Shown: positions 1 through 64,000 of the stretch, piece after piece | Layout: each line of letters opens with the position of its first letter | Position numbering within the stretch: the stretch's first letter is position 1 | Virus record (IMG/VR): IMGVR_UViG_3300009034_000011 | Strand: one strand, 5' to 3' | Origin: a virus | Length of the DNA: 64,000 nucleotides | Translations under genes and position numbers: made by a program | The notes under the pieces: model-generated | Told to the model about the DNA's origin: nothing | Seen by the model: only the letters and a program-made list of their open reading frames with translations | Database searches by the model: none

Positions 1-19
1 AAACAAGGCATAATAGAAA

Positions 20-95
20 TGGTGGACCGGACGAGAGTCGAACTCGCATATACTTGATTGCAGGTCAAGCGCTCTCCCAATTGAGCTACCAGCCC
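20..95 (-). tRNA. tRNA-Ala (anticodon UGC)
   Basis: Reverse complement gives a cloverleaf: acceptor GGGCUGG/CCGGUCC, discriminator A, encoded CCA, T-arm GCGAG-UUCGACU-CUCGU, anticodon loop CCUGCAA. The G3:U70 wobble is the Ala identity element. C33 is unusual. Confidence 0.8.
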
Positions 96-298
96 ATAAG
101 ATCTGACAATCTACTCCGAGCACAGTCCCGTACTAGGGAATCGGTACTTACCAAAAACTCCGGCAGCTCCTTAGCACTCATCTTCCCAATTAACTGTTCT
201 GCCAAGGAACCACAAACATAATGTTGATCGTTACTATTATTAAAGGGATCGTTACGTTCCTTTATAAGATATCGCAATATAATTATATCATCAGTCAT
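86..298 (-). CDS. small protein with C-terminal HEAT-like motif (paralog family member); C-terminus overlaps tRNA-Ala 5' end
   Basis: 70 aa ending in ELPEFLVSTDSLVRDCARSRLSDL, matching the family motif LPEyL-x6-VRxxAxxRLxxL. Confidence 0.5.
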   Translation of the reverse strand: MTDDIIILRYLIKERNDPFNNSNDQHYVCGSLAEQLIGKMSAKELPEFLVSTDSLVRDCARSRLSDLMGW

Positions 299-906
299 CC
301 GGAAACACTTCGGGCAAAGTCGATAGCCATCTGTTTAGCGTCTTCCATCGTCTTAGCTGCCCACTCTCCTCTTCCTAATTCTATTACACAATTCTCCCTA
401 GAACAGCGGACACGACCTCTTACAGGCCCGGTAACTTCTAGAAGACCCTCTGGTTTATCGGGATCAATAGCTACTACTTTTCTCCAGGTACTGGCATTAC
501 ACATATCGCCTTCCCTGAAACTACAATCGTAACCGATCTGTGTAAAGCTACTCGGTATATAGTGACAATCACCTTTCTTACAAGTACTACCTATTGAAAA
601 CCCATATATTGCTCGATGAGACCACCCATACCACTTTTTGGTCTTAGGAGCGTATCCTATAGAACACACGGAATGATCTGGAGCTGTTCTCTCAAATTGA
701 GTAATTCCAAATCTATGAACAAGTCTATATGCCCGCTTAGAACTCCCTATATAATCTCCGGACTTAGTATGGGCCATACCAGTCATCTCAACGAGCTCAC
801 AATCATCCTCAACCCCCATGGCTTTAGGGTCCACAATCTCTGTACATATATCATAGTACTTCATACGCCGCGTTATTATAACTTCTACAACCCCGCGTTT
901 ACTCAT
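295..906 (-). CDS. hypothetical protein
   Basis: 203-aa ORF with plausible start. No recognisable motif. Confidence 0.45.
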   Translation of the reverse strand: MSKRGVVEVIITRRMKYYDICTEIVDPKAMGVEDDCELVEMTGMAHTKSGDYIGSSKRAYRLVHRFGITQFERTAPDHSVCSIGYAPKTKKWYGWSHRAIYGFSIGSTCKKGDCHYIPSSFTQIGYDCSFREGDMCNASTWRKVVAIDPDKPEGLLEVTGPVRGRVRCSRENCVIELGRGEWAAKTMEDAKQMAIDFARSVSG

Positions 907-928
907 TACTATACCCCGAAATGTTAAA

Positions 929-1018
929 TGGCGGAAGGTGAGAGACTCGAACTCTCGGGGCTTTTTACACCCGGCTGTTTTCGAGACAGCTGCCTTAACC
1001 CAACTCGGCCAACCTTCC
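929..1018 (-). tRNA. tRNA-Ser (anticodon CGA), type II long variable arm
   Basis: Acceptor GGAAGGU/ACCUUCC, discriminator G, CCA, 3-bp D-stem, anticodon loop CUCGAAA, long variable arm, T-arm GAGAG-UUCGAGU-CUCUC. Confidence 0.75.
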
Positions 1019-1023
1019 GCATT

Positions 1024-1099
1024 TGGAGCCAGCGACGGGAATCGAACCCGTAACCTGCTAATTACGAATCAGCTACTCTACCAATTGAGTTACACTGGC
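1024..1099 (-). tRNA. tRNA-Thr (anticodon CGU)
   Basis: Acceptor GCCAGUG/CGCUGGC, anticodon loop UUCGUAA, T-arm ACGGG-UUCGAUU-CCCGU, discriminator U, CCA. Confidence 0.75.
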
Positions 1100-1100
1100 A

Positions 1101-1985
1101 TTATGGACGCACAGGTCTCCCTGGTGCTGGAAGAACTATTTGTATTCCATCTGTAACGCCAACCGCAGATGGGGTTCCAGCACCGTTTATAGCTCTAACA
1201 CCTCCATAGTAAGTCCCACCGAGCGACAAGGTTATACCAGCGAATACTTCTGTAGCAAGTCCGACGGAGACCCAATCTTGTACATCAGTTCCACCTGATG
1301 TAGTTCCAACACAATATTGATATCCTAAAATCCCGGACTCCGCGTCGCCACACTCTGGCCAGGTAATGTGAAAATGAGTCGCAGTGGCTGTAACATCTCC
1401 ATCATCAGACACAACCGGCATCGTAGGTGGCGTAAGATCAACAGTCGCACGGTTGGATGGGTCTGACATCGGACCGGATGCACCTACGTTATTAAGTGCT
1501 TCAACTTCTAATCTATAAGTCTTCCCATGAACTGCGGCAAAGGGAAGCGCAAGAGGGTCTTGCTCTGTAGGCGCAGTAGCATCCGGAGTTTCAAACGCAA
1601 GAAGAAACGAAATAACATCTAACCACAAAGTTTGCCCATCGTCCTTCGTGGGTCTAATATCGTATGTTGATGCACCGTCAACTATCTGCCAGGCGTTGTC
1701 CCAGCGTTTTGAAACAGTGGCCACATCTGAAAGGGTGATATTATGATCAATAAAGGCAGCACGCAACCCGGCAGAAATTACCCCACTATCCAACTCACTT
1801 TCATATGATGCATCAACTGCAAATAGAAACTCGAATACATACCCTTTGTAGTGGTCAACATTCCCGGCTGCGGGAGCCCAGTAAAATTCCAGTGCCGTAT
1901 CATTATCCCACGAACGATTCTGAGCACTAGCACTCAGGGTGTATAAGCTCAAAACTAGTACGAACAAAAGTACTCGTCTGTACAT
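1101..1985 (-). CDS. secreted protein with fibronectin-III/Ig-like beta-rich region
   Basis: N-terminal signal peptide MYRRVLLFVLVLSLYTLSASAQ. Repeated Thr/Gly/Val-rich strands typical of FN3/Ig-like folds. Confidence 0.45.
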   Translation of the reverse strand: MYRRVLLFVLVLSLYTLSASAQNRSWDNDTALEFYWAPAAGNVDHYKGYVFEFLFAVDASYESELDSGVISAGLRAAFIDHNITLSDVATVSKRWDNAWQIVDGASTYDIRPTKDDGQTLWLDVISFLLAFETPDATAPTEQDPLALPFAAVHGKTYRLEVEALNNVGASGPMSDPSNRATVDLTPPTMPVVSDDGDVTATATHFHITWPECGDAESGILGYQYCVGTTSGGTDVQDWVSVGLATEVFAGITLSLGGTYYGGVRAINGAGTPSAVGVTDGIQIVLPAPGRPVRP

Positions 1986-2172
1986 TGCATCATTCTCCTA
2001 TCCACTCTTTCGGCCGCACTCCTCGCAATCCGCAGTGGAGGTGCCCTCGAGCTTATATCTCCCTCTGCTTTTACCCTTACTTAAAATAGTAAGGCATCGG
2101 TTACATAAAACGCTTACCTTACCTAGCCGTACCACTCTGTTCGCGTACCTGTTAGGCACCGGCAACCTCTTT

Positions 2173-2514
2173 TCACAACGACTTCGAATCCTTGTTAGAT
2201 GGTTCATCTTGTGCAGCTCGCCACTTGCACCGAACATATTGAAGATATACGTCATAGTAATATGCACAACCGGTACATCCATAACGACTATAAACATCTA
2301 CCATCGGAAACAACTTACGACATCCTTCAAGGGCGGGACAATCGTAAACATAAGCTCCCCCGTACTGTTGAATAGGTATTTTCTCTGTGGCAAGTTCTTC
2401 CCATAGGCGATTTAGCTCTGCAAGTCTTTTCCAAGCCTCGTCGCTGTTGGGTCCATAACAGGGACCATAATGCTGCAGGAGGAGGTGCCTTTCTCTACAT
2501 ATATCTAAATTCAC
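2173..2514 (-). CDS. hypothetical Cys/Tyr-rich protein
   Basis: 113-aa ORF. Confidence 0.35.
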   Translation of the reverse strand: MNLDICRERHLLLQHYGPCYGPNSDEAWKRLAELNRLWEELATEKIPIQQYGGAYVYDCPALEGCRKLFPMVDVYSRYGCTGCAYYYDVYLQYVRCKWRAAQDEPSNKDSKSL

Positions 2515-2518
2515 AATA

Positions 2519-2596
2519 TGGAGCCAGCGGAGAGCCTCGAACTCTCAAACCTGCCGATTACAGGTCGGCTGCTCTACCCACTTGAGCTACGCTGGC
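2519..2596 (-). tRNA. tRNA-Thr (anticodon UGU)
   Basis: Acceptor GCCAGCG/CGCUGGC, D-arm GCUC..GAGC, anticodon stem GCCGA/UCGGC, loop CCUGUAA (C33), CCA encoded. Confidence 0.75.
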
Positions 2597-2880
2597 TTAC
2601 TGAGTTTAGAATGTCTCAAAGCTTGTTTATGCGACTCGCCATCCACAACCGTAACTCTTACAGGAACGCCATCCACTTTGCTAAGCCTAGTGTACTCCTT
2701 GTCGGAAGCATCGTCAAGAGCGTAATCGGCACCCATTGCACTTCCCAAAGACTCAGCCTCAACAAGTACGATATGGTTGCCGCCCATATGAGCATAAGGT
2801 ATGACACGAATATCTACAATACCATCGCAACCAGAAAGCGCTTCCCGAACTTTCTTTTCAACTTCCATAAGCTGGTTCAT
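2587..2880 (-). CDS. hypothetical protein
   Basis: 97-aa ORF. Its last codons overlap the tRNA-Thr(UGU) 5' end. Confidence 0.4.
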   Translation of the reverse strand: MNQLMEVEKKVREALSGCDGIVDIRVIPYAHMGGNHIVLVEAESLGSAMGADYALDDASDKEYTRLSKVDGVPVRVTVVDGESHKQALRHSKLSKPA

Positions 2881-2985
2881 ATATTAAAGTACCTTCTAAT
2901 CAGCATCCCAATCCCCCAACCGATAAGAAACGACACAGCAAGAGTAACCGTATGGATTACAACAAATACTTGGAAGAACCTTCTC

Positions 2986-3195
2986 TCAGCTTCGTTCAAT
3001 TTTCTCCATCCTCGACCTTGCATAACCACGTACCAGCGCGCTCTTGTGCGTAAGGAACTCAGGTAACTGACATGGTGCCAGAGAACTCATCACCTTTTGC
3101 ATTTCCCAATGGAGCTCCGGCGTCTTGGCACTACTGCTCCTAGAGAAATTACCATCTTCAGCTATCTCATAAACTCTTTGAATTGGATTAGTCAT
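2986..3195 (-). CDS. small HEAT-like motif protein (paralog family); start trimmed to internal ATG so as not to overlap the tRNA fragment
   Basis: MTNPIQRVYEIAEDGNFSR...CQLPEFLTHKSALVRGYARSRMEKIERS. The longer ORF-track version would read through the tRNA 3' fragment. Confidence 0.45.
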   Translation of the reverse strand: MTNPIQRVYEIAEDGNFSRSSSAKTPELHWEMQKVMSSLAPCQLPEFLTHKSALVRGYARSRMEKIERS

Positions 3196-3209
3196 ATACA
3201 ACAATATAT

Positions 3210-3250
3210 TGGAGTGAGCGAAAGGACTCGAACCCTTACAGAGGCGGCCC
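3210..3250 (-). pseudogene. tRNA 3'-half fragment (Gly-like T-arm, acceptor 3' strand and CCA) with no 5' half
   Basis: AAGGGUUCGAGUCCUUUCGCUCACUCCA closely matches the 3' end of the intact tRNA-Gly(GCC) at 3900..3974. There is no complementary 5' acceptor strand, and a full-length tRNA would have to run into the ClpP-like CDS. Confidence 0.5.
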
Positions 3251-3877
3251 TTATCTAATCTCATCTACAATTCCCATTCTCAATGCCTGATCGGAGTCGA
3301 ACCATAGATCATGCTCCAAAATCTCATCCAGCTTCTCAGGAGGTACTTTAGTATATTGGCCATATACATCCTTGATCATCTCCATGAATCTATCCAGGTT
3401 CTTCATCTCATCCTTAAGCTCTGAGTACTTACCCCACCACATAGAGGAGAGTTGGTGAATCAGGATATGTGCATGGGGCCGCATAATCCTATGCTCGGCA
3501 GAAACGGTAATGAATGTTGCAGCACTTGCTACTGCCCCATCTACAATGCTTGTTACGGGCGCTTGACATCGTACTACTTCATCCATGGCAGCGAACCCCG
3601 CAAGGAGGCTACCACCATAGGAATGGACGTGGAGGAATATATTGGCTGGATCCCTATCCTGGATCTTCGCTTCGTGCATCAGCTGGTTGGATGTTTCCCG
3701 GAGCCTCCTATTCAGCTGCAGGACCTGTTCTGAGGATACATCTGAGTAGAAATATATCCTATTATCTACAACTTCTACGTATGAGGGTTCCTTAATGATA
3801 TCCGCAGTGGGCTTCCTTGGAACCTCAGGTGCACTGCCACCATACCGATTGCTGCGCCATAGATCCGATGTACCCAT
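3251..3877 (-). CDS. clpP: ClpP-family serine protease (possible prohead protease)
   Basis: 208 aa with ClpP-like fold signature around HVHSYGGSLLAGFAAMD, plus His and Asp downstream. GGAGG Shine-Dalgarno upstream. Confidence 0.6.
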   Translation of the reverse strand: MGTSDLWRSNRYGGSAPEVPRKPTADIIKEPSYVEVVDNRIYFYSDVSSEQVLQLNRRLRETSNQLMHEAKIQDRDPANIFLHVHSYGGSLLAGFAAMDEVVRCQAPVTSIVDGAVASAATFITVSAEHRIMRPHAHILIHQLSSMWWGKYSELKDEMKNLDRFMEMIKDVYGQYTKVPPEKLDEILEHDLWFDSDQALRMGIVDEIR

Positions 3878-3899
3878 ATTACTACCTCCACAAAGAAAT

Positions 3900-3974
3900 T
3901 GGAGCGAGCGAAGGGAGTCGAACCCTCATATCTAGACTGGCAATCTAGCGCTCTCCCAATTGAGCTACGCCCGC
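3900..3974 (-). tRNA. tRNA-Gly (anticodon GCC)
   Basis: Acceptor GCGGGCG/CGCUCGC, D GCUC/GAGC, anticodon stem CUAGA/UCUAG, loop UUGCCAG, T-arm GAGGG-UUCGACU-CCCUU, CCA. Confidence 0.8.
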
Positions 3975-4207
3975 TCAACTTACGGTTCAGTGGGGTCTCC
4001 AATCTCGGTCAAGAAGCGCTGATGTATCTGTGCTAGGTCAATAGCAATCTTACCCAACTGCTCTCCCGCCGTGTTAACAAAAGTTCCAAAATCAGCCATT
4101 AACTGCGTGTATGCAGCAATGGGAATAATCGCGGCAACCCTATTACCATCGGGATCCACTATAAAACCTGTAGCTTGAAAAGTCAATTTGCAACCTCCAA
4201 AGTAATT

Positions 4208-4283
4208 TGGAGCGGGCGAAGGGACTCGAACCCTCAACGAGGAACTTGGAAGGCTCCCGCTCTACCAGTTGAACTACACCCGC
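4208..4283 (-). tRNA. tRNA-Gly (anticodon UCC)
   Basis: Acceptor GCGGGUG/CGCCCGC, anticodon stem GGAGC/GUUCC, loop CUUCCAA, T-arm GAGGG-UUCGAGU-CCCUU, CCA. Confidence 0.8.
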
Positions 4284-4512
4284 CCAGATAACTCATGCAG
4301 AACTTCCCAGTGTCGATCTTGCGCCTCATGCATCTGTCTTTGATAGAGCATAGCGGTACCGCGCCAGTGCTGAGCATCCCTTTTAGCAATTCGCTCACAC
4401 GTCTTATGGTAATCTCTTTGGTTAACAAGCACTACGTTTAAGAAGATCGAACCTATAGTTATAACCAAAATCAATATTGAGTATACCGCTTCCACAAGTG
4501 TCCCTCCATGCT

Positions 4513-4537
4513 CTACCAGTTGAACTGCACCCGCTTG
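4513..4537 (-). pseudogene. tRNA 5'-half fragment duplicating the acceptor and D-arm of tRNA-Gly(UCC)
   Basis: GCGGGUGCAGUUCAACUGGUAGAGC matches the first 25 nt of the tRNA-Gly(UCC) at 4208..4283 with one mismatch. No anticodon arm, T-arm or acceptor 3' strand follows. Confidence 0.5.
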
Positions 4538-4692
4538 GGGATGTGGATGTGAGACAATCAGAAGATCTAGAAAAATACAACAAAAACAACACCTTAGGGA
4601 GGATCACACAGGCTAACAAAAACAACAAGCGATTAAGTTTATTGCCTACAACACCCCCGGTGGTAATCTGCTAGCCCTCCGGACCATCCTAC

Positions 4693-4977
4693 CTACTCAG
4701 CTCGTTTTAGCGGAGCAAGCAGTTTTTCAACATCCACATCCATATCTATCTGAGTCATAGCGTTAGCCCTGACAACAGCAGCAGTCAACCTGAACAGAGT
4801 ACTCTGGATCTCTGCCATCTTTGCATCAACCGCTACAACATCATATAAAGGCTCTGAAATCTTTTCAGGTTCACCAAGCCAACGGTCCTTTGTAGAAACC
4901 TGATCGCGAAGTCCCTGTAAACTTGCAAGTCTTTGCCTAAGTGTCTTCTGAAGAGCCAACGCCTCGTTAATAGTCAT
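4693..4977 (-). CDS. hypothetical coiled-coil protein
   Basis: 94-aa ORF. Confidence 0.4.
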   Translation of the reverse strand: MTINEALALQKTLRQRLASLQGLRDQVSTKDRWLGEPEKISEPLYDVVAVDAKMAEIQSTLFRLTAAVVRANAMTQIDMDVDVEKLLAPLKRAE

Positions 4978-5211
4978 CTATACCTATACCTCCTTTCAAA
5001 AAGTACATACAGCATATACAGCAGGTTCGTATGAATAATCTTCCCCTATACAAACCCTATCATGAAATAAACAACCTTCACACTGCTCACGGGGTATTTT
5101 CCCATATCTGGGACAGTCAGCCGACCACTTTTTAGTCTTAAGGTCTAAGTGATACGCAACCTTAGTTTCTCTTCGCCCTACAGCCAAACATGACATAAAA
5201 TAACTCCAATA

Positions 5212-5301
5212 TGGCGGAAGGAGCGGGATTCGAACCCGCGGCCGTGTTACCGGACAATAGATTAGCAATCTATCCTCTTAAGCCAACTCGAGCACCCTTC
5301 C
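5212..5301 (-). tRNA. tRNA-Ser (anticodon GCU), type II
   Basis: Acceptor GGAAGGG/UCCUUCC, discriminator G, CCA, 3-bp D-stem, anticodon stem AUAGA/UCUAU, loop UUGCUAA, long variable arm, T-arm GCGGG-UUCGAAU-CCCGC. Confidence 0.75.
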
Positions 5302-5464
5302 GCTTATAACCGTTAATATACTTTTCTTTCATTATATTATATGGGAAAACCTGAGAAACCTCGCAAGAAAACAGCCTGTGCCCGCTCAACCTTAATCGTA
5401 ATAGTATGTGCCATAACTAACACCATTTGGTGGATATGGGGGGATGTGAATCCCCCCATGGAAG

Positions 5465-6037
5465 CTACTCAGTCTCAGACTCGTCAGTCTCCTCTTCATC
5501 AGGAGTTGGCTCTGGCTCTTCCTTCAGAAAGTCCTCATCCCGAATATCAGCAGAACCTATATCATATAAGTTCCGTGCCGCATCAAAGAGAAGTGTCATA
5601 AGTAACCGCTTTTGTTCTCGAGTCTTCGGACGGAAAAGGTCCCCCAGACCAGAAATTGTATCACGATCGATTTCTGGTATCCTGTTAAGACCTTTGTAAT
5701 CGACCCAATCTTCGCCCGGAAGCTCTGGCTCTGACCCTAGCTCTATCTCTAAGAGATCCTCGCCCATTTCATCCCAAGAAGTTTCTACGAACTCCTTTAT
5801 AGCAGTAACATCACTAACATCAGCGAGAGGGTGAAGCACTACCTCTAGGTGAACTCTGTTTTGACATGTAATAGAACTTATAGCAAAGAAATTCTTATCA
5901 GAATTCAGTTTGGGAAGTAAGACATCCACTAACTTTGGGTGTCCCCAAATCTTGACGAGTCTCTCATAATTTCGCTCTTCTGAAGCTCCCTCATCTACCA
6001 CCAAATAAGGTTTCACGTATTGCACCTCCTTTCGCAT
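5465..6037 (-). CDS. hypothetical acidic protein
   Basis: 190 aa, highly acidic C-terminus (EEPEPTPDEEETDESETE). Confidence 0.45.
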   Translation of the reverse strand: MRKEVQYVKPYLVVDEGASEERNYERLVKIWGHPKLVDVLLPKLNSDKNFFAISSITCQNRVHLEVVLHPLADVSDVTAIKEFVETSWDEMGEDLLEIELGSEPELPGEDWVDYKGLNRIPEIDRDTISGLGDLFRPKTREQKRLLMTLLFDAARNLYDIGSADIRDEDFLKEEPEPTPDEEETDESETE

Positions 6038-6079
6038 AAAGATACCACCCTACCTACCCCACACATCCTCTGCGCAATA

Positions 6080-6295
6080 CTATTTCCTTCTAAATACGAT
6101 TCTGCCACGTGTCAGATCATAAGGCGAAAGTTTAACTGTCACCTCATCTCCTGGCAACACCCTTATATTATGCATCTTCATCTTACCGGAGAGATATACA
6201 AGTGCTTCATGACCATTCTCCAACTCAACCCGAAACATGGCATTTGGGAGAGCCTCAGTCACTCTCGCCTGAACTTCTATAGCTTCTCGTGCCAC
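6080..6295 (-). CDS. infA: translation initiation factor IF-1
   Basis: 71 aa. [50 protein letters not shown] is near-identical in pattern to bacterial InfA (S1-like OB fold). AGGAAGGAG RBS and GTG start. Confidence 0.85.
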
Positions 6296-6315
6296 TGTAC
6301 TCCTTCCTAATTAGT

Positions 6316-6392
6316 TGGCGCCCGCAGCGGGAATCGAACCCGCAATCTCTGCCTTGACAGGACAGCGTGTTAGCCAACTGCACCATACGGGC
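6316..6392 (-). tRNA. tRNA-Asp (anticodon GUC)
   Basis: Acceptor GCCCGUA/UGCGGGC, anticodon stem CUGUC/GGCAG, loop CUGUCAA, T-arm GCGGG-UUCGAUU-CCCGC, discriminator G, CCA. Confidence 0.75.
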
Positions 6393-6610
6393 GCGCTACT
6401 CTTGCTCGTAACCCTCGAAGTCGATATAGTGTATTGACGTGAGGGGGAAATATACTGGACCTTTATTGGTATTTTTAAAAAGAATACCGTTACGGTGTAC
6501 ACCACTGTGCAGCTTCGGAATAAACTCATCAAGGGTACAGTCATCTTCAAAAGTGAAAACCTGATCCTTTATAGTATGAATCTTAACAGTAATCATCTTA
6601 TAACTCCAAG

Positions 6611-6907
6611 TTAAGGGGAACGTTTCGACAACCTAATAGTTAGAGCTGCTATACCAATTACTAGTACAATTAGGAAGCCGATGAGGATCAGAGATCCTGC
6701 GATATTCGTTTTCGGCTCCTCTTCAACCATTACTTCACCCGAAGGAGTCTCTGCAACAATAGTTGGACGAGTATCTATAATCTTAACAACAGCAGTTGAT
6801 TGCTCCTGATAAATAATACTACAAACTGCAGCAACTAAACCGCCGCCGACTATACCCGAAATTAGACCTATCAAAATTACTTCTGAGCTACTAAACGTTC
6901 GCGGCAT
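6611..6907 (-). CDS. small membrane protein (two predicted TM helices)
   Basis: 98 aa with hydrophobic N- and C-terminal segments. Confidence 0.4.
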   Translation of the reverse strand: MPRTFSSSEVILIGLISGIVGGGLVAAVCSIIYQEQSTAVVKIIDTRPTIVAETPSGEVMVEEEPKTNIAGSLILIGFLIVLVIGIAALTIRLSKRSP

Positions 6908-6925
6908 CTGTTACCCCAAAGAATA

Positions 6926-7014
6926 TGGTGGGCGAGGAGAGGATCGAACTCTCACGGCCGTTGCTGACCACTAGATCCTTAGTCTAGCTTGTCTACCAAC
7001 TCCAACACTCGCCC
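6926..7014 (-). tRNA. tRNA-Leu (anticodon AAG by 7-nt loop reading), type II
   Basis: Acceptor GGGCGAG/CUCGCCC, discriminator A, CCA, 3-bp D-stem, anticodon stem CUAGA/UCUAG, loop CUAAGGA, long variable arm, T-arm GAGAG-UUCGAUC-CUCUC. A34 is unusual for bacteria. Confidence 0.65.
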
Positions 7015-7020
7015 AATATT

Positions 7021-7095
7021 TGGTGCACCCGAGAGGAGTTGAACCTCCAACCACTGGCTTATAAGGCCAGCACTCTACCGTTGAGTTACGGATGC
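7021..7095 (-). tRNA. tRNA-Ile (anticodon UAU)
   Basis: Acceptor GCAUCCG/CGGGUGC, D ACUC/GAGU, anticodon stem CUGGC/GCCAG, loop CUUAUAA, T-arm GGAGG-UUCAACU-CCUCU, A73, CCA. Near-duplicate body of the tRNA-Ile(GAU) at 11856. Confidence 0.7.
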
Positions 7096-7311
7096 ATTAA
7101 ACCACTCTACTTTCGCCTTCATTATTCCTTCCTGATCACTTCCACTGGTAATCTTCCCACTACTGAATAAACCTTCCATCATTTGGGCAAAGCTATCGTG
7201 ACAATCGTAGCAGATGGCCTTCGATGGAGGATCACCTACACGGATATAAAAAGTGTTATCCTCATCTAGCGGCTCCCCACATACACCACAATTTTCGGAT
7301 TGTTGATTCAC
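7075..7311 (-). CDS. zinc-ribbon protein
   Basis: CGVCGE ... CYDCHD pairs of CxxC. Stop overlaps the tRNA-Ile(UAU) 5' end. Confidence 0.4.
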   Translation of the reverse strand: MNQQSENCGVCGEPLDEDNTFYIRVGDPPSKAICYDCHDSFAQMMEGLFSSGKITSGSDQEGIMKAKVEWFNASVTQR

Positions 7312-7477
7312 GTTTAAGCCTCCGATTTGCTACCTTCCTAACTATAGGAGATGGATCAACCAATAACTCGGGTAGCCAACTCGGATGTACTCGTTTTATC
7401 TCACGTTTTGCGTCATTAAACATCCCAGTTGCAACACACCAACGTACCCTGTTAATGGACTCTCGTTGATATATCAT
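7262..7477 (-). CDS. small HEAT-like motif protein (paralog family)
   Basis: C-terminal SWLPELLVDPSPIVRKVANRRLKRE. Confidence 0.4.
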   Translation of the reverse strand: MIYQRESINRVRWCVATGMFNDAKREIKRVHPSWLPELLVDPSPIVRKVANRRLKRESTIRKLWCMWGAAR

Positions 7478-7746
7478 TTTATGTAAAATGGGACCAAGCT
7501 TCCTCGTCCTCCCACCAACCTAGCTTGGCCATTAACTCCACATCCGCTTTTGTCATCTTCTCGACTGTTGCTTCAAAGTCCCCAGCCCATATCTGATCAT
7601 GTTCACAGGAACACGGTATGTCATCGGAGTACTGCAATAGTACAGCTAAACCCCTAGGCAGTGGGCTTTTGGCTTTATAATCCATCTCTGTCTGCTTTAT
7701 GATTTCCTTTGCTTCTTCTACAGTCACAAGTACCTCCTAATAGAAA

Positions 7747-7832
7747 TGGTGGGCACGAAGAGATTCGAACTCTTATGGCTGCTAACCAACGAGGTTTGAG
7801 CTCGCCGTGTATTCCAACTCCACCACGTGCCC
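7747..7832 (-). tRNA. tRNA-Leu (anticodon CAA), type II
   Basis: Acceptor GGGCACG/CGUGCCC, anticodon stem GCGAG/CUCGU, loop CUCAAAC, long variable arm, T-arm AAGAG-UUCGAAU-CUCUU, A73, CCA. Confidence 0.75.
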
Positions 7833-8079
7833 ACACTCAGCTATCACTTACCTCCCTTGCTGCGCTTACACCAGCTACACCTATCTTTCTTGCAACTGGA
7901 TAGTGTATCTTAAGCTCAGCAAGCCCAAAACTCCCTACTCCTTCTTCCCAGATTCGAACTTTCACTACAACAAACTCACCTTCGGTAGTTATTTCCAAGC
8001 CCTCGCCTAGAGCATCTTCCTGGTCTTCAAATATCTCGAGCTGTATTGCTGCCACTATTGCTTATCTCCAAAAGTAAGT

Positions 8080-8156
8080 TGGTACGCGAGGTGGGAGTCG
8101 AACCCACAGTAACCTGATCCTAAATCAGGCGCCGTTGCCAGTTAGGCTACTCGCGC
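8080..8156 (-). tRNA. tRNA with anticodon UAG (Leu by anticodon) but class-I short variable arm
   Basis: Acceptor GCGCGAG/CUCGCGU, anticodon stem CCUGA/UCAGG, loop UUUAGGA, 5-nt variable region, T-arm GUGGG-UUCGACU-CCCAC, A73, CCA. Amino-acid identity is uncertain. Confidence 0.6.
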
Positions 8157-8405
8157 ACCTAATGTCCTTTCCAGTCACACATACTATTCCAGTGACTATA
8201 CGATTTCCGCGGCCTTCTTCCTCTCAACATCGCCTTTACAGCTTGTCTTGTTGCCCTATTAGCCATTCTCTTATAAAACTTACCCCAGCCTGGATTCCAT
8301 CTTCTATGCCAAGGAGGGTCATAGTAGGACCTGCGCCTTTTAGGTTTAATAGGCCTCTCTACCCATCGACCATAATGAAAACGCATATAAGACTCTGCAA
8401 ATTCT

Positions 8406-8831
8406 CTATTCATGGATAAACCACGACCTGATATATCTATCCCAGCGATAACCCCACACCTGCGAAATATACATTATATATGCAACCACTATATCTCTAT
8501 GCAAAGGGGATAGAAACTCTTCAGCCTCCTTATCAGAACACCGACGAAAACATAAGAGATCTTTATCCTTACCACGCCACCACCCGAACCCATACACATA
8601 AGGTACACCAGGTCCTCCACCTGCACGCCAAAGCATAAGACCATGTTCATTCCAGTAATCCACAAGCCAATCATAATCGTGCCCGGTCAACTCTAGCTTT
8701 CCCCTCCATATAGCATACATATCAGCCGCCTGGCGGCCGGCAACGGGATCTGCGGAAGGCCCGCCGATTATGGCGAACAACGCGTCATAGATTGTTTCAT
8801 CAAGTCGATCTAGTAACTTCATAATATTCAT
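8406..8831 (-). CDS. hypothetical protein
   Basis: 141-aa ORF. Confidence 0.4.
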   Translation of the reverse strand: MNIMKLLDRLDETIYDALFAIIGGPSADPVAGRQAADMYAIWRGKLELTGHDYDWLVDYWNEHGLMLWRAGGGPGVPYVYGFGWWRGKDKDLLCFRRCSDKEAEEFLSPLHRDIVVAYIMYISQVWGYRWDRYIRSWFIHE

Positions 8832-9335
8832 ACACCACCAATTGATGCATCACGCCTCTCCAGAAGCTTCACTAACTCACTGGTCTCCCTGAGCATAGCT
8901 ATATTCTTAACTGTACCTAGCCAACATAGCCAGAGGGCGTATGGCTTCGTAGACTCAATCAGGTCCCGCACCAAATCAGGTAGATCGAACCCTTCGCCAG
9001 TCCCGTCACTATACTGCTCGAGATCACCTTCATCATATTCACAGCGCTTATACACTACTCTGTACTCCTCGTTGTCAAGTATTACTTGCTCCCTCATTCC
9101 TTGCTCCCTCATACCAATTCAGTACGTTTCCGGTACTCGCGAACGTTATACGGATCCTCATCTTTACGTATAGCTTCCTTAACGATCTCAACAGAGTGAT
9201 CCGCAAGCCAGAGAACCAATTCAGTACGACTGCGAAAAGCTCCAAGCGCTCGCGCTTCCTCTAAAGTGCATTTCTGCTGCCCTGATAAACTTTGGTCGAT
9301 CGTTGCCATCTAACTTATCTCCTCCCAAAATCTAT

Positions 9336-9411
9336 TGGTGCACCCGACAGGACTTGAACCTGCATCGTTCCGGTTAAAAGCCGGATACCTAGCCAATTAG
9401 GTTACGGATGC
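9336..9411 (-). tRNA. tRNA-Lys (anticodon UUU)
   Basis: Acceptor GCAUCCG/CGGGUGC, anticodon stem UCCGG/CCGGA, loop CUUUUAA, T-arm GCAGG-UUCAAGU-CCUGU, CCA. Confidence 0.75.
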
Positions 9412-9904
9412 ACCCTACCCTACAGGCCATAAAATCAAAACAGGATACGCTCCTTCAGACGGCTCCCGATCGTCGGTTTCATCTTCTGGGTCATAGGGTT
9501 CCTGGTGAGCAGGGTCCCACAGGAGCGTATCACTATAACCATCAAGGGGCTTGTATGCGTTTCCCTCCCCGTCTATAGATAACATAACCTGCCTACCATG
9601 TGGTTGTTTATCAAGTATAGCCTTTAGTTCCTCTACCGTCATTATTCCTCTCCTACACAAACTGTGCACTCAATTTCTCGATTATCATCACGTACCTCAT
9701 TGCCTTTCTCGTCTAGAGAAAGCCAATAACAGTTATGCTTGCCACTATTACTGATATCCGTAACTGGGATGCGTTTTCCTGACTCCAAGAGTAGCTTCTC
9801 TGTCCAATGCCTCCCAGTCCCCGAACTCTCAATCACTTCACCACCTGCTGTTGTTAAAGCCCCACCACGTGTGCGGCGGCAATCGATATACACAGCCTTC
9901 TTCA

Positions 9905-10225
9905 TTACTTCTCTCCTGAACCCTTTAACTCCTTGAATCTCCGCCGTGCAAGATCTCTAACAAACGCTGAACCATGTGCCAAGTACTCGGGGAGCTCGGC
10001 AAGGCTACAAGAACACACAACCGAACCATCGATTGTAAGACCAATATGTACAAGATGAGGATTTTGCTCGTCCAGCTTAAGCTCTATATAATGGTCTATA
10101 CCGTCTAGATACTTACCAAGTGTTTCCAACAGGTCCTGCCTCATCCGAACTTCGAACCGCTTAGTAACTGGACCCCCTATATATTTCTCCATGAGGTCGT
10201 TTAGCTCTTCCTCTAAACCCTTCAT
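9905..10225 (-). CDS. HEAT-like motif protein (paralog family)
   Basis: LAELPEYLAHGSAFVRDLARRRFKEL at C-terminus. Confidence 0.5.
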   Translation of the reverse strand: MKGLEEELNDLMEKYIGGPVTKRFEVRMRQDLLETLGKYLDGIDHYIELKLDEQNPHLVHIGLTIDGSVVCSCSLAELPEYLAHGSAFVRDLARRRFKELKGSGEK

Positions 10226-10611
10226 CTAAGACTTCCTAGCCTTCTTCATAATAGCTGACCCTTCCTTCACAAGTTGACGGGCTTCTTCCACCTTATCTTT
10301 CGAAAGGGCGCTTTCAAATGGTACATTACCGAGCAGATGTACTACCCTCATCACAAACAAAATATCAACCGATACCTCATCTTCATATTCTATACCGCCG
10401 CTAGACGTTTTCATTATTCAGCTCCTACTCCTTCTGCCATATTCTCTCCTTCCCTCGTGCTTCTTTCTCAGATCGCCGCATCTCCCTTTCGAAACATTTC
10501 TTACAATAGGGAAGTATCGTTTTAATATTTGCACTACCAATATGATGAGTCGCTGGCTTTCTACACGTAGTACATTTTTCCTCAGTCCTATACGACATCA
10601 TCTCTAATAAA

Positions 10612-10686
10612 TGGTGTGCCTGGGAAGACTCGAACTTCCGGTCCTCTGCTTGTAAGGCAGATGCTTTAGCCGCTAAGCTACAGGCA
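10612..10686 (-). tRNA. tRNA-Val (anticodon UAC)
   Basis: Acceptor GUGCCUG/CAGGCAC, anticodon stem UCUGC/GCAGA, loop CUUACAA, T-arm GGAAG-UUCGAGU-CUUCC, CCA. Confidence 0.75.
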
Positions 10687-10690
10687 CAAG

Positions 10691-10766
10691 TGGCACGCCC
10701 GAGAGGAATCAAACCCCTAATCTACCGGTCCGTAGCCGGTCGCTCTATTCGTTGAGCCACGGGCGC
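10691..10766 (-). tRNA. tRNA-Arg (anticodon ACG)
   Basis: Acceptor GCGCCCG/CGGGCGU, anticodon stem ACCGG/CCGGU, loop CUACGGA, T-arm AGGGG-UUUGAUU-CCUCU (non-canonical T-loop), discriminator G, CCA. Confidence 0.65.
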
Positions 10767-10777
10767 ACTAACGAAAA

Positions 10778-11095
10778 TCACACAACTGCTAAAGCAACGG
10801 TTGCCTCATCTAATTGCTGCTCATATTCGCGCGCTGCCTGATATAAACGGGACGACTCCCTATCTAGTCGTGAAACTTCACTTTCTATTTGTTCAATCCG
10901 ACGCTTTATCGTTGCGATTTTTAGACACTCTGCTACAATGTCGTCCGCCTCGTCGAGAGTCTTGATTTTCATACGTAGGTTACTCTCAAGAACATGCTTC
11001 TCACCGACAAGTTCCCACCGTTGATCGTGAAGCTCAGCCCATGCACGATTCTTCTCACACAAACAAATAGCTATTTCTCGAATCTCCTCACTCAT
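10778..11095 (-). CDS. hypothetical coiled-coil protein
   Basis: 105-aa ORF. Confidence 0.4.
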   Translation of the reverse strand: MSEEIREIAICLCEKNRAWAELHDQRWELVGEKHVLESNLRMKIKTLDEADDIVAECLKIATIKRRIEQIESEVSRLDRESSRLYQAAREYEQQLDEATVALAVV

Positions 11096-11855
11096 AATCC
11101 ACGCCTCCTAATACTTCCAATATCCCTTTCTCTCCTGAGGTTCCTTTCGAACTCGCTTCTTCTGTTTCGGCCCTGGTTTACCCTTTCCTAGTGGAAGATG
11201 CATTCTCTTAAGAGCTTTACGTCTCCCCTGGACACTATGTCCTGAACGAAACCTACCATATGACGGGAGGCCACAGCCACAGGCGCATACCTTCTCGCGT
11301 TCCGGAGTTCTGTGTCCGTACCGATATGTTTTTCCCATTTACTCAACCTGGCTAAAAACTTCATCCGCGATCGCTTTAACTTCCGGTATAGGCTCGCTCT
11401 CTAGTATCATCTGTGCGCCTCGCCCTACCGGGAGGCTCTTCTCCGACACAAATAACATATGAGGGGCGGAGGGATTCTCTTTCTCTTGTATAACCTGAAC
11501 ATCCCATCCATGTCTCTCCTCGACTAACTCTGCTATACGTGCCATAACCGAGAAATCCGAATGCTCGACAAAGGTATTATAAAACAAGTCAGATTTGCCA
11601 GTTGACATTTCAGTCACCTTTCATGAAGTCGAATTCCAACTGTTTAGATTCCTGAGGTGGCTCTGGTTCCGATTCGTCTACTCCGTAAACCACTACGTGA
11701 CAGAAATTACAACATGCCCACGATTTATAAATCCCACCATAGCTCCGAGGAAGATCGCTATATTGAGCTTCAAACTCGGCGGTACAATCCTCACAAACTT
11801 GCGTGATAAGATTAAAATCACTATAGTGGACAACATACTTGTAAATCCGCATATT

Positions 11856-11930
11856 GTTGGTGCACCCGGAAAGATTCGAACTTTCAACCACTAGCTTATC
11901 AGTCTAGCACTCTACCATTGAGTTACGGAT
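11856..11930 (-). tRNA. tRNA-Ile (anticodon GAU)
   Basis: Acceptor GCAUCCG/CGGGUGC, anticodon loop CUGAUAA, T-arm GAAAG-UUCGAAU-CUUUC, A73, CCA. Confidence 0.7.
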
Positions 11931-11948
11931 GCATAAATCCAAATTCAA

Positions 11949-12044
11949 ATTGGTGGAGGCGGCGGTATTGAAACCGCGTCCACAGTACCATAATATGAAA
12001 CTAATTCTAATTAGTTCATAGTACCGCGTCGAATCCTTACGCCC
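11949..12044 (-). ncRNA. 96-nt tmRNA-like tRNA-like domain (TLD-only mini-tmRNA / tRNA-Ala mimic)
   Basis: 5' GGGGGCG-UAA-GGAUUCGACGCGG and 3' GGACGCGGUUUCAAUACCGCC-GCCUCC-A-CCA match the conserved tmRNA 5' element (GGGGCUG..GGAUUCGACGGG) and 3' element (GGACGCGGGUUCAACUCCCGCCAGCUCCACCA). The acceptor stem has a G3:U70 pair. The anticodon arm is replaced by a ~40-nt AU-rich imperfect hairpin. Confidence 0.6.
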
Positions 12045-12268
12045 CCACGTTTAGCGAGTTTCTTCAGTCTCTTCTGACCTAACTCTCTTACAACCTCTGA
12101 CCCATTAACTAATAACATAGGCAACTCCCCTAGAGAGAGTTCTCGTAATAACTTCCGAGCCTGGCGAATATAACCCAAACGGGCATAAGTCCCGATCAAA
12201 TCAACTTGCGAATCAAGCGTCCGACCTCTAAAATGGGAAAGAGCCTCTTTGGAAATCCTTATTGTCAT
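12011..12268 (-). CDS. HEAT-like motif protein (paralog family); last 11 codons overlap the 5' end of the tmRNA-TLD-like RNA
   Basis: LGELPMLLVNGSEVVRELGQKRLKKL, then the reading frame runs into GGGGGCGUAAGGAUUCGACGCGG. Confidence 0.5.
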   Translation of the reverse strand: MTIRISKEALSHFRGRTLDSQVDLIGTYARLGYIRQARKLLRELSLGELPMLLVNGSEVVRELGQKRLKKLAKRGGVRIRRGTMN

Positions 12269-12402
12269 TTCCGGAACCTACAACCCTTACATGGATTCAT
12301 TCTATTTCATAACCAAAATCATAACTGCCCAGAAAAACACTCCAATAGCAATTATTTCTACCGCTGATACCTCAATCATAACTAAACACCTCCGCCTGTA
12401 AA

Positions 12403-12678
12403 AGGTGGCCTTGGCCCAGGGAGTCGAACCCTGGTATAGCTCCGTCGCTGCTGTTACATGGCCCGCTCTCCCACCTCGTCACAGATAGGAGTTAAAGCAC
12501 TCGACGTACTCGCTAAGCTTTCCCTCGTGCCAGCAGAAGGTTGTGACGCACCAGAACTACAGGGACCGTGCCGACGGCCACCAAGATTAGGTACTGTGAA
12601 ATACTCGACCCGTCGCGAATCGGCCCTAACTATTGTAACTCGCAGAGCCCCCATAACCCCAGCGACCACCACCAAGGC
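12403..12678 (-). ncRNA. ~275-nt GC-rich structured RNA with tRNA-like 3' end; possible tmRNA-related RNA, identity unresolved
   Basis: No credible ORF on either strand across 12290-12890. Local GC is clearly above flanking DNA. The 5' GCCUUGG pairs with the 3' CCAAGGC over 7 bp. A T-arm CAGGG-UUCGACU-CCCUG lies 3'-proximal. The 5' third contains GGGCCGAUUCGCGACGGG, resembling the tmRNA GGAUUCGACGGG element. No convincing tag ORF was found. Confidence 0.4.
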
Positions 12679-12894
12679 TACTTATGGCTGTGCCAGGTAA
12701 ACACCTGTAAGCATTACCTGTAGGTAAATAACCCAAGTAAATACCCGCTCCGCTGCATACTGGACTGTGGTCCCCGTCCTCAATAGCTACCTCACAGTAC
12801 CTGAATCAAAGTCGCTCTAGCTCTCTCCTCACTGACTAGTACAGCTTCCTCTCCCAACGGATCGGCGAGTGCTTGCACTAGAGCGACTCAAAAT

Positions 12895-12968
12895 TGGTTG
12901 CGGGGGCGAGAGTTGAACTCGCCTATCGAGCTTATGAGACTCGAGAGCAGCCGCTGCTCCACCCCGCA
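12895..12968 (-). tRNA. tRNA-Met (anticodon CAU; elongator or Ile2-type)
   Basis: Acceptor UGCGGGG/CCCCGCA (U1-A72), anticodon stem CGAGU/GCUCG, loop CUCAUAA, T-arm GCGAG-UUCAACU-CUCGC, A73, CCA. Confidence 0.7.
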
Positions 12969-12976
12969 ACAATAGT

Positions 12977-13050
12977 TGGCTGCCGAGGAAGGATTCGAAC
13001 CCTCACAAGCGGATCCAAGGTCCGCTGACCTACCGTTAGTCTACTCGGCA
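12977..13050 (-). tRNA. tRNA-Gln (anticodon UUG)
   Basis: Acceptor UGCCGAG/CUCGGCA with U1-A72 typical of bacterial Gln, anticodon stem GCGGA/UCCGC, loop CCUUGGA (C33), T-arm GAGGG-UUCGAAU-CCUUC, G73, CCA. Confidence 0.7.
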
Positions 13051-13055
13051 ATAGT

Positions 13056-13130
13056 TGGTGCACCCGAAAGGAGTTGAACCTTCACCTCGCCGGTTAAGAG
13101 CCGGCCACTCTACCAGTTGAGTTACGGGTG
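13056..13130 (-). tRNA. tRNA-Lys (anticodon CUU)
   Basis: Acceptor GCACCCG/CGGGUGC, anticodon stem GCCGG/CCGGC, loop CUCUUAA, T-arm GAAGG-UUCAACU-CCUUU, CCA. Confidence 0.75.
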
Positions 13131-13400
13131 CAATTCATCCAATCTCGTTCTTGCTACATCTCGTACGACACTATACTCACTTACTAAGTACTCAGGAAGT
13201 GATGCTGGATCATCTACCAGTTTAAGCTGCATTAACTGATCACATAAAGCACACTCATAATCAAAAGAACATAGAGAACCATTACAGGGAAGTGCAACCC
13301 CTAAATCCTCAGCTATATGCGTCGTTTCAGGCCTCGGATGGGGAATATCGATACCAAACCGATCACGATACATTTTCGCCATATCACGGGCCGTCAACAC
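13122..13400 (-). CDS. HEAT-like motif protein (paralog family); C-terminus abuts tRNA-Lys(CUU)
   Basis: PASLPEYLVSEYSVVRDVARTRLDEL. Confidence 0.5.
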   Translation of the reverse strand: MLTARDMAKMYRDRFGIDIPHPRPETTHIAEDLGVALPCNGSLCSFDYECALCDQLMQLKLVDDPASLPEYLVSEYSVVRDVARTRLDELHP

Positions 13401-13418
13401 TATACACCTTAATATGTT

Positions 13419-13494
13419 TGGTGTGCCCGGTCGGAGTCGAACCGACTACTCCCGGCTCTTCGGGCCAGAGCTCTACCAGTTGAGCTACGGACAC
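13419..13494 (-). tRNA. tRNA-Phe (anticodon GAA)
   Basis: Acceptor GUGUCCG/CGGGCAC, anticodon stem CUGGC/GCCGG, loop CCGAAGA (C33), T-arm GUCGG-UUCGACU-CCGAC, A73, CCA. Confidence 0.7.
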
Positions 13495-13681
13495 ACCTTA
13501 CGTAAATCATCAGCGTTTATATAATCTTCCCAGTATCTCCAGCCAGTTAACGCTCTCCACTCGCGAAGCATCACATAACACCAAGTTTCGTCAATAGCAG
13601 TATCAACATCTATAGATAGAATTACACCATTCCACTTACGATATCTAACCTTATCTAATTCTGCAAAACAACACATCAAAA

Positions 13682-13757
13682 TGGAGAGCCGGGCGAGAGT
13701 CGAACTCGCAAATAACTGATCTGCAGTCAGCTCCCTTAACCATTTGGGTACCGGCTC
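13682..13757 (-). tRNA. tRNA-Cys (anticodon GCA)
   Basis: Acceptor GAGCCGG/CCGGCUC, 3-bp D-stem, anticodon stem GCUGA/UCAGU, loop CUGCAGA, T-arm GCGAG-UUCGACU-CUCGC, U73, CCA. Confidence 0.75.
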
Positions 13758-14313
13758 ACCCTAACCTTTTATCTCCGTGGGAGGCGTCGTCACAAAGGTA
13801 CGGTTACGCTTATAACCTTCAAGGTGTATTGATTTGTTTGGTACACCATGAGTGCCGTGCGGATTATGCTTCTCAACTTTGATAATAGAGACTCCGTCTC
13901 CACTTCTCAAAGTTTCTTTGAAGAAAGCAAGAGCACACTCCTTCATGTCATCGTCCACCTCTCCAAAAAACTCCTCTGTTACACAATCATAATATCCCAC
14001 TTTTTCTGCCACTAAGATTACCCCCACTCATAATGGTGAAGCTTGCCCTCCGTCTAGCCGACAGCGCTTCTTGAGATCGTCAAGGTACTCCTTATCGTCC
14101 TCATATAACCTGCCCTCGAGCTTTGACTTTATATCTAGCTCTTCTGCATAACATTTTACAGCCCACCGAACAGGTTCTGCAAATACAGCGTTTAGTAGAG
14201 CCTCCATAACTTGCTCTGGAACTCCTTCAGGAGTTATAGCTACTGCCACCTCAGGTATATCAAGAAGTCCCATTAAAATAGAACTCCGAACTGTCGCCTC
14301 CGCATCAGTCATT

Positions 14314-14538
14314 TTAGTTTTCAGCCCCTTCTATGCCGCGCATCCTCTCCCACTTTTTCTGCTGTTGTACACGCTTCCACTCCCGAGCTATACAACCTCG
14401 TACGGCCTCACTTCTAGATGCTGCACCTGTCTCTTTCTGTATCTCGTCGAGCATCTCTGACGAACGGTCCGTAAGCGCTATGTTGATTGTTCTTGTCGCT
14501 AAGTTTTCGGATTTCTTGGGTCTGCCACCTCTACTCAT
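14314..14538 (-). CDS. ribbon-helix-helix (CopG/Arc-like) DNA-binding protein
   Basis: RTINIALTDRSSEMLDEIQKETGAASRSEAVRGCI matches the RHH beta-alpha-alpha pattern. Confidence 0.55.
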   Translation of the reverse strand: MSRGGRPKKSENLATRTINIALTDRSSEMLDEIQKETGAASRSEAVRGCIAREWKRVQQQKKWERMRGIEGAEN

Positions 14539-14568
14539 TGCTCACCCTCTATTTCACTATAAAATATG

Positions 14569-14654
14569 GTGGGGAGGGTCGGATTTGAACCGACGCGGCT
14601 GTTAACAACGGATTTACAGTCCGTCCCCTTCAACCTGACTCGGGCACCTCCCCA
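14569..14654 (-). tRNA. tRNA-Tyr (anticodon GUA), type II
   Basis: Acceptor GGGGAGG/CCUCCCC, anticodon stem ACGGA/UCCGU, loop CUGUAAA, long variable arm, T-arm GUCGG-UUCAAAU-CCGAC, A73, CCA. Confidence 0.75.
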
Positions 14655-15035
14655 TTAACGTCCTGGTGGTTTCTTCTTAAGCTTCGCTAACTCGTCTCTA
14701 AAACCTTGACTTACTGGTGACAGTCCCGGTATCTTAGCCCTCATATCCTTTCTTATGAAATCAAGAGATGGATCCAACGCCTGATTGGGAAAGTTACGTG
14801 TCTGCCACCACGGGTGTACCTTACCATCACTACCAATATAAGTAATTGTGACAAAATTAGGGTGGCGTATAGCTTGCTCAAGAGCCTTCAGTAACTCCTC
14901 GGAAACTGTCAACTCTCCGATAGCAACACTATCTGTTACCTGCTGCTGTTTCGCATCGTGCAGCGTTGGTCCATCAACTCCACTCCTAGTTGGCTGATCA
15001 GCTGCTAACGACGACCGCTTGTAGTTACCCTGCAT
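14655..15035 (-). CDS. hypothetical protein
   Basis: 126-aa ORF. Confidence 0.4.
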   Translation of the reverse strand: MQGNYKRSSLAADQPTRSGVDGPTLHDAKQQQVTDSVAIGELTVSEELLKALEQAIRHPNFVTITYIGSDGKVHPWWQTRNFPNQALDPSLDFIRKDMRAKIPGLSPVSQGFRDELAKLKKKPPGR

Positions 15036-15038
15036 TTA

Positions 15039-15983
15039 CTACCCCTTCAAGAACTCAACCATTGCATTGATATCGAGGTTCTGAGACAATGCAATGTTCT
15101 CGAAGCCCCAGAAGTTTTCAGAAACAACCCTCCCCTGAAACTCCGTTTCCACCCCAAGGCTTCCCAACACATACATTACGGAACGCTTATCCAATAAAGC
15201 ACCCAGGTAGGATACCCAGCTGTTGCAGCCAACTACTACCCCGGCGTCAAAGATCGCCTGGACCACCTCGGCGACATCCCACTGACCCATCATATTAAAG
15301 ATATTATCGCTTAAGTTACTATCTACAATATCTTTAATATGGAGGTAGTCGGTGTAAGTACCTACCAGGCACACTGGAACACCCTCAAACACAGATATCA
15401 CAGCCCTGTAGAGTTCCATAAAATCTCTAGCTTTGAAGTTCCGCGGTGTACGCAATGAGGTAAACGGCTGAAATATCACAGGGTAATCTTGCTTCTTCTT
15501 GTGGCGGATAAACTCCGACAAAATTATATCTGAAGCTAACTTATTTACTCGAAACTTCCTCATACACTCCTTCAAAAGCCTCTCAGTATACCCGTACCGA
15601 TCCAGCCTCGTAATCTCGCGTTGCACTTGTCCAAGTATGTCCTCGATGTCCGGACCATGATACCTGGTAAGGTACGGAAATCTTTCCCAGTACCTCTCGG
15701 GAACAACAACATCAGGTATATCCTTCAGCTCACAGTGCACCTTCATAGGATGCACCTCTATCACGTTAACATCAACTGGGTCGTCTTCAATACCGTGCGG
15801 TGTTAGTATATACCTAGCAGGAACACCGAAATCGAAGTTAATGAAGAACCTATAAAGCAGATGAGGATAATACCCCGTCAGATAGTAAGTTAAATAGTCA
15901 ATTCTGTTTTCATCTGCTAGCACTGCTAGTTTCGGTAATATAACCGCTGAATCCCCTATACCGTATGGACACTTGATAATCAT
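15039..15983 (-). CDS. glycosyltransferase family 9-like (heptosyltransferase-like) protein
   Basis: 314 aa. The N-terminal IIKCPYGIGDSAVILP resembles the GT9 ILVIRLSSLGDVLLTTP motif. Confidence 0.4.
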   Translation of the reverse strand: MIIKCPYGIGDSAVILPKLAVLADENRIDYLTYYLTGYYPHLLYRFFINFDFGVPARYILTPHGIEDDPVDVNVIEVHPMKVHCELKDIPDVVVPERYWERFPYLTRYHGPDIEDILGQVQREITRLDRYGYTERLLKECMRKFRVNKLASDIILSEFIRHKKKQDYPVIFQPFTSLRTPRNFKARDFMELYRAVISVFEGVPVCLVGTYTDYLHIKDIVDSNLSDNIFNMMGQWDVAEVVQAIFDAGVVVGCNSWVSYLGALLDKRSVMYVLGSLGVETEFQGRVVSENFWGFENIALSQNLDINAMVEFLKG

Positions 15984-16327
15984 CCTCTAAACTCTTCCCC
16001 ATACGCCTCATACTTCTCGAGCCACCTATTTATCCTCTCCCTATCCTTCTTCATCAGCTCTGCCATCCTATCAATCCTAGCCTCAACGAAAGGCTGGGCA
16101 ACAAACCTACTACTACCTTTAACGCAGGGGACGCTGCGCTCAAGTTTATCAGGATGGTTTTTCCAATAATCGAACCTTTCGTTATCATAATGTGGTATAG
16201 CAAGTCTTGGGGCAGTAGCTAGCTCTGCTAACTTATCACCCTGAACTTTATCCATATGCAGTACCCCTAAAAAGTTGGGGTGAGCGAGGAGAATCGAACT
16301 CCCATAAACTGATCCACAGTCAGTCAC
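15980..16327 (-). CDS. hypothetical protein
   Basis: 115-aa ORF. Confidence 0.4.
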   Translation of the reverse strand: MTDCGSVYGSSILLAHPNFLGVLHMDKVQGDKLAELATAPRLAIPHYDNERFDYWKNHPDKLERSVPCVKGSSRFVAQPFVEARIDRMAELMKKDRERINRWLEKYEAYGEEFRG

Positions 16328-16350
16328 TCTACCTTTGAGTTACACCCACC
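16276..16350 (-). tRNA. tRNA-His (anticodon GUG) with encoded G-1
   Basis: Acceptor GUGGGUG/CGCUCAC, extra 5' G pairing with C73, anticodon stem ACUGA/UCAGU, loop CUGUGGA, T-arm GGGAG-UUCGAUU-CUCCU, CCA. Confidence 0.75.
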
Positions 16351-16360
16351 ACCATTATCC

Positions 16361-16666
16361 TTATCCTTTCGAAAGAGGGGATCCTTTATTCTTTTCGCGT
16401 TCAACTCTCGCCACAACTGGTCCAGGCCATATGCGGGGCTGTGCCTCTAGACTCGAACCATACTTGGTCAACGTAGCCTCTATACCTAGAGCCTCACATA
16501 CCTGTTTACTTTCGCAATGTCCATCCACAGCATCCTGCAGTAACTGGCGTTGCTGAGCGACCCAGTTTCCCACACGGATCAGCAACATCACATAGTCCTC
16601 ATGACTTCGAACCTCAGGGCCGTTGAGAATAGCCCGCGCCTTATCGCCTGCTTCCTTAATAGTCAT
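16361..16666 (-). CDS. hypothetical protein
   Basis: 101-aa ORF. Confidence 0.4.
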   Translation of the reverse strand: MTIKEAGDKARAILNGPEVRSHEDYVMLLIRVGNWVAQQRQLLQDAVDGHCESKQVCEALGIEATLTKYGSSLEAQPRIWPGPVVARVEREKNKGSPLSKG

Positions 16667-17177
16667 TATAACTACTCCACACCGTGAAATACTGCATCGG
16701 TGTCCAAGAGGAAATCGCCATCAAACCACTGTGGTGCCATTTCCGCTATCTTTTCAAGTGTCAAGATACCCTTCTTGCTTTCAGGAACGGGCTGACTTAC
16801 TTTTAGTTCTCTTATACGGTCGGCTCCGTCACCGTCACAGTAAATGGCAACTACTCTAGATGCGCCGACGTCACCTAGATGCTTCGCGCGTCGGAGCATC
16901 AAAACTAACGCTCGATAAAACGCTTCATTACAGCTGAGCTTTATTGTAAAGCCTTTAGTCTCGTTAGACATCGTCCTTGTATTCCTCCCACTCGTCCGAC
17001 TTATCTTCCAAGAGCTTGAAAACGAATATGTCCGTTTCGCCCGAGGGATCTTTGACATGAGCCCACGGTCCGTAAGTTCCACCTTCGAGGAAGTCAAAAC
17101 TAACATAAGAACCCTCTGCCCACTCTGGTAACCTTATTTTCCCTATCCTCTGATCTAGCGCCTCCTGCACTGTCATA

Positions 17178-17717
17178 TTAGAACCCCAATCTGTTCCTGA
17201 TATACGGACGGTCGAGGTAGTGACCCGTCTCATCTATCTCCCGGTCGAAAAGCGGGTCGACAATCTTCCCGAATAACTCCCTGCCGTAATTCTTGATTAC
17301 AATCCCTTCTATTCTCAAAGCACCAAATGCGGACTCAATACCCAAAAGATCGAAAAGCTGCCCAAGACCCTTAACAACACCCTCAAACAATATTGGTGGA
17401 GTTGGAATATCCAGTGCCCCGAAAACAACCTGCTTTTCAGAAAGCCCAAGAAAACACTCTTGCTGATAATCCCATATATCTAAACCTACCTCCCATTTGG
17501 GAAGCTGAGTATAAGCTACAGTGTGCTTACGCTTGAGGTTCTCTTTGAAAATAGCATAACCCTCATCCTCTAGTTCTATCAACTTACCATCCAGCTTTTC
17601 TTCCACAACTACAGGCCCGGTAAGAAGCTCATCTATCTCCTCAGAAGTCAAATAACGTTTGCTCCTCCTGGGATACCCTGGAATCTCAATTCGATATATC
17701 TTAGGGTATCTCTTCAT
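17178..17717 (-). CDS. hypothetical protein
   Basis: 179-aa ORF. Confidence 0.4.
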   Translation of the reverse strand: MKRYPKIYRIEIPGYPRRSKRYLTSEEIDELLTGPVVVEEKLDGKLIELEDEGYAIFKENLKRKHTVAYTQLPKWEVGLDIWDYQQECFLGLSEKQVVFGALDIPTPPILFEGVVKGLGQLFDLLGIESAFGALRIEGIVIKNYGRELFGKIVDPLFDREIDETGHYLDRPYIRNRLGF

Positions 17718-17935
17718 ATTCGTACTTCGGTATTATATTCTTAGCTTTCAGTCGCCCAAAAACCTTTTCGGGATGACATATGTGACATCTACGTCGACCA
17801 CAATCAAAAGGCTTTCGTTTAGCTAGTAAATGTCGTTTTTGAAGTAATTGATCATAGTACCGACCGCGGCCGTATACTTGCTTAACCTGTCTAAGTCGTG
17901 ACCGTATAACAGCTTCGGTACGTGCTATCCTTTTC

Positions 17936-18154
17936 TCATGAATGCTTTTGCCTTGGCTCATATCTCCCCTCTGCCTTCAGTCGCCGGAACTTCTCATAAA
18001 TCAACCACCGGATCGTTTCACTTCGCGAAACTGCGCTAATTTTCTTCTTAATGAGGTCTAGTTCCTCAAGCAAAGGTTCCGGAATGACAACGTTAATCGT
18101 TATCACATCAAATTTCGTTTTCGGCCTACCCCTCTTCCCCAACAAGTATATCAC
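17936..18154 (-). CDS. ribbon-helix-helix DNA-binding protein
   Basis: ITINVVIPEPLLEELDLIKKKISAVSRSETIRWLI. Confidence 0.5.
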   Translation of the reverse strand: MIYLLGKRGRPKTKFDVITINVVIPEPLLEELDLIKKKISAVSRSETIRWLIYEKFRRLKAEGRYEPRQKHS

Positions 18155-18179
18155 CCCTGCTCATATTCCCAAATTAGAT

Positions 18180-18255
18180 GGCGTGCCCGGTGAGGGTCGA
18201 ACTCACAACAAACGGATTAGAGGTCCGTTACTCTATCCATTGAGCTACGGGCACG
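18180..18255 (-). tRNA. tRNA-Arg (anticodon UCU)
   Basis: Acceptor GUGCCCG/CGGGCAC, anticodon stem ACGGA/UCCGU, loop CCUCUAA (C33), T-arm GUGAG-UUCGACC-CUCAC, G73, CCA. Confidence 0.7.
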
Positions 18256-18256
18256 T

Positions 18257-18601
18257 TTATAACCCATACTCTACTACTCTAACGCCGGCAGCTTTAGCCT
18301 GAGAAACCATATTATTTGTGCCTCGGGTACGCCTACCTGCAAAAAATGCTAATACCATATCCGGCTTTCCCTCATCAAGCATCCGCTTATTGCGTATAGG
18401 ACCTGCCGCTTTATCGAATAAATCCCAATCTGCATAATAACAGTTCCACCCGATATCAAGCTCGCGAGCTATATCCAGTGCCAAGGAATCTGCTCCTGTG
18501 GCCTCTCCCGCTATGACCTCGTCAGCCCCATACTCTATAATAGCCTTTTTTATAGCTTCTCGATCGCTATATGTACGCGTACCACATACCAAAATACGCA
18601 T
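18257..18601 (-). CDS. SLOG/DUF2493-like Rossmann-fold protein
   Basis: MRILVCGTRTYSD...VIAGEATGADSLA pattern of the YspA/DprA-like SLOG superfamily. Confidence 0.35.
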   Translation of the reverse strand: MRILVCGTRTYSDREAIKKAIIEYGADEVIAGEATGADSLALDIARELDIGWNCYYADWDLFDKAAGPIRNKRMLDEGKPDMVLAFFAGRRTRGTNNMVSQAKAAGVRVVEYGL

Positions 18602-18619
18602 CTATCTCCTCAAATTAAG

Positions 18620-18696
18620 TGGTGTGCCTGGAGAGATTTGAACTCTCAAAACCTACAGATTAGGAATCTGTCGCTCTATCCATTGAGCTACAGGCA
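18620..18696 (-). tRNA. tRNA-Arg (anticodon CCU)
   Basis: Acceptor GUGCCUG/CAGGCAC, anticodon stem ACAGA/UCUGU, loop UUCCUAA, T-arm GAGAG-UUCAAAU-CUCUC, A73, CCA. Confidence 0.7.
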
Positions 18697-18811
18697 CTAT
18701 TGATGCGCCAGGTGGTACTCGAAACCACACCCTCTACTCGGCTTCTAGTGGTGACCGGTATCGCGCCGTTCGCGGTAGAGAACTGCCACTTCGGACTGAC
18801 GCAAACTAGTT

Positions 18812-18900
18812 GGTGGGCGAGGAGAGGATCGAACTCTCATGGCTTTTTACCACCGTCGGATTTTAAGCCCGATGCGTCTACCAATTTCACCACTCGCCCA
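18812..18900 (-). tRNA. tRNA-Leu (anticodon UAA), type II
   Basis: Acceptor GGGCGAG/CUCGCCC, anticodon stem UCGGG/UCCGA, loop CUUAAAA, long variable arm, T-arm GAGAG-UUCGAUC-CUCUC, A73, CCA. Confidence 0.75.
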
Positions 18901-19164
18901 CTCCCTAACAACTAGATAAGCGGCCAAAACTACAAAGCCTCTACAGTTAACATCTCACATGCTACACCACGTTGTTGCTGTAGTTTATCGAGGCAGTCAT
19001 AACCAGCCTTTGCGGCTGCCCTAGATGCGTTGTATAGTAATTGGCCATGCTCGAGCTCTATACTATAATAACTGTCTACATGAGCTATAACCGCTCCTTT
19101 GCACTTAACTGCAAATGTTGTCTGTCTTGGCTTTTTCATTTTGCAAGCTCACCTACTTGAGATT

Positions 19165-19241
19165 TGGCAAGCGCGGTCAGAGTCGAACTGACACCCAACG
19201 GTTTTGGAGACCGTGACTCTAGCCAGTTAAGCTACGCGCTC
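19165..19241 (-). tRNA. tRNA-Trp (anticodon CCA)
   Basis: Acceptor GAGCGCG/CGCGCUU, anticodon stem ACGGU/ACCGU, loop CUCCAAA, T-arm GUCAG-UUCGACU-CUGAC, G73, CCA. Confidence 0.7.
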
Positions 19242-19333
19242 ATCTAATTAAACGGATTTGGATAGTTACGCATTATATTTTCACCTCATTATATTATATG
19301 CGAAGAATTCAAATTTATCGCAAGCTACTTTAT

Positions 19334-19406
19334 TGGAGGCCACGGCAAGGACTTGAACCTTACGTCCAGAGTCTCCTCTAGCTCTACCCCTGAGTCTTAC
19401 GTGACC
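19334..19406 (-). ncRNA. tRNA-like RNA lacking an anticodon loop (acceptor, T-arm and CCA present; anticodon arm replaced by a 6-bp GAGA-tetraloop hairpin)
   Basis: Acceptor GGUCACG/CGUGGCC, T-arm UAAGG-UUCAAGU-CCUUG, discriminator U, encoded CCA, a D-like CUC..GAG stem, and a central CUAGAG-GAGA-CUCUGG hairpin instead of a 7-nt anticodon loop. Confidence 0.45.
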
Positions 19407-19516
19407 AAAAGAGTGATGCGGCCCTACGGGGTGCGTAATCCCGATTCGACGGACTCACATGGACACAGGACCATGATTACACGCAACCTATGCCGCTCCA
19501 TCTTCGGGCCGCATAA
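19407..19516 (-). ncRNA. ~110-nt structured RNA between two tRNA genes (closed by a 9-bp helix AUGCGGCCC/GGGCCGCAU)
   Basis: No ORF. Long-range terminal pairing encloses internal hairpins (CAUGG-UCCUGUG-UCCAUG; GCGUGUAAUC..GAUUACGCAC). The 3' side ends in CUCUUUU. Confidence 0.35.
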
Positions 19517-19593
19517 TGGTGGGGCTGACGAGATTCGAACTCGCGATTGACGGAGTGAAATTCCGACGGCCTAGCCAGCTAGCCCACAGCCCC
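19517..19593 (-). tRNA. tRNA-Glu (anticodon UUC)
   Basis: Acceptor GGGGCUG/CAGCCCC, D GGCU/GGCC, anticodon 4-bp stem CGGA/UCCG, loop AUUUCAC, T-arm GCGAG-UUCGAAU-CUCGU, A73, CCA. Confidence 0.65.
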
Positions 19594-19612
19594 ACGTTTA
19601 TAGTAACCCATT

Positions 19613-20029
19613 TCATTTCTTCGTCCCTTGTTTCGACGTCGGAGGAATAACAAGAGGAGCAAATGAAGGCTTAGCATTCGCTGCCACACCAGGTGAAGAT
19701 GCAGCCCCGGCCATATGATATGGACCGAACGCAGCAAACGAAACTGCGGATGAAGCTGAAGAAGAAAACCTATGTAAGTGCTCTATAGTCTCAAACTCTT
19801 TTGAGAGCCACCCTTGCTCCACACCCCAGCTAATTAAGTGTCTCGCCTTCCTAACAAGCTCAAATGGAAAAATGACGTTTAGGTGTCCGTACTTTGCATC
19901 ATGGTACTGGGCCAGATCATATTTCCAGAGTTCATTGCGGGCTGCGACCCGCAGCTCAAGCTGATCACACTCGGCTAAGATTTCAGCTAGTTTCATTAAG
20001 AATATACGTTTTCTTAGTATTAGTTCCAT
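19613..20029 (-). CDS. hypothetical protein
   Basis: 138-aa ORF. Confidence 0.4.
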   Translation of the reverse strand: MELILRKRIFLMKLAEILAECDQLELRVAARNELWKYDLAQYHDAKYGHLNVIFPFELVRKARHLISWGVEQGWLSKEFETIEHLHRFSSSASSAVSFAAFGPYHMAGAASSPGVAANAKPSFAPLVIPPTSKQGTKK

Positions 20030-20076
20030 CTCAAGGATAAAGAAGTGTGACAGTTGATGGTTAAACGAAAACTAAC

Positions 20077-21021
20077 CTACATCAGCTTAGTTCCACACTG
20101 ACTGCAGAACTTAGCATTGGACTTTGACTCACGGCCGCAATTCGGACACTCCAACTTAGTTTTCACAGTAACTGGCTTTGCTACCACAGCACCGCTACCG
20201 GTCCGTCCCTGTAATCTTATTATTATTACATGAGATTGGGCCTCTAGCGGGCCAGTTGAGCCATAGCCAAATTGCTGATAAGTTGGAGAACCCTCCACCG
20301 TTACCCCTTCATGCGGAAGTGGCTCAGGAGTTTCTACAAGATTAGCCCCAATACTCTCCGACATCATTGATTTTCTGATATGCGGAGGCGAATGAGACAC
20401 ATTATGGAAACCCTGAACTACACCACCACATGGCTCTTCGACCCCTAGATCTCCGGCAGTATTCTCAAACGATATCTTGTCAGTACCTGAAGTACTTTTC
20501 CAAGTTACCTCAGGGTGCCAAGGACCGGGTGGCCAATGCGGCCACCGTTGGTAGCGATGATAATGGTGATGATGGTAATCATGATGTTCATGATGATGAA
20601 CGTCACGGTAGTGCCGCTCGATCACCTCAGGCTTATGTTTCTCGTGTCGAAACTCCACCCGGACTGAACCATCATCTAAGTTATCACCACGTTGCTCAAT
20701 AACGTCCTGAGTCTTTTGGATAAACCTAAACCTCTGGGTAGCAACGTTACCGTGCATCCAGCCATCCAACTCAACACTGTCATTGGCCCCGAGAATTAAC
20801 TTCTTACCGTCCAGTGCGTCTCTACTATCTACCATAATCGCAACTTGTGCTGGACGTGATTCGCGATTTCTGAGTAAGATACTATACTCGCTACCAAACG
20901 GTAAGGTTACTACTCCGTCAACGTCACGGAGTATGCGGCCATGATGTTTTATCACGACCACGAAGGCGTCTTTATATACCATCACGTAACACTCCTCTCT
21001 TAAACAGCGTCCCGACCACAC
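20077..21021 (-). CDS. His-rich protein with C-terminal zinc ribbon
   Basis: HHHEHHDYHHHHYHRYQRWPHWPPGPWH tract. C-terminal CPNCGRESKSNAKFCSQCG. Confidence 0.45.
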   Translation of the reverse strand: MWSGRCLREECYVMVYKDAFVVVIKHHGRILRDVDGVVTLPFGSEYSILLRNRESRPAQVAIMVDSRDALDGKKLILGANDSVELDGWMHGNVATQRFRFIQKTQDVIEQRGDNLDDGSVRVEFRHEKHKPEVIERHYRDVHHHEHHDYHHHHYHRYQRWPHWPPGPWHPEVTWKSTSGTDKISFENTAGDLGVEEPCGGVVQGFHNVSHSPPHIRKSMMSESIGANLVETPEPLPHEGVTVEGSPTYQQFGYGSTGPLEAQSHVIIIRLQGRTGSGAVVAKPVTVKTKLECPNCGRESKSNAKFCSQCGTKLM

Positions 21022-21094
21022 GCTCGTGTATTTTGTTTTCGGTCGGATGAGAGTTATCCATCAACTGTCACACATTCTCTTGATAGGCTTTACT

Positions 21095-23050
21095 TTACCT
21101 ATCCTTTTGACCAAAACCGCTTAATCCCTCAGGATATCCCGGCTTTTCTGTGGGTTCTGAGGACTCTTCTGCCTCTTCATCCTCAGGAGCTTCAACCTCC
21201 TTTTCGACATTAACTACAACCTGGGGACCTCCTTCATTAAAGATCTTACCCAGGTCAGGGATGAGTTTCGAGACCTGCTCAACTAAGTCACTGGCATCTA
21301 TACCAGTGGCCCCCAGCACCTCTTTAAGTACCGGAAGTGCTGCACCAGCTCCTAAGATGCCCTTAGCTACTCTACCGAAGCTACCTCCGCCGAGTGCCTC
21401 AAGGCCTCCGCCGCCTCCCAGATCGAGTATGCGAATACTTTCAATCTGTTCAGCCGGCTTCATTAACTGTTCAGCAACAGCCGGTAGCTGCTCAATAAGG
21501 GCAATCGTAATGTCTTTACTGATAATCTTCGGATCAATCCGATTCTCAGCCTCGACCATTTTCTCTTTGCCCTCAGCTAGTGCTCTTGCCTTCTCAAGCT
21601 CTGCTGCAGCCAGTAACTTGATAGCATCAGCTTCATGCTGGGCAGCTTCGAGCTGCGCTTCAGCTACTCGAGTGACTTTATAGGCCTCGGCATCAGCTGC
21701 TTTCTCTTGCACGATGAGAGCGGCCTCCGCGTTCTGACTAGCTGCCACGAGAGCAACCTCTTTCTCGCGTCTTGCCTCTTCAACCTCTTTAGCAGTTACA
21801 ACTTTCTCTTCCGCCTCAGCTCTTAAAGCACTGGCCACAAGCTTCAGTTGGTCTGCTTCTTCACGAGCCGTTTCCCTCTCGGCAACAGCTATCCTACTTT
21901 CAGCAGCGGCAACCTCGACAGTCCGCTTCCGCTCTATCTCGGCGGTCTCAACTGCCTGCTCCTGAGTCACTCGAGCAAGTTCAACTGCTTGCTTTCGCTC
22001 GACTTCGGCGGTCTCGATTGCCTTCCCACGCTCGATCTCACGCTGTTTTACAGCTTCTTCCTGCTCGACGCGTGCAGTCTCGATCTCCTTAGTTCTTGCG
22101 ATCTCAGCAGCTTCAACAGCCTTCTCACGCTCGATCTCACGCTGCTTTACAGCTTCCTCCTGGGCAATACGAGCCTGCTCAACAGCCTCCGTCTGCTTCT
22201 CTGATGCTTCCTTGACCGCTTGCTGCTCCTCGAGCCTATTAGTCTCGATCTCACGCAGCTGTAACTGCTCGGCAACGGCTCGGCCTTGCTCAAGCTCGTA
22301 AGATGCTTTCTTTTGCTGGGTCGTTTTCTCTTGAATACCGAGCTCCGCCCGCAATGTAGCATCTTCACGTAGTACTCTGTTCTCTTCCTCGATCTCCTTC
22401 GTACGGGTCTGCTTCGCCTCGACCTCTCCCTTAATGGTCTGAATGGCCGTCGCATCAAACCTGTTGTCCGGGTTCAGTAGAGACAGTTCTGTTTGATCAA
22501 GGTTGGTAATGGAAACGGTCTCTAGAGTAAATCCGTTTTCCTTCAGATCCTCAGTTGAGGCCTCCTGCACCTGATCGGCAAACTCCATCCGCTTCTCATG
22601 CAGTTCCTGCAACTCCATAGTAGCTGCAACACTTCTTAGGGCACCAACTAACTTACCCTCTAGAAGTTCACTAACGCTGCCGGGGGACAGGATTCTGTCT
22701 CCTAAACTAGCAGCTGCTGCGAGCACGTCCTCTTCATTGGGTTGAACTCTTATGAAGAACTCAGCCACAATATCAACTCGAAGACTATCTTTGGTAATAA
22801 GCGCATCCTGCCCCTGCCGTTCAACCTGTAAGTTCATAGTATTTAATGAAATCATCGACGTCTTACAGGTAATGGGATTGATTAGCTTACCTCCAAAGTA
22901 TGCTCGCTTCTTCTTACCACCGGAAACCACTAGTGCGTTATCCGCTGCAACCTTCCTGTAGAATGCCTTATACGCTATTAGAAGGATTATAAAAAGCGCA
23001 AAGACCACTCCAACCAGGATGTAAGTTGTGGTATTGAATATGGAAGCCAT
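21095..23050 (-). CDS. flotillin-like SPFH/band-7 domain protein with long Ala/Glu-rich coiled coil (YqiK-like)
   Basis: N-terminal TM helix then SPFH core (ALITKDSLRVDIVAEFFIRV...). About 300 aa of EA-rich heptad repeats. Confidence 0.65.
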   Translation of the reverse strand: MASIFNTTTYILVGVVFALFIILLIAYKAFYRKVAADNALVVSGGKKKRAYFGGKLINPITCKTSMISLNTMNLQVERQGQDALITKDSLRVDIVAEFFIRVQPNEEDVLAAAASLGDRILSPGSVSELLEGKLVGALRSVAATMELQELHEKRMEFADQVQEASTEDLKENGFTLETVSITNLDQTELSLLNPDNRFDATAIQTIKGEVEAKQTRTKEIEEENRVLREDATLRAELGIQEKTTQQKKASYELEQGRAVAEQLQLREIETNRLEEQQAVKEASEKQTEAVEQARIAQEEAVKQREIEREKAVEAAEIARTKEIETARVEQEEAVKQREIERGKAIETAEVERKQAVELARVTQEQAVETAEIERKRTVEVAAAESRIAVAERETAREEADQLKLVASALRAEAEEKVVTAKEVEEARREKEVALVAASQNAEAALIVQEKAADAEAYKVTRVAEAQLEAAQHEADAIKLLAAAELEKARALAEGKEKMVEAENRIDPKIISKDITIALIEQLPAVAEQLMKPAEQIESIRILDLGGGGGLEALGGGSFGRVAKGILGAGAALPVLKEVLGATGIDASDLVEQVSKLIPDLGKIFNEGGPQVVVNVEKEVEAPEDEEAEESSEPTEKPGYPEGLSGFGQKDR

Positions 23051-23079
23051 CTTATCCTCCTCTCCGATTTACCACTAAA

Positions 23080-23802
23080 CTATAGCCCCTCAAACTTGGC
23101 TACCACAAATATTTGAGTGGCCGGGTCATAGTCCTCTAAAAGCACCTCGTCGCCGTTAACGGGTTCCTCATCACCTTCCTCCACGCGGCATGCCACTTTC
23201 AACGTAGTGTTATCACCCGTATGCACCGCTACCCTCCCGAAAGCAGAGGTCACACGTCCACTGACAACACGAGCCGTCATACCTACTAAGTCTCGACGAG
23301 ATATAGCAGGCTCACTCTCGGGGAAAATCTTGGCTATCCCCATGGCAAAGTATTTTGTACAGAATATACTAGCGACAAAAGCAATCCCCGCGGAAACCGC
23401 AGCTAAGGGGGGAATAAGCCGTAGAATTCTGTTGCCTATAACCCGATTACAGATCAACCCAACAGCACCATACGAAGTAAGCCAGGTCATTATAAGAACC
23501 ATAAGTGGAACCTTCCCGACGTTAAGAAAACCTAGCATACTCACAAAGACACCAGGGCCGTCTGCACCTACATCATTATCAAACTCCACCTCCGAATCTA
23601 CATCCAGGTCGGTATCGATATCTATATCAGAGTCCACATCGATATCTATATCAGAGTCCACATCAACTTCTGTACTCCCACCAAACTCCAAACTAACTCC
23701 GACCACTTGTAAGAAGGCGAAGAGAAACACCAAAAGCAGCGGAGCAAGAAACATGACGTTGTACCAAGCTGACACAAATTCCCAGAAACCCATTGATGTC
23801 AC
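23080..23802 (-). CDS. NfeD-like membrane protein (YqiJ-like) partner of flotillin
   Basis: N-terminal TM segments and an acidic DxD repeat tract. C-terminal OB-fold segment (VVSGRVTSAFGRVAVHTGDNTTLKVACRV...) as in NfeD short homologs encoded next to SPFH genes. Confidence 0.55.
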   Translation of the reverse strand: MTSMGFWEFVSAWYNVMFLAPLLLVFLFAFLQVVGVSLEFGGSTEVDVDSDIDIDVDSDIDIDTDLDVDSEVEFDNDVGADGPGVFVSMLGFLNVGKVPLMVLIMTWLTSYGAVGLICNRVIGNRILRLIPPLAAVSAGIAFVASIFCTKYFAMGIAKIFPESEPAISRRDLVGMTARVVSGRVTSAFGRVAVHTGDNTTLKVACRVEEGDEEPVNGDEVLLEDYDPATQIFVVAKFEGL

Positions 23803-24071
23803 CCCTTTTCAATACCGCCGGGTATATTTACAACACTGGCAACAATCAAGCGCACCCATATAATAGGGTTCCCACACCCATTTAGTCTTTGCCATACACC
23901 ACGCCGTACCAAATATCGGACGCCAGGTCCAGCTCGAAGATTTAGGAAGGTCAATCCGCTCGTATTCACACCTGAAATGAATACAGGGCGTCCCGAACAG
24001 AAACTTCCTCATCCTCAACAACACAATAGGAGGAGATATAGCGGACTACTTAGTCCGCTATATTCCAGTTG

Positions 24072-25781
24072 CTAGACTCGTCCAAGCAGGAACTCACTAA
24101 TCACATTTGGCGTCGCAGTATCAAACCCTACGACATCAAGCATTCCCACGTCAGTAGGATCTGCTATAGAGATATCATTAGCAGTCATACCTACAACAAC
24201 CAACTTAGCCTCTGGATTGATTGTATTACGGTAGCGATCCAAAGCCTGAGATGGATGCTCGTCACCATACCACGTCTCACTATCTGTATAGACGAGAAAT
24301 GCATCATACACCACATCCGAGTTTTTCTTATGCATTTGCTCAGCCCACAAGATTGGGAGAGCGCAGTTAGTTCCACCGAAGTTAAGCCCATCGGTATACC
24401 TTACAAGGTCGTCTAATCTTTGACGCTTGGACATATTGACTTCCACGAAGCGATGACAAAACGCCATAACAGATACCAAAGGCTCAACCTTGTAAGTAAC
24501 CATCGACATTGCACATGCACCCATCCTTGGCGTCATAGCAGGAATGCCAACGATATTACCTCCGTTCATGGAGCCGCTAACATCGAGACCAATGACGATT
24601 CTCTTGTTAGTTGGTTCAACATTCTTAAAAGCCTTGTAGAAGGCGCTATCTAGCGCGTCAACTACATCACCAACAACATTCCACTCGCCACGACCTCGTG
24701 CTCCACGGCCCTGACCGTAAGTCACCATAGCGGCTAGTACACCAAGTGGGTGTACTCTAGCTTTCGCTAAGATTTCCTCGTCAGTTAGCTGATCGCATAC
24801 CCTTTGGATAACCTTAAAGTTACCGTCAACTAGAAGGCCAACCTTGGACATATTGCCAAGGTTCCGTATCATGGCAGTCATCGGCATGCCACGACCCGCC
24901 GTAAGCATTGCTGCCCAAACCTTCTTATCGCTAAGAAACTGGGTTGGAATGCACTCACGAGGCAAGTTATGCTCCCTGATGAGCTTAACTATATCGGCAA
25001 CGGAGGTAGCTGCCTTGGCTTCCTCGAAAGCTCCGATGAACTTTGGCATAACCTCCCAGTGTTCTGCTTTTGCCTTATCAACTACCCAAGCGTACAGAGC
25101 ACCGTGAGGGCTGATATAATATTTCCCCTTCTCCACTGCATCTGCACTTAAGGTATCTGGTACAGAAACTGCCTTATTTGGGTTTGGGTGTGCAAGTCTC
25201 AACACGTCAAAGTGAGACCAGCCATCTCTCGACTGGTACTTAGCTAACTGGTACGCAAGGCCATCTGCATTTCTACCATTGTACCAACTCGCGATAGCAT
25301 CTTTATAACCCCTACCCCAACCCCGGAATGCTTCGGTATAGGCAACGAGGTGGAATAGATGAGTTCCAATACGAGCTATCTTTGGTATAGCTTGAAAAGC
25401 AGCTCTCCTCGTTTCTATATCCTGTAGAGTTGGATGCTTGCCTCCTGCTCCGAGACACATAGCTAAGACAAAGAGGGCGTAATCATTCTTAGGTGCCCTG
25501 CCGGAATCACTTATCTCAACTATCGTGTCAACTACCCTCTTACCGTCTTCTTTAATACAACGGCGGGTAGAATCGCACGCATCCTTGGTCAGTTTTCTTT
25601 CACTTACGTAATAAGTGCCCCCTTCTGTACCAAGGACTAGAAAACGATTCAATAGCATCCAGTCGTCCACCTTCCAGGCAAACCCTCCGGCATTGTTCAT
25701 CTCCATATCTTCACGGCCTGGAATGCGCTCTGTTTGAGGCGTCTTAATTCTAACCCCTTGCGTAAGTAAATGCTTCCTCAT
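24072..25781 (-). CDS. rsr: Ro60 ortholog Rsr (TROVE domain plus C-terminal vWA with MIDAS motif)
   Basis: 569 aa. C-terminal IVIGLDVSGSMNGG MIDAS motif plus downstream T and D. N-terminal ~380 aa helical, TROVE-like. Flanked on its upstream side by Y RNA-like genes. Confidence 0.6.
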   Translation of the reverse strand: MRKHLLTQGVRIKTPQTERIPGREDMEMNNAGGFAWKVDDWMLLNRFLVLGTEGGTYYVSERKLTKDACDSTRRCIKEDGKRVVDTIVEISDSGRAPKNDYALFVLAMCLGAGGKHPTLQDIETRRAAFQAIPKIARIGTHLFHLVAYTEAFRGWGRGYKDAIASWYNGRNADGLAYQLAKYQSRDGWSHFDVLRLAHPNPNKAVSVPDTLSADAVEKGKYYISPHGALYAWVVDKAKAEHWEVMPKFIGAFEEAKAATSVADIVKLIREHNLPRECIPTQFLSDKKVWAAMLTAGRGMPMTAMIRNLGNMSKVGLLVDGNFKVIQRVCDQLTDEEILAKARVHPLGVLAAMVTYGQGRGARGRGEWNVVGDVVDALDSAFYKAFKNVEPTNKRIVIGLDVSGSMNGGNIVGIPAMTPRMGACAMSMVTYKVEPLVSVMAFCHRFVEVNMSKRQRLDDLVRYTDGLNFGGTNCALPILWAEQMHKKNSDVVYDAFLVYTDSETWYGDEHPSQALDRYRNTINPEAKLVVVGMTANDISIADPTDVGMLDVVGFDTATPNVISEFLLGRV

Positions 25782-25799
25782 AACTACACACCCCCTGTA

Positions 25800-25868
25800 T
25801 TAAGTTGGGCAAGTTATCGGAGTGGGATAGACCGGGATTGCTCCCTGGTGGTCGATAATCCACTTCCT
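25800..25868 (-). ncRNA. Y RNA-like unit 13 (Ro60/Rsr-binding helix), immediately upstream of the rsr start
   Basis: 5' UUGGGCCGGAGGAAGUGGAUUAUC pairs with 3' CCAC-UCCG-AUAACUU-GCCCAA to give a bulged helix. An internal GGGA-GCAA-UCCC tetraloop hairpin is present. The motif matches the conserved Y-RNA 5' strand GGUCCGAUGGUAGUGGGUUAUC. Confidence 0.55.
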
Positions 25869-26309
25869 CCGGCCCAACATTACAAAACCAGCCAGTGGTC
25901 TCCCACAGCGGTCCCGGTTCACCGTGGCTGGCAATAGCGCCCCCGGGTTAACAAGAATAAAGGGCAAATGCTGCTCGTGAGAGTTGGCTTGCGCCAAAGG
26001 CGAGTTAACTACTCCACCGCCCCGAAGGGCAGGTCAGATTGGGTACTGACGTCTCCTCGTTATGAACGATAACTCACGAACGCCGGCCCTTTATTCTAAC
26101 TACCTCATAGAGAGGTATTCTAGTTGTCAGAAGTGACGGAACGGCTTCGCGTTGGATATCTCTAGTAGCAGCGAACAAATGCCTCATCCCATTGAGCTTT
26201 ATATATCGCTTTTTCTTTTTACACCACACCCTCGTATCGTTCCCCGGTTCCCAACGAGCTTGGGGACAAGTATCACATCGTGCCACTATGTCTCACCCCT
26301 TTCGAAACA

Positions 26310-26391
26310 GTTCCGTTATTTAAGATATTGGGCAAATAGTAGATAAAGGAGTGTCAATTTTCGGGTTGATAACCTTCATCCTCCGGCCCAA
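26310..26391 (-). ncRNA. Y RNA-like unit 12
   Basis: 5' UUGGGCCGGAGGAUGAAGGUUAUC with 3' partner CUCCUUUAUCUACUAUUU-GCCCAA. Lies between the HNH gene and a structured spacer upstream of rsr. Confidence 0.5.
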
Positions 26392-26420
26392 TAATAGGTG
26401 CACACTTCACGCTGCCGCAT

Positions 26421-26882
26421 TTAAATATCATAGTCAGAAGCAAAGGCGTCTTCCCACTTCCAGTAGCCCCGCTTCTTAACCGTGCGCTTCCTATGGCAGT
26501 TAGCGCAACACACTTCACATTTAGCTATCTCAGCTTTAATGGTAGCTAGGGCATATCCGTGCGTTACCATTTCTCCAACTTGATAACGTTTCTCCCCACG
26601 CACATGATCAAATTCCAGAACCAATGGATCCGATTCACCACAATCGACACACGGATGGGTATTCAAATAGTGAATCAAAAAAGCTTTATTCGCAGCGATT
26701 CGCCTTCGCATATTCACGCGAACTACCCTCATATAATGGGGCTTATTGTTCTGGAAATATTCCCTATGGTAAGCAGCAACACACGCCTTACACGTATTCT
26801 TTCTGTTCCGTTTAGCCGGGGATCGAAAACTAAATTCCTCCTCCGGCTTCACCTCGTTACATTTTATACACTGCTTATTCAC
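26421..26882 (-). CDS. HNH endonuclease with N-terminal zinc finger
   Basis: CVDCGESDPLVLEFDHVRG ... NCHRKRT HNH motif. CxxC...CxxC N-terminus. Confidence 0.6.
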   Translation of the reverse strand: MNKQCIKCNEVKPEEEFSFRSPAKRNRKNTCKACVAAYHREYFQNNKPHYMRVVRVNMRRRIAANKAFLIHYLNTHPCVDCGESDPLVLEFDHVRGEKRYQVGEMVTHGYALATIKAEIAKCEVCCANCHRKRTVKKRGYWKWEDAFASDYDI

Positions 26883-26902
26883 TATGCTACCTTCTTTAAA
26901 GT

Positions 26903-26978
26903 TGGTCGGGGAGACAGGACTCGAACCTGCAATCTCCAGCTCCCAGGGCTGGCCCGCTAAGCCATTGCGTCACTCCCC
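26903..26978 (-). tRNA. tRNA-Pro (anticodon UGG)
   Basis: Acceptor CGGGGAG/CUCCCCG with C1-G72 typical of bacterial Pro, anticodon stem CCAGC/GCUGG, loop CCUGGGA, T-arm GCAGG-UUCGAGU-CCUGU, A73, CCA. Confidence 0.7.
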
Positions 26979-27109
26979 GACAATATATTGGACGGTGAAC
27001 CCCAACTTTTAGTGCGGCTATGGGAGATGGATGTTGCGGTCCACCGTCCGGAGGCGGATTCCGACGAGTTGTGCGGCTATGGGAGATGAATTGTCGGAAT
27101 CCGCCCGAG

Positions 27110-27181
27110 TCATATATGGGCAAGTGGTTGACAGTGGGAGGAGCCAAATTTGCGGTTCGGTAACCCACTGCCTCCGGCCCA
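27110..27181 (-). ncRNA. Y RNA-like unit 11 (mini Y: Ro-binding helix only)
   Basis: 5' UUGGGCCGGAGGCAGUGGGUUACC pairs with 3' CUCCUCCCACUG..GCCCA. It is followed (27000-27110) by a 13-bp hairpin GGCGGAUUCCGAC..GUCGGAAUCCGCC and a duplicated AUCUCCCAUAGCCGCAC motif. Confidence 0.5.
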
Positions 27182-27449
27182 ATTAACATAATCACTCACC
27201 TGCTGGAACTAAAAGACGCTTCATAGGTTCTGAAGGACTTTCCTGGAGTTTACAATCTCCCAAGTATCGGGATACTGAATCGACAAGAGGAACAGCAACT
27301 GCATAAGCGTTTTTTGTCACAGACAGATCAGCACCCGCGGCAGCTTGCTGCAACTTCTTCGCGACCAATACCATCAGTTCCGTTCGTACAGCCGGTGTCA
27401 ACTCAACAACTTCAAGACTAGCCATACCTTTACCTCACGCCGCAATTAA

Positions 27450-27596
27450 ATGCTGGACAAGGTGTCGCAAATGGGACGCTTTCCGACGCTCCACCACTGA
27501 GCTATGCGCCGTGCGGCCGAACCGTTCAGAGGCACAACTGGAATCGAACCAGTGACATCCGGAATTGAATGGTAACCCACCTACTACGGTCCAGCA
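27450..27596 (-). ncRNA. Y RNA-like unit 10 with permuted tRNA-like module
   Basis: 5' CUGGACCGUAGUAGGUGGGUUACC, then T-arm ACUGG-UUCGAUU-CCAGU, a loop-closed acceptor-like hairpin, D-arm GCUC-AGUGGUGGA-GAGC, then the 3' Ro strand CCCAUUUGCGACACCUUGUCCAG. Confidence 0.55.
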
Positions 27597-27609
27597 AGAT
27601 AAAATCGTT

Positions 27610-27730
27610 GGGCTAAAATTGCCAATGGGTGAAATGGTTCCGGGGGTTGGATTCAAACCAACGCGTATCGCCCTCGGGCGGTGCTCTATCAACTGAGCTA
27701 CCCTGGATAACCCATACAGCAGCGGCCCAA
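27610..27730 (-). ncRNA. Y RNA-like unit 9 with embedded near-complete tRNA-like domain (acceptor, D-arm, mini-hairpin, T-arm, CCA) in normal order
   Basis: 5' UUGGGCCGCUGCUGUAUGGGUUAUC, then UCCAGGG-UA-GCUC-AGUUGAUA-GAGC, then CGCC-CGAG-GGCG hairpin in place of the anticodon arm, then GUUGG-UUUGAAU-CCAAC, then CCCCGGA-A-CCA, then 3' Ro strand CCCAUUGGCAAUUUUAGCCCAA. Confidence 0.5.
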
Positions 27731-27746
27731 CGATGCTCTCTTTCAA

Positions 27747-27821
27747 TTTGGCTGTCCTGGTCGGCTTCGAACCGACAACCCCCTGATTAACAGTCAGGTG
27801 CGCTACCAGTTGCGCCACAGG
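27747..27821 (-). tRNA. tRNA-Asn (anticodon GUU), embedded in the Y-RNA array
   Basis: Acceptor UGUCCUG/CAGGACA, D GCGC/GCGC, anticodon stem CCUGA/UCAGG, loop CUGUUAA, T-arm GUCGG-UUCGAAG-CCGAC, G73, CCA. Confidence 0.75.
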
Positions 27822-28084
27822 ACAACAAGTGTGGGTTGATAGTAAATAAAAGATATGTATAAGACAATATCTCCCGCCTATCAACCCACTCCGGGCAAAT
27901 GGCAGATGAGGTCGAGCATGCACACAATGTACATTAAGCTCTACGATTATTACAGTCCGTCGACCGGTGCTTTTTTGACGGTCCACGCGACCGATGTATT
28001 TATCGTTTATACTCGGTCCACATGACCGAGTACGTTTATCTAGGTCCGCCGACCGTGGTTTCATCGTATGGTAATCCTCATCTA

Positions 28085-28240
28085 ACGGCCCGAATAAGAT
28101 GAATGAACGGACAAGGTGCGGAGTGGACCTTTTTATTGAGCTACCACCCCAAGAACATCGAGGTAGGCTGGACACGAACCAGCAACACTCAGCTTGATAA
28201 GCTGATGCTCTATCCGATAACCCACATCCTACGGTCCGTT
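28085..28240 (-). ncRNA. Y RNA-like unit 8 with permuted tRNA-like module
   Basis: 5' CGGACCGUAGGAUGUGGGUUAUC, T-arm GCUGG-UUCGUGU-CCAGC, acceptor-like hairpin CUACC..GGUAG, 3' strand ..CCUUGUCCG. Confidence 0.45.
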
Positions 28241-28244
28241 CAAG

Positions 28245-28385
28245 AAGATATGAATGGGCAAAAGGTGTCAGTGGATGTGTTCGCGCTGAGCCATTCAGCT
28301 TCGGACGCCATAATGACGCCCGACGGGATTCGAACCCGCAACCTCGCCTCCCTAAGAAGATAACCCACAAGACATCGGCCCATTC
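28245..28385 (-). ncRNA. Y RNA-like unit 7 with permuted tRNA-like module
   Basis: 5' UGGGCCGAUGUCUUGUGGGUUAUC, T-arm GCGGG-UUCGAAU-CCCGU, loop-closed acceptor mimic CGGGCGUC-AUUAU-GGCGUCCG, 3' strand CCACUGACACC..GCCCA. Confidence 0.55.
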
Positions 28386-28394
28386 ATGATTAAA

Positions 28395-28522
28395 TGAATG
28401 GACAAAAGGTTGCACGAAGATGTTTGACGCTCTAACCAGTTGAGCTACTACCTTTCGGTAGGGAAGGACTTGAACCTTCCATCGCCTCATTGGAAGTGAG
28501 ATAACCTTCACGCGTCCGGTCC
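28395..28522 (-). ncRNA. Y RNA-like unit 6 with permuted tRNA-like module
   Basis: 5' UGGACCGGACGCGUGAAGGUUAUC, T-arm GGAAGG-UUCAAGU-CCUUCC, acceptor mimic CUACC-GAAA-GGUAG, D-arm GCUC-AACUGGUUA-GAGC, 3' strand CUUCGUG..UGUCCA. Flanked by the CCAUUCAU-GAUUAA-AUGAAUGG inter-unit hairpin. Confidence 0.6.
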
Positions 28523-28534
28523 ATTCATGCTTAT

Positions 28535-28672
28535 CACGATTAAATGAATGGACAAAAGTGTACAAGGAGTTTTTTACGCGCTCTGGCCGCTGAGCTACCC
28601 AGGCATTCGGAGCCTGGGGTCGGGAATCGAACCCGACGACCTCGCCATTAACATTGGATAACCCTCGTACGT
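28535..28672 (-). ncRNA. Y RNA-like unit 5 with permuted tRNA-like module
   Basis: 5' UGGACCGACGUACGAGGGUUAUC, T-arm GUCGGG-UUCGAUU-CCCGAC, acceptor mimic CCCAGGC-UCCGAAU-GCCUGGG, D-arm GCUC-AGCGGCCA-GAGC, 3' strand CCUUGUAC..UGUCCA. Confidence 0.6.
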
Positions 28673-28674
28673 CG

Positions 28675-28769
28675 GTCCATTCATACTTGTTGTCAACTAA
28701 CAGACGGGCAGGTGGTGTGCGAGGTGCACACGTTTTGGTCTGTCGACCAATGTAATGATAACCCTCGCA
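28675..28769 (-). ncRNA. Y RNA-like unit 4 (mini Y, no tRNA-like module)
   Basis: 5' UGGGCCGGAGUGCGAGGGUUAUC pairs with 3' CCUCGCACACCACCUGCCCG. Internal hairpin GGUC-GACA-GACC. Confidence 0.5.
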
Positions 28770-28774
28770 CTCCG

Positions 28775-28963
28775 GCCCATTAGAGATAGCGACCCCGCTG
28801 CAGGTACTATCCCTATATTTGGGGTGGACAAAGAATGCTAATGGAGTTGACTCCCCTTTGGGGAGCTGCCTAACCACTAGGCTATCCGGGCGCGCGACCC
28901 GAGACTCTCGTCCCGGGCCTGAGCCCGGAATAAGATTCGAACTTATGTGATAACCCATCAACT
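28775..28963 (-). ncRNA. Y RNA-like unit 3 (long form with tRNA-like elements)
   Basis: 5' UGGACCGGAGUUGAUGGGUUAUC, weak T-arm AUAAG-UUCGAAU-CUUAU, CCGGGC-UCAG-GCCCGG hairpin, D-arm GCCU-AGUGGUUA-GGC, CUCCCC-AAA-GGGGAG hairpin, 3' strand ..UUGUCCACC. Confidence 0.45.
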
Positions 28964-28965
28964 CC

Positions 28966-29047
28966 GGTCCACCGCCATATTCGAAACGAGCAGGCAAAGA
29001 AGGCGATAATGGGAAGTCAAATGGTAGATAACCCACTATCTCCGGCC
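28966..29047 (-). ncRNA. Y RNA-like unit 2 (mini Y)
   Basis: 5' UGGGCCGGAGAUAGUGGGUUAUC with 3' partner CCCAUUAUCGCC. Confidence 0.5.
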
Positions 29048-29049
29048 CA

Positions 29050-29147
29050 CCCGATAATTGTCGGGGAGGACTTAATGGGCGAGGGTCGAGTGAGGGAACG
29101 TCAATTTCCTGGTTGATAACCCTCACTCTCCGGCCCATCTAATCTCT
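29050..29147 (-). ncRNA. Y RNA-like unit 1 (mini Y), first unit of the array
   Basis: 5' UGGGCCGGAGAGUGAGGGUUAUC, a 23-nt loop, then CCCUCACUCGACCCUCGCCC forming a long bulged helix. Confidence 0.55.
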
Positions 29148-29149
29148 CC

Positions 29150-29260
29150 CTTCACGATCTGCAAATGAAACATCTTCTAATCTTATCTTATTATATGGGA
29201 GAAGCCTTTTTCTCTCCCAACTTTTTTTTGCCAGCTCTCCTTTTCATTATAACACAGCCC
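29150..29260 (-). promoter_or_regulatory. Candidate sigma70-like promoter region for the Y-RNA array (two TATAAT -10 boxes on the minus strand)
   Basis: Minus-strand sequences CCCAUAUAAUAAG and GUGUUAUAAUGAAAAGG lie 40-110 nt upstream of the first Y unit in an AT-rich spacer after the upstream CDS stop. Confidence 0.3.
29197..29230 (+). terminator. Intrinsic terminator-like hairpin plus U8 tract, plus-strand orientation
   Basis: UGGGAGAAGCCUUUUUCUCUCCCA hairpin (GGGAGA/UCUCCC stem) followed by ACUUUUUUUU. On the minus strand the hairpin is followed by AUAUAAU rather than a U tract. Confidence 0.4.
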
Positions 29261-29759
29261 TAGACGCTCGTACATAACCTTCCAAAAAGCCTTGCTTAGC
29301 TTCTATCTCTCCAATCTGAGTAATTCTCCTATGATACCTCTCTTCCTGTACAAATAATGTCTCCAACCAGGCCTGTACAATCTCTATCGCTAAGCGAGGT
29401 GCTGTAATTCCACCACCCAGGCAAAGAATGTTCGAGTCCTCCCGAGACCGGGTAACCACAGCCATACTCTTAGTGTAACAAGCAGCAGCTCGAATACCTT
29501 TCACCTTATTAGCTGCCATTGACATACCTATGCCGGTTTCACCTATCAAAATACCAATAGATTCATTACGTACATCAGCTACCATATGTGCGACTTCCTC
29601 GGCTACTCTCGGATAATCAACGTCAGCTTTAGGTTTCTCTTCACTGATATCTCTAACTCGGCTAAACCCTAGTTGATACAGACCTACTAGAAAACTGTAA
29701 ATCTCTCGTTTTAGTTCCCAACCAGCATAATCAGCACCAATTACAACTTTCTTATCCAT
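29247..29759 (-). CDS. rpiB: ribose-5-phosphate isomerase B / LacAB-family sugar-phosphate isomerase
   Basis: VVIGADYAGWELK ... GILIGETGIGMSMAANKVKGIRAA ... ILCLGGGI aligns with RpiB signature blocks. Confidence 0.6.
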   Translation of the reverse strand: MDKKVVIGADYAGWELKREIYSFLVGLYQLGFSRVRDISEEKPKADVDYPRVAEEVAHMVADVRNESIGILIGETGIGMSMAANKVKGIRAAACYTKSMAVVTRSREDSNILCLGGGITAPRLAIEIVQAWLETLFVQEERYHRRITQIGEIEAKQGFLEGYVRASRAVL

Positions 29760-30177
29760 TTGTGCCTATACCCCACTTTCGCTGTAACTCCTCTATATGC
29801 TCGCGTACCGCATCGGGCACCGTACATCCACATTCATCAGGGGACATAAATTGAGATTTAAGCTCTTCCCAACGCTCATTGTCAACAAGTGGCAGCCATA
29901 CCCTTCTATCGGGAGGATAGAAAAGTTCGCTGTTCTGGAGGAGGATACAGGTCTGAGGCCCCTTACATGTACTCGGCTCACGGGCCCAAATTGGATAAAT
30001 ACCCCTCGACCCACAACACTGGGTCTCATGTTCCCAAGCAACAAGATGAGGGACACTTTCAGCGTTGTCTAGTGTAACAGCAAGATCAAGGCGACAGCTC
30101 ACATTTGCCTCCGCTTTTGTTTTTCTTGCGTCTAACCCCATTGCCTTTTCAAGCTCCCATGTTGTACACTCCCACAA
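29752..30177 (-). CDS. hypothetical protein
   Basis: 141-aa ORF. Confidence 0.35.
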   Translation of the reverse strand: MWECTTWELEKAMGLDARKTKAEANVSCRLDLAVTLDNAESVPHLVAWEHETQCCGSRGIYPIWAREPSTCKGPQTCILLQNSELFYPPDRRVWLPLVDNERWEELKSQFMSPDECGCTVPDAVREHIEELQRKWGIGTNG

Positions 30178-30383
30178 CCAGTATAACCATTATCTTCTCC
30201 TATATCCCAGTCGTCGTCGACAGCAGCGAGTATGCACTCCGCTTCCAACTCGTTACAAATTCCCAATATCAGTTCGAAGTCCAGATCAGTCTCCGAGAAC
30301 ATCTCCCAGTAGTCCCAGGTATCTTTACGATCAAAGAGAGCTAATATCTGTTGTCTTGCCTCTGACCTAGTCACATCATCCTC

Positions 30384-30917
30384 CTAGTCTGGTTTATCAT
30401 TATCCACAGGCTGTCCCGACATATCCAGAATCTTAGCTGATTCCTGGAGCGTAGGCATAACTAGTTGGCTCTCAGTAGTTGCCATTATCAACGTTCCTAC
30501 AAGTGGATGATCAGACTTAACTGGGATTATACATGAAACCAATCCGGTTGGTATATAACATCTACCCTCCTGCTCAGAGGATATTACAGCTAACCCCACC
30601 AAATTAACTGGTAGTGGCTTACTTGGATCAGGCTTTCGCGCCCTATCTATTTGCACTAGGGCAACTTTATCTAAAGCATACATAGGTTGAGATAAGTCGA
30701 TGTTAAAGGCTACCTGATCGGGATCTAGTTTAGCATATATAAATGGCAGTAGATCCATCTTTTGACCGATAACTATCTCCCCAAATACCTCAACTATAGC
30801 CGGAATCATCAACTTAAACCAACCTCTACGTTCCTCACCCTCAGGTATTATTACTTCTCCACCACTCATTCCTTTTCCCCCTGTAAGCTTACTAACTTCA
30901 CAGTCGTGTTTCTTCAA
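30384..30917 (-). CDS. hypothetical protein
   Basis: 177-aa ORF. Confidence 0.4.
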   Translation of the reverse strand: MKKHDCEVSKLTGGKGMSGGEVIIPEGEERRGWFKLMIPAIVEVFGEIVIGQKMDLLPFIYAKLDPDQVAFNIDLSQPMYALDKVALVQIDRARKPDPSKPLPVNLVGLAVISSEQEGRCYIPTGLVSCIIPVKSDHPLVGTLIMATTESQLVMPTLQESAKILDMSGQPVDNDKPD

Positions 30918-31554
30918 CAGAACTTATGCCACCCTCCTGAGTGACCTCAAAGAGTCTATCCGCGGACCTTGCAATTTGTTCATTATGTGTGACCATAATG
31001 AGCTGCCTGCCGGTCTCCTTACAATACTGCAGTATAAACTCTAGAGCGCTTCGGAGATTAGTCTCATCCACAGATCTTAGAGGTTCATCAAGAATCAAAG
31101 GTCCTTTAAGCTCAAAAACCTCCAAGCACACCAACCTCAAACAGATACCTATTACTTCATAAATAGAACCGCCTAATGCTTCTTTCGGATCAACTTTGTG
31201 CCCATCTACTATTACAAAAAAGGAGGCCACTGGTAAATTTGCCTTGACATCCAACTCTACTACAAACTCCAAATCACTTGTTTGAAATATATATTGCAAT
31301 GCACGGGTGGCGAGATCTGCAAATCTCTCGGAGAGCTTTACTCGCAATAACGTAGATGTCTTCTGATAGAGTTCTCTAGCTGTAGTTAAAAATTCAGCCT
31401 CTACACTAGCTTCCTGGGCTCGTTGTACATGTGCCGCAAGAGTATTTTCCAGTTCAAACTTCCTGCCTAGCAACCAGTCTATCTCTTTCTCCGCACGACT
31501 AAGTCTTTGTCTCAACTCCGATAGCACCAAAAATTTCGCCTCGTTTCTCTTCAA
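30898..31554 (-). CDS. Rad50/SbcC-like ATPase, C-terminal half (signature, Walker B, D-loop, H-loop)
   Basis: LILDEPLRSVD Walker B/D-loop and VTHNEQ H-loop. Preceded by a coiled-coil ORF (31499..31783) in another frame. Confidence 0.55.
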   Translation of the reverse strand: MKRNEAKFLVLSELRQRLSRAEKEIDWLLGRKFELENTLAAHVQRAQEASVEAEFLTTARELYQKTSTLLRVKLSERFADLATRALQYIFQTSDLEFVVELDVKANLPVASFFVIVDGHKVDPKEALGGSIYEVIGICLRLVCLEVFELKGPLILDEPLRSVDETNLRSALEFILQYCKETGRQLIMVTHNEQIARSADRLFEVTQEGGISSVEETRL

Positions 31555-31783
31555 TCCTTGTTAAACTACTATCGATGACATCTAACAGGGTCGTAAACTC
31601 CTGCCGTTTTTGCTGGATAACTTCCCCCACCGACTCTGGATCTACACCACGCTCTTTACATACCGCGATAATTTTATCACGTTGCTCTCTGAGAGTCTGT
31701 AACTGACCCTCTTCCCGAGCTAACTGACTCTTCAACCGTGCAGCGTGTTTAGCTAACTCAGATAATTGTCGGTCTAATTCCAT
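31499..31783 (-). CDS. coiled-coil segment, probable N-terminal part of the Rad50 C-terminal half (frame offset relative to 30898..31554)
   Basis: 94-aa heptad-repeat ORF overlapping the ATPase ORF by 56 nt. Confidence 0.35.
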   Translation of the reverse strand: MELDRQLSELAKHAARLKSQLAREEGQLQTLREQRDKIIAVCKERGVDPESVGEVIQQKRQEFTTLLDVIDSSLTRIEEKRGEIFGAIGVETKT

Positions 31784-31786
31784 TTT

Positions 31787-32656
31787 CTACCCTTTCTGTC
31801 TCTCTAAAAACTCTAACGCAAATCGCAACTTTTCATCGGGAACCTCAGTATCCTTAGCGACTTGTCGTAGCAACGCTCGGATATCGACATCTGCTATAGA
31901 ATCGATAGCCCACCCGTGAGCAATCTCGGCAAAATCAACTTGCTGAGAAATCACGGAAGGTGCGAGCACCTCTTCTCCAGGTTTTGCAGAAACTAACTCT
32001 CGCCACGTTACTTCAAATCTATCAGAAATAATAGCAACTCTGGGTCGCCGCATAAACTCACTAGCCTTAGCTGATGTCCGAACTACAGAGCCGGGACATA
32101 TAAATGCAGACTCATTAGCGGTAGTAAGTTCATAACCATCATGATAGTGCCCAACCAAAACAACTTTCGCGGAGGTCTTATAATTCCGCAATAAAACGTA
32201 ATCACCAAAATCCTCAACAGGAAGAACCGAACCATGTACCATTTCAATATCAAGAACTTTTGAACCAGCTATACCAACAGCTACAGTACCCACTCGGGTT
32301 GCCTTATGCGTGACTTCGCAAAGCAACTCAAACCGAGGACATATGCGATCGAAAAACCCAATTGCTGTACGGTACAATGCATCGAGGTTATTACCAAATA
32401 GGTCGTGTGAGCCAGGTATGGTAATAAACCTCCTGTTTAACCGTTCCAGAAAAGTTTGAAATCTAATAAGAACCGAATAGGCAGGCGCAGGTTTATGAAA
32501 AACATCACCAGCACATAAAACGGCAGCGACATTATAATCACTAGCAATATGTGCTATCTCTTCTAACTTTTTATCTACATCGGCAATATAATTACCCACT
32601 CGCCCCGCTGGCCTGCTCGCTCCCAGATGTAGATCCGCTAACGCTAGTAGATTCAT
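31787..32656 (-). CDS. Mre11/SbcD-family nuclease (calcineurin-like phosphoesterase)
   Basis: LALADLHLG, CAGDVFH, GSHDLFGNN, GHYHDG phosphoesterase motifs I-V. Confidence 0.65.
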   Translation of the reverse strand: MNLLALADLHLGASRPAGRVGNYIADVDKKLEEIAHIASDYNVAAVLCAGDVFHKPAPAYSVLIRFQTFLERLNRRFITIPGSHDLFGNNLDALYRTAIGFFDRICPRFELLCEVTHKATRVGTVAVGIAGSKVLDIEMVHGSVLPVEDFGDYVLLRNYKTSAKVVLVGHYHDGYELTTANESAFICPGSVVRTSAKASEFMRRPRVAIISDRFEVTWRELVSAKPGEEVLAPSVISQQVDFAEIAHGWAIDSIADVDIRALLRQVAKDTEVPDEKLRFALEFLERQKG

Positions 32657-32859
32657 CTATATCCTCAGCTCCTAGATCACACTCAGTTAAAAATGCTATC
32701 CGTAACTGATTATTCTTTAGTGGACTAAACACGGTCACGAATGTATTTCCCAACATATAAGGATCTTGTATCCTAACAAGAGGAGGCCTAGGATCTAATA
32801 TTTCCATATACTCTACAGGTATCCAGATATCAGTTATCTCACCTAACTGTGCTTCCCAT

Positions 32860-34041
32860 TCAGCTTTTACTGCCTCCAACTTCCGCTTCAACTTTTCCGC
32901 TGTCATCACCCAATAACTCCTCTAAAATCACAGCTAAACTGTGCTCGTCAACAGGTCTAAGACATAACGGGCATTTTTGCGCTGCTAACAATAACTTCCT
33001 ATAGTCTGCAACTACCGCATCTAATACGTTTTGTAGTTCCTGCCGATGCTCAGAAATAGTAGTGATACGCTCAGTGACACCACTCAGGGATGTATGAACC
33101 TCTAGCAAACTTTGTAACTCCACTAGCATCTGCTGCGCCTTTTCCAACTGCGTCTCAGGTGTAGTACGAAGTAAAGCGGTTACACTCTCCAACTGGGAGA
33201 TAGAACCAACGACCTCCACAGTAGCTTGCCGAAGCTGTACAAGTTCCGAGAGCTCGGTATCAAGACGCCTAGCCCTATTTAATAGTTGCTCGATCTGCGA
33301 AATATCAACCTCAGTTGCCTTGGTAAGACGACCTATAGCACATTCGCACTCTTGAAGCTCCGCATCAAGACCTACCAACTCAGCTAGCTCGTCTTCCATT
33401 ACTTCCGCTCTGGAAAGCTTCTCCCCACAGGACACAAGCGCCTCTTCCACCCCAACCAGAGGCTCGAACTCAGACAGCGCTTGCTTAGTGATTTCAATCT
33501 GAGATTCCAAAACTTGCCCTTCAGAACTAAGTTTACGAAGGTAGGCATTAGTAACATGTATCGATTTATCCAGAAGTAGAAGATCTGCAAGCACTCGCTC
33601 ACCTAGTCTAGAAAAGATCTTACCCTTAGTTGCATCCGTTTCAGAGACAAAAAAGGGCGCATCATGCGGGTGATCGAAGTTCAACTCATAAATATTCCTA
33701 TCGACCTGTAACGCTGAAAAGCCCAACACATCAATAACCTCATTGGGTATAGACTTTCCAAAACCAGAAAAGACGCTCCCATCGACCTCATAAACATTCT
33801 GCGTCCCTTTTATACGTCTTATCAGATAACCGTCGTATTCAACCTCAATGATTGCGTTTTTAGCATCCCACGTAACGAAACCTGCCCCTTTTGGCTCATT
33901 GTAGAAGATAAGGCGAAGAGCACGAAGGACAGCACTCTTTCCCGTCATATTCCTCCCTATAATAACATTAACACCAGGGACGAAAGATATCTCCGTATCT
34001 GTATGACTCTGGAAGTTTTTGATTCGGATTAGCTTAATCAT
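32860..34041 (-). CDS. Rad50/SbcC-like ATPase, N-terminal half with coiled coil ending at zinc-hook CPLC
   Basis: N-terminal IKNFQSHTDTEISF...GRNMTGKSA Walker A, a long coiled coil, and CPLC hook motif about 25 aa from the C-terminus. Confidence 0.6.
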   Translation of the reverse strand: MIKLIRIKNFQSHTDTEISFVPGVNVIIGRNMTGKSAVLRALRLIFYNEPKGAGFVTWDAKNAIIEVEYDGYLIRRIKGTQNVYEVDGSVFSGFGKSIPNEVIDVLGFSALQVDRNIYELNFDHPHDAPFFVSETDATKGKIFSRLGERVLADLLLLDKSIHVTNAYLRKLSSEGQVLESQIEITKQALSEFEPLVGVEEALVSCGEKLSRAEVMEDELAELVGLDAELQECECAIGRLTKATEVDISQIEQLLNRARRLDTELSELVQLRQATVEVVGSISQLESVTALLRTTPETQLEKAQQMLVELQSLLEVHTSLSGVTERITTISEHRQELQNVLDAVVADYRKLLLAAQKCPLCLRPVDEHSLAVILEELLGDDSGKVEAEVGGSKS

Positions 34042-34949
34042 AACGCGTCTACTTCCCTCTGAAGTCTAGCCTTAGAAACATCCCTAGCAGATGATAGAAA
34101 CGGCGGATAATAACATGTAAACCCAGCTGCGCCCTTTTGACCGCCACCCTGGCGACCGTTCCACACAAACTTCTCGGCTATCTTAGAAACGTCGAACTTA
34201 GTAGAATAGAGACTGATGCTCCAACAATCGCCCGTATATCGGAAGGAGATCCACATATCAGCATCCGGGATAAACTGTTCGAAATACTCGCTACTCTGCA
34301 GGGTAGAGTTCACCACAAAACACTTGTGCCCGAGAAACTCTGTCCAGAAGCCACCCCTGCGGAAAACCTCCTTGGCTTGCTCGGCAAACGCCCTCTCTAT
34401 GGGTACACCATTCTTCTCGAACTTCTTTGTTGAATCCCAAACCTCATACCACACAGGAGACCCGGGAGACGTATCTTCCGCGAGAAGTCCTCTGTGAAAG
34501 AGTCTACTACGCTTACCATATTTCCAAGCCCATATGTCCCTATCCCCAATAAGCTGTATAAATATGGGAACATAACGCTTCTTCTTACCTTCGAAAAACT
34601 CAGAGCAGTATATGTAGGTAAGAACGCATCCAGCTTTGCTTTCATCTCGGAGACCCTTAATCTCGTTGCCTGCCCAGTGTTCCTCGAACTTGCGAATCGA
34701 CGATCCATGATGATCGATCCAGTAAACATCCTCCGTAATCTGAAGTAGCTTCTCCATATCCTTGACTTCTAGAGAAAAGTCCAGAATGAACACGGGTTCT
34801 GCTTTATCAACCCGATCAAACGGAAACTTTCTATCATAATCTATCTCGATGTACTCAATTGACGTCATCGGGTAAAACGTTTGCATGTAATGTCTGACAA
34901 TAAACCCAGCACAACGACCATCCATATCGTTATGGTGAAAAACCTTCAT
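34038..34949 (-). CDS. DHH-family phosphoesterase (RecJ/NrnA-like)
   Basis: HHNDMDG (motif I) and VYWIDHHGSS (DHH motif). Confidence 0.55.
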   Translation of the reverse strand: MKVFHHNDMDGRCAGFIVRHYMQTFYPMTSIEYIEIDYDRKFPFDRVDKAEPVFILDFSLEVKDMEKLLQITEDVYWIDHHGSSIRKFEEHWAGNEIKGLRDESKAGCVLTYIYCSEFFEGKKKRYVPIFIQLIGDRDIWAWKYGKRSRLFHRGLLAEDTSPGSPVWYEVWDSTKKFEKNGVPIERAFAEQAKEVFRRGGFWTEFLGHKCFVVNSTLQSSEYFEQFIPDADMWISFRYTGDCWSISLYSTKFDVSKIAEKFVWNGRQGGGQKGAAGFTCYYPPFLSSARDVSKARLQREVDAL

Positions 34950-34967
34950 CAGATACCCCTCTCCGCT

Positions 34968-35618
34968 TTAAGTGTGAACCATCTCAAATAACACCTGCTG
35001 CATGCACTTCTTTAACTCTTCACAAGATTCCCGGCGAATGGCACGCTGCAAAGCGGGAACAAACTGAAGATTCTCCATGGAAGCGATACCAAGTAGCGCA
35101 CCATCCCGGACCTGAGCTACAGGATGACGAAGACATTTCTCGAGCAACATAGAACGTGCCCTCCTAGTCCGAGCGTGTTCTATATATCCTACCCAACGAA
35201 GTGCTTCAGATAAAACTTCTGTATTAGCTGTCTCTATAATATTAGCGATTGCATCTATAACTGCATCGTCATAGGTACTAATCATAATCAACAGCTTTCT
35301 GGAAAACCGGCTCTCCATTCCGTCCTCGAAATGTTCTTCCCTACTTGATATAAACAGATCCTCGACTATCTGAAATATTTCGTCCCTAGTAGGGAGCACC
35401 GGTAGGTGATATACTGATTCAGCAGCTTCCTCTGAGGAACAAGCTAGGCGAACCAGCAACTCAAGGTCGCCGTCAGCCAGCTTTACCTCCAGGATCTCGT
35501 TATCTCCCAGGCACTCAGCAATATCCTCAACAACTTTCCGTATCCCGGGAGGTAGATGTTCAAGCTCGTCTCTTAGCATACTGTGCCCTTTTCGCTTTAG
35601 TTGCTTTGTACTCCACAA
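34968..35618 (-). CDS. HEAT-repeat protein (PBS-lyase-type repeats)
   Basis: Several repeats of the form LxxLLxD.d..VRxxAxxaLg. Confidence 0.45.
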   Translation of the reverse strand: MWSTKQLKRKGHSMLRDELEHLPPGIRKVVEDIAECLGDNEILEVKLADGDLELLVRLACSSEEAAESVYHLPVLPTRDEIFQIVEDLFISSREEHFEDGMESRFSRKLLIMISTYDDAVIDAIANIIETANTEVLSEALRWVGYIEHARTRRARSMLLEKCLRHPVAQVRDGALLGIASMENLQFVPALQRAIRRESCEELKKCMQQVLFEMVHT

Positions 35619-36345
35619 CAGTTAGAAGATCAACACGATCCTTTTCCATGCTAGAGTACACCCAAGGTAGATCCTTCACGTCGTGATTGATCAACGTAAG
35701 ATAGAAGTTACCATACAAGACATAAAGAGCAAGCTCAGCAACCGCGTAGTAAAACCAATCCTTTCCGGTATTTCGCCAAAAATTGTTCGGATTCGTCCCT
35801 TTTAAACATCCCTCCACAATAAGCCGTGGAAGCTTCATGTACTCCCAGGGACATACCTGATGCGCATGACGTTCGACAAGAATAGTATTAGAGAACAAAA
35901 CAACATCTTCACACCCCTGATGATCCAATTCTTCTCGCAACTCGGGCCAGAACTTGCAATAAACTGCAGGAGCTCCACCCATAAGATGAAAAACATTTAG
36001 GGGCACTTTAAAGTCTACAGCTGCCTGATCCCTGAAGGCTTTAAATAGTGCAACTAGTGTCACCGCAGAAACATCTATGTCAGGTTCTAGATTGTCCACA
36101 TAGCAATATGGACAATCAAGAGGACAACCAGCTACCTGGACAACGAAATGGTTATTATAAGCCGCCCAAGTTCCACCAAACATCTTAGCCATACGGTAGG
36201 GCGACTTATCACCAATGTCCCGACGAGTATCTGTGTACACAGTACAGACGCGAGCATAATCATCATAACAAACGATTCCCTTACCCCGGTCGGCTTCAAT
36301 ATCCTCCCGCTGTAACTTACCTATCTTCGAAATCGGAATCTTCAC
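35560..36345 (-). CDS. radical SAM protein (function unknown; adjacent to the que genes)
   Basis: CPLDCPYC CxxxCxxC cluster and downstream GGAP (SAM glycine-rich) motif. Confidence 0.55.
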   Translation of the reverse strand: MKIPISKIGKLQREDIEADRGKGIVCYDDYARVCTVYTDTRRDIGDKSPYRMAKMFGGTWAAYNNHFVVQVAGCPLDCPYCYVDNLEPDIDVSAVTLVALFKAFRDQAAVDFKVPLNVFHLMGGAPAVYCKFWPELREELDHQGCEDVVLFSNTILVERHAHQVCPWEYMKLPRLIVEGCLKGTNPNNFWRNTGKDWFYYAVAELALYVLYGNFYLTLINHDVKDLPWVYSSMEKDRVDLLTVVEYKATKAKRAQYAKRRA

Positions 36346-36954
36346 TTTGTCACTGCCTTCCCATGCGCAATGGCTAACCGCTCGACAACTGTTGCAAAAG
36401 TATCGATATGAATTTTATGTTCGCCCACAACTATAAAGCCGGTATGAGTTAGGCGTATTACTTCAGTCGTCCCTTCAACATCATAGAACCCCTTCTCCAA
36501 AATAATATCGCCACTTTCCAGCTCTATAACAATAGTACAGTATGGATCACCCTTTTGAGGAATTGGAGGTACATAGTAACCTGCCTTCCGCGCTTGATCC
36601 TCAGTCAAAATAAGACTGTTCTCAGGCTCCGAACCTTCACTGCAGATTACTATGACCACAAGAACGGCCAAAAGGCTGATAGTAGAACCGGCTACGCTAA
36701 TTACTAGTGCACACCTACTGCGTATAAAATTACTCATTGCACTCCCTCCAGCACTCTCTTAATCTCGTCGATCTCAGGTGCATCCATCGATACCTCTCCG
36801 CCGACAATATGTAAACGAATAGTCTCCGGTAAAGTGGTAAGGTCTGCCTCAGGGGCAACTACAAACCGACCTCCGATGATAGAAACACTACCAGCCCTAA
36901 TCGCCTCTACCACTTGTTCTACTAATTTTACGTCTATCAACTTATAATCTAACA

Positions 36955-37746
36955 CTATATACCTCTCCGTTTTGGACCCCATATACATTTGTGTTGTTGC
37001 AGCATAAGACGTGCTGCAGATCTATCCCGAATCATCCAGTTAGATAAATCCTGAGAGAATTTCCGATCCTCCAACCATACAGGCGAAATGAAAACATTCG
37101 AAGTAAGTAGTAAGTTATATTTAGTTATAATCTCCCGAGCATAAAGATAATCGTCCTCGTTAGCCACAACAAATTTAACCTCATCCGTCGGTCCGAGGTA
37201 AGCCATATTATCCCAATTCATCTTCTCATGCATACCGGACGAGGGTGTTTTGACATCCATTACTATATGAGCTAGCAACTTAAACGGTCGGATATCAATG
37301 GACCCATTAGTCTCAACATAAGTAATAATCTCATTTTCTAACATTGCACGTAAGAAGCTGCTTGCACTTTCCTCGTTAAGAAGCGGCTCTCCACCTGTAA
37401 ATAGAACAGTACCAATACCATACTTAAGAACTGCCCCTAGAACGTTTTTAACGGAAACTTCCTCACCTCCCTCATACGCATAAGTCGTATCACAGAAACT
37501 ACACCTGAGATTGCAACTGGTTGTGCGCACAATAGTACACACCTGCCCTGTAGACGATCCCTCACCTGATATCGCAGGATAGATCTCACTGATACACATC
37601 ATGACGTTGGGATCATATGGCTTGTAATCTTCATATGGACACTTTTCCGAATCTGCCTCATACGTGCAGACAGTTAAAGCACTTAATAGACAATCTAGCC
37701 TTCCCTCAGGAGTAGTTATCGCCCATCTACAGTCACCCTTAGCCAA
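36955..37746 (-). CDS. queE: 7-carboxy-7-deazaguanine synthase QueE (radical SAM)
   Basis: TSCNLRCSFCDT cluster, FTGGEPLL motif, and size typical of QueE. Adjacent to queD. Confidence 0.7.
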   Translation of the reverse strand: MAKGDCRWAITTPEGRLDCLLSALTVCTYEADSEKCPYEDYKPYDPNVMMCISEIYPAISGEGSSTGQVCTIVRTTSCNLRCSFCDTTYAYEGGEEVSVKNVLGAVLKYGIGTVLFTGGEPLLNEESASSFLRAMLENEIITYVETNGSIDIRPFKLLAHIVMDVKTPSSGMHEKMNWDNMAYLGPTDEVKFVVANEDDYLYAREIITKYNLLLTSNVFISPVWLEDRKFSQDLSNWMIRDRSAARLMLQQHKCIWGPKRRGI

Positions 37747-37748
37747 GT

Positions 37749-38183
37749 CTAATCTCCTTTATCCGATCGATAAGTGGCTGACGAAGTTTCCGTTTCCCAG
37801 ATGGTAACAGATACCACATCTATCTTGGTCCTGTGATCTAGAAAACTGCATACAAGCTTATACAGATGCTTTGCCATACGCTCTGCTGTAGGATCCCCCT
37901 TCATACCGAAAACCTTACACTCCTGTTCCTGTACGAGATCCAGCAGCGGATCCGATTCGTTCAGAATAAGTGTATGATCCCAGTGCTCATCAATCCAATC
38001 TCCAAAGATTCTTTTAAGGACACCGAAGTCCATTACAAAACCAGGACTCCGCCTCTCTAGCTCCGTACTACGTATACGGGCCACGGCAACATAGGAGTGG
38101 CCATGTATGTTACGGCACTTACCTTTATAACGTAGTAACCTATGAGCAGCATCAAACCTTACTTCAACTGCAACTTCGTACAT
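37749..38183 (-). CDS. queD: 6-carboxy-5,6,7,8-tetrahydropterin synthase QueD
   Basis: CRNIHGHSY zinc/catalytic motif and HWDHTLIL. About 144 aa, the PTPS fold size. Confidence 0.7.
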   Translation of the reverse strand: MYEVAVEVRFDAAHRLLRYKGKCRNIHGHSYVAVARIRSTELERRSPGFVMDFGVLKRIFGDWIDEHWDHTLILNESDPLLDLVQEQECKVFGMKGDPTAERMAKHLYKLVCSFLDHRTKIDVVSVTIWETETSSATYRSDKGD

Positions 38184-38267
38184 CAGTCACCCCCAAATTC
38201 TACTGGTTCAACTTACTTCCTATTATTTTATGAGAAAAGGTATATATTTTCCCATTAAAAATAAAGG

Positions 38268-39287
38268 CTACCCCGAACCCACCGACACATTTGTAAACTT
38301 ATATCCCTCAGCCTTATATACCTTAAACAGCTCGTTACATTGCTCAGGTGAAGAATATACACCAACAACAGCTCCACCCGAACCTGGAAACTTAGCAGGT
38401 ACACCAATAGCACGGGCAATTTGAATCATTCGAAGGTTCCGTTCACCGATAAGACCGTCACCATAAATTTGTCTTCGAAGATCAAAGTTCTTATTCATTA
38501 GTACTGCAAAGCGTTGAAGGTCTTCTTCTTCTAATGCCTGTTTAGCTTGGGATGCATACGTCATAAAGTTGCACATAGCCTCTACTATTACGCTGTCCCC
38601 CTGATCAAACCTATATCGTATTGGATTGTGCATCCTTCCTGAAGTCTTCCCAGGTCTCTCCATATACGCTATGAAAAGCTTTGGAAGAAGACTGGAATCC
38701 ATTCGTACATATATACCATGTCCCAGATCTCCCATGACCTGTTTGTCAAAGTTCATAAAAACCGTGCCGCCGTATGTCTGCACCACTCTATCTTGGAGCC
38801 CTGCAGTTATCTCTAATTCTTTTGCCTCTACACTCAATACTAAGTTCGGCTGTATCTCTAGAGGTATGTCTGCATCCGTTAAACCGTAAAATTCCATCAA
38901 CGCTTTAAGTAGCGCAACTATTATGGCACTAGAACCACCGAGGCCGACTTGACGTGGGATATTCGTATCATACCTTATAGTATAGTTCCTCTCATCAAGT
39001 TCGATGCCCTTCTCCCTACAGTATCCACTAAACCGCGTACATGTAGCAGTTATGAGGCGTAGTCCTCCGTAGTAACCATAACGGGACGACATATTAACTA
39101 AATCTTCAAGGCAGCTAAACTCTGTTGGATCGTGCGTCTGATGCGGAATAATACATAACCGCCAACTGTCTGTGAGGAAGACTTCCGCCCAGAAGTTACC
39201 TATACATGTAGAAAGAGTCTTACCATAAAAACAATCAGAAGGGTTACCCATGAGGCCTACCCTTGCAAACGCTTTCTTTACTATCAT
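38268..39287 (-). CDS. GHMP-family sugar kinase
   Basis: N-terminal ARVGLMGNPSD and the ATP-binding PRQVGLGGSSAIIVA (PxGSGLGSSAA) motif. Confidence 0.55.
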   Translation of the reverse strand: MIVKKAFARVGLMGNPSDCFYGKTLSTCIGNFWAEVFLTDSWRLCIIPHQTHDPTEFSCLEDLVNMSSRYGYYGGLRLITATCTRFSGYCREKGIELDERNYTIRYDTNIPRQVGLGGSSAIIVALLKALMEFYGLTDADIPLEIQPNLVLSVEAKELEITAGLQDRVVQTYGGTVFMNFDKQVMGDLGHGIYVRMDSSLLPKLFIAYMERPGKTSGRMHNPIRYRFDQGDSVIVEAMCNFMTYASQAKQALEEEDLQRFAVLMNKNFDLRRQIYGDGLIGERNLRMIQIARAIGVPAKFPGSGGAVVGVYSSPEQCNELFKVYKAEGYKFTNVSVGSG

Positions 39288-39565
39288 ACTTTACCTTCCA
39301 GACTCTATGGCTTCCAACATCCTACCGACTACACCGCCAATATCCTTAAATATCATAGCATCCCTATAACCATAACCAACATAACGAAGAGTTTGGAGAA
39401 CAGCAAATCTAAGTCCATGGGATATCCAATCGGTTCTAAACTGGTTGGAAACTCCTACGCCCTGACCTGATACAGCATGTCTCTCACAAACGCTTCTTAT
39501 GCTGCCAATCCAGTTTGTGCCATGTGCCTGATCATAACCTCTTATATCACCATATGTAGGAACTC

Positions 39566-40579
39566 TCATGCACCATTCGCCTTATCGATAAGTTGCTTCA
39601 AAACGTTAGGATTTTCCCTAAGAAAGTCTAGCCACCCCTTTCTAGTCTTTGACTTCTCACTAACCTCCGGCCATAGAAAGTGCGCAGTTCCTTTCTTAGT
39701 AAATGTATCGGTATTAGCCTGAACATAATCAAAATACTCAGCCTCGACATCGTAACCCCTATCGAAATAGAAGTCGATCTCACACTTTTTAAACGGCAGC
39801 GCAACTTTATTCTTGGGAATATTTATACCCATTCTGACACCAACAATATCAGAACCATCCTTTATCTTCGCGCGCTGTTTGACTTCTATACGAATGGAAG
39901 AGTAGAACTTTAAAGCCCTACCCCCCGGGGTCGTCTCTGGATTACCAAACATAACACCAACCCGCATTCGTATCTGGTTAATAAAAATAGCAGCTGTCCT
40001 AGTCTGCCGAATTTTCTCTGAAAGTTTACGTAATGCCTGACCCATCCATCTAGCTTGTAAACCTACATGGTGGTCACCAAAAGCCCCCTCTAGCTCTTCC
40101 CTAGGACATAGTCCAGCTATGGAATCTATCACCACCAAGCCAACACCTTGATCGATACATTTATCTATGGTATCGAAAACGTCCTGGGTACAGGACTGCT
40201 GAGAAACCAATAGTAGTCTCATATCAACATTTAGATTTTCAGCCCACTCAGCCAAGAGTGCATTCTCGGCGTCCATAAACAAACATAGGATACCTTGCTT
40301 TTGAGCCTCTGCAATCGCACTTAAGGCTATAGAACTCTTCCCAGAGCCTTCGTTACCATAAAGCTCCACTATTCTACCTTTTGGAAACCCCTGCACACCT
40401 AAGGCCTCGTTAAGAAGAAAAGAACCAGTAGGTATTACTTCAACAGGTTCAAAGACTCCCTCCTCACCGTACAACATAATGGAGCCTCTATCTTTCCTAC
40501 CCGCCCTCACTGCCTCCGCGATCTCGTGTAGCTGTTGTATCTGCTCCTCCACTTTTAACATTTCCAAACCCCCTAGCAA
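39566..40579 (-). CDS. RecA/UvsX-family recombinase
   Basis: ELYGNEGSGKSS Walker A, LVVIDSIAGL Walker B region, RecA core length. Confidence 0.6.
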   Translation of the reverse strand: MLGGLEMLKVEEQIQQLHEIAEAVRAGRKDRGSIMLYGEEGVFEPVEVIPTGSFLLNEALGVQGFPKGRIVELYGNEGSGKSSIALSAIAEAQKQGILCLFMDAENALLAEWAENLNVDMRLLLVSQQSCTQDVFDTIDKCIDQGVGLVVIDSIAGLCPREELEGAFGDHHVGLQARWMGQALRKLSEKIRQTRTAAIFINQIRMRVGVMFGNPETTPGGRALKFYSSIRIEVKQRAKIKDGSDIVGVRMGINIPKNKVALPFKKCEIDFYFDRGYDVEAEYFDYVQANTDTFTKKGTAHFLWPEVSEKSKTRKGWLDFLRENPNVLKQLIDKANGA

Positions 40580-40834
40580 ATAGCATTATACCCTCCGCTT
40601 CTCTATACAAGGGCTGTAGTTCGTCAGGCAGTTGCCTTTCGAAAGTATCTGAAATAGCCGCTAATATAGCAAATCGAACCTGTTGACGTTGTAGAAATCC
40701 ATCTGCGTCCTTTCTCTGCTGCTCTTCAGAGAGGAACATATGCTGCCTATAATCCAGAAGCATATTGGTGTAACATTGCTCAAAAACTACTAGGATTTGC
40801 TCCTTAGTAAGCTTGGGCTGATATATATCGCACA

Positions 40835-42307
40835 TTACAGAGTCTCCTTAATAACCTCCCAGTAAGGCAGATCATGTAACTTTGTACGGAACTCGGGATC
40901 GGAAGTATACGGAATGAACTTTATTAACGATTTGTTAGTGCTGCCAAACCCAACATTAGGGGGTATATAACCAAGCTTACCCCAAGCATTGCTGTAATGC
41001 ACATCAGAACCACAGTTATCACAGTAAACGGGGTAACCATCGTCTGATATTTGTGGGTAGTAACAGGAGCATACAAGCTCGAAAGGAACACCTATCTTTA
41101 TTCCTACTTCCAACATTTCAGACTTCATTAAATTAACGAAGGGAGACACTACTTCCAGGCGCGTCTGCCAATTTGATGAATACGGAGTTACTTCTCCTAA
41201 CTTCTTCAGAAACGGCACACCATTATCAGGATAGCTCCCCCCGTCACTAAGGTTCATACCTAATGCAACGCTGCCATATCCCATCTGTTCCGCCATTGCG
41301 AGAGCAAAGGCAGTCATAATCAAGTTACGCTGAGGTACATAAGAAAATGTAGATTCTGCATCTTTTAATGGATCAAGCTCAGGCTTCTCCTCCTCTAACA
41401 GAGGGGAACTAAACTGCTCCATCGGCAAAGTTATTTCATACCACGGTATGCCAAGAGTTACACATATCTTCTGGCTACAGTGTCTCTCAACTGCCTGTGC
41501 CTGCTGCCCGTAGTTGAAAAACAACGCCCCTACCCTATACCCGAGAACTTGATATAATCTAAGAGTAGTAGTAGAATCAAGTCCAGATGAACATGCAACT
41601 AATACACTCTTATCCTGAACCTCTCTATATATGTCGTCCCACGTCTCCTTCATTCCTGAATCTAAGCGCAAAAGTTTATACGGTGGGAACTCCAGAGGAG
41701 TTAGTTCAGTAGGTAAAGATGAATAATAGAGAACGTCTTCGTACACCCCATAATACAGCGGTTGAAAGTTTTTCGCGAGATAAAATTGACTCCCTATCCT
41801 ATAGTAGGCTGCGATAGCAAACGAACCTTCCAAGAGCTTCTTGGTAGCAAAATATACGCCTCTGTCTGCGAAAAGATAGGGTAGAACAATTGAGTCGACT
41901 GAAGACTCACTTTGCCAGTCAACCTCCGGTAATCCAGTACGCAACTCTCGATCGTTTGCTATTGTTCCGTTATGGGATACAAGCCAGTGTCGTTTGTTAA
42001 AAGGTTGCAAGTCCTTCAGAGAAACACCATCTGCGCGCCCTGTCATCTCGGGCTCTGGTGCAGCTCTCGTCTGTAGCATCAAACAACGACCACCTGTCGG
42101 TAAATTACAAAGGAACTGTACCAGTTGTGTTTTCCCCTTGTCCCCTTTAGAGAGAAGCATATGCTGGGAACGATCTACCCTGGAAGCATTGTAATATACT
42201 CCTACGGCGTCTCGACCCCTCAAAAGAAGTTGCTTTTTGGCTATATCCAACAACCCGCCAAAGCTAGCAGGCCGTATGGGAGAGAACATCCCCATAATAT
42301 AACACAT
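40835..42307 (-). CDS. queC: glutamine amidotransferase-QueC fusion (Gat-QueC; 7-cyano-7-deazaguanine / archaeosine-type synthase)
   Basis: N-terminal Cys at position 2 (Ntn class II GATase) and central LVACSSGLDSTTT PP-loop (SGGxDS) typical of QueC. Confidence 0.6.
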   Translation of the reverse strand: MCYIMGMFSPIRPASFGGLLDIAKKQLLLRGRDAVGVYYNASRVDRSQHMLLSKGDKGKTQLVQFLCNLPTGGRCLMLQTRAAPEPEMTGRADGVSLKDLQPFNKRHWLVSHNGTIANDRELRTGLPEVDWQSESSVDSIVLPYLFADRGVYFATKKLLEGSFAIAAYYRIGSQFYLAKNFQPLYYGVYEDVLYYSSLPTELTPLEFPPYKLLRLDSGMKETWDDIYREVQDKSVLVACSSGLDSTTTLRLYQVLGYRVGALFFNYGQQAQAVERHCSQKICVTLGIPWYEITLPMEQFSSPLLEEEKPELDPLKDAESTFSYVPQRNLIMTAFALAMAEQMGYGSVALGMNLSDGGSYPDNGVPFLKKLGEVTPYSSNWQTRLEVVSPFVNLMKSEMLEVGIKIGVPFELVCSCYYPQISDDGYPVYCDNCGSDVHYSNAWGKLGYIPPNVGFGSTNKSLIKFIPYTSDPEFRTKLHDLPYWEVIKETL

Positions 42308-43065
42308 AAAACGCCCCCCTACTCAGCAAGTCCATCGAATATTTCTTTAAATACAATAACAGGCCCCTGTTGCGCCTTCACTTCTGCAAGCTGCTCTTCA
42401 GTAAACACTTTACCTGATATATAAGCTCGCCACACTGGCTCTTCATCTAATGCATCCTCGACTACATGAAACTGCCAACCATATCTCGCCCTAGCTATGT
42501 TGACAGCACGTGACAAAAGCTCCAAATCAGTACTAGTCACATCAGTATTATAAAATGTACAGCACGGAGTTTCAAGAGTTGCACGAATATCCTTACCCAT
42601 CCAAACCTCACTCACCTGAAACGTAAATATGCAACATAACTTTAGATCCGCGTACCAAGCTTGAGATGTCTCTGGCTATGGGCCGTAGGACCGCATCTGC
42701 GACACTTGCCAACACATTCTCAGGCAGCTCCGAGGAACTCTGACAGATAGCAGCAACTGTCTCGAGTACTAGCCGATAGTCAGTACCCCGGCGTAGTAAC
42801 TCTATTTTCTTTTCTAACAATGCATCCGCTGGTGTTCCCAATTACATTTCCTCCCGTGCCAACTTTACAACTGATGGTTCCTCAGGTTCGGTACTAAACT
42901 GCATCATTTGCTTCATAAGTACTAAAACATGTGGTACCTGCATACGTATTTCTGGAAATTGTTTCTTAAGGTCTTCCCCATAAGCTTTCTTCATCAGGAA
43001 CTCAAGTTCATTCACCGTGTGTAACCACTCATCAAAATCTAGAGAAAGACCTATTTCCGCTTTCA

Positions 43066-44139
43066 TCATTCCCACACACACAATCCATAATCGTCAAAAC
43101 AGAAGTTCAGAAGCTGTCCACCGTGGTCCTTTAGGGCACGACGGAGAATATACTCTTGACCCCTTTGTGCAAGGAACAGAAGACAGCCACCGCCGCCAGC
43201 GCCACATGCCTTTCCAGCTTGCATACCATTTTCAAGAGCCACCCCAAAGAAATTCTCAACTACCTCGTTTGTGATACTAGGATGTAATTCCTTCTGCCAT
43301 ATCCAGCTCTGATTCATAGCCTTGGCCAACGCATCTATATCATGACCGTAAAACGCCCCCTGGGCTATCAAAGCTGTATTTACAAGCTTCTCAAGTGGTA
43401 AGTGATTCTTACCAGCATCAAATTCTTCATTAACATGTCTGTGAATATCAGATGAGAGACGCGATTGCCCAGTATAACACAAAACTAATCTCTTCTCGAG
43501 CTCAAACCTCATCGACTGGTCGAGAGGAAAAACAGGATTATGAAACACATCATCACCGTGGCATTCCCAACCAGATATACCACCGAAAGCTGCTGCATAC
43601 TGATCCTGCGTACCACTTAACAAGCCTAACTCCTCAGTTTCCAATCTGAAAGCGGTATCAGCTACCTCCCTCTGTGTTGGAAACTTTCCGGCGTATTTCA
43701 TAAGAGCACCGATAAGCGCTACACCTAAAGATGCAGAAGTCCCCAAACCACTACCAGGTGGAGCCTCCGACCTGGTAACTATCTCGATTCCGCCGAAGTC
43801 CTCAAACAATCTCTTGCAGGCCGCTTTCGCAAGGTCCATAGTCCCGTCATACTCTATATCTCCTATAGATTGTGTATGGGCCCATACATCGAGATCCGCA
43901 CTATACATGTAAATGGACCCTTTCTCTACTCTCTCTCGCACAGGATATCCATATCGGCTCGATCTAGCTGTCTTCTCGGGAAGTAGTCTAACAGTAACAT
44001 AGGTGTGCAGAGTAACTGCTGCGTTAACAACGAGCCCTGGGTTCCTCTTCGCAAATTTAGGTACATCTGTCCATGATCCCGCAAAATCTATTCTAACAGG
44101 CGCTCGTGCAATAACATCAGGCCTGCCCATCCTTTTCAC
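43066..44139 (-). CDS. GHMP-family kinase (HddA/fucokinase-like)
   Basis: RAPVRIDFAGSWTDV N-terminus and PPGSGLGTSASLGVA ATP motif. Confidence 0.55.
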   Translation of the reverse strand: MKRMGRPDVIARAPVRIDFAGSWTDVPKFAKRNPGLVVNAAVTLHTYVTVRLLPEKTARSSRYGYPVRERVEKGSIYMYSADLDVWAHTQSIGDIEYDGTMDLAKAACKRLFEDFGGIEIVTRSEAPPGSGLGTSASLGVALIGALMKYAGKFPTQREVADTAFRLETEELGLLSGTQDQYAAAFGGISGWECHGDDVFHNPVFPLDQSMRFELEKRLVLCYTGQSRLSSDIHRHVNEEFDAGKNHLPLEKLVNTALIAQGAFYGHDIDALAKAMNQSWIWQKELHPSITNEVVENFFGVALENGMQAGKACGAGGGGCLLFLAQRGQEYILRRALKDHGGQLLNFCFDDYGLCVWE

Positions 44140-44710
44140 CTACCTTGATAACCTCCCCGAAGAACTCGTTGCTAACCCTAACGGGGAGTCTCCTATGGAA
44201 GATCTCGATGTTCAACATAACGGCACCCTCCGATATTGTCAAAACTATACCACGTATACCTAAACTGGGGATAACAACCTCGTCTCCTATATCAAAAGTG
44301 AGCTTTGGTGGTTCCGGTACACGCGACTCTAGAACGGCAAGTCGTTGAATGTCCGCTTGTGGAACTACAGAGGGCCAACTTTGCCAGTTTTGAAGCCACC
44401 CAAAAACGTGAGGAAACTTCGGTTTCTTTAACGCTGCATATAACTTATAGCTGAGGATAGCTTCCACAAACAGGTACCCAGGTATCATCGAGGTCCGTCG
44501 CTCTTTCGCAGCACCATCCTTGGCAAAGTACTTAATGGTAACTTCAGGAACCCATAAACGCCTAACTAACTCGTAATGAGCTATAACACCTGCCGTCCCA
44601 TAAAAGTGTAAAACCAACGAAGCCTTCTTCTCGTACGAACCTTCAACGCGCAAAACGTGCCATCTATACCCTTTGCGAATAACCCTTATAGGGTGCCGTA
44701 CAAGAAGCAT
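44117..44710 (-). CDS. NusG-like transcription factor (NGN domain plus KOW)
   Basis: RRTSMIPGYLFV resembles the NusG NGN motif (RKFFPGYVLV). C-terminal DIGDEVVIPSLGIRGIVLTI KOW-like motif. Confidence 0.45.
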   Translation of the reverse strand: MLLVRHPIRVIRKGYRWHVLRVEGSYEKKASLVLHFYGTAGVIAHYELVRRLWVPEVTIKYFAKDGAAKERRTSMIPGYLFVEAILSYKLYAALKKPKFPHVFGWLQNWQSWPSVVPQADIQRLAVLESRVPEPPKLTFDIGDEVVIPSLGIRGIVLTISEGAVMLNIEIFHRRLPVRVSNEFFGEVIKVGEKDGQA

Positions 44711-45589
44711 TTACTGGGGTTTCTTCATCGACTTACGCTGCTTAGCTGATGTCAGATCTTTACAGTCCGCAGAGACAGCACACCCCCTACATGCATCGTC
44801 GTCCTCCCAACCTTCACCGTATAGTAGACAATCATCCTCGGCACCTTCCGCTGCTGCAGTCCCCGAGATTGCAGCTGGAGCTGCAGTTGGAGCCTCAGAT
44901 GCTGGACTTAGGACTGGCGGTTCTCCAAGTGTCATACCCAGTGCGTTTGCAAGTTCGACTGGATCCGGTGGGGACATCTGCGCATCGAAATCTGGAAAGG
45001 CTTCTACAATTAGCTGCTTTTCCTCTGCAGTAAGGGCTGTCTGTACTACAGACCTCGATGTACCCTCAAGCTTAGTCATAGGACGTACTTCATACTTAGT
45101 AAAGCCTCCACCTGATTGCGAGTTACGGGCGATCTCTAAGTCGAATCCTTCCTCGGGATCAGTAAAGTCCATATCCCACTCTTGCGCTACCTTCCCCATA
45201 CCCTGAAACACTGATGGGGGGCACTCAAGCAACTTTATGCAGATCTCTGCAGCATCGTTAAACGGATTGTCTCTAGAGAACGCTGCAAATATAAATCGCC
45301 TCTGTGCTCTCGCCATATCCGCATCTTTATCGTTCCCTTCCTTCCGGAGATCTTCTACATACTGACATGCAGGACATATAGAAGTATCTCCCAGGCACAC
45401 AGGTGCTTTGTTCGGGAAATTATCGACCTTTATGTGCCGTTGCAGAAAATGACGGAAACACTCTCTATAGGGCTCGTCATCCCCTTTCTGAGCCACTATT
45501 CTTACGGTATTGACACCATCTCTGAGCGTAATCCAATTAACATCACCGCCCAATGTGGCAGCCTTTTGGATAAGCTTGCCAAGATTCAT
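44711..45589 (-). CDS. putative ssDNA-binding protein (gp32-like Zn-binding OB fold)
   Basis: His ... C-x6-C-x2-C cluster (PVCLGDTSICPACQYV) positioned as in T4 gp32. 292 aa. Lies in the replication gene block. Confidence 0.35.
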   Translation of the reverse strand: MNLGKLIQKAATLGGDVNWITLRDGVNTVRIVAQKGDDEPYRECFRHFLQRHIKVDNFPNKAPVCLGDTSICPACQYVEDLRKEGNDKDADMARAQRRFIFAAFSRDNPFNDAAEICIKLLECPPSVFQGMGKVAQEWDMDFTDPEEGFDLEIARNSQSGGGFTKYEVRPMTKLEGTSRSVVQTALTAEEKQLIVEAFPDFDAQMSPPDPVELANALGMTLGEPPVLSPASEAPTAAPAAISGTAAAEGAEDDCLLYGEGWEDDDACRGCAVSADCKDLTSAKQRKSMKKPQ

Positions 45590-45618
45590 TTGTACGCCTC
45601 CTTCTAGGAAATCTCCTA

Positions 45619-46230
45619 TTAACTCCCACTACGCATCTTCCGCAGTGCACCTCGCGCCTCCTCTATCCCAGGACCATCTGGCTTCCGATAAGATGATGTA
45701 TGCTGAGGGGTACTTATACGTGGTAACCCACCACCCTTATAACTTACATCTGTAGAATTATACTCAACAATTTGCTTTTTAGCCAGTTGCATCAAGGATT
45801 GCAACTTAGCTTCTAGAGCCGTTATAACGCCCTGTATAGTTTTTAGATCCGCTTCGGCCTGCTCGAGTATATCTCGTCGTCTGTTAAATTCATCCTTATG
45901 TTGAATTCTAACCATATACTCGATAGAACTAATGTTGGGCCTACGACCAGTAGCATTCTCCAACTTAGCAAACTCCTGATCGTATATTGGTGCATACCAG
46001 TTATCGTAGTCCCTCCTAACAGCCTCCACAGCCTGGGCGAACCTAGCTGTAACTGCAGCCCAGTAAGCAATTTGTCCAGGAAGAGCCATAAACTCTGTGT
46101 TCAGATCATGCTCGTCTATCTGCAGCTCGTCCCATACATTAACATCTACAGTCTCAATGGGAGTCCTTATACTGACACGCATCTGGTCCCTCCTAGACTC
46201 CATCAACTCAAGTAAATTAACTCTTCTCAT
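45619..46230 (-). CDS. hypothetical protein
   Basis: 203-aa ORF. Confidence 0.4.
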   Translation of the reverse strand: MRRVNLLELMESRRDQMRVSIRTPIETVDVNVWDELQIDEHDLNTEFMALPGQIAYWAAVTARFAQAVEAVRRDYDNWYAPIYDQEFAKLENATGRRPNISSIEYMVRIQHKDEFNRRRDILEQAEADLKTIQGVITALEAKLQSLMQLAKKQIVEYNSTDVSYKGGGLPRISTPQHTSSYRKPDGPGIEEARGALRKMRSGS

Positions 46231-46318
46231 TATCTGTTTCCCTCTACCTTATTATATGCGAACTCCCTTCAAATATCGAGAAAATGTTACCTAAAAAGTT
46301 CCTAAAAAAGTAGTGGAA

Positions 46319-46804
46319 TTACTTCCCAGAGGAACCATGACCAGCTGTACCTCTCTTCGAGGGAGGTAAAGTGGCCACCTGCAGCCACCTTATCGGCCAC
46401 TTCCGGCGAAGACAAAACTGTGCAACCCTATCTCCCTTACTGACCTCGAACCTCGCCGGTGTCCAATTAAACATAAAAGGAGAGACCTCACCCCGGTACC
46501 CCGCATCAATAGTTCCATGGTGCAAACATAGACCTTGCTTTCCAAGACTTGATCTACATTTAAACTCGCCCTCATAGCCCTCCGGGATGTCCATATATAT
46601 CCCCGTAGGTATAAGCGTAGCTATACCCGGACGAACCCAAACATCCTCGAGGGCGTATATATCCCAGCATGCATCTGCTGGATACGGCTGAGTCGGCATT
46701 TGAGCTCCCGGATCGAGCTTAATCTGAACTTTAACCTCAGCAGGTATAACCGCTAGACCAGCTTTAGTAAGGATACGCCTAACCAATCTACCAAAAAGCC
46801 CCAT
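46319..46804 (-). CDS. dut: dUTP diphosphatase (dUTPase)
   Basis: GTIDAGYRGE (motif 3), RVAQ (motif 4) and RGTAGHGSSG (motif 5). Confidence 0.7.
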   Translation of the reverse strand: MGLFGRLVRRILTKAGLAVIPAEVKVQIKLDPGAQMPTQPYPADACWDIYALEDVWVRPGIATLIPTGIYMDIPEGYEGEFKCRSSLGKQGLCLHHGTIDAGYRGEVSPFMFNWTPARFEVSKGDRVAQFCLRRKWPIRWLQVATLPPSKRGTAGHGSSGK

Positions 46805-46816
46805 TTCACGCCTCCA

Positions 46817-49051
46817 CTACACACATTTAGAGTATCCACAGGCAGGACAATGTAGACAACTCCCCTGTCTATACAACATACTATGACACTCAGGGCACTC
46901 AGGATTCTCCCCAAGTCCCACAGCGCTCCCCTCGTCCTCCACAAGCCGAGGCCCACCTCCGGGAAGTATTTCCTCCTCACCCCCTACTAACTCTCGTAGA
47001 GCCTGCGCAACAGCATCCGGACAGGAGCGGATAGCTTGTTCCCCGATCCCACGTGCCTTAGCACACCGGATTCCCGCTAGTTGATCTATAATGTCTCTGT
47101 AGTCAATACCGCTTCTGAGAGCCAACGAAACCAACCTACCTAGAGCCTCAACATGCGAACTGATACAGCCGCCACCTCTGCCTAGTGCAATAAATGACTC
47201 ACATGGTCCCAAATCGTCACGATTAACTGTAATAAATAAACTCCCACACGTATCTCCCACAGGGACCCTCAACGTCTCGCCCCTAGTTATCCTTGGCCGT
47301 TTACGCGGAGATATCCCTGTAGGTAGTTCAGATACTTTCCCCTTTGCAACCAGCACTTCCTGCTGCCTGGACCCCGATCTGTAAAGCGTAATACCCTTAC
47401 ACCCGGACTTCCATGCTAGTAAAATTGCTTCAGCTACATCGTCCCTACTAGCCTCAAAGGGCATATTTATCGTTTTCGATATACCCGCGTCAACCCACTC
47501 CTGAAATGCCGCTTGCATCTTGATATGCCATTCAGGACTAATCTCCAGGGCAGTTACAAAATGCTCGGGGAGGGGCTGACCTCGATTTAGATAAGAGGCA
47601 GCTAGAGCATGCTGCTCCTTAAATTCCTTGTCTACTCTATAATATTTGTATTCCCATTGAAAAACGGGCTCGATACCACTTGAGGCGCCTGCTATGAGCG
47701 AGAGGGAACCTGTGGGAGCGAGTGAGGTAAGGCAGGCGTTCCTTAGACCACATGCCTCGAGTTTAGTATCCAGATCATCCCAGCCCTCCCAATTATAAGA
47801 TGCGCTAGAATGTCTTTTCACAGCTTCATAATGATCCTTGTACGCAGGAAAAGGTCCCCTCTCATGAGCAAGATCAACGGAGGCGTACATTGCACGATAT
47901 TGAATATACTGCATAACCTTACCTGCTAGTGTTACCGCTTCATCTGAATCATATCTCAACCCAAGCAACAAAAGGAGATCCGCCCAACCCATAACACCAA
48001 GCCCTATCTTTCTAGTCCTGAGCGAAGCTTCTTCAATCTCCTTAACTGGGAACTTATTCACCTCAATAACATCATCAAGAAAACGAACTGCATGTTCAAC
48101 TGCTTCACCCAAACGGGTCCAATCTACGTCAAACTTACCATCGTCCTCCTTATAAAACTTCGCCAGGTTGATAGATCCTAAGTTACAAGATTCGTTAGGT
48201 AGCAAGGGCTGCTCACCGCAGGGATTAACTCCGGCAATGTCACCTAGACCTTTTAACGGATGTTTCTGATTCATCCTATCAATAAAGATTACCCCTGGCT
48301 CCCCATTCGTCCAAGTCCGTTCTACAAGGTTACCGAAGAGGGCGGTTGCACTAACAACTCTATCAACTTTATCGGCATATGTATCATATAAGTCAAACTC
48401 GTCTCCGGTCAGCATGCCCTCTCGTCTTGCAGTATCAACAGCCCCCATAAACTTATTAGTTGCGGCTACAGATAAGTTAAAGTTTGAAAGAGCACCTTCC
48501 TCTATCTTAGAATCAAGAAATTCTTCGATGTCTGGATGATCAACCCGAAGAACACCCATATTGGCGCCTCTACGCTTCCCACCCTGCTTAATCACATCAG
48601 TACTCCCATTATACGCGTGTATGAATGAAACGGGACCGCTACTTACACCACTGGTTCTCGAAACGGGAGACCCCCTCTTCCTGAGCTGGGAGAAATCGTA
48701 ACCACACCCCCCGCCTGAGGCAAAGATCTTAACTGCATTCTTCAGAGTACCAAATATACCATCCAGTGAGTCATCAATGGGTAATACAAAACATGCAGAC
48801 AGATTCCCTAGTCCCCGTTCCACTCCAGCATTGAAAAGCGTAGGACTATTGGGCAAGAACTCGAGATGGTACATCATTTTAAAGAAAACACCAAACCACT
48901 CCCTCTTACTTTCTTCCGCATCCGAAACGAACTTAGCAACTCTCCTACATAAACCTTCCCAGTCCTCTTGAATGTTGCCCCCTGTATCTTTGCAAAAGTA
49001 CCTTTTCTTCAAAACTTCCAACGCGTTATCAGTTAAAGTCGGTTCAGACAT
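46817..49051 (-). CDS. nrdJ: ribonucleotide reductase large subunit (class II NrdJ-like, single chain) with C-terminal zinc ribbon
   Basis: NPCGEQPL active-site Cys/Glu, 744 aa, no adjacent small-subunit gene. C-terminal CPECH...CLHCPACG. Confidence 0.6.
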   Translation of the reverse strand: MSEPTLTDNALEVLKKRYFCKDTGGNIQEDWEGLCRRVAKFVSDAEESKREWFGVFFKMMYHLEFLPNSPTLFNAGVERGLGNLSACFVLPIDDSLDGIFGTLKNAVKIFASGGGCGYDFSQLRKRGSPVSRTSGVSSGPVSFIHAYNGSTDVIKQGGKRRGANMGVLRVDHPDIEEFLDSKIEEGALSNFNLSVAATNKFMGAVDTARREGMLTGDEFDLYDTYADKVDRVVSATALFGNLVERTWTNGEPGVIFIDRMNQKHPLKGLGDIAGVNPCGEQPLLPNESCNLGSINLAKFYKEDDGKFDVDWTRLGEAVEHAVRFLDDVIEVNKFPVKEIEEASLRTRKIGLGVMGWADLLLLLGLRYDSDEAVTLAGKVMQYIQYRAMYASVDLAHERGPFPAYKDHYEAVKRHSSASYNWEGWDDLDTKLEACGLRNACLTSLAPTGSLSLIAGASSGIEPVFQWEYKYYRVDKEFKEQHALAASYLNRGQPLPEHFVTALEISPEWHIKMQAAFQEWVDAGISKTINMPFEASRDDVAEAILLAWKSGCKGITLYRSGSRQQEVLVAKGKVSELPTGISPRKRPRITRGETLRVPVGDTCGSLFITVNRDDLGPCESFIALGRGGGCISSHVEALGRLVSLALRSGIDYRDIIDQLAGIRCAKARGIGEQAIRSCPDAVAQALRELVGGEEEILPGGGPRLVEDEGSAVGLGENPECPECHSMLYRQGSCLHCPACGYSKCV

Positions 49052-49286
49052 TCACGTTCTCCCTCAACTTCCTAAGTCTCAGTCTAGCAGCAGATCGTAT
49101 CTCCTTAAACGGCGAGGCAAGATGTTCAGGTAACTCCCCCAAAGATTTCTGGAGAACTACGTCACATAGATCACACTCCTCGCCCACAAGGAACCTCGCT
49201 TCCCTATAGGACATTCCAGCTAGCATACGATCGTAAATATACTTCAGTGCCTGAGCTCGTGTAACAATGGGTTTAGACATCCACAT
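49044..49286 (-). CDS. small HEAT-like motif protein (paralog family)
   Basis: LGELPEHLASPFKEIRSAARLRLRKL. Confidence 0.5.
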   Translation of the reverse strand: MWMSKPIVTRAQALKYIYDRMLAGMSYREARFLVGEECDLCDVVLQKSLGELPEHLASPFKEIRSAARLRLRKLRENVNV

Positions 49287-49290
49287 TCTC

Positions 49291-51783
49291 CTAAAACTGG
49301 CCTAGATCCAGGTAATCGCCACCCCAACGCTCAACAACCCCAAGGTCGATCTTCAGAGGAACGATAATATGCCGAATGGGCGCCAACATCTGTTCTCGCA
49401 TAATGTTAACTGCATCACGTACTTCACCTTTGGGCGCCTCAGCTACTATCTCATCATGTATCTGCATTAACAACCTTGCCTTAAGCCCGTTACCCCTAAA
49501 AGCTTCATCAATCCTAGTTAAGGCAAGATTAGTCACATCAGATGCAAGACTCTGTATGGGGCTGTTCCGCGCCTGTCTCGCTGCCATAGCAGAGACAGTA
49601 GTATCCGTACTATGTATTTCAGGTAATCGCCTATATCTTCCAAACAGATTCTTAACGTAACCCTGTTGTTTGACGAAGGCTTCTTGATCTTTCAACCATC
49701 GAGAAGATATAGGGAACATCTTAAAAAACGAGTCAATAAACGCCTGAGCCTCTGTATCGGACATCTCAAACTCTGCCGCTAAACTTCTAGCTCCCCTCCC
49801 ATAGATAAGACCGAAGACGACGCCTTTCACTTTCGTACGCTCGTCTATTGAGATCTGATCCGGCGACTTGTTCAGCAAAATGGAACCTAGATGACTGTGT
49901 ACATCATCTGTTGCTAAAACCTCAATAAACTTCGGATCTTTACTGTAGTTAGCCCACATGCGTAGCTCGTGCTGAGAATAGTCACCTCTCACCAGGTACC
50001 AGTCCTCGGTAGGAATAAATAAACCCTTGATAATGGACTCTCGGGGAATATTTTGTAAATTTGGACGTGAAGAAGCCAATCTCCCAGTAGCGGTTCCATG
50101 CTGCAGATAGCTGGTATGTAACCGACCATCCGGAGCAAGCACCTTCAATAGACCAGCTATATAGGTACTATTCAATTTAGCCGTCCGCCTGTACTCCAAA
50201 AGTAAATCTAATACGGGATGTTTAGTTCTTTCCCGTAGCGCTTTGAGGGTAGCTTCATCTGTCGAAGGCCCGCCCTTCGGCGTCCTGAGACGTGGATCTT
50301 TTAACGCAGGAAGCCCTAACTGCTCATAAAGTAGGGATCGGAGCTGCTTAGTGGATCTGACATTCACATCCTCTTCTGCATAACTGTTTATTTCCTCCTG
50401 GAGCTCCTCAAGTCTATCATCAAACTCTTTACTAAGCTCCGACATACGCTCTGTATCCACCCTTACCCCTACAAGCTCCATATACATAAGCGTTTTCATA
50501 ACCTTTGTAATAATCTTACTATAGAATTTATATAGTTGACTACTCTCTTTAAGCCCTGACCTAAACAACTCATAGAGGCGGAATGTAGCATCAGCATCCG
50601 CTAACGCATAGGATTTTAAAGTAGAAACAGGAATTTTCCCATAATGTTTTTCCTCAATAGGAATTCTACTCCGCTTCACTTCATTAAACGCACTCTCAAG
50701 GTCTTTAGAATAGTTCCCGAGATCAGTAAACCTAGCCGCGAGAGGCTTGAGACCGTGAGCTGTATTCTCATCCAACAAATGATGCATCAACATGGAATCA
50801 CTAAGGGTTCCACGGATATCCCAACCAAAGTAATGGATAAGAAATTTCAAGTCAAACTTTAAGTTATGGCCAATCTTACCTATACTAGGATCTTCAAATA
50901 CCTGCCGTAACCCCTCTTGTATAAGTGCCCAGTCACTCCTAGGCCATACCCAGTTACCATCTTCCTCCATGGGAAGATACCAAGCTGAAAATAAGCCAGT
51001 GGAAAAGACCATACAAAGTATACGGTCTGCCCAAAAGTTAAAACCTGTAGTTTCAATATCTATAACAAACTGTTCAGACTCACGTAAATCCTGAATTAGC
51101 TCCCCAAAGCTTTCCAGATCGTGAACTTCCCTATATATCACAGATCGTTGTGGCGGGACAGTATAACCATCATCAATAAACTGCTTCACCTTCTCCGCAA
51201 CATCTCTGAGAAGGACCTCATTTGACGGATTCCTTAGTACTGCGGCAGGATGAATACATGGGAGAATATAACACCCGAACTCCTCACTCTCCTCAAAAAT
51301 TCCACTTCGACTCATTATACCGGAGGGTGTACCCTTAGGAACTACACCGTAGTACCCAATGTTACCAAGTGCCACAATAAGCTTTCGGGGATAGGCAGTG
51401 ATTTCATATTGTAGATACTTCTCCCTACATATCCGACACTCCTCAGAAGTTGGGGTTCGATTATTAGTAGGGCGACACTTAACAGTATTAGTGACAAAAG
51501 CAGCTTTACGAGTATAAATACCCACTGCGTTAAATGTGTCTTCTAATTTCTTCCCAGCTCTACCAACAAAGGCCTCACCTTCTCTTTCCTCATCCCTTCC
51601 GGGAGCCTCACCCACAATAACTATTGGGGAGTTGAAATCACCGCGGGGATATACCATTTCGCGAGACTCATTAGTAGGTCGTATGTCTCCCGAAACGGTA
51701 CAATCAGTACACTGTGGAAAATACGAACCCCAAAGCCAGCCCTCTGGGTCCCTTTGCACCTCTGCCTGCATCTCAGTAGTCAT
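49291..51783 (-). CDS. polA: family-A DNA polymerase (Pol I-like) with N-terminal family-4 UDG-like domain and 3'-5' exonuclease
   Basis: GEAPG...FVGRAGKKL (UDG family 4), VIDIETTG exo I, KVKGVVFGLIYGRGA motif B, LMQIHDEIV motif C. Confidence 0.75.
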   Translation of the reverse strand: MTTEMQAEVQRDPEGWLWGSYFPQCTDCTVSGDIRPTNESREMVYPRGDFNSPIVIVGEAPGRDEEREGEAFVGRAGKKLEDTFNAVGIYTRKAAFVTNTVKCRPTNNRTPTSEECRICREKYLQYEITAYPRKLIVALGNIGYYGVVPKGTPSGIMSRSGIFEESEEFGCYILPCIHPAAVLRNPSNEVLLRDVAEKVKQFIDDGYTVPPQRSVIYREVHDLESFGELIQDLRESEQFVIDIETTGFNFWADRILCMVFSTGLFSAWYLPMEEDGNWVWPRSDWALIQEGLRQVFEDPSIGKIGHNLKFDLKFLIHYFGWDIRGTLSDSMLMHHLLDENTAHGLKPLAARFTDLGNYSKDLESAFNEVKRSRIPIEEKHYGKIPVSTLKSYALADADATFRLYELFRSGLKESSQLYKFYSKIITKVMKTLMYMELVGVRVDTERMSELSKEFDDRLEELQEEINSYAEEDVNVRSTKQLRSLLYEQLGLPALKDPRLRTPKGGPSTDEATLKALRERTKHPVLDLLLEYRRTAKLNSTYIAGLLKVLAPDGRLHTSYLQHGTATGRLASSRPNLQNIPRESIIKGLFIPTEDWYLVRGDYSQHELRMWANYSKDPKFIEVLATDDVHSHLGSILLNKSPDQISIDERTKVKGVVFGLIYGRGARSLAAEFEMSDTEAQAFIDSFFKMFPISSRWLKDQEAFVKQQGYVKNLFGRYRRLPEIHSTDTTVSAMAARQARNSPIQSLASDVTNLALTRIDEAFRGNGLKARLLMQIHDEIVAEAPKGEVRDAVNIMREQMLAPIRHIIVPLKIDLGVVERWGGDYLDLGQF

Positions 51784-52232
51784 TCGTCTTCCTCCGTTGG
51801 GGCGTCTAAATCGGATGCTGGACTGCCCTCTCGCAGCCTCAAGTCCGGAATCATACCATTTGCAAGGTAATCACTCCCAAGGTGGTCAACTAGGAAGGCC
51901 CAGTCACTTATGTCGTGTTGTAGTATAGCCCCATCAAACTCCTTAGGAATATGCAGTAACTGGTGCATTACCAAAGCAGTCTGCTGTGCAGGCCCCAAGT
52001 CATCCCACCCAGCTCTAAAGTATATAGTAACAATATACATTATCTTGGGATTAAGGAGATTAAATGGCGGCTTCACAGGCCGGCAGTTACCAGGTTTTGT
52101 TTTCTGAGACCGACTGATCTCACGCACGTAAAGCAATCTATCCGGATCTACACGCTCAAACCATTCCGGATACCTAGCTATTAAATCTCTTGCTATAGCT
52201 TCCACTTCCGGGTCTTCAATATAGTCACTCAT
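51780..52232 (-). CDS. hypothetical protein
   Basis: 150-aa ORF. Confidence 0.4.
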   Translation of the reverse strand: MSDYIEDPEVEAIARDLIARYPEWFERVDPDRLLYVREISRSQKTKPGNCRPVKPPFNLLNPKIMYIVTIYFRAGWDDLGPAQQTALVMHQLLHIPKEFDGAILQHDISDWAFLVDHLGSDYLANGMIPDLRLREGSPASDLDAPTEEDE

Positions 52233-52841
52233 TTATACTTTCACCTCCGTCTCCACCCCCAGGGTAGAAAGAACTCGATCGAGCACATGCTGACATACAG
52301 TTTCCTCAGGCTGTGTTCCATCTATAATAACAACGCATATACCCTCACTTAGTAGCTGTTTAGACCACCAGATGTAACTTTGCTGTATCGCTTCAAACCG
52401 TGCCCTAGTTAACTTAGTCTGCCCATCGTCTCTAGCCATGAATACATCGTAGGGGATTGTAAAGACAAACGTCACATCGGGAGCTTGGCACCTATCCAGA
52501 TAGACTTCATCCATATGTTTCTTAAAATTTGGATCAAGATCTTCCCACCACTCATAGGCCAGGTTAGATAGAGCATAACGATCACAGAGAACGACTTTTC
52601 CTTCCCTTAACGCAGGACTTATCACTGTCAACTCAGCTAAACGAATCGCCTGCCAGAAAAACATATAGACAATCTCGTCTGGGAAATTTCCTATCATGGA
52701 GGGAATCCTGTTCCCAGCAATACATTTAGTTACGGTTGAGAGAACAGGAATTTCTTTCTGCTCTAAAGATTTCCTAACAAACTCTACCGCACTAGATTTC
52801 CCGGCACGATCAATTCCGTCAAAAGCAATAAACTTACTCAT
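52233..52841 (-). CDS. tmk: thymidylate (dTMP) kinase-like nucleotide kinase
   Basis: FIAFDGIDRAGKSS P-loop as in Tmk (EGxDGxGKST). 202 aa. Confidence 0.55.
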   Translation of the reverse strand: MSKFIAFDGIDRAGKSSAVEFVRKSLEQKEIPVLSTVTKCIAGNRIPSMIGNFPDEIVYMFFWQAIRLAELTVISPALREGKVVLCDRYALSNLAYEWWEDLDPNFKKHMDEVYLDRCQAPDVTFVFTIPYDVFMARDDGQTKLTRARFEAIQQSYIWWSKQLLSEGICVVIIDGTQPEETVCQHVLDRVLSTLGVETEVKV

Positions 52842-53646
52842 TGAACGGCTCCCTCCCCGCAGCCCAGATGTTAAGGGTTAACATATTCTTCACCGCAACA
52901 GTATACTGCTCATCTGTAAACGTTATATCACCGTCCACGGTACCCTCGGGTTTGAAATATGTAGCCATATCCATATCTATCTCTCTCTCCGATAGAGCTA
53001 GAATACTAGCTATGGCAGAATCTGCACCTGATATCCAGCTGAACTTACTAAGCTCCCTGGCACATATAGGAGCTCCAAATCCGGTTGCATAGAATCTCTT
53101 ATGTTTAAATCTCTGAAACTGTCGATCCAATAGCTGAAGGAACTCTAAGCGAGTCTTGGTCCGTCTCGCTCCTTCCTGGTCCTCCCACTCAAACATATCA
53201 TCTATAAATAAGGTATTTATAGCAATAGTATGGCAGCAGTGCTCAGGTAAAGCTGCAAATTGTTCTACACAGCGAAACCACTCATCACGTGTCCGGCCCT
53301 GGGAAACGCACATAACATTCGCCCTAAAGTTTAGATTTCTGTACGCTAATCCCCCAAACTGCTGAGCTGCAGCAACAGTCCTGGCCATATCATTCATGTA
53401 ATCTGGTGCGTATACATACGCAGGTTGTATTTCTACCGCGAGCTCAATCATAGTTCGCATATCAAGAGGTTCGCCGCGCTCCCAGACTCCGTTATCGAGA
53501 TAAACATCTCGACCCTGTCTAGCCCGATCTATAAAGAATTGCTTGTAATCTCCATTCTGTAATGCAATATGCGCTAGACAAAAATCAAAGTCTCCGAGTT
53601 CTGAAAGCTCCAAATGATTCACCGGTACGACATGACCTATTTGCAT
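52834..53646 (-). CDS. dpdA: candidate DpdA-like DNA 7-deazaguanine transglycosylase (TGT-fold)
   Basis: 270-aa alpha/beta protein. No clear alternative assignment. Position in a genome encoding FolE, QueD, QueE and Gat-QueC fits phage dpdA contexts. The call is weak and inferred mainly from context. Confidence 0.35.
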   Translation of the reverse strand: MQIGHVVPVNHLELSELGDFDFCLAHIALQNGDYKQFFIDRARQGRDVYLDNGVWERGEPLDMRTMIELAVEIQPAYVYAPDYMNDMARTVAAAQQFGGLAYRNLNFRANVMCVSQGRTRDEWFRCVEQFAALPEHCCHTIAINTLFIDDMFEWEDQEGARRTKTRLEFLQLLDRQFQRFKHKRFYATGFGAPICARELSKFSWISGADSAIASILALSEREIDMDMATYFKPEGTVDGDITFTDEQYTVAVKNMLTLNIWAAGREPFNE

Positions 53647-54005
53647 TTCATAACTCCTATATACTCTTTCGACTCATGAGCTTTAGTTCCTCTTGTTCGT
53701 ATTCAATAAGGAGCTTCGCAAACTCAGTTGCAGTAGCTGCATCCTCTTCATTCAACCTACCATCTTTCAACTGTCTAGGTATCTCTGCATTTATTTGTCT
53801 TCGCAAAGCAGCCAAACTATCCCTCAGATACTTAGAAAAAGGAATAGCTGCTAGTACACCGGCCCCTGGACCGCGTTTCTCAGCCTCTGTAAACTCCTCT
53901 TCCCACTTTTCTCGCATATCGTATATAAACTCTTCTCGAGTAGGTGCTTTAGCTCGCACCATCTGACTAATACCTCGATAGTCTTCCGCTGTAGGTCTGC
54001 GAATC

Positions 54006-54209
54006 TTACCCATTACCATTCCTTTCCAAAGACGCTAAAAAAGTTTCAAAACTCGCCTTAACTATAATCCATCTAGAGTTCCACTTGTCTGTTTGCTTCC
54101 TACCCTCAAGAACACCATCCCTTACCAACCTTTGTACATAACCGGGACTTTTGCGAAGAGTCCCAGCGACGTATTTCAATGTAACATATGGGGTTCTCTT
54201 AACCACCAT
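54006..54209 (-). CDS. small HTH DNA-binding protein (excisionase/MerR-like)
   Basis: LKYVAGTLRKSPGYVQRLVRDGVL helix-turn-helix. Confidence 0.45.
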   Translation of the reverse strand: MVVKRTPYVTLKYVAGTLRKSPGYVQRLVRDGVLEGRKQTDKWNSRWIIVKASFETFLASLERNGNG

Positions 54210-55014
54210 GCTGCGCCTCTCGCATTCTTATAATATCAAAAAACTCATCCTTACAGCCGGCGAGGTTCTCAAGAAAGATACCACGAACTGCAGAGGTGGC
54301 AGTTTCCGCATCTCGCTTCATTATGCCTCTGGTGCACATGCAATCGTGCTGAGCAGCAACCAGAACAATAACTCCTTTGGGTTTAAGTACATTATTTATA
54401 CAATCAGCTATCTCATTAGTCATTTTTTCTTGCAACTGAGGACGCTTAGCAAAGGCCTCGACGACCCTTCCCAACTTTGATAGACCCACTATAGTCCTTT
54501 CAGGAATGTAACCCACATAGGCATAACCCGTTATAACAGCCAGGTGATGGATACAGACAGAGTCGAAGTCTATCCTGCGCGTTACGACCAAGTTCGGGGG
54601 ATCAGGAGCAGGTGATTGCACTTGCAAGAATTTAGCAGGATCCTGGTTAAGTCCTGCGCAAAGTTCCGCATACATCCGAGCAACCCTCTCTGGTGTAGTC
54701 TCTAAATCCGGTTGCTCCAAATCAAGACCATAGAGATCATATAACCCTTCCAATATTAGCCCGACACCATCTCTTATAACGGAATGTGCAGCAAACTTAT
54801 CAGCTGTGGCCTTAACCTCACCCCAAAACTCTTGAACATGTTCACTACACAGCACAATATCATGATTCTCACCGTTACCGTCAGGTAGGGTTATAGTTTG
54901 GAGGTCACCTAGAATACCACAGTGTCCGCACCGTTTATACTTATTCTCCTTCAGTCTCCCCGCCAGTCTCAGTAACCGTCTCTGCATCTGCATTGTAATA
55001 CTTTCCTTCCTCAT
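54199..55014 (-). CDS. folE: GTP cyclohydrolase I (FolE)
   Basis: CIHHLAVITGYAYVGYIPERTIVGLSKLGRVVEAFAKRPQLQEKMT aligns with FolE CEHHLVPF...QVQERLT. C-terminal HDCMCTRG zinc site. Confidence 0.7.
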   Translation of the reverse strand: MRKESITMQMQRRLLRLAGRLKENKYKRCGHCGILGDLQTITLPDGNGENHDIVLCSEHVQEFWGEVKATADKFAAHSVIRDGVGLILEGLYDLYGLDLEQPDLETTPERVARMYAELCAGLNQDPAKFLQVQSPAPDPPNLVVTRRIDFDSVCIHHLAVITGYAYVGYIPERTIVGLSKLGRVVEAFAKRPQLQEKMTNEIADCINNVLKPKGVIVLVAAQHDCMCTRGIMKRDAETATSAVRGIFLENLAGCKDEFFDIIRMREAQHGG

Positions 55015-55660
55015 CCCTCTGTATACTTATCTTATCCTTTTTCTTGAACTCCGAGATGCACATATGCAGAAAACTTCTAGCTTTCTTACGTGCAGTGTCC
55101 GTATCCTGTATAAAACCCTTATCCACAGCCGCCTGAATTAGATCATTGGCCGTATACCTTTCCCCACTGCGCAGTAACTCTCTATATAACCCCTTTTTAC
55201 TAGGCTTTCTTTTACGGGCAACTTTAACTTTAACAGGAGTCTTCACGGGTTTCTTTGACACTACCGCTTGCTCCGCAACCCGCTCGGGCTCTGGGGGCTC
55301 ACTAGCCTCTTGCTCTTGTGCTACAACAGTTTGTAACAATTCTGTTTCGGGTGGCTCTTGCCCAATCTGATCTATCATTCCCACATCGATGGGAGCTTCC
55401 TCCGCCATTTCCTTCGCTGAGGGTTCTACATGATCTCTAGATAATGTTTCCTCCTTGCACTTTACAGCACGTCTACACGCCGTATTACAGGCGTAATTCT
55501 GTTCGTCATACGTTCCAAAACACGGCAAAGTAATCTGCCCGTCTTCCGAGACTTCTCTATTTTCCATTGCTCCCCTACACTCCCTTCTAACATGACAAAG
55601 CTCCTGACACTCTCGCGCTGTGTCACTATACAACAAACCAAAACAGGACCTCTCATCCAC
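54941..55660 (-). CDS. hypothetical Cys-rich/basic protein
   Basis: 239-aa ORF with an N-terminal Cys cluster and lysine-rich C-terminal half. Confidence 0.4.
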   Translation of the reverse strand: MDERSCFGLLYSDTARECQELCHVRRECRGAMENREVSEDGQITLPCFGTYDEQNYACNTACRRAVKCKEETLSRDHVEPSAKEMAEEAPIDVGMIDQIGQEPPETELLQTVVAQEQEASEPPEPERVAEQAVVSKKPVKTPVKVKVARKRKPSKKGLYRELLRSGERYTANDLIQAAVDKGFIQDTDTARKKARSFLHMCISEFKKKDKISIQRDEEGKYYNADAETVTETGGETEGE

Positions 55661-55694
55661 TCTAACACCCCGTATATTCCTAAAACTCCTATAC

Positions 55695-56408
55695 CTAGAT
55701 ACTCTCTATACTTTCCGGGGCACGGGACGCTTCCCATGGATAACATACCCAGCCATTAACTACATCCACATACCAATTAGGTATAAACTTTGAATGGTCC
55801 TTCAGATGCAAAGTTGCAAAACGAAGGTTACCCTCCGCCACACCACATTTATCAACCACGTATTGACGAATAGCCTCTAGGGTCTCCCCAGTATCGGCAA
55901 TATCGTCTATCACCCAAATAGGTACGTTACCAAGCTCATAGTAATCATGAAACACAAATGCACTGGGAAGTTTAGATGTTCCGTTATAGTGCTCGGCTCG
56001 CAGTGGTAGGAAGGGTATACGAAGAGTTGCGCTAATAAAGGAGGCAGGAAATAACCCTCCGAACGCAACGCCTATGATAAGCTCTGGTAGGAAACCGGCT
56101 TTTCTAATACTATCTATCAGAAAACCACACGCCTCAGTCACCCAAATGATATCTGGCTTGAGGGGATCCTGTTTCTCTGATGACAGGTTACGAATAACTT
56201 GCAGCCGATCGACATCAACAGGATGGACTATGTAGTCGCCTTTTTCTCCTCCCACCTTTCGCGCACTAAGACGACCCCCTCGGATAAGATGTCTAACATG
56301 ATCTTGACTGACCCCCAACCGCCCACTTACATCTGCAGCGTTGCAAAATTTAGTCACTCTCAGAAAACTCCTTAAAAACTTCACGAACAGCAGCGCGTGC
56401 CTCCGCAA
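55695..56408 (-). CDS. phosphoribosyltransferase-domain protein with N-terminal HTH
   Basis: VPIWVIDDIADTGETL type-I PRTase PRPP-binding motif. Confidence 0.5.
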   Translation of the reverse strand: MRRHALLFVKFLRSFLRVTKFCNAADVSGRLGVSQDHVRHLIRGGRLSARKVGGEKGDYIVHPVDVDRLQVIRNLSSEKQDPLKPDIIWVTEACGFLIDSIRKAGFLPELIIGVAFGGLFPASFISATLRIPFLPLRAEHYNGTSKLPSAFVFHDYYELGNVPIWVIDDIADTGETLEAIRQYVVDKCGVAEGNLRFATLHLKDHSKFIPNWYVDVVNGWVCYPWEASRAPESIESI

Positions 56409-57054
56409 CTCGGCAAGTGGTTACACCTAAACGCCTAGCGAGGCTCCTGTTAGTTATACGAATCTTCTTCCGCTTCCTTTGTGTATATTCTTCACACAAA
56501 CGTAACAACTCCCCATCGGGAAAAACTAGCAAGCGCAGTACAGCGGCAGCAACACGATCTTTCAGCTCGAGCAACTTTTCGCGCGTTTTCTTGTACAGCT
56601 CATCCGCTATGAGAACTCCTATAGGATCTGGATAGGTCTTGTCTTCCAAAGTTTCAAACAAGAAAGCCCCATCCCCGTTCTCCGTAAAGAGAGAAACGGG
56701 TCTTATAGTTACCTCCGAATTACCAACTACAACCCTTGGAACACGTTTTAACTGATAGAGACCTCCCATCACCACATTCATATTAGTCCATATACGCCGC
56801 CTTGCCCAGTTCTCTAGCGAAGCACCCCTCTGAGGATCCCAAGTAACAGCTGCTACCCAAGTCTGTATACGACCAACAGCTCTTAGATCGTCTATATCAA
56901 GGTAATTGTTTGGGAGGACAGCAGCTCTCTTGGCTGCCTCTGACTCAATAAACGGATCAAGCTTCTCTAGGAGATCTTCGAAGATGCGCATTTTCTCTAT
57001 ACGTTCTTCTGCACTTAACCTCCTAGAACTCTCAATGGAAGGTCTAGTAAGCAC
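56350..57054 (-). CDS. sigma-70 family RNA polymerase sigma factor
   Basis: C-terminal region-4 HTH LARRLGVTTCRVAEARAAVREV. Region-2-like helices N-terminal. Confidence 0.5.
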   Translation of the reverse strand: MLTRPSIESSRRLSAEERIEKMRIFEDLLEKLDPFIESEAAKRAAVLPNNYLDIDDLRAVGRIQTWVAAVTWDPQRGASLENWARRRIWTNMNVVMGGLYQLKRVPRVVVGNSEVTIRPVSLFTENGDGAFLFETLEDKTYPDPIGVLIADELYKKTREKLLELKDRVAAAVLRLLVFPDGELLRLCEEYTQRKRKKIRITNRSLARRLGVTTCRVAEARAAVREVFKEFSESD

Positions 57055-57252
57055 ATCCAGATCCTTAATTGAAGACTCCGGCCAGCTTTAGAAAAAGAAG
57101 CACCCCGGTAAGAAGTAGAACTAAACTGGCTGTGAACAGAAAGGGAAAAAGATTAAATCCTGGCTCCTCTCCTGCAAATCTTATCCTTTTCCTTTTCCCC
57201 TTCATAAAAATAGCCCCTCTCATAGATATTATATGCGGGGGCCGGAAAGAAA

Positions 57253-58188
57253 TCACGCAAAAAACGCCTGTTTTAGATCCCTTAATAGTTTTTTATTCTC
57301 ACCGCCTACAAAGATCCGCTCTCTAGCCTCAAGACATCGATCCCAAGTCGCTTTCGTAACGTCCCAAGGATCTGTCCCTTCAGGGAGACTAACCCTAGAG
57401 ACTTCCATCCATGTGAGCGCACCTAATACCGCACTATCAGCTCCTATCCTCCCAGCTTCATCGGCATCATAGGCGATTAAAATCTCGGGTGGGGATTTAG
57501 ACATCAGGAGCATAACTTGATCGGAAGTTAACTGGGCACCAAAGCTCGATACAACATTGGCGTACCCAAAGTTCAAAACTGCTATAGCATCCTTAATGCC
57601 CTCAACTACTATGGTAGGATATCCAGCTACAATATTATCAAGATTCCATAAATAGGAATGGATTTTCACATCTGGAGGGAGAGCAAGCGTCTTAGGCATA
57701 AGCCTCCCAGTGAAATCTCTTGCTTCATAAGCTACCAATCTTCCACGAACAATAACTGGGATAATATGGCGTCCTGCAAGTTTGCCTTCAGAAACATATG
57801 AAATTCCTAACGATGCTAGAAGAGGATCTTGGGACTCTGTTGCTTCAGGAAGCACTACCTCTTCAGTAAAACTTAGTAGTTTCTTGATTCTAGTCAAAGA
57901 AGGCGATGCCCTAATGGGCGTTCTTTTAGGAACTTCATCAAGAGTATACCATCTAATAAGATCTCGCCACGAACGTACTTCATCAACTAGAAGGGAAACT
58001 AGTGTGTAGGGGTTTCCACCTTGTCGACAGCTAAAGCAGTAGAAACTATTACTATCCCGATAAACATTAAAGGAGGGTCTAGTCTCGGCATGAAAAGGAC
58101 AAGAACCTACAAGCCGATACCCTTCACCCTTCAGATCAATACCTAACTTAATACAAACACTTTCCATATCAATAAAGAGAGATCGCAT
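57253..58188 (-). CDS. DnaG-type primase (CHC2 zinc finger plus TOPRIM)
   Basis: CPFHAETRPSFNV zinc-finger motif. TOPRIM acidic residues (EGIKDAIA, DADEAG). Confidence 0.65.
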   Translation of the reverse strand: MRSLFIDMESVCIKLGIDLKGEGYRLVGSCPFHAETRPSFNVYRDSNSFYCFSCRQGGNPYTLVSLLVDEVRSWRDLIRWYTLDEVPKRTPIRASPSLTRIKKLLSFTEEVVLPEATESQDPLLASLGISYVSEGKLAGRHIIPVIVRGRLVAYEARDFTGRLMPKTLALPPDVKIHSYLWNLDNIVAGYPTIVVEGIKDAIAVLNFGYANVVSSFGAQLTSDQVMLLMSKSPPEILIAYDADEAGRIGADSAVLGALTWMEVSRVSLPEGTDPWDVTKATWDRCLEARERIFVGGENKKLLRDLKQAFFA

Positions 58189-58195
58189 AGAAACT

Positions 58196-58564
58196 TTATT
58201 CCTCCGTACCCTCTATCTTTTTGCGCGCCTCGTATCTTGCTAACCAATAACTAGACGCCAATACCGCAGGTAACTCTTCCTTAGAAAGTAAAGGAACAAG
58301 GTGAAAAACGGCATGAGCTGACTCTAGTTCCAGTTTTTCACAGATAGCAAATACCTCAAGGGGCTTGAGCGTATGAAAGTATTCCCAACCCAGTGGCGTA
58401 AGTTCAGGAGAAGCTGTATCGCGAAACGCAGGATTTGGTCTTATCAACCCTTTATTTGCTAGGGCGCCACCAAGGCAAGTCTTTACCAACCTTGGTATAC
58501 CTCTTCCACCATAAGCCCACACCTTAACCAAATACTCTAGCTCTTCAGGGATTAACTCTTCCAA
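58196..58564 (-). CDS. HEAT-like motif protein (paralog family)
   Basis: EELPAVLASSYWLARYEARKKIE. Confidence 0.4.
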   Translation of the reverse strand: MEELIPEELEYLVKVWAYGGRGIPRLVKTCLGGALANKGLIRPNPAFRDTASPELTPLGWEYFHTLKPLEVFAICEKLELESAHAVFHLVPLLSKEELPAVLASSYWLARYEARKKIEGTEE

Positions 58565-58820
58565 TATTGATAATCCTCATATCCGGCTCTATTCCAAACA
58601 GCTCCATTAACCTAGCAACTATTTGATCATAAGACTCAGGATGGGTATATAGAAGGTCTGACCTGCATTTAAACTGCTCGGCGAGCTCAGTAATACGCGT
58701 GATCTTTGCCAATGTGGGCGGGTTAACAAACCAGACCTCATCTTTTGGAACCCAAGATGCTGATCGAACTTCAAGCCCATAAAACTCATCAAACTTAAAC
58801 ACCACTTCGTCATCCATACT

Positions 58821-60152
58821 TTAAACTCCTACAGCATTTACCATAGCTAACGCCAAGTTCGTTTTTAACTCGATCGGTTTATTATATGCACCATCTCTAT
58901 ACTTAGAAATTGATAAAATCATTCTACCCGTTAGAGCACTCTCGTCCGAGCGGGCGATCCCAACAACCAAATCGGAAACATGTGCCTTTCCCATTGCGTA
59001 TCCAACATCTTCCATACTCAAATAAGAAGACTTATAAGCTTCTCTTTTAGCCTGAGTTGCTGTCCAGATAGGAATGTTATAAGCCCCTGCCATCCCTTTC
59101 AACTCACGAAATATGGCTGTAAGTTCTCCTTGCTCTGAATAGAGTTGCCGAGGTGGTGCCATCAAGTCAGCGTAATCAATTATTAGTAGCTGTGGCGGCG
59201 TTCCCTGCTGAATGAGCTTCTCTAATTCAACCCTTACTGCTCCAAGAGTACAGCCCATTGGGATATGAGATATAAATATATCACCACCCTTTGCTGAATA
59301 CCTTTCCTCCATTATCTTAATACGCTTCTCCCATTGGCTCATCTCTGCAGGAGTTAGTGTCCCTAACTTAAAATGTTCATAGGCAACGTGGGAAATTCTA
59401 GAGTCAAAACGTCGCTCCCACTGCCAGAGAGGCATCTCAATCGGTATTACCAATACTGTATAACCTGAGCGATATGCCTGAAAAGCGAACTCCAAAAGAA
59501 GAAAACTCTTCCCTACACCGCTTTTCCCAAAGACGAATCCTAATTCGCCCTTCCACAATCCACCTGTAAGCCTATCAAGCTCATCTATTCCAGTAAGAAT
59601 CCCACGATACTTTTCAGGGTGAACTTGCATATCCAGCATCATTGCCTTACGTTTCTCGTAATCCTGGATCACCTCCCCCCGAGTTACCATTGTTGTTAAG
59701 TCAGATGCTTGCAACGTTAGTGCGTCATTTTGATATTGCTGGAGAGCGGTTTCAATATCTCCCTCATCAAGGCTCCTCAAAAACTGTTCCGCACTTGACA
59801 ACGTATCCCGCACCCGAGATAGGGTAACAAGCTTTCTAACCAAAAAGGGCATGGTCATATCAACAGAGAGGGAAGTAAGCTGATCATAAATACCTAAGAG
59901 CCCCTCTATAACTTCTTGGGCTCTCGGAAAGCGCCCCACAAGCTCTACACGTAAAGCCTCCCTAGTAGGAGCTACACCGGAATCGAGTACAAGCCGTTTG
60001 ATATAAATAAACAAGCGACGTAAATTGTCATCTGTAAAGTGTTTTGGTAGGAGTGTAGATAAATGTGTAACGGCCTCATCTTGACTCTGTAATAAGGCCG
60101 CTAGCGTATTCTTTTCAAGGATAGAATCGCTATACTCAGTCCGTTGCGCCAC
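58821..60152 (-). CDS. DnaB-family replicative helicase
   Basis: FGKSGVGKSFLLL Walker A, RecA-like C-terminal domain, 443 aa. Confidence 0.65.
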   Translation of the reverse strand: MAQRTEYSDSILEKNTLAALLQSQDEAVTHLSTLLPKHFTDDNLRRLFIYIKRLVLDSGVAPTREALRVELVGRFPRAQEVIEGLLGIYDQLTSLSVDMTMPFLVRKLVTLSRVRDTLSSAEQFLRSLDEGDIETALQQYQNDALTLQASDLTTMVTRGEVIQDYEKRKAMMLDMQVHPEKYRGILTGIDELDRLTGGLWKGELGFVFGKSGVGKSFLLLEFAFQAYRSGYTVLVIPIEMPLWQWERRFDSRISHVAYEHFKLGTLTPAEMSQWEKRIKIMEERYSAKGGDIFISHIPMGCTLGAVRVELEKLIQQGTPPQLLIIDYADLMAPPRQLYSEQGELTAIFRELKGMAGAYNIPIWTATQAKREAYKSSYLSMEDVGYAMGKAHVSDLVVGIARSDESALTGRMILSISKYRDGAYNKPIELKTNLALAMVNAVGV

Positions 60153-60867
60153 TTAATTGCCCCCATTTATCCTTAAACAAGGTATCAGTAGTTCCGAGAT
60201 CTTCCACAATCAACGGTTTGTTTACACTAGAGAATGGGAGAACTAACCTACCCAAAAAGGAATTAGGTAGTATGTCATTCAGAGACTCTAAACTTGAGTT
60301 CACTGCAAGTATAACAGGTCTTCCACGGCTGATGCGCATTTGAAGAGATGCTAAAAGATCCTGACGGAGTGTAGGACTAAGTTCATCGTTATCAGGTATT
60401 TCAACTAGGAGGAAAAAGTCAACTTCAAGCCGCTCCCTAAGTTCCTGCTTAAGAATCGGGCTGTCTCGGAGCCCTCTTAACCAAAATACCAATTCATCGT
60501 AAGCAACTACAAAACACTTAAAACCCGCATCTACTAACTGTCTAGTGGTTACATAAAGTGGTTGCAGTTTATGTACAGGGCGAGCACTTATAATAGATAA
60601 CCCTAAGCCGCGATCTCTCATCTGAGCGGCGGTACGAACATAGTTTTTAAGCTCTGTAACAGCACTTCTCGAGATTCTTGTTTTCAAACGGGAACCCCAA
60701 TACTCCTCGGGAATCCTCGCATAGATATACTCTAGCATTCGATTCAACTCAGCATCGAATGTATCAGAATCTAGGTCCCTGGCCAATAGCTGGTCTCTTA
60801 ACCTATTTCCCCGGTCCAGGTACTCGTACCCTATCGCACCGTGTTCCTCGGTATATGTGTAACTCAT
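60136..60867 (-). CDS. hypothetical protein (possible helicase-loader/replication accessory by position)
   Basis: 243-aa ORF immediately upstream of the DnaB-like gene. No Walker motif seen. Confidence 0.35.
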   Translation of the reverse strand: MSYTYTEEHGAIGYEYLDRGNRLRDQLLARDLDSDTFDAELNRMLEYIYARIPEEYWGSRLKTRISRSAVTELKNYVRTAAQMRDRGLGLSIISARPVHKLQPLYVTTRQLVDAGFKCFVVAYDELVFWLRGLRDSPILKQELRERLEVDFFLLVEIPDNDELSPTLRQDLLASLQMRISRGRPVILAVNSSLESLNDILPNSFLGRLVLPFSSVNKPLIVEDLGTTDTLFKDKWGQLSGATD

Positions 60868-62153
60868 AAGTCCATATCCAACACACGCAGGTCAACTTCA
60901 TCAGCTGAAAAATCCCTTATGGTGTCTTTCCAGTCGCCCATCCCTTTGGAATAAAAAGTAGTTTCCAAATACTTAGCCGCATAGACTATCCAATAAACAG
61001 CCAGGGGGGTAAACCTCCCATTCTTTGTTACAACATAGCTCCCAAAGGTAGGTACATCCTTCTCATCTATCGCCCTCGAAACTAAACCCACGAGCTGGGG
61101 CTCAGAACCATTCTTAGACACAATAGCCTGCATTGGCTCGAAAATTGCCTCTGCTACCTGCCAATTATAGTCTTCAAACTCAGTACTTGAATCACTTTTA
61201 GGCACACTACGTAACCGATCTAATATTCTCCCTAAATAGGTACTCCGTACACGACCTATGCTAGTCTTGCGTCGTGACGCTTGTGTTCCCGACTGGACGC
61301 GAAACTGATTGACAAACCTATCAGAAGTCAGAAAAGTTAGAGGAGGGGCAGCATCAAAAGCTCTCCAACGAATAGAAGCAGCATACCTGAAGAATTGGCT
61401 CGGGGACACTTGCAAATCTTCCAGCGCTATCTTTAACTTTAGCGCAGCTCGCATCTCACCTAAACCCCGCGGAGTGATAACGCTAAAGACGTTATCGTAT
61501 GAATCAAAAATGTCGTCCGAACCCGTAAAGCTATCCTTATTCTGCAGATAACTCTCAAACGAACTCAAGAAACTATTGCTACCCAGGAGCCTTAGATTTG
61601 GTGCGTCTTGCGCTATGGAGCTCCAGTCGTGTTGGAAAACGAACCAGACGAACTCATCCATAGTCGCTCCAAACCTATCAACAACTGCTAAAATCCTCCG
61701 ATAACTACCTTTATTAACGGTGCCGTTAGTAGAGTAGGTCATTCTCGAGGGTTTATAGCCAAGGGTATCCTTCGCGGCTATCAATAGAGCCTCCCTAAGT
61801 TGCTCATATCTACCATCTCTTCTGGTAGCTCCTTTTGAACGTTCAGCTGAGGTGGCAAGCTTCGCCACAAAGGTACTGGTTTCCTTGTGGGATGCAACTG
61901 GGCGCTTTGCGAGCGAAAACCACCCTCTGTTACGTACTACATACCCCAACTCCAAGAGGTGCTCCAATGCAGACTTAACTAACTCTTCTCCACCCAGCTT
62001 CTCGAAGTCGGCAACATTAAAAGCCTTCCTACCCGTTTGAAATAAAAAGGCCTTACACCTAGCATAAACTCCTAATTCCATAGGCGTCAGCTCTGAGGAA
62101 AGGGCAACTTTTACCGACAGATTTATAGAACCACGCATAACATTTTTCCCCAA
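60864..62153 (-). CDS. hypothetical protein (possible replication initiation protein by position)
   Basis: 429-aa ORF. Confidence 0.35.
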   Translation of the reverse strand: MGKNVMRGSINLSVKVALSSELTPMELGVYARCKAFLFQTGRKAFNVADFEKLGGEELVKSALEHLLELGYVVRNRGWFSLAKRPVASHKETSTFVAKLATSAERSKGATRRDGRYEQLREALLIAAKDTLGYKPSRMTYSTNGTVNKGSYRRILAVVDRFGATMDEFVWFVFQHDWSSIAQDAPNLRLLGSNSFLSSFESYLQNKDSFTGSDDIFDSYDNVFSVITPRGLGEMRAALKLKIALEDLQVSPSQFFRYAASIRWRAFDAAPPLTFLTSDRFVNQFRVQSGTQASRRKTSIGRVRSTYLGRILDRLRSVPKSDSSTEFEDYNWQVAEAIFEPMQAIVSKNGSEPQLVGLVSRAIDEKDVPTFGSYVVTKNGRFTPLAVYWIVYAAKYLETTFYSKGMGDWKDTIRDFSADEVDLRVLDMDL

Positions 62154-62223
62154 GTATGATATTAACTATAGGTAAGGGTATAGGAATAAACTAGAAGTGT
62201 GTGAGATGTCTCTTTTACAGATC

Positions 62224-63114
62224 TCACAGTTTGGAGAGGGCTTCAACATTCACCCAATCCTCGATAAGACCATCCATGTAAAGCATGAACAGGTGTTTCC
62301 GTAGCCTTGATAAGTCTGGTTTCTCTACCATTATAACAGGAGACACTGGTTCAAATGCAACCAACTTAGCACTCAACTCCACTGCATCCCAATTATCCTG
62401 AACCAGTTTAACAACACGATCCCCATCTCCACTTTCACGTACACCAGCGGCAGATCCGTATCTCCGTATCAAATCCGCCGCCCGCTTTGGACCAATACCT
62501 CTAACCCCGGGAACTTTATCACCACTACACCCCATTAACGCCTGCATTTCTTGATACTGCTCGGGCAGCAAATCCGGAAACTCCTGCTGAAAAGTCTCAG
62601 CTGTATATAGAATCTCTTTATGTTGCTTCCACATTGCAACATCACCAGCCAACAGCGGGTATAGGTCGTGATCGCCCGAAAAAATCAAAATCGGGCGTTT
62701 AATCTGATGCTGTACACCATCCGACCTTAATATACGCTGTACGAAACATAAATGTGCAATAACGTCGTCAGCTTCAAATCCTTCCTCATAACAACACTTT
62801 ATACCTAACCATAAGAGAAAATTATCAAGTAACTTAAACTGCGCCACAAAGTCAGCTCTCTGAGCGGGAGACATAACATCGTCTTTTTTCTTGTATCCAG
62901 GATACAATTCGGACTTCTTTTCATAGCCATGATCCCAAACAATAATCAAATCCTCCATCGAGAACTTCTTGACCAGGGAAATTAGACTAGTAAGAAACCC
63001 GTAAACCATATGTGTACTAGCTTGTCCCGCAGACAACTCTGGGAGAGCGAAAAACACCCGGTATGCTAGGTATGAAGCGTCTATCAACATGGTACCAAAC
63101 TTTTGATCTACCAC
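62224..63114 (-). CDS. 5'-3' exonuclease / flap endonuclease (T4 RNase H / Pol I 5' nuclease family)
   Basis: Acidic cluster FEADDVIA and H3TH GIGPKRAADLI motif. Confidence 0.6.
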   Translation of the reverse strand: MVDQKFGTMLIDASYLAYRVFFALPELSAGQASTHMVYGFLTSLISLVKKFSMEDLIIVWDHGYEKKSELYPGYKKKDDVMSPAQRADFVAQFKLLDNFLLWLGIKCCYEEGFEADDVIAHLCFVQRILRSDGVQHQIKRPILIFSGDHDLYPLLAGDVAMWKQHKEILYTAETFQQEFPDLLPEQYQEMQALMGCSGDKVPGVRGIGPKRAADLIRRYGSAAGVRESGDGDRVVKLVQDNWDAVELSAKLVAFEPVSPVIMVEKPDLSRLRKHLFMLYMDGLIEDWVNVEALSKL

Positions 63115-63405
63115 CTAATCTCCTCACCTGCTTCATGTGATATAATGTTAGCTAAGAATCCTATAACCATAGACCTAAGCTCTTCACCAGCTTCTGGTAC
63201 ACCCGACTCACAATCTATATAACAAACTTCTTCTTCCGCGAAATCCGGAAGTCGGAATGTAACTCGAATACGTTTAATCATTATATTAGGATATGCAAGA
63301 ATATAAGCATGTGGTACCGCTTTCATTATGAAGCCAAAACCTTTATCTTGATGCTTACCCAAAACGAGGGCATCCGTAGGAAGACTTTCAAAATTGAAAG
63401 CTTTT

Positions 63406-63765
63406 CTAATCGCGAGAACCATTTCCTCCCGCAAGATCTGTAACTTCTTCAGCTTGGAATCTAATGACGTTGAACGCTCCATCTACTCCTGCTCCTTCTA
63501 ACGCTGTTGCAAGCGACAGCAAAGCGATGTCAAGATGCTGCCAGGGCTCCAAATTACTCTGGCGAAGAACAAGATTTAGTAACCGGCAAAAAGCGTTTAA
63601 GCGGTTATGAATAGCTTCTGCCACTTTAGAGTTCAGATGTTGAGCCTCATCGACTGGCGTCTCACCGTCAATAGGTACCACGTCATGAAAGATCCCCCAC
63701 AACTCAAACTCTTCGTCCTTGGGGGGTCCCTCCGATGTAAGTACAGCTGCATTTTTATAATCCAC
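63406..63765 (-). CDS. hypothetical protein
   Basis: 119-aa ORF. Confidence 0.35.
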   Translation of the reverse strand: MDYKNAAVLTSEGPPKDEEFELWGIFHDVVPIDGETPVDEAQHLNSKVAEAIHNRLNAFCRLLNLVLRQSNLEPWQHLDIALLSLATALEGAGVDGAFNVIRFQAEEVTDLAGGNGSRD

Positions 63766-64000
63766 TCTAAGTCCCCCTTAGCTGAGACCCTTATATTATT
63801 TTATGGAAGCTTCCCATTTTTCTCGGACCAATTTTACTCAGAGAAAAACGCCTCCAAATCTGAAGATATATCAGACAGGGGCGTTTCGAAATGACGGGAC
63901 TCTATCCCTGCAGAAATGGACAGGTGGAGCGTTAACTCGGGTTCCCGGGCGACATCCACTATAACTATAGTATCAATGTTATTATGGGAATCCAAAACAG

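What the first reader, a model, noticed from the sequence alone, without database searches (positions are those of the whole stretch)
21095..23802. Flotillin (SPFH) plus NfeD operon-like pair in a phage, immediately downstream of rsr
A 651-aa SPFH/band-7 protein with an N-terminal TM helix and an ~300-aa EA-rich coiled coil is followed by a 240-aa NfeD-like protein with TM segments, an acidic DxD repeat tract and a C-terminal OB-fold. This reproduces the bacterial yqiJ-yqiK (nfeD-floT) module. Such membrane-microdomain scaffolds are unusual in phage genomes. Its co-location with the Ro/Y-RNA locus hints at a membrane-associated function such as superinfection exclusion, membrane remodelling or RNP anchoring.
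Basis: partly seen in the sequence, partly recalled or inferred. Interest (0 to 1): 0.55.

Follow-up and report, generated by a model that had tools for sequence, protein, structure and literature searches.

The report
Phage copy of bacterial flotillin operon
A large, tRNA-rich phage genome carries an intact copy of the two-gene bacterial yqiJ–flotillin membrane-scaffold operon, probably captured from a Poribacteria-like host. The pairing is rare in phages, the genes themselves are of an ordinary, well-known kind, and their position next to the Ro (rsr) gene looks incidental.

Summary

The surrounding window is phage-like: more than 30 tRNAs, Tad6, a gp32-like SSB, PolA-UDG, RNR and HNH. The nearest relatives of both proteins are cellular pairs at 50-62% identity (by method), mostly Candidatus Poribacteria. 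Synonymous sites are saturated while proteins stay conserved, so the pair is an old, selectively maintained capture.

The pair is rare in phages. It matches no PHROG family, and only one other complete genome among 50,697 records (Sinorhizobium jumbo phage Phosso) carries it, acquired independently.

None of the 86 homologous loci has rsr nearby, so the proposed Ro link is unsupported. The likely role is a flotillin cage at the host membrane; what it does for the phage is unknown. I rate it a new member of a known kind, of modest interest.

The parts
23080..23793 (-). yqiJ-like NfeD2 partner gene. 237 aa from the ATG at 23793; the mechanical ORF extends to a GTG at 23802 (240 aa).
   Evidence: ORF. 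Pfam YqiJ_N 55.6 bits, E 7.2e-15. Public gene call of 237 aa, P0121. AAGGGGTG ribosome-binding site 8 nt before the ATG. hhalign probability 99.7% to homologues that carry YqiJ_N + YqiJ_OB.
23569..23670 (-). Acidic DxD repeat tract of the YqiJ-like protein (residues about 45-78 in 240-aa numbering). Predicted to be disordered.
   Evidence: 45% D/E. pLDDT below 50 at residues 44-80. A D-x-D tract of variable length is present in all 20 aligned homologues.
23095..23277 (-). C-terminal NfeD-type OB-fold barrel of the YqiJ-like protein (residues 176-236).
23051..23079 (-). 29-nt spacer between the two genes, containing the GGAGAGGAGG ribosome-binding site of the flotillin gene.
   Evidence: Read directly from the sequence. 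No terminator-like site was found in the spacer.
21095..23050 (-). Flotillin (SPFH2-type) gene, 651 aa.
   Evidence: ORF. Band_7 60.5 bits and Flot 78.2 bits. Eukaryotic flotillin-1 chains 9l3g and 9bq2 at E about 6e-11. 772 homologues, the best cellular ones at about 50-57% identity.
22961..23026 (-). N-terminal membrane anchor of the flotillin (residues about 9-30), followed by a basic stretch (KAFYRK...GGKKKR).
   Evidence: Kyte-Doolittle 19-residue window maximum 2.73. AF2 helix 3-32. Sequence.
22472..22945 (-). SPFH / Band_7 domain (residues 36-193).
   Evidence: Pfam PF01145, E 2.8e-16. The densest run of invariant columns in the 28-sequence alignment falls here.
21572..22453 (-). EA-rich helical hairpin (residues 200-493). 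It includes an extra repeat of about 33 aa (EAVKQREIER occurs twice) compared with the closest homologues.
   Evidence: 42% E+A and no proline in 201-500. AF2 helices 200-355 and 371-493 with pLDDT 70-86. Insertion seen in the alignment.
21302..21646 (-). C-terminal Flot domain (residues 469-583), followed by an acidic, proline/glycine-containing tail to residue 651.
   Evidence: Pfam PF15975, E 7.1e-22. Tail composition.
24036..24063 (-). Perfect 12-bp hairpin (ATATAGCGGACT-AAGT-AGTCCGCTATAT) 9 nt after the rsr stop codon. It marks a boundary between rsr and the pair. This is context, not part of the module.
   Evidence: Sequence. Present in both the MFE and centroid folds; the intergenic region has a z-score of -3.1.
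24072..25781 (-). rsr (Ro60 orthologue), the upstream neighbour. This is context, not part of the module.
   Evidence: NCBIfam Rsr E 2.6e-157. TROVE + vWA_Ro60. PHROG 850.

Best explanation
This is a complete NfeD2(YqiJ)-flotillin (SPFH2) operon of bacterial origin, carried as an accessory gene pair by a large tRNA-rich phage.

Shown:
- Both proteins have every sequence and fold feature of the cellular family.
- They sit in the canonical order and spacing.
- They cluster with cellular pairs, mostly from Candidatus Poribacteria and related uncultured bacteria.
- They have been kept intact over long divergence.

Inferred from the family:
- In the infected cell the flotillin inserts through its N-terminal helix, with the SPFH domain on the cytoplasmic face.
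- It oligomerises through the EA-rich helical hairpin and Flot domain into a dome- or cage-like microdomain scaffold.
- The three-TM YqiJ-like partner docks to it through its cytoplasmic OB domain.

Inferred, with less certainty: the phage uses this to supplement or replace the host's own flotillin system. That would keep the cytoplasmic membrane organised and intact during a long, resource-heavy infection, as a host-physiology (auxiliary) function rather than a virion or RNA-related one. The position beside rsr reflects placement in the phage's accessory, tRNA-rich region and not a functional link.

The confidence of 0.55 is for the whole statement including the inferred role. For the identity alone (a YqiJ/NfeD2-flotillin operon in a phage-like genome) I would put it at about 0.9.
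For: Identity:
- Band_7 + Flot and YqiJ_N above the Pfam cut-offs.
- hhalign probability 99.7% to YqiJ_N + YqiJ_OB proteins.
- Membrane helices, EA-rich hairpin and acidic tract.

Operon:
- 29-nt spacer with a ribosome-binding site.
- A yqiJ homologue lies directly upstream on the same strand in 82 of 86 homologous loci.
- The conserved NfeD-SPFH2 operon and co-evolution of the two genes are described in PMC2636767. yqiJ upstream of yqiK in E. coli is described in PMC10434171.

Bacterial origin:
- The best named homologues and all 80 best genome loci are Candidatus Poribacteria or uncultured MAGs at 45-51% identity.
- The closest pairs (56% and 61% by BLASTP; 55-58% and about 51-54% by tblastn) lie on cellular contigs, next to rhamnosidase and URO-D or a two-component system.
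- In the neighbour-joining tree the window's flotillin and two metagenomic relatives fall inside that clade.

Maintained by selection:
- pN 0.18-0.31 with pS at or above 0.75, which is saturated.
- By construction, the phage protein carries the shared residue at every column that is invariant across the 28-sequence alignment.

Phage context:
- 30 tRNAs on one strand plus a tmRNA-like hit.
- Tad6, ClpP, a gp32-like SSB, PolA-UDG, RNR, DnaB, primase, RecA and HNH.
- The downstream neighbour 20077-21021 has homologues in jumbo phages XacN1, Xoo-sp13, CM1 and RAS14.
- GC and GC skew are continuous across the pair.

Recurrence: jumbo phage Phosso independently carries YqiJ(N+OB) + flotillin, followed by XpaC-like and TelA membrane-stress genes.

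Cage architecture of SPFH and flotillin complexes: PMC12624060.
Against: - There is no functional evidence of any kind for the phage copy.
- Even in E. coli, deleting yqiK, or all four SPFH genes together, gave no growth defect (PMC10434171). 'Membrane maintenance' is therefore a weak, family-level inference.
- No virion gene lies in the window, so the phage assignment rests on replication, nucleotide-metabolism, anti-defence and tRNA content.
- The AF2 model of the SPFH domain is of low confidence (pLDDT below 50).
- No close relative of this phage was found that could show whether the pair is conserved in a phage lineage.
- It is unclear whether contig L002, which carries the most similar retrievable pair, is viral.
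Confidence: 0.55

Rival explanations
1. The pair acts at the membrane against competitors or host immunity. It could block DNA entry of superinfecting phages. It could also stabilise or repair the membrane against membrane-disrupting abortive-infection effectors, buying time for the phage.
For: The window encodes at least one counter-defence gene, Tad6 (E 1.8e-41), so the phage invests in host-immunity evasion. The proteins are membrane-embedded. Phosso places its pair next to TelA and XpaC-like stress genes.
Against: Neither protein matches any PADLOC model or any PHROG family. The pair is about 20 kb from Tad6. No known superinfection-exclusion or anti-defence protein belongs to this family, to my knowledge. 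Nothing here tests this.
Confidence: 0.15
2. The pair modulates a host membrane protease such as FtsH, or another membrane complex, as HflK/C and QmcA-YbbJ do. This would stabilise phage proteins or set the timing of lysis.
For: SPFH1 (YbbK/QmcA with YbbJ) and HflK/C multimers interact with FtsH (PMC2636767; PMC10434171). The phage also carries its own ClpP, which suggests an interest in proteolysis.
Against: The protein is of the flotillin (SPFH2) type and not HflK/C or stomatin: Flot domain present, with NCBIfam returning only FloT. The sources read here report no FtsH interaction for YqiK-type proteins. The partner has no ClpP-like protease domain.
Confidence: 0.1
3. The pair is functionally coupled to Rsr/Y-RNA, for example by anchoring the Ro RNP or RNA-repair machinery at the membrane.
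For: Adjacency only: rsr ends about 270 nt upstream on the same strand. Y-RNA-like elements lie further upstream.
Against: None of 86 loci with a homologous pair has rsr nearby. The closest cellular rsr sits among unrelated housekeeping genes. A perfect 12-bp hairpin follows the rsr stop codon. Phosso's pair is flanked by TelA and XpaC-like genes, not rsr. The region is a mosaic of tRNAs, HNH and small accessory ORFs.
Confidence: 0.03
4. The pair is not really phage DNA (an assembly chimera or mis-binned host fragment), or it is a recently acquired passenger with no function.
For: Both proteins have clearly cellular affinities. The window contains no virion gene. GC of the flotillin gene (0.506) is slightly above the window mean of 0.46.
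Against: The pair is flanked on both sides by phage-type genes on the same strand, with continuous negative GC skew. The nearest cellular pair is about 56% (flotillin) and 61% (YqiJ-like) identical by BLASTP, with saturated synonymous sites. It is therefore neither a fragment of a sampled host nor a recent transfer. Both ORFs are intact, and the phage sequence agrees at every column that is invariant in the alignment.
Confidence: 0.05
5. The 651-aa coiled-coil protein is a structural fibre or tail protein.
For: A long alpha-helical region.
Against: Band_7 and Flot domains, an N-terminal membrane helix and an NfeD partner are all present. It matches no PHROG structural family.
Confidence: 0.01

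Closest known systems
Bacterial YqiJ-YqiK / YuaF-FloT (NfeD2-SPFH2) flotillin operons
   Same: The gene order is the same, nfeD-like first and flotillin second, closely spaced. The flotillin has the N-terminal anchor, SPFH domain, EA-rich coiled coil and Flot domain. The partner has three TM helices and a C-terminal OB barrel (PMC2636767).
   Different: It is encoded in a phage-like genome. It is only about 50-62% identical (by method) to the nearest cellular pairs. It scores far below the FloT equivalog cut-off (70.5 bits against 700). The YqiJ_OB and NfeD HMMs do not fire directly. The flotillin has an extra EA repeat of about 33 aa.
Candidatus Poribacteria flotillin pairs (for example loci L008-L087) and the uncultured-bacterium pairs on L003-L006
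   Same: These are the closest sequence relatives of both proteins, with the same operon layout. Their GC (0.42-0.50) is similar to the window's 0.46.
   Different: Their neighbours are cellular genes (rhamnosidase, URO-D, two-component systems). None of them has rsr or tRNA arrays nearby.
Sinorhizobium jumbo phage Phosso (PV764938) genes 491-492
   Same: It is the only other complete phage genome found with YqiJ (N + OB) immediately upstream of a Band_7 + Flot flotillin. It is also a very large phage, 469 kb.
   Different: Identity is only 34% (flotillin) and 26% (YqiJ), so the acquisition was independent. In Phosso the pair is followed by XpaC-like and TelA genes, not the zinc-ribbon protein found here.
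Other phage SPFH/flotillin-family genes (crAss-like csAssE-Sib, Vibrio phage KIT04, T4-like 44RR/Aeh1/RB43, Xanthomonas phage X1)
   Same: SPFH-domain proteins have been annotated sporadically in large phages without functional study.
   Different: None has a recognisable YqiJ/NfeD partner by HMM. csAssE-Sib has an unclassified 164-aa TM protein upstream. KIT04 lacks the Flot domain. Identity to the window protein is 25% or less.
Eukaryotic flotillin-1/2 cage (PDB 9bq2, 9l3g)
   Same: These are the only solved structures detectable by sequence (E about 6e-11 over residues 37-313). They provide the model for dome-shaped oligomers on the cytoplasmic leaflet (PMC12624060).
   Different: The eukaryotic proteins have no TM helix and no NfeD partner. 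The oligomeric state of the phage protein is unknown.

Membership tests
Prokaryotic flotillin (SPFH2; FloT/YqiK type) | SPFH / Band_7 domain | tested here: met
   PF01145, 60.5 bits against a cut-off of 23.6, residues 36-193.
Prokaryotic flotillin (SPFH2; FloT/YqiK type) | C-terminal Flot (flotillin) domain | tested here: met
   PF15975, 78.2 bits against a cut-off of 27, residues 469-583, covering profile positions 1-123 of 124.
Prokaryotic flotillin (SPFH2; FloT/YqiK type) | N-terminal membrane anchor with the SPFH domain facing the cytoplasm | tested here: inconclusive
   A hydrophobic helix is present (Kyte-Doolittle 2.73; helix 3-32), followed by a basic stretch. The orientation is inferred from the positive-inside rule and was not tested.
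Prokaryotic flotillin (SPFH2; FloT/YqiK type) | Long EA-rich coiled-coil region | tested here: met
   42% E+A and no proline in residues 201-500. Helices 200-355 and 371-493.
Prokaryotic flotillin (SPFH2; FloT/YqiK type) | Operon with an NfeD2-type gene | tested here: met
   29-nt spacer on the same strand. The same layout occurs in 82 of 86 homologous loci.
Prokaryotic flotillin (SPFH2; FloT/YqiK type) | Equivalog of B. subtilis FloT (NCBIfam NF058507) | tested here: not met
   70.5 bits against a cut-off of 700. It is a family member but not an equivalog.
Prokaryotic flotillin (SPFH2; FloT/YqiK type) | Oligomeric cage and punctate membrane foci | not testable with these tools
   This needs microscopy or cryo-EM. 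The monomer model of the SPFH domain is of low confidence.
YqiJ / NfeD2 partner proteins | YqiJ N-terminal membrane domain | tested here: met
   PF21001, 55.6 bits against a cut-off of 23. Three TM helices in the model.
YqiJ / NfeD2 partner proteins | Direct HMM match to YqiJ_OB (PF07290) or NfeD (PF01957) | tested here: not met
   No hit even at E <= 10.
YqiJ / NfeD2 partner proteins | C-terminal NfeD-type OB-fold barrel | tested here: met
YqiJ / NfeD2 partner proteins | Physical binding of the OB domain to the flotillin | not testable with these tools
   No complex prediction or experiment was available.
Tailed (jumbo-type) phage genome | Virion and packaging genes (major capsid, portal, terminase) | not tested
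   None was found among the ORFs scanned in this window, and only 64 kb was available. The phage assignment rests on the tRNA array, Tad6, gp32-like SSB, HNH, PolA-UDG and homologues in jumbo phages.
Known anti-phage defence systems (PADLOC) | Match to any defence-system protein model | tested here: not met
   No PADLOC family for either protein or for four neighbouring proteins.

The most novel reading that the evidence does not exclude
The phage-encoded flotillin/NfeD cage is a dedicated infection device and not a spare copy of a host housekeeping system. One version is a membrane-stabilising counter-measure to membrane-rupturing abortive-infection effectors. Another is a scaffold that organises a membrane-associated phage process such as entry-site sealing, assembly or lysis timing. 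On this reading, large phages (this one and Phosso, with crAss-like csAssE-Sib possibly a third) have each captured flotillin genes independently for that purpose.
Probability: 0.1. Interest if true: 0.65.

Novelty: new member of a known kind. Interest (0 to 1): 0.3.

Why it matters
Bacterial flotillin-NfeD operons are widespread, but their physiological role is poorly defined. Even the quadruple SPFH mutant of E. coli grows normally (PMC10434171). A phage that has kept an intact, diverged copy under purifying selection, together with an independent capture by a second jumbo phage, suggests the module gives a benefit strong enough to be selected during infection. Infection could therefore be a tractable setting in which to find a phenotype for these proteins. 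The Poribacteria-like affinity of the pair also gives a host lead for an otherwise unplaceable large phage. Beyond that, the finding adds an accessory gene to a phage's inventory. It does not reveal a new kind of system.

Tried and rejected
Searches for relatives of this phage or pair that found nothing:
- IMG/VR scans with the flotillin, the YqiJ-like protein, a flotillin alignment, Rsr and a nearby ORF.
- The neighbour 20077-21021 gave one IMG/VR contig (L088), which shares only that gene.
- No DNA-level match in the phage collection.

Contexts that could not be retrieved: the JGI-derived closest proteins P0001, P0002, P0121, P0193 and P0194 are not on record. The 86.8-kb source contig and the 70%-identical relative therefore went unexamined.

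Other dead ends:
- L002, the most similar retrievable pair, shares nothing else with the window. Its other ORFs have no Pfam or phage matches, so I cannot tell whether it is viral.
- The AF2 model of the flotillin was too poor in the SPFH domain (mean pLDDT 58) to justify a fold search, so none was run.
- No sigma-70-like promoter or recurring 10-mer motif was found in the 278-nt rsr-yqiJ intergenic region. Whether the pair has its own promoter is unresolved.

Readings considered and rejected:
- Tail-fibre reading: domain hits argue against it.
- Defence-system reading: no PADLOC hit.
- En-bloc capture of rsr together with the pair: no synteny anywhere.
- The short 'phage' records OR851120 and OR845901 (1.5-2.8 kb, unannotated) that match YqiJ/YqiK are discounted as probable enterobacterial fragments. 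This is inferred from their length and their 59-63% identity to Phosso/YqiK-type sequences.
Full report
**Observation**

The 651-aa protein matches Pfam Band_7 (residues 36-193, E 2.8e-16) and Flot (residues 469-583, E 7.1e-22). The 240-aa protein matches YqiJ_N (E 7.2e-15). The upstream gene is a full-length Rsr (TROVE + vWA_Ro60; NCBIfam Rsr E 2.6e-157).

- The flotillin has a strongly hydrophobic N-terminus (Kyte-Doolittle 2.73).
- Residues 201-500 are 42% Glu+Ala with no proline.
- The partner has a 45% Asp/Glu tract, TEVDVDSDIDIDVDSDIDIDTDLDVDSEVEFDNDV.

These E-values and a 651-codon ORF are far beyond chance.

Three details need correcting.
- In the direction of transcription the NfeD-like gene is first.
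- Its likely start is the ATG at 23793 (237 aa). The GTG at 23802 lies inside the AAGGGGTG ribosome-binding site, and the public gene call is 237 aa.
- The NfeD (PF01957) and YqiJ_OB (PF07290) HMMs do not fire, even at E <= 10.

**The partner protein**

An AlphaFold2 model built from 20 homologues (mean pLDDT 79) shows the following:
- three TM helices (13-41, 100-122, 132-159);
- a disordered acidic loop (44-80);
- a five-strand C-terminal barrel (176-236) with pLDDT above 90.

A profile of the window's clade aligns over nearly its full length with homologues that do carry YqiJ_N + YqiJ_OB (hhalign probability 99.7%, E 1e-26). The D-x-D tract is a family feature of variable length. The protein is therefore a diverged YqiJ/NfeD2.

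**The flotillin**

Beyond the Pfam hits, the only solved structures detectable by sequence are eukaryotic flotillin-1 chains (E about 6e-11). NCBIfam returns only FloT, far below the equivalog cut-off (70.5 bits against 700).

The AF2 model is poor in the SPFH domain. It does give two confident long helices, 200-355 and 371-493. Compared with its closest relatives, the protein has an extra EA repeat of about 33 residues.

**Operon**

The two genes are 29 nt apart, with a GGAGAGGAGG ribosome-binding site before the flotillin. Among 86 fetched loci that encode a flotillin homologue, 85 also encode a YqiJ homologue, and in 82 it lies directly upstream on the same strand. This is the conserved NfeD2-SPFH2 operon described by Hinderhofer et al. 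2009 (PMC2636767) and noted for E. coli yqiJ-yqiK (PMC10434171).

**Genomic context**

All genes in the window run on the minus strand, with uniformly negative GC skew. The window holds:
- 30 ARAGORN tRNAs plus further tRNA-like and tmRNA-like hits;
- a Tad6 Thoeris inhibitor and ClpP;
- an HNH endonuclease;
- a PolA fused to UDG, class I RNR, DnaB, primase, RecA and a QueC fusion;
- a gp32-like SSB and a NusG-like protein;
- nucleotide-metabolism genes.

The gene just downstream of the flotillin (20077-21021) has homologues in jumbo phages XacN1, Xoo-sp13, CM1 and RAS14. No virion gene lies in the window, so 'phage' is well supported but not proven from these 64 kb alone. There is no DNA-level match to any of the 50,697 phage records.

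**Origin**

The flotillin's best hits after itself are two metagenomic proteins at 68-70% identity, then cellular proteins at about 48-57%. All of the named ones are Candidatus Poribacteria. All 80 best loci in a scan of 185,579 species genomes are Poribacteria or uncultured MAGs. That scan used patterns from an alignment rich in such sequences, so it is not independent evidence.

The closest retrievable cellular pairs sit beside rhamnosidase and URO-D genes or a two-component system. By BLASTP they are 56% (flotillin) and 58-61% (YqiJ-like) identical. By tblastn against the fetched loci the figures are 55-58% and about 51-54%.

In neighbour-joining trees the window's flotillin, with P0002 and P0003, is sister to a Poribacteria-containing branch. 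The YqiJ tree is congruent at this resolution.

Between the window and these relatives, nonsynonymous differences are 0.18-0.31 per site while synonymous sites are saturated (pS at or above 0.75). The capture is therefore old and the genes have been kept under purifying selection.

The closest retrievable cellular Rsr (60%) comes from the same assembly series as the closest cellular pairs, but from an unrelated neighbourhood. This fits both genes having come from a similar host lineage separately.

**Rarity in phages**

- Neither protein matches any of 38,880 PHROG families.
- The flotillin query finds four of 50,697 phage records, and the YqiJ-like query finds none.
- The one clear parallel is Sinorhizobium jumbo phage Phosso (469 kb). 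There a hypothetical protein with YqiJ_N + YqiJ_OB precedes a Band_7 + Flot protein, followed by XpaC-like and TelA genes. At 34% and 26% identity this is an independent acquisition.
- A crAss-like phage has a flotillin preceded by an unclassified TM protein. Vibrio phage KIT04 has a Band_7-only 'flotillin family' protein.
- Generic SPFH proteins have been listed in T4-like and other large phages since 2006 without study.
- I found no paper that discusses a phage NfeD-flotillin operon.

**Relation to rsr**

None of the 86 homologous loci has an rsr homologue in its flanks. rsr is followed 9 nt after its stop codon by a perfect 12-bp hairpin and then about 240 nt of structured spacer. No consensus promoter or recurring motif was found there. 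The adjacency is most simply explained by both being accessory genes in the phage's tRNA-rich plastic region.

**Mechanism**

Shown: membership in the family, and long-term maintenance of both genes.

Inferred from the family: the flotillin is anchored by its N-terminal helix with the SPFH domain in the cytoplasm. It oligomerises into a dome-like scaffold, as solved for other SPFH complexes (PMC12624060). The YqiJ-like protein docks to it through its OB domain.

Inferred with less confidence: the phage uses this to maintain membrane organisation and integrity during infection.

The rivals are superinfection exclusion or anti-abortive-infection activity, protease modulation, coupling to Ro, and passenger gene or chimera. 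They are listed with their tests in the rival-explanations section. None can be excluded experimentally here, but the Ro link and the chimera are disfavoured by the data.

**Verdict**

The identification is correct. The pair is an uncommon cargo for a phage, but it is a canonical member of a well-known operon family. The hint of a functional connection to Ro/Y-RNA is not supported. I rate it a new member of a known kind, of modest interest.

Noticed in passing
window 27450-29053 (-): Upstream of rsr lies a series of sub-threshold YrlA (Y-RNA-like, RF02553) hits at 27482-27561, 28252-28382, 28395-28524 and 28546-28679 (27-33 bits against a gathering score of 69). They are interleaved with tRNA-like hits (27638-27707, 28159-28231) and odd ceN72-family hits. 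This looks like a tandem array of diverged Y-RNA or tRNA-like genes. The 567-aa 'ORF' at 27435-29138 that overlaps them is almost certainly spurious.
   Followed up: partly
window 295-906 (-): A 203-aa protein matches Pfam Tad6, a type I Thoeris inhibitor (E 1.8e-41). It is a probable anti-defence gene.
   Followed up: no
window 24036-24063 (-): A perfect 12-bp hairpin (ATATAGCGGACT-AAGT-AGTCCGCTATAT) starts 9 nt after the rsr stop codon and has no T-run after it. The whole 281-nt region folded (rsr stop codon to the yqiJ start) folds better than shuffled sequence (z -3.1). It could be a terminator, a processing site or a small RNA.
   Followed up: partly
window 1-19593, 26903-28231 (-): There are 30 tRNA genes, all on the minus strand and interspersed with small ORFs, plus a short tmRNA-family hit at 11951-12046 (60.8 bits). 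This tRNA complement is typical of jumbo phages.
   Followed up: no
window 20077-21021 (-): The gene immediately downstream of the flotillin encodes a 314-aa protein. It has a conserved N-terminal domain, a His-rich middle (HHHEHHDYHHHHYH) and a C-terminal zinc ribbon. Homologues occur in jumbo phages XacN1, Xoo-sp13, CM1 and RAS14 and in one IMG/VR contig. Its function is unknown, and its real start is probably the Met at residue 14.
   Followed up: partly
window 3251-3877 (-); 17178-17717 (-); 18257-18601 (-): The tRNA region contains a phage-encoded ClpP protease (E 4.6e-27), a truncated-looking RNA ligase domain protein (E 5.7e-10) and a YspA/SLOG-family protein.
   Followed up: no
window 49291-51783 (-); 40835-42307 (-); 35560-37746 (-); 38268-39287 and 43066-44139 (-): There is a family A DNA polymerase with an N-terminal uracil-DNA-glycosylase domain. 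There is also a glutamine amidotransferase-QueC fusion, two radical-SAM proteins and two GHMP-kinase paralogues. Together with the GTP cyclohydrolase at 54199-55014, these suggest a deazaguanine-type DNA modification pathway.
   Followed up: no
L001 (Sinorhizobium phage Phosso PV764938) 5287-9467: Phosso's YqiJ + flotillin pair is followed directly by an XpaC-like protein (PF10112, E 1.3e-22) and TelA (E 4.5e-93). Together they form a four-gene membrane-stress-like block in a 469-kb phage. The YqiJ gene is annotated only as hypothetical.
   Followed up: partly
L002 (Logan SRR31655997 contig) 2478-7307: On the 7.5-kb contig with the most similar retrievable pair, the flotillin is followed by a run of paralogous unknown proteins that share a C-terminal '...LPELL...R..A..RL..L' motif, plus a PfkB kinase. 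They have no Pfam or phage matches.
   Followed up: partly
L092 and L004-L006 (ENA ERZ247946xx assemblies): The closest retrievable cellular homologue of the phage Rsr (60%) and the closest cellular yqiJ-flotillin pairs (about 51-58%) come from the same series of metagenome assemblies. This is a possible pointer to the host lineage and environment.
   Followed up: no

Follow-up and report, generated by a model that had tools for sequence, protein, structure and literature searches.

Known Ro60 and Y RNA systems

Y RNAs bind Ro60 and tether the exonuclease PNPase (PMC4201824). In the Rsr-YrlA/YrlB systems of Salmonella Typhimurium and Mycobacterium smegmatis (RF02553; PMC4201824), the gene of the Ro60 ortholog adjoins the Y RNA genes, and one or more of the Y RNAs contain a permuted set of T-arm, loop-closed acceptor-like stem and D-arm, both as in the phage locus described here. 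However, these systems have one or two units against 15 in the phage array, whose helix resembles the metazoan sequence type (GGNCCG..GGGUUAUC) more than the YrlA consensus; the phage locus also lacks a nearby RtcB/RtcA, and many of its units have no tRNA-like domain. The Rsr of D. radiodurans, which forms the RYPER complex with Yrn1/Yrn2 and PNPase, is the best structural match of the phage Ro60 (2NVO), although that system is cellular rather than viral and has up to four RNAs; its Y RNAs have been called "more metazoan-like", with several small RNAs encoded upstream of rsr (10.1101/312249). Ro60 genes with adjacent Y-like RNAs are likewise found in mycobacteriophages, Bacillus phage G and Caulobacter phage CcrColossus (PMC4201824), and in Thermus phage phiLo with Yrl1/Yrl2, where the phage Ro60 binds both Y-like RNAs and host PNPase, a hijack of the latter being suggested by the authors (PMC12135203). 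For these phages, one or two RNAs have been reported per phage, compared with 15 here. Metazoan Y RNAs (RF00019) and nematode stem-bulge RNAs (sbRNAs; RF01656) share the helix architecture and much sequence with the phage units, the RF01656 consensus CGGUCCGGaG....UGGGUUAUC / CCCA....CACCAACUUGACCG aligning to units U2 and U12, but they are transcribed by Pol III in eukaryotes and have no tRNA-like modules. Nematodes have sbRNA families with multiple genes. Pairs of Ro60 and Y RNAs had been described in phages before, and the present locus is an expanded version of the bacterial/phage system.

The Ro60 gene

The 569-aa ORF at 24072..25781 (minus strand) is, judged by its sequence, a complete, full-length Ro60 (Rsr) ring protein. 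The first-pass annotation had proposed this identity from a vWA MIDAS motif and a helical N-terminus, and it was borne out by Pfam matches to TROVE (E 5.3e-40) and vWA_Ro60 (E 2.9e-57). The top PDB match was 2NVO, the Rsr of D. radiodurans (E 2e-121), other Ro60 structures (9NEN, 1YVP) and PHROG 850 were also matched, and the MIDAS residues D400/S402/S404/T471/D500 are invariant across the nearest relatives. Ro60 homologues occur in 356 INPHARED records; identity to cultured-phage proteins reaches at most 43% for this Ro60 and at most 31% for the DNA polymerase of the same phage. The window, that is, the whole 64-kb stretch of DNA analysed from this large uncultivated phage, encodes neither PNPase nor RtcB nor any other known partner of Ro60.

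An array of 15 Y RNA-like units

Upstream of the Ro60 gene and on the same strand, 15 Y RNA-like units were counted (U1 to U15, all coordinates on the minus strand). The motif G[AG]CCG-N-..GGUUAYC is present in 14 copies, with one GGAUUAUC variant, all on the minus strand at 25.8-29.14 kb, and is absent elsewhere on that strand of the 64 kb. The 13 units recognised at first are all among the 15; U9 (27890..28092) and U14 (25957..26095) had been missed. Unconstrained MFE folding gave a common terminal stem in 15/15 units, as expected from the earlier proposal that a bulged Y helix closes each motif-started unit. In this stem of Ro60-binding type, a lower stem is followed by a bulged C and a G(G/A/U/C) dinucleotide, then by an asymmetric loop and an upper stem of 9 bp; the 3' dinucleotide facing G(G/A/U/C) is UU in 12 of the 15. 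In both Xenopus and D. radiodurans, Ro60 binds at the bulged Y helix. A helix scanner returned 14 clustered matches in the real sequence, compared with 0.15 per shuffled 64 kb; U9 and U10 were taken as Y units from the scanner and folding alone. The spacers separating the units measure 6-36 nt, and two tRNA genes are interleaved with the units.

By their interiors, the units comprise six mini units, five clean and one degenerate YrlA-type permuted units, one unpermuted unit with CCA, and two with other hairpin sets. The six mini units, which the first-pass annotation had also described as helix-only, were all recovered (E 6e-9 to 2e-3) by an independent covariance model, R2, built from 34 sequences of other loci and none from the window; it matched nothing else in the 64 kb. 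These are U1 (29072..29137; helix with a small loop, MFE fold, R2 47.1 bits, E 1.9e-8), U2 (28988..29053; R2 40.7 bits, E 5e-7; RF01656 33.5 bits; RF00019 21.8 bits), U4 (28701..28784; one internal hairpin, R2 29.9 bits, E 1.5e-4; RF01656 27.2 bits), U12 (27116..27183; R2 36.9 bits, E 4e-6), U13 (26325..26392; R2 49.4 bits, E 6e-9) and U15 (25802..25881), which is separated from the Ro60 start codon by 20 nt (R2 25.1 bits, E 1.7e-3; RF01656 22.7 bits).

Arm analysis upheld the earlier statement that about half of the units carry tRNA-like modules. In U3, U5, U6, U7 and U11 the permuted module is clean and follows the YrlA order (T-arm, closed acceptor-like stem, UA, D-arm) at the correct spacing. 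U3 (28821..28976; fold, arm analysis, RF01656 22.6 bits) has a T-arm at 28930-28946, a 7-bp acceptor-like stem closed over a 31-nt insert, a D-arm at 28868-28882 and an extra triloop hairpin; U5 (28545..28684; arm analysis, RF02553 27.5 bits, E 0.006) has a T-arm at 28620-28636, a closed acceptor-like stem and a D-arm at 28580-28595. The T-arm and D-arm lie at 28463-28479 and 28429-28445 in U6 (28394..28528; RF02553 32.3 bits, E 2.4e-4) and at 27537-27553 and 27488-27502 in U11 (27450..27598; RF02553 30.5 bits, E 8e-4; RF01656 32.4 bits), while U7 (28251..28387; T-arm 28323-28339) aligns to RF02553 over its full length (32.8 bits, E 1.7e-4). Five permuted modules had been described before; their order is confirmed, but U3 had been overlooked and U8 (28104..28243; fold, RF01656 25.4 bits) is degenerate: its T-arm is accompanied by hairpins resembling an anticodon arm and an acceptor, its D-arm is degenerate, and its RF00005 match (33 bits, 28159-28231) has a poor acceptor stem. 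The single near-intact tRNA-like domain with CCA noted previously corresponds to U10 (27606..27732; fold, RF00005 42.1 bits at 27638-27707), where the Y helix surrounds an unpermuted acceptor, D-arm and T-arm with a 3-nt loop in place of the anticodon loop and a terminal ACCA; ARAGORN called no tRNA there. The 203-nt U9 (MFE fold, scanner match) contains four CGGUC-N3-4-GGAC(C)(G) hairpins, no tRNA-like part and no match to Rfam models, and the non-tRNA interior of U14 (fold, RF01656 33.5 bits, E 3e-4) forms several tetraloop hairpins.

The array is located in a 30-tRNA island, which it shares with the anti-defence gene Tad6. The Asn and Pro tRNA genes interspersed among the units, previously taken as genuine, were called by both ARAGORN and Rfam: tRNA-Asn(GUU) at 27749..27824 (RF00005 66.6 bits) and tRNA-Pro(UGG) at 26903..26979. 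The array also includes a 77-aa ORF (27192..27425, minus strand) with coding-like codon usage (LLR 0.31) and no Pfam or PHROG match, and is interrupted by an ORF for an HNH (homing-type) endonuclease (26421..26882, minus strand; phrog_2255, E 1.9e-34). A candidate 16th unit in the island, 20 kb from the array (4598..4689, minus strand), has the canonical C-GG-A geometry in the scanner, an MFE z-score of just -0.46 and no covariance-model match.

Covariation and Rfam models

The proposed helices covary. In the stem alignment of the 15 paralogs, 92.3% of cells are paired compared with 35-47% in slid registers, a figure biased towards structure because the alignment was curated by hand and bulged bases were dropped from four units. 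Compensatory double changes occur in 14/20 helix pairs (at one lower-stem position, 10 units have G-C and five have A-U), and the covariation score was 0.665 against 0.254 in shuffles, with 0/500 shuffles reaching it. With E values up to 0.22, the Rfam Y families (YrlA, Y_RNA and nematode sbRNA) matched 11/15 units. A single match, that of U12 to RF01656 (38.2 vs 38 bits), reached the Rfam gathering score, so that by the Rfam criterion the units are not members of these families; membership of RF01656 is not meaningful either, since U12 alone reaches the score and the family is nematode-specific. Matches to YrlA scored about 27-33 bits (maximum 32.8) against a gathering score of 69. The predicted identity of the units as Y RNAs rests on covariation and the independent model instead of Rfam membership.

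Comparison with other Ro60 loci

The Y helix was found on the Ro60 strand in 65/87 metagenome loci and 52/80 IMG/VR loci, with just five opposite-strand matches across the latter 80. Scanned in the same way, Ro60 loci outside the window have 0-6 units, usually 1-3, and the largest other arrays have 7 units in a 131-kb viral contig (L094) and 8 in a Chloroflexota MAG (L271). The 15-unit array is the largest among about 460 comparison loci, as the first-pass annotation had anticipated in placing it far above the usual one or two Y RNAs, although this understated a background that extends to 7-8. Two related loci (L085, L082) have three units lying between a promoter-like site and Ro60; in L094, the 7 units and a tRNA precede Ro60, then follow 5 tRNAs; and the 11-kb piece L397, from a 277-kb phage, has 6 units among 18 tRNAs, with no Ro60 in the piece. 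L094, L397, L271 and L119 (148 kb) share the helix family and mix mini with YrlA-type units, and the three phage loci (L094, L119, L397) have arrays in or beside tRNA clusters, like the 15-unit array; they differ in having 5-8 units and no stop-free frame over the array. The window is the extreme end of a continuum of array sizes. Since the same helix family lies beside rsr in hundreds of loci, the 15-unit array represents a roughly two-fold record expansion and not a new kind of locus.

Proposed function and alternative explanations

We consider it likely that the locus encodes a phage Ro60/Y RNA ribonucleoprotein system whose Y RNA set is unusually large and diverse. No recognisable promoter or terminator separates units in the array. 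The closely spaced units and the interleaved tRNAs are probably transcribed together into one long precursor or a small number of them, which host tRNA/RNA-processing nucleases would cut into mature RNAs. Each Y RNA would dock through the common helix on the outer face of the phage Ro60 and gate its RNA-binding cavity, while the module specific to each unit would link the ring to a partner of its own. By analogy with Rsr-Yrn1-PNPase and phiLo Ro60-Yrl-PNPase, PNPase or another 3'-5' exonuclease of the host could be one partner; those of the tRNA mimics could be tRNA-handling enzymes.

It is considerably less probable, and in our view unlikely, that the units are genuine Y RNA mimics acting mainly as sponges or decoys for host Rsr, PNPase, tRNA-recognising enzymes or toxins, so that copy number would outweigh module diversity and the units would not mainly be adaptors for the phage Ro60. 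The high copy number, the tRNA mimics that keep elbow and acceptor end without an anticodon loop, Tad6 in the same island and the host-PNPase hijack put forward for phiLo (PMC12135203) would suit such a role; however, a cognate Ro60 is retained directly downstream in this and related phages, no host target was identified from the window data, and all units differ (pairwise identity <=72%), which favours distinct roles over dosage.

A 567-codon stop-free frame (27435..29138, minus strand) exactly covers U1-U11 and tRNA-Asn, and raises the very improbable reading that this stretch is a real gene for a 567-aa protein and the Y motif a by-product of a repeated peptide. Over its 1701 nt the frame is free of stops, where the remaining two frames have 38 and 29 and 22 would be expected even with position-specific composition (P(0) = 1.6e-10). 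The 12 blocks all share one phase (P about 2e-6); GGGAGAG, which resembles a Shine-Dalgarno sequence, precedes the ATG by 7 nt, and the stop falls within the Shine-Dalgarno sequence of the following ORF. Against this, its codon-usage score is 0.045 compared with 0.18-0.51 in real genes, GC is nearly flat across codon positions (0.48-0.56), and the amino-acid composition is random-looking. The Y motif moreover occupies different frames from unit to unit, the frame passes through a canonical tRNA-Asn, the RNA helices covary, no homologue of the translation was found among 5.8 billion proteins, and every frame of the arrays at other loci contains stops. The frame has no coding signature and stays unexplained by the Ro60/Y RNA model.

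That the units are decaying tRNA genes or tRNA debris unrelated to Ro60 is equally improbable: T-arm or D-arm sequences do occur in seven units of an array set among 30 tRNAs, with U8 and U10 above the tRNA gathering threshold, but the eight units without any tRNA-like part still have the helix, the clean units have permuted arms and a loop-closed acceptor stem, and it is the helix, not the tRNA part, that is common to the 15 units and hundreds of Ro60-linked loci. With a Ro60/Y RNA ribonucleoprotein system as the favoured explanation, the outcome would be that the phage redirects RNA surveillance or decay during infection.

Ro60 Ortholog and Phage Context

The product of the minus-strand gene 24072..25781 is 569 aa long; its residues 29-352 match the TROVE (HEAT-repeat ring) domain (PF05731, E 5.3e-40), and its C-terminal part matches the Ro60-type vWA domain (PF25045, E 2.9e-57). 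These profile searches substantiate the first-pass annotation, which had read a vWA MIDAS motif in this gene and an N-terminus compatible with TROVE/Ro60. The MIDAS residues (DxSxS..T..D; D400, S402, S404, T471, and D500) are invariant across the closest relatives in alignment A1. Characterised Ro60 structures were matched with near-complete coverage (2NVO, E 2e-121; 9NEN, E 5e-110; 1YVP, E 4e-109), and the alignments to D. radiodurans Rsr (2NVO), human RO60, and Xenopus Ro60 run from one end of the protein to the other. Judged by its sequence, the product is a Ro60 ortholog. Its three closest protein relatives (P0001, P0002, and P0003) share 100, 74, and 69% identity, relatives from the metagenome scan reach at most 53% identity among the matches listed, and an IMG/VR scan with this single protein gave no match.

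The window also encodes a phage-type replication module, comprising a PolA-UDG fusion, RNR, a UvsX-like recombinase, a DnaB helicase, and a primase, together with 30 tRNA genes, every one on the minus strand. The best match of the polymerase among cultured phages is only 31% identical, so the window belongs to a large phage, or an element resembling one, that has not been cultivated. The window encodes no known Ro60 partner, and RtcB, RNA ligase, Pnkp, and PNPase were sought without success among the window ORFs scanned. Directly downstream of Ro60, 21095-23802(-) encodes an odd pair for a phage, a flotillin/SPFH protein (651 aa) and a YqiJ/NfeD-like membrane protein. Two protein genes lying amid the tRNAs, 295-906(-) and 3251-3877(-), encode a Tad6-family Thoeris inhibitor (PF25188, 1.8e-41) and a ClpP-like protease.

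Shared Helix of the Y RNA-Like Units

Fourteen copies of G(G/A)CCG-N-..GGUUAYC and one GGAUUAUC variant were located, every one of them at 25.8-29.14 kb on the minus strand. The array consists of 15 units (U1-U15), which precede the Ro60 gene on its own strand at distances from 20 nt to 3.4 kb; the array described in the first-pass annotation is real, and its count of 13 had left out U9 and U14. Identity between units is at most 72%, and spacers in the dense part of the array measure 6-36 nt. The array is interrupted by tRNA-Asn, tRNA-Pro, a 77-aa ORF with coding-like codon usage (orf77, 27192..27425(-)), and an HNH endonuclease gene.

Unconstrained MFE folding gave all 15 units a single terminal architecture, in which the 5' and 3' ends pair into a bulged stem. 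In these folds the lower stem (..GG(G/A)C / G(C/U)CC..) has 7 bp or more and is followed by a bulged C, a G(G/A/U/C) dinucleotide then faces a dinucleotide on the 3' side, which reads UU in 12 of the 15 units, and above these come an asymmetric internal loop and a 9-bp upper stem ending GGG-UUAYC. The stems of the 15 units were aligned at equal length, with hand curation that took out one bulged base in four units; 92.3% of the cells in this alignment are paired, compared with 35-47% in registers slid by 1-3 columns. Both sides change in 14 of the 20 helix pairs, and the observed covariation score was matched by none of 500 shuffles. Folding and covariation thus agree with the earlier proposal that a Ro60-binding-type helix closes each unit. 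The 15 RNAs carry the helix through which Ro60 is bound in characterised systems, and binding of these units to Ro60 is predicted.

A covariance model built from 34 non-redundant sequences, all from loci other than the window (model R2), matched exactly six short units in the 64 kb and nothing else (E 6e-9 to 1.7e-3): U13 (49.4 bits), U1 (47.1 bits), U2 (40.7 bits), U12 (36.9 bits), U4 (29.9 bits), and U15 (25.1 bits). The long units lie beyond its reach because their interiors span 75-156 nt. Another model (R1), derived from trimmed window stems, was dropped, as true units scored 16 bits or less owing to insertion penalties. The Rfam comparison proposed in the first-pass annotation gave YrlA and sbRNA matches that, with one exception, lie below threshold. 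No unit reached the gathering threshold of Y_RNA (RF00019, 38 bits), the best being U2 with 21.8 bits, or that of YrlA (RF02553, 69 bits), for which U5, U6, U7, and U11 scored 27.5-32.8 bits and comparator loci likewise at most 49 bits. With nematode sbRNA (RF01656, threshold 38 bits), U12 alone reached the threshold (38.2 bits), while U2, U3, U4, U8, U11, U14, and U15 scored 22.6-33.5 bits; as this family is defined on nematode genes, a match indicates a common helix and not membership. Most long units are matched by Rfam Y families under their gathering scores, and U9 and U10 were recognized by folding and the helix scanner only.

Interior Modules and Neighboring Structured Elements

U1, U2, U4, U12, U13, and U15 are mini units of 66-84 nt, barely more than the helix. 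Inside the Ro60-binding-type stem of U3, U5, U6, U7, and U11 lies a permuted module in which a T-arm (T-loop UUC(G/A)A(A/U/G)U) is directly followed by a loop-closed acceptor-like stem of 5-7 bp and, after a UA spacer (AA in U7), by a GG-loop D-arm; the acceptor-like loop has insertions in U3 and U11, and U3 has an extra triloop hairpin. This order of T-arm, acceptor-like stem, and D-arm defines YrlA, for which tRNA-type nucleotide modifications and behaviour as a substrate of RNase P and the CCA-adding enzyme have been reported (PMC4201824). U8 combines a T-arm and an acceptor-like hairpin with a degenerate D-arm, and scores 33 bits against the tRNA model (RF00005) with a mismatched acceptor stem. 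The interior of U10 is an unpermuted tRNA-like domain (RF00005, 42 bits) with an encoded ACCA after the acceptor stem and a 3-nt loop where the anticodon loop would be. A cloverleaf with a 7-nt anticodon loop was found in neither U8 nor U10, and ARAGORN calls neither. With five permuted modules, the degenerate U8, and the unpermuted U10, the earlier statement that about half the units contain tRNA-like modules holds. Nothing tRNA-like is present in U9 (203 nt), which has four CGGUC..GGACCG hairpins, or in U14, which has several tetraloop hairpins.

Several other structured elements were observed. Between tRNA-Gly and tRNA-Ser, 20 kb from the array, 4598-4689(-) is a possible 16th Y-like unit (GGAUGGUC-C-GG-A-GGGCUAGCAG-AUUACC ... 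UUGUUAGCC-UGUGU-GAUCCUCC); its helix geometry fits, with weak folding support and no covariance-model match. Scanner matches at 19246-19502 and 39848-40003 were ruled out as Y units by folding. At 19334-19406(-) lies a stand-alone tRNA-like cloverleaf similar to the domain enclosed by U10. Its acceptor stem has 7 bp, it possesses a T-arm and encodes UCCA, and in the place of the anticodon arm it has a 6-bp stem capped by a GAGA tetraloop; ARAGORN makes no call, and a 97-nt structured hairpin (19417-19513) lies just upstream. Between U12 and tRNA-Pro, two adjacent, very stable hairpins (26985-27106(-); MFE -54.8 kcal/mol, z = -5.8) have the identical 18-nt sequence CAUCUCCCAUAGCCGCAC in both loops, a motif that 383 other loci lack and for which the window offers no complementary target. 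Finally, a 96-nt match to the tmRNA model at 11951-12046(-) (60.8 bits, gathering score 47; no ARAGORN call) is limited to the tRNA-like ends, which enclose a short hairpin; no tag reading frame is obvious, and the element is a mini-tmRNA-like gene.

Comparison with Other Ro60 Loci

Phage Ro60 genes are common, with a homologue in 356 INPHARED records, and Y RNAs adjoining phage Ro60 have been described in mycobacteriophages, Bacillus phage G, CcrColossus, and Thermus phage phiLo (PMC4201824, PMC12135203). A two-strand helix scanner, which finds 14 of the 15 units in the window and gives 0.15 matches per 64 kb of shuffled sequence, was applied to approximately 460 other loci. Among 87 Ro60-anchored metagenome loci, the largest same-strand cluster held no unit in 22, one in 31, two in 21, three in nine, four in two, five in one, and six in one. 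Among 80 IMG/VR Ro60 loci, the Ro60 strand held none in 28, one in 30, two in nine, three in 10, and four in three, and the opposite strand, serving as control, gave five scanner matches in all; same-strand linkage of units to Ro60 therefore also holds at other loci. Among the matches listed, motif-seeded IMG/VR loci reached a maximum of seven (L094) and six (L397), and 120 motif-seeded GTDB genome loci a maximum of eight (L271, a Chloroflexota MAG). Many comparison contigs are short, and their counts are lower bounds.

Two loci with Ro60 56-58% identical to that of the window (L085 and L082) have exactly three units each, at least one of YrlA type and at least one mini unit, flanked by a promoter-like site on one side and Ro60 on the other. 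In L094, seven units with a tRNA-Arg inside the array are followed by Ro60 (47% identity) and then five tRNAs. L397, a piece of a 277-kb IMG/VR phage contig, has its six units scattered singly among 18 tRNAs over 11 kb (3664-9449(-)), with no Ro60 gene on the piece (no ORF >357 aa). Y-like units are also scattered singly among tRNA genes in L396, a piece of a 465-kb IMG/VR phage contig. In huge phages, tRNA islands may regularly include Y RNA-like genes.

Mini Y RNA-like genes of 60-74 nt occur beside rsr in many bacterial phyla and phages (e.g., L001 1755-1817, L271, L312, and L355), with at least 50 distinct sequences among the comparison loci. They have a metazoan-like helix (CGGGCCGGAG..GGGUUAUC / CCC..CA.ACUUGCCCG), and their sole Rfam matches at gathering score are to the nematode sbRNA model (RF01656).

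The Ro60 ortholog, the 15 helix units, and the 30 tRNAs sustain the core of the first-pass reading, a phage-borne Ro60 with a Y RNA-like array in a tRNA island. Its view that the array goes far beyond one or two Y RNAs needs tempering: the array is the largest scanned, and others reach seven or eight units among the matches listed. The window is the largest example, by about two-fold among the loci scanned, of a recurrent arrangement and not a new kind of system. In it the known phage/bacterial Ro60/Y RNA system is expanded to a record size and highly diversified, and no paper describing such Y RNA arrays was found in the literature.

A Stop-Free Frame across U1-U11

A frame of 567 codons without a stop (ORF567) runs from an ATG at 29138 to a TGA at 27435 on the minus strand and spans exactly U1-U11 and tRNA-Asn. 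The ATG directly follows an in-frame TAG and lies 7 nt after an SD-like GGGAGAG, and the TGA falls inside the SD of the next, coding-like ORF (orf77). The two other frames of this strand contain 38 and 29 stops. From position-specific base composition 22 stops would be expected in the open frame (P(0) = 1.6e-10), and none of 20,000 shuffles was stop-free. When divided into 12 blocks, each block has exactly one open frame, all 12 in phase (P ~2e-6).

The least strained reading of this frame, a speculative one that we consider improbable in itself, is that selection has kept the U1-U11 and tRNA-Asn block open so that the Y RNA/tRNA precursor is also translated, ribosome transit being the function and the peptide irrelevant. 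Transit could shield the 1.7-kb non-coding stretch from Rho or RNases, allowing the downstream genes and Ro60 to be expressed. Alternatively, release of the Y RNAs could be inversely coupled to translation, so that they would mature when host defences stop translation. A tRNA island generally designed to be translated through was rejected, as no long open frames surround its other tRNAs and eleven other Y RNA arrays have stops in every frame, none being stop-free. A protein gene is judged very unlikely, given the lack of homologues among 5.8 billion proteins and of a coding signature: the codon-usage score is 0.045 against 0.18-0.51 in real genes, the amino-acid composition looks random, and the conserved RNA motif falls in differing frames from unit to unit. 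Were selection for ribosome transit the true explanation, ORF567 would be a dual-use non-coding RNA array within a selected ORF.

Proposed Mechanism and Implications

The spacing and common strand of the units suggest that they would be co-transcribed with the tRNAs and then cut out by host nucleases. A scan of the array strand for sigma-70 promoters and intrinsic terminators gave nothing above shuffled expectation, and none between units. A 12-bp perfect hairpin (AUAUAGCGGACU..AGUCCGCUAUAU) at 24036-24063(-), 8 nt past the Ro60 stop codon and with no clear U-tract, may mark the end of a transcription unit. An ORF at 44117-44710(-) matches a transcription-antiterminator PHROG (phrog_6386, 2e-12) and could bear on the transcription of long non-coding stretches in this phage.

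Each Y RNA would then dock on the phage Ro60 via the common helix, gating the Ro60 cavity, and its own module would contact a partner, possibly PNPase by analogy with RYPER and phiLo, with the tRNA-mimic modules contacting tRNA-handling enzymes. The Y RNAs of the array might instead act as a decoy or sponge, which is possible but judged less likely than the adaptor role because every unit is different.

The survey indicates that a metazoan-like helix family, including mini Y RNAs of ~65 nt, is common beside rsr across bacterial phyla and phages and is overlooked by the curated Rfam thresholds, and that large phages repeatedly put Y RNA-like genes in tRNA islands. For RNA biologists, the value of the window lies mainly in its panel of Y RNA modules and its stop-free frame. 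On the need for several Y RNAs per organism, known bacterial and phage systems offer just one to four for comparison. With 15 divergent Y RNAs, this single phage operon is a natural panel for testing Y RNAs as interchangeable Ro60 adaptors. Its units combine one Ro60-binding-type helix with a permuted tRNA mimic, a CCA-bearing tRNA that lacks the anticodon, other hairpins, or no module at all. Selection on the stop-free frame, if real, would also tie translation to the biogenesis of non-coding RNA in an unexpected way.

Follow-up and report, generated by a model that had tools for sequence, protein, structure and literature searches.

A DpdA3-type 7-deazaguanine DNA-modification system probably encoded by an uncultured tailed phage

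Results

Pathway enzymes

The window, a 64,000-nucleotide stretch of viral DNA (IMG/VR record IMGVR_UViG_3300009034_000011), probably comes from an uncultured tailed phage with a DpdA3-type system for modifying its DNA with 7-deazaguanine; no DNA similarity to it was found in GenBank phages. By analogy with studied phages, the modified DNA most likely has dG+ or dPreQ0 at most or all G positions. A first-pass annotation had proposed a preQ0/archaeosine-type pathway with a DpdA that places 7-deazaguanine into phage DNA, and this reading is supported by four intact biosynthetic enzymes and by membership of the candidate DpdA in the published DpdA3 subfamily. [quoted passage not shown]

54199..55014, minus strand: FolE, GTP cyclohydrolase I (PF01227 1.5e-53; NF006826 184 bits, cut-off 162)
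37749..38183, minus strand: QueD, 6-carboxytetrahydropterin synthase (PTPS 4e-31; TIGR03367 1e-23)
36955..37746, minus strand: QueE, 7-carboxy-7-deazaguanine synthase (phrog_2076 'QueE-like' 1.2e-34; TIGR03963 1.7e-55 and TIGR04349 6e-55, both scores under the equivalog cut-offs)
40835..42307, minus strand: Gat-QueC, class-II glutamine amidotransferase fused to QueC, preQ0 and G+ synthase by family (GATase_6 3e-13; GATase_7 1.5e-11; QueC 4e-38)
52834..53646, minus strand: DpdA3-family transglycosylase of the TGT/DpdA superfamily, a minimal TIM barrel (tblastn, AF2 model, Foldseek)

These genes share the minus strand with a second radical-SAM gene (rSAM2) and two GHMP kinase genes, and are dispersed over 20 kb among replication genes, with no single compact operon. 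The 20-kb span (34968-55014) also carries RecA, a gp32-like SSB, a NusG-like protein, a dUTPase, a class II RNR, UDG-PolA and Tmk.

FolE has an N-terminal extension of ~90 aa that contains CxxC. In QueD, CRNIHGH matches the QueD signature CxxxHGH; identity as DpdL was considered and rejected, as the DpdL variant LxxxHRHxF (PMC10516641) is not present. QueE has the cluster motif CNLRCSFC and a conserved, Cys-rich N-terminal extension of 50 aa, and is 57% identical over 260 aa, extension included, to its counterpart in a phage relative (L010). The fusion described in the first-pass annotation is full-length: it aligns end to end with Gat-QueC of phage 9g (88% coverage, 29% identity, 2e-43), and the two share Cys2, HNGTIAND, SxGxDST (SSGLDST, the PP-loop, in the window), YPDN and C-terminal Cys residues. 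The zinc motif of the QueC half is deviant, CxCx13CxxC and not C(x)8CxxCxxC.

Judged by homology, FolE would convert GTP to dihydroneopterin triphosphate, QueD would form 6-carboxytetrahydropterin, and QueE, by radical-SAM ring contraction, would yield 7-carboxy-7-deazaguanine (CDG). The QueC half of Gat-QueC would then make preQ0 from CDG and ATP, and the amidotransferase half would supply ammonia for the amidine G+, the archaeosine base. DpdA3 would remove guanine and insert the deazapurine by double displacement via conserved aspartates. Most or all dG in the phage DNA would become dG+ (or dPreQ0), with resistance to restriction enzymes. The prediction of G+ draws on phage 9g, whose Gat-QueC together with DpdA gives dG+ in DNA (PMC6884629). 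The window does not avoid G/C-containing palindromes, whereas it has no copy of ATTAAT, an A/T-only site (0 observed, 9.5 expected); this pattern fits protection of G-containing sites.

A 9g-type DpdA accompanies 63 of the best 80 Gat-QueC loci in IMG/VR, and DpdA3 occurs within 10 kb at only 7. DpdA3 and Gat-QueC occur on one contig in relatives and in several other uncultured viral lineages; the combination was not detected in GenBank phages. No study of a cultured phage has dealt with this pairing, although this sort of anti-restriction system is itself already known.

The transglycosylase and its target

Searches of Pfam, NCBIfam-type profiles and PDB with the sequence of 52834..53646 gave no match. 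The profile check suggested for this ORF was thus negative for Pfam, but the TGT-fold similarity that it sought was found with an AlphaFold model and Foldseek. The model has a pLDDT of 92, the top 48 PDB matches are without exception TGTs or DpdA 7ui4, and the BFVD match is phiST DpdA3 (M4SLA5, TM 0.83/0.86, E 2e-17). By tblastn the protein matches CP220 gp056 (2e-12), phiST and immuto_64 (annotated DpdA), with 21-31% identity over the alignments obtained. The candidate DpdA is thus a real conserved ORF, has a TGT-type fold and belongs to the DpdA3 subfamily; it is the only DpdA3-type ORF in the window. The DpdA3 and Tmk-like proteins of the window clade form divergent branches.

D50, D81 and D208 are invariant in five DpdA3 lineages, with spacings of 31 and 127 residues, and in the model lie at or just past the C-terminal ends of barrel strands. 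[quoted passage not shown]

The target might be tRNA instead of DNA, the TGT-like protein placing a deazapurine of the queuosine or archaeosine type into the phage's own tRNAs. DpdA3 does belong to the TGT superfamily, and the window has 30 tRNA genes (20-27824), including all four queuosine-family substrates (Asp-GUC, Asn-GUU, His-GUG and Tyr-GUA). These genes, however, lie at least 25 kb from DpdA3, whose conserved neighbours in relatives are a kinase and a DNA polymerase, and the protein is a bare 270-aa barrel that lacks the C-terminal zinc or PUA-type tRNA-binding parts of TGTs. QueF was not found in the Pfam-scanned ORFs, so preQ1, which is required for bacterial Q insertion, would not be made; nor does 9g-type Gat-QueC feed tRNA Q synthesis (PMC6884629). 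The genomes of CP220, phiST and immuto, phages with relatives of this DpdA3, are fully (100%) substituted (PMC10516641). We consider a tRNA target very unlikely, and these same three phages suggest that the target is DNA and that replacement is high.

Conserved neighbours and the stage of insertion

Relatives keep the gene order PRTase-FolE-p120-DpdA3-Tmk-PolA, and a dUTPase/DCD-superfamily gene adjoins PolA and RNR in them. The corresponding window genes are:

55695..56408, minus strand: HTH plus purine phosphoribosyltransferase, 6-oxopurine PRTase-like (PF00156 4e-8; HTH_17)
53657..54019, minus strand: p120, conserved 120-aa protein between FolE and DpdA3 (position conserved in L003-L005, 43% identity)
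52233..52841, minus strand: Tmk-like NMP kinase (PF02223 1.5e-18; TIGR00041 72 bits, under the cut-off of 83)
49291..51783, minus strand: DNA polymerase A with an N-terminal UDG-like domain (DNA_pol_A 1.7e-108; UDG 1e-27; exonuclease 1.7e-22)
46319..46804, minus strand: dUTPase/DCD-superfamily protein (PF00692 3.5e-23)

No match to p120 was found in Pfam or PHROG. The polymerase would have to copy or tolerate a modified template, and 46319..46804 is an ordinary dUTPase or possibly a dNTP clean-up enzyme.

The solved proteins nearest to the PRTase are the archaeal purine PRTases GpT-2 (4z1o, 1e-16), 1vdm and GpT-1. In 50,697 phage records its matches were confined to immuto phages, where the gene abuts FolE, and one bacterial-looking record. 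PRTase genes also occur in que clusters (L003, L049, L143, L153, L173, L176 and L196) and at 9g-type DpdA loci, and the latter occurrence favours guanine salvage. The PRTase is thus probably accessory to the pathway: most likely, released guanine would be converted to GMP and then GTP, which would re-enter it.

The Tmk-like ORF overlaps the DpdA3 stop by 8 nt, pointing to co-transcription, and is a conserved partner. Of 30 DpdA3 clusters (IMG/VR plus isolates), 24 have a Tmk-like ORF downstream of DpdA3 and on its strand; all 71 Tmk-like matches near DpdA3 have this arrangement, 35 of them within 100 bp. Three more clusters, phiST and Chryseobacterium phage MA9V-3 among them, have another type of small P-loop kinase abutting DpdA3. 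The PRTase and the Tmk-like kinase look like two real accessory links to the pathway.

This kinase association is also what would be expected if DpdA3 swapped the base on a free nucleotide (e.g. dGMP) and not on DNA, with the kinase phosphorylating the modified dNMP, PolA incorporating the triphosphate, and a dUTPase, MazG or HD-type enzyme removing dGTP. Such a pre-replicative route would explain complete replacement, and its end result, deazaguanine DNA, would be the same. In CP220, DpdA3 is preceded by an HD plus AAA_33 kinase gene and followed by a Tmk-like gene, NTP pyrophosphatases adjoin DpdA3 in phiST and immuto, and an ADG nucleoside has been reported from CP220-infected cells (cited in PMC10516641). 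In a phage locus that lacks DpdA (L049), Gat-QueC, QueE, FolE2 and a PRTase occur alongside a dGTP diphosphohydrolase domain and a protein of the nucleoside 2-deoxyribosyltransferase family. Furthermore, window DpdA3 has only ~60 residues past D208, as against ~157 past Asp256 in bacterial DpdA, where residues 256-383 form Ins8, a large DNA-contacting insertion (PMC10164549). On the other hand, a P-loop kinase is absent within 2.5 kb at four DpdA3 plus Gat-QueC loci and in two other clusters, and so is not required; Tmk is common among the nucleotide-metabolism genes of phages and may do no more than make dTDP; and no dGTPase was identified in the window. All characterised TGT/DpdA enzymes act on polynucleotides, and the published view is that insertion is post-replicative (PMC10516641). 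We therefore regard exchange on free nucleotides as rather unlikely and favour exchange in DNA.

Additional radical-SAM and sugar-handling genes

Five further genes had been described as interleaved with the pathway. This holds for rSAM2 and both GHMP kinases; the GT9-like gene and RpiB lie outside 34968-55014, among the tRNA genes and 5-20 kb from the pathway genes:

35560..36345, minus strand: rSAM2, radical-SAM enzyme of a phage-associated family (CPLDCPYC motif; weak Pfam matches only)
38268..39287, minus strand: GHMP kinase 1, divergent, HddA/mevalonate-kinase-like (GHMP_kinases_N 7e-11; PDB 3k85 8e-12)
43066..44139, minus strand: GHMP kinase 2, sugar-phosphate kinase related to D-glycero-D-manno-heptose 7-phosphate kinase (NF049969 5e-52, score 177 against a cut-off of 600; PDB 3k85 and 4n3o ~3e-41)
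29247..29759, minus strand: RpiB/LacAB sugar-phosphate isomerase (PF02502 1.8e-39; NF004051 144 bits, cut-off 135)
15039..15983, minus strand: candidate GT9-like (GT-B) glycosyltransferase, weakly supported (PF01075 E 0.003, 17.4 bits, below the cut-off of 22)

The possibility had been raised that these proteins modify the deazapurine further or decorate it with a sugar; the outcome would be a new hypermodified base. Some of the gene arrangement agrees with this idea. rSAM2 lies three genes downstream of QueE, the relative L010 keeps the block QueD-QueE-x-p131-rSAM2, one distant rSAM2 homologue adjoins QueT and a PP-loop ATPase, GHMP kinase 1 abuts QueD, and a heptose theme is common to the HddA-like kinases, the GT9-like protein and the sugar-phosphate isomerase. 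The wider comparison, however, gave no link to the deazapurine. The rSAM2 family comprises 107 related clusters, and tblastn of 33 of its loci (L006-L009, L011-L044; L010 excluded) found no match to the window que genes; its fold is generic radical-SAM, with QueE outside the top 50 structural matches. GHMP kinase 1 is missing at the syntenic site in L010 and an ENA relative, both of which retain QueD and QueE, and is a variable accessory gene. GHMP kinase 2 is kept in L010, L048/L051 and the ENA relative, but L010 lacks Gat-QueC at the corresponding position, and the GenBank relatives of this kinase are in cyanophages, adjoining nucleotidyltransferases. Neither rSAM2 nor GHMP kinase 1 had a match in GenBank phages. 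The GT9-like ORF, the only one of its kind, had no sequence match in PDB or phages, and a set of 1.84 billion representatives contained only 6 relatives, of which two are true GT9. The scanned ORFs included no nucleotidyltransferase and no GmhB-type phosphatase. Such elaboration is very unlikely.

Discussion

The closest known systems are those of the DpdA3 phages CP220, phiST and immuto (2023, PMC10516641). Like the window, they encode a homologous DpdA3 of the same fold together with FolE, QueD and QueE, and these genes lie in replication modules that include family A polymerases; CP220 and immuto share the Tmk-like gene downstream of DpdA3, and immuto shares the PRTase beside FolE. They differ in tailoring, which relies on QueC* (ADG), DpdL (DG) or QueC, QueF and DpdN (fdPreQ1), whereas the Gat-QueC of the window predicts G+. 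Biochemical base exchange has been demonstrated for no DpdA3, and heterologous tests failed (PMC10516641).

The dG+ system of Enterobacteria phage 9g (Hutinet et al. 2019, PMC6884629) shares FolE, QueD, QueE, a full-length Gat-QueC and the predicted product G+. It has DpdA1, a compact operon and ~25% of G replaced, whereas the window has DpdA3 and dispersed genes; in the phages analysed, DpdA3 is associated with complete replacement (PMC10516641).

The bacterial Dpd system (DpdA with the DpdB ATPase, then DpdC; PMC10164549) likewise uses a DNA transglycosylase of TGT fold whose active site has three aspartates. This enzyme requires an ATP-using partner, and the conserved P-loop protein adjoining DpdA3 might play such a part. 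Unlike window DpdA3, bacterial DpdA has 413 aa and a large DNA-binding insertion, pairs with a ParB-like ATPase, modifies <0.1% of G and serves a restriction-modification system (PMC10164549).

A more distant parallel is the toyocamycin/sangivamycin pathway (ToyD, ToyB, ToyC, ToyM and the PRTase ToyH). It makes a Streptomyces secondary-metabolite nucleoside and, unlike the window, has no transglycosylase; like the window, it combines preQ0 synthesis genes with a phosphoribosyltransferase, one able to place a 7-deazapurine on PRPP.

The que gene region and its setting

The genes described here form a real, complete DpdA3-type set for 7-deazaguanine modification of DNA. They lie in a window taken from an 86.8-kb JGI metagenome contig, with a GC content of 43-49% and a uniform GC skew of about -0.2 on the plus strand; every credible gene in it is on the minus strand. 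No nucleotide-level match to a GenBank phage came up when the 20-kb region was searched by megablast. In the order of transcription, the genes are:

minus strand, DnaB and primase, followed by a sigma-like protein
55695-56408, minus, HTH-PRTase
54199-55014, minus, FolE
53657-54019, minus, p120 (120 aa), together with an HTH protein
52834-53646, minus, candidate DpdA
52233-52841, minus, Tmk-like kinase
minus strand, metallopeptidase
49291-51783, minus, UDG-PolA
minus strand, class II RNR
minus strand, dUTPase
minus strand, gp32-like SSB and NusG-like protein
43066-44139, minus, GHMP kinase 2
40835-42307, minus, Gat-QueC
minus strand, RecA
38268-39287, minus, GHMP kinase 1
37749-38183, minus, QueD
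36955-37746, minus, QueE
minus strand, two small proteins
35560-36345, minus, second radical SAM (rSAM2)
minus strand, DHH phosphoesterase and SbcCD-like genes

The DNA polymerase A of this region has a UDG-superfamily domain at its N-terminus, a fusion also present in the relatives L003 and L048/L051 and in L049, a Logan contig.

ARAGORN located 30 tRNA genes at 20-27824 (minus strand) that cover most amino acids and include the four queuosine-family tRNAs (Asp, Asn, His and Tyr). An Rfam scan of the window added a short tmRNA-like match (11951-12046) and tRNA-like matches at 27638-27707 and 28159-28231, and detected no preQ1 riboswitch or other regulatory RNA. The idea that a 567-aa ORF at 27435-29138 encodes a glycosyltransferase was dropped, as this ORF matched no Pfam or PHROG family and, on the same strand, holds a tRNA-Asn gene and two tRNA-like elements. 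It probably does not code for a protein. Beside the tRNA block lies a phage-encoded Ro60 orthologue (24072-25781; TROVE 5e-40, Ro60 vWA 3e-57), and no Y-RNA family scored above the Rfam threshold in the window. The same genome encodes an anti-defence gene, a strong match to the type I Thoeris inhibitor Tad6 (295-906; PF25188, 1.8e-41), as well as a ClpP-like protease (3251-3877), an RNA ligase (17178-17717) and, at 21095-23802, a 651-aa flotillin/SPFH protein followed by a YqiJ/NfeD-like membrane protein, a pair that is unusual for a phage.

The precursor pathway

[quoted passage not shown] FolE matched PF01227 at 1.5e-53 (181 bits, cut-off 27) and NF006826 at 184 bits (cut-off 162). QueD matched PTPS at 4e-31, and its CxxxHGH motif reads CRNIHGH, as opposed to the LxxxHRHxF of DpdL. 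QueE carries the CxxxCxxC motif as CNLRCSFC and matched the QueE-like family phrog_2076 at 1e-34; its score against TIGR03963 was 188 bits (1.7e-55) versus an equivalog cut-off of 260. Two of these enzymes have N-terminal extensions that may be extra metal-binding modules: about 90 aa with the pattern CxxC...C.EH in FolE, and a conserved, Cys-rich stretch of 50 aa in QueE that is also present in the phage relative L010.

Gat-QueC combines GATase_6/7 and QueC domains (QueC 4e-38), and its amidotransferase portion is of class II (Ntn) with Cys2. The protein begins MCYIMG, and a GGGGGG stretch that could be its ribosome-binding site ends 6 nt upstream of the ATG. It aligns with the Gat-QueC of phage 9g from residue 1 to about residue 440, and the two proteins have in common the HNGTIAND block of the Ntn-amidotransferase, the PP-loop and C-terminal cysteines. 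Canonical QueC motifs are a PP-loop SGGxDS and a zinc site C(x)8CxxCxxC (PMC13329287). The PP-loop here is SSGLDS, one substitution away from SGGxDS (SGGMDS in 9g), and the cysteine pattern is CxCx13CxxC, with four cysteines at non-canonical spacing, three of which align with those of 9g.

The candidate DpdA is a member of the DpdA3 family

For the candidate DpdA there was no Pfam match, PHROG matches were to families of unknown function only, and PDB searches with the protein and two profiles returned nothing meaningful. Against the PDB, fold comparison alone succeeded. An AlphaFold (AF2) model built from 14 metagenomic homologues (pLDDT 92.2, pTM 0.90) was compared with the PDB by Foldseek, and ranks 1-48 were all TGT or DpdA 7ui4, with E values of 3e-7 to 1e-4; other TIM barrels first appeared at 2e-4. 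The TGT fold proposed by the first-pass annotation is thus upheld. Among the viral models of BFVD, the best match was the DpdA3 of phage phiST (TM 0.83/0.86), followed by phage proteins annotated as queuine tRNA-ribosyltransferase.

Family membership was also evident from tblastn against GenBank phages, in which the candidate matched 24 records from Campylobacter (CP220 group), Cellulophaga (phiST group), Flavobacterium (immuto) and Chryseobacterium phages. These included the founding DpdA3 members CP220 gp056 (2e-12), phiST CGPG_00065 and immuto_64 (3e-9 and 2e-7 for the latter two), and the immuto gene carries the annotation DpdA. Exactly one DpdA3 ORF is present in the window (family HMM, E 3e-118). 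HHpred comparisons served to define the subfamily, which has been linked to full replacement of G (PMC10516641). Guanine exchange has so far been demonstrated biochemically for no DpdA3, and expression in E. coli, alone or with DpdL, gave no activity (PMC10516641).

A joint DpdA3 alignment of 7 sequences from 5 lineages contains 15 invariant columns, among them D50, D81 and D208, which are located at or just past the C-terminal ends of barrel strands. Their spacing of 31/127 compares with 35/126 in Salmonella DpdA, where Asp95 is the general acid/base, Asp130 recognises the base and Asp256 is the nucleophile (PMC10164549). From this spacing, rather than from superposition, we infer that each of the three invariant aspartates has its counterpart in the Asp95-Asp130-Asp256 set. 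About 60 residues follow D208, versus about 157 after Asp256 in the bacterial enzyme, and a full-size Ins8, the large DNA-contacting insertion at residues 256-383 of bacterial DpdA, is therefore absent.

The radical-SAM and sugar-handling genes

The second radical SAM and both GHMP kinases, also named in the first-pass annotation, are real. The rSAM2 protein is one of an uncharacterised family (about 100 clusters) that has no match in GenBank phages and usually occurs in phage-like replication modules. Its model (pLDDT 96) and profile resemble radical-SAM enzymes generically (anSME, SuiB, PFL-AE, TYW1). A QueE paralogue was rejected, as PDB profile matches were to anSME and SkfB only and QueE fell outside the top 50 in Foldseek. 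A tie to que genes was likewise rejected on neighbourhoods, one QueT-adjacent case excepted: the que genes of the window had no tblastn match in 33 rSAM2 loci (L006-L009, L011-L044; L010 excluded), and L010 retains the block QueD-QueE-x-p131-rSAM2. The exception is L008 (6006-8756), where a distant rSAM2 homologue comes directly after the queuosine-precursor transporter QueT, a PP-loop ATPase and a 122-aa protein; no other context hints at a deazapurine link for the family.

Heptose-7-phosphate and sugar kinases are clear relatives of GHMP kinase 2 (PDB 3k85, 3e-41). Neither this protein (177 bits) nor GHMP kinase 1 (46 bits) reaches the NCBIfam equivalog cut-off of 600 for HddA, D-glycero-D-manno-heptose 7-phosphate kinase, and on sequence the two are best described as GHMP sugar-kinase relatives of HddA, not demonstrable HddA. 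GHMP kinase 2 is kept in relatives including L010, which is without Gat-QueC at the syntenic site, and its GenBank relatives are found in cyanophages beside nucleotidyltransferases; GHMP kinase 1 is divergent and is missing at the same position in two relatives.

RpiB and a GT9-like transferase had been placed among the pathway genes, which proved incorrect. RpiB is at 29247-29759 and the single GT9-like ORF at 15039-15983, both beyond the annotated span of 34968-55014 and in or adjoining the 30-tRNA block. The latter scored 17.4 bits against PF01075, below the gathering score of 22, and had six relatives in 1.84 billion representatives, two of them true GT9; it is at most a "GT9-like C-terminal half". 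No nucleotidyltransferase and no GmhB-type phosphatase was seen among the scanned ORFs of the window. A heptose theme across these genes exists without a tie to the deazapurine, and the suggestion of a sugar or radical-SAM elaboration of the deazapurine is not supported.

A Tmk-like kinase downstream of DpdA3

The reading frames of DpdA3 and the Tmk-like kinase overlap by 8 nt at the end of DpdA3, both in the window and in its relative L051. The association was surveyed by local HMM searches in 80 of 578 IMG/VR DpdA3 loci (L052-L131) and the isolates L001, L002, L045 and L046, which formed 30 clusters at 60% identity. Of the 30 clusters, 24 have a Tmk-like ORF on the same strand as DpdA3 and downstream of it. 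None of the 71 matches was upstream; 35 were within 100 bp of DpdA3 and 30 at 101-1000 bp. In the nine loci of the latter kind that were examined, one ORF of about 170-280 aa took up most of the gap. In immuto this ORF is the formyltransferase DpdN. In three further clusters, phiST and MA9V-3 among them, DpdA3 abuts another small P-loop kinase-like protein, of AAA_18 type, and CP220 has an HD + AAA_33 gene upstream and a Tmk-like gene downstream. Four loci with both DpdA3 and Gat-QueC, and two other clusters, had no Walker-A protein within 2.5 kb. The link between DpdA3 and a kinase is therefore not universal. No discussion of it was found in the cited literature.

Several explanations can be offered. 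The association could reflect base exchange at the nucleotide level, a pre-replicative route in which DpdA3 would swap the base on dGMP and the modified nucleotide would then be phosphorylated and polymerised. The P-loop protein could instead be an obligatory ATP-driven partner of DpdA3, as DpdB is for bacterial DpdA. Alternatively, the two genes could merely be co-inherited with a nucleotide-metabolism module. We regard it as unlikely that DpdA3, instead of acting by itself on finished DNA, pairs with the co-transcribed kinase in one of the first two ways and that every G is dG+ (archaeosine). Such pairing, if true, would explain 100% substitution in DpdA3 phages, and the association may account for the lack of DpdA3 activity in E. 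coli, whether or not DpdL was expressed with it. A genome with dG+ at every G would be a composition unreported so far.

A locus from a different phage that bears on the pre-replicative route is L049 (Logan SRR30949872_143631; 3888-11488 and 20526-21488), which encodes a PRTase, QueE, FolE2 (GCHY-1), dUTPase, UDG-PolA and Gat-QueC, together with a nucleoside 2-deoxyribosyltransferase-family protein, a dGTP-diphosphohydrolase domain (dGTP_diPhyd_N) and HD proteins. DpdA3 was not detected in its 21 kb. Some phages may thus make deazaguanine DNA by a nucleotide-level route, as this gene set hints.

A purine PRTase within que clusters

Among solved structures, the PRTase adjoining FolE has its nearest match in archaeal 6-oxopurine PRTases (4z1o, 1e-16). 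Among 50,697 phage records it matched only immuto phages, in which the gene also abuts FolE, and GenBank MT835497, a record set aside for its bacterial appearance (BCCT transporter, PPK2). PRTase genes also lie inside the que clusters of the relatives L003-L005, of L049 and of five IMG/VR Gat-QueC loci (L143, L153, L173, L176 and L196), where they accompany Gat-QueC, FolE, QueD and QueE; in L153 the PRTase and FolE profiles match one and the same ORF. Four of these five loci have a 9g-type DpdA. The PRTase thus recurs as an accessory in phage 7-deazaguanine clusters irrespective of their type of DpdA.

In toyocamycin synthesis, ToyH phosphoribosylates the deazapurine directly, and the phage PRTase could act in the same manner. 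As a general rule, a ToyH-like route that replaces DpdA was rejected, given the 9g-type DpdA in four of the five PRTase-bearing Gat-QueC loci. Since the PRTase occurs with both DpdA types and the 9g DpdA acts on DNA, recycling of excised guanine is the simplest role that we can infer: the enzyme would return the base to GMP and thence to GTP, on which FolE acts. Of the new leads, those offered by the conserved kinase and PRTase partners are the most useful, and they are testable ones for a family whose activity nobody has reconstituted.

DpdA3 with Gat-QueC and the predicted base

In phage 9g, Gat-QueC in place of QueC leads to dG+, and Gat-QueC is also able to supply preQ0 (PMC6884629). Because the Gat-QueC of the window has the same architecture, the best guess by analogy is that G+ would be the inserted base, with dPreQ0 as the fall-back.

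GAT domain matches among GenBank phages came from 59 records, from which Campylobacter, Cellulophaga and Flavobacterium, the main DpdA3 groups, were absent; cultured phages therefore gave no sign, within the sensitivity of tblastn, of DpdA3 paired with Gat-QueC. Scans of IMG/VR with the single DpdA3, rSAM2 or Gat-QueC protein gave no close relatives; relatives of DpdA3 and Gat-QueC were found there by alignment-based scans. Both genes occur on IMG/VR contig 3300002966_000021 (L052, L132) and on a 125-kb contig (L053, L137), and a Logan contig with the same gene order has a DpdA3 76% identical and a Gat-QueC 69% identical to those of the window. Of the best 80 Gat-QueC loci in IMG/VR, 7 had DpdA3 within 10 kb, 63 had a 9g-type DpdA and 10 had neither. 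Installation of G+ by DpdA3, the predicted chemistry, is uncharacterised in cultured phages and recurrent in uncultured ones.

Few viral strategies rewrite a canonical base; replacement by 7-deazaguanines is one of them, and many restriction enzymes are blocked by it. Counts of 6-bp palindromes over the whole window were compared with a 5-mer Markov expectation (64 tests). Palindromes containing G/C were not depleted (O/E 1.0-1.17), and the A/T-only site ATTAAT was observed 0 times versus 9.5 expected (about 0.005 after correction for 64 tests); CATG had an O/E of 0.74 over the whole window. The pattern is suggestive only, and fits chemical protection of G-containing sites with avoidance needed only for G-free sites.

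If the high-efficiency DpdA3 is paired with Gat-QueC in this virus, its DNA should be fully substituted with archaeosine, whereas dG+ has to date been seen at only about 25% of G, in phage 9g.
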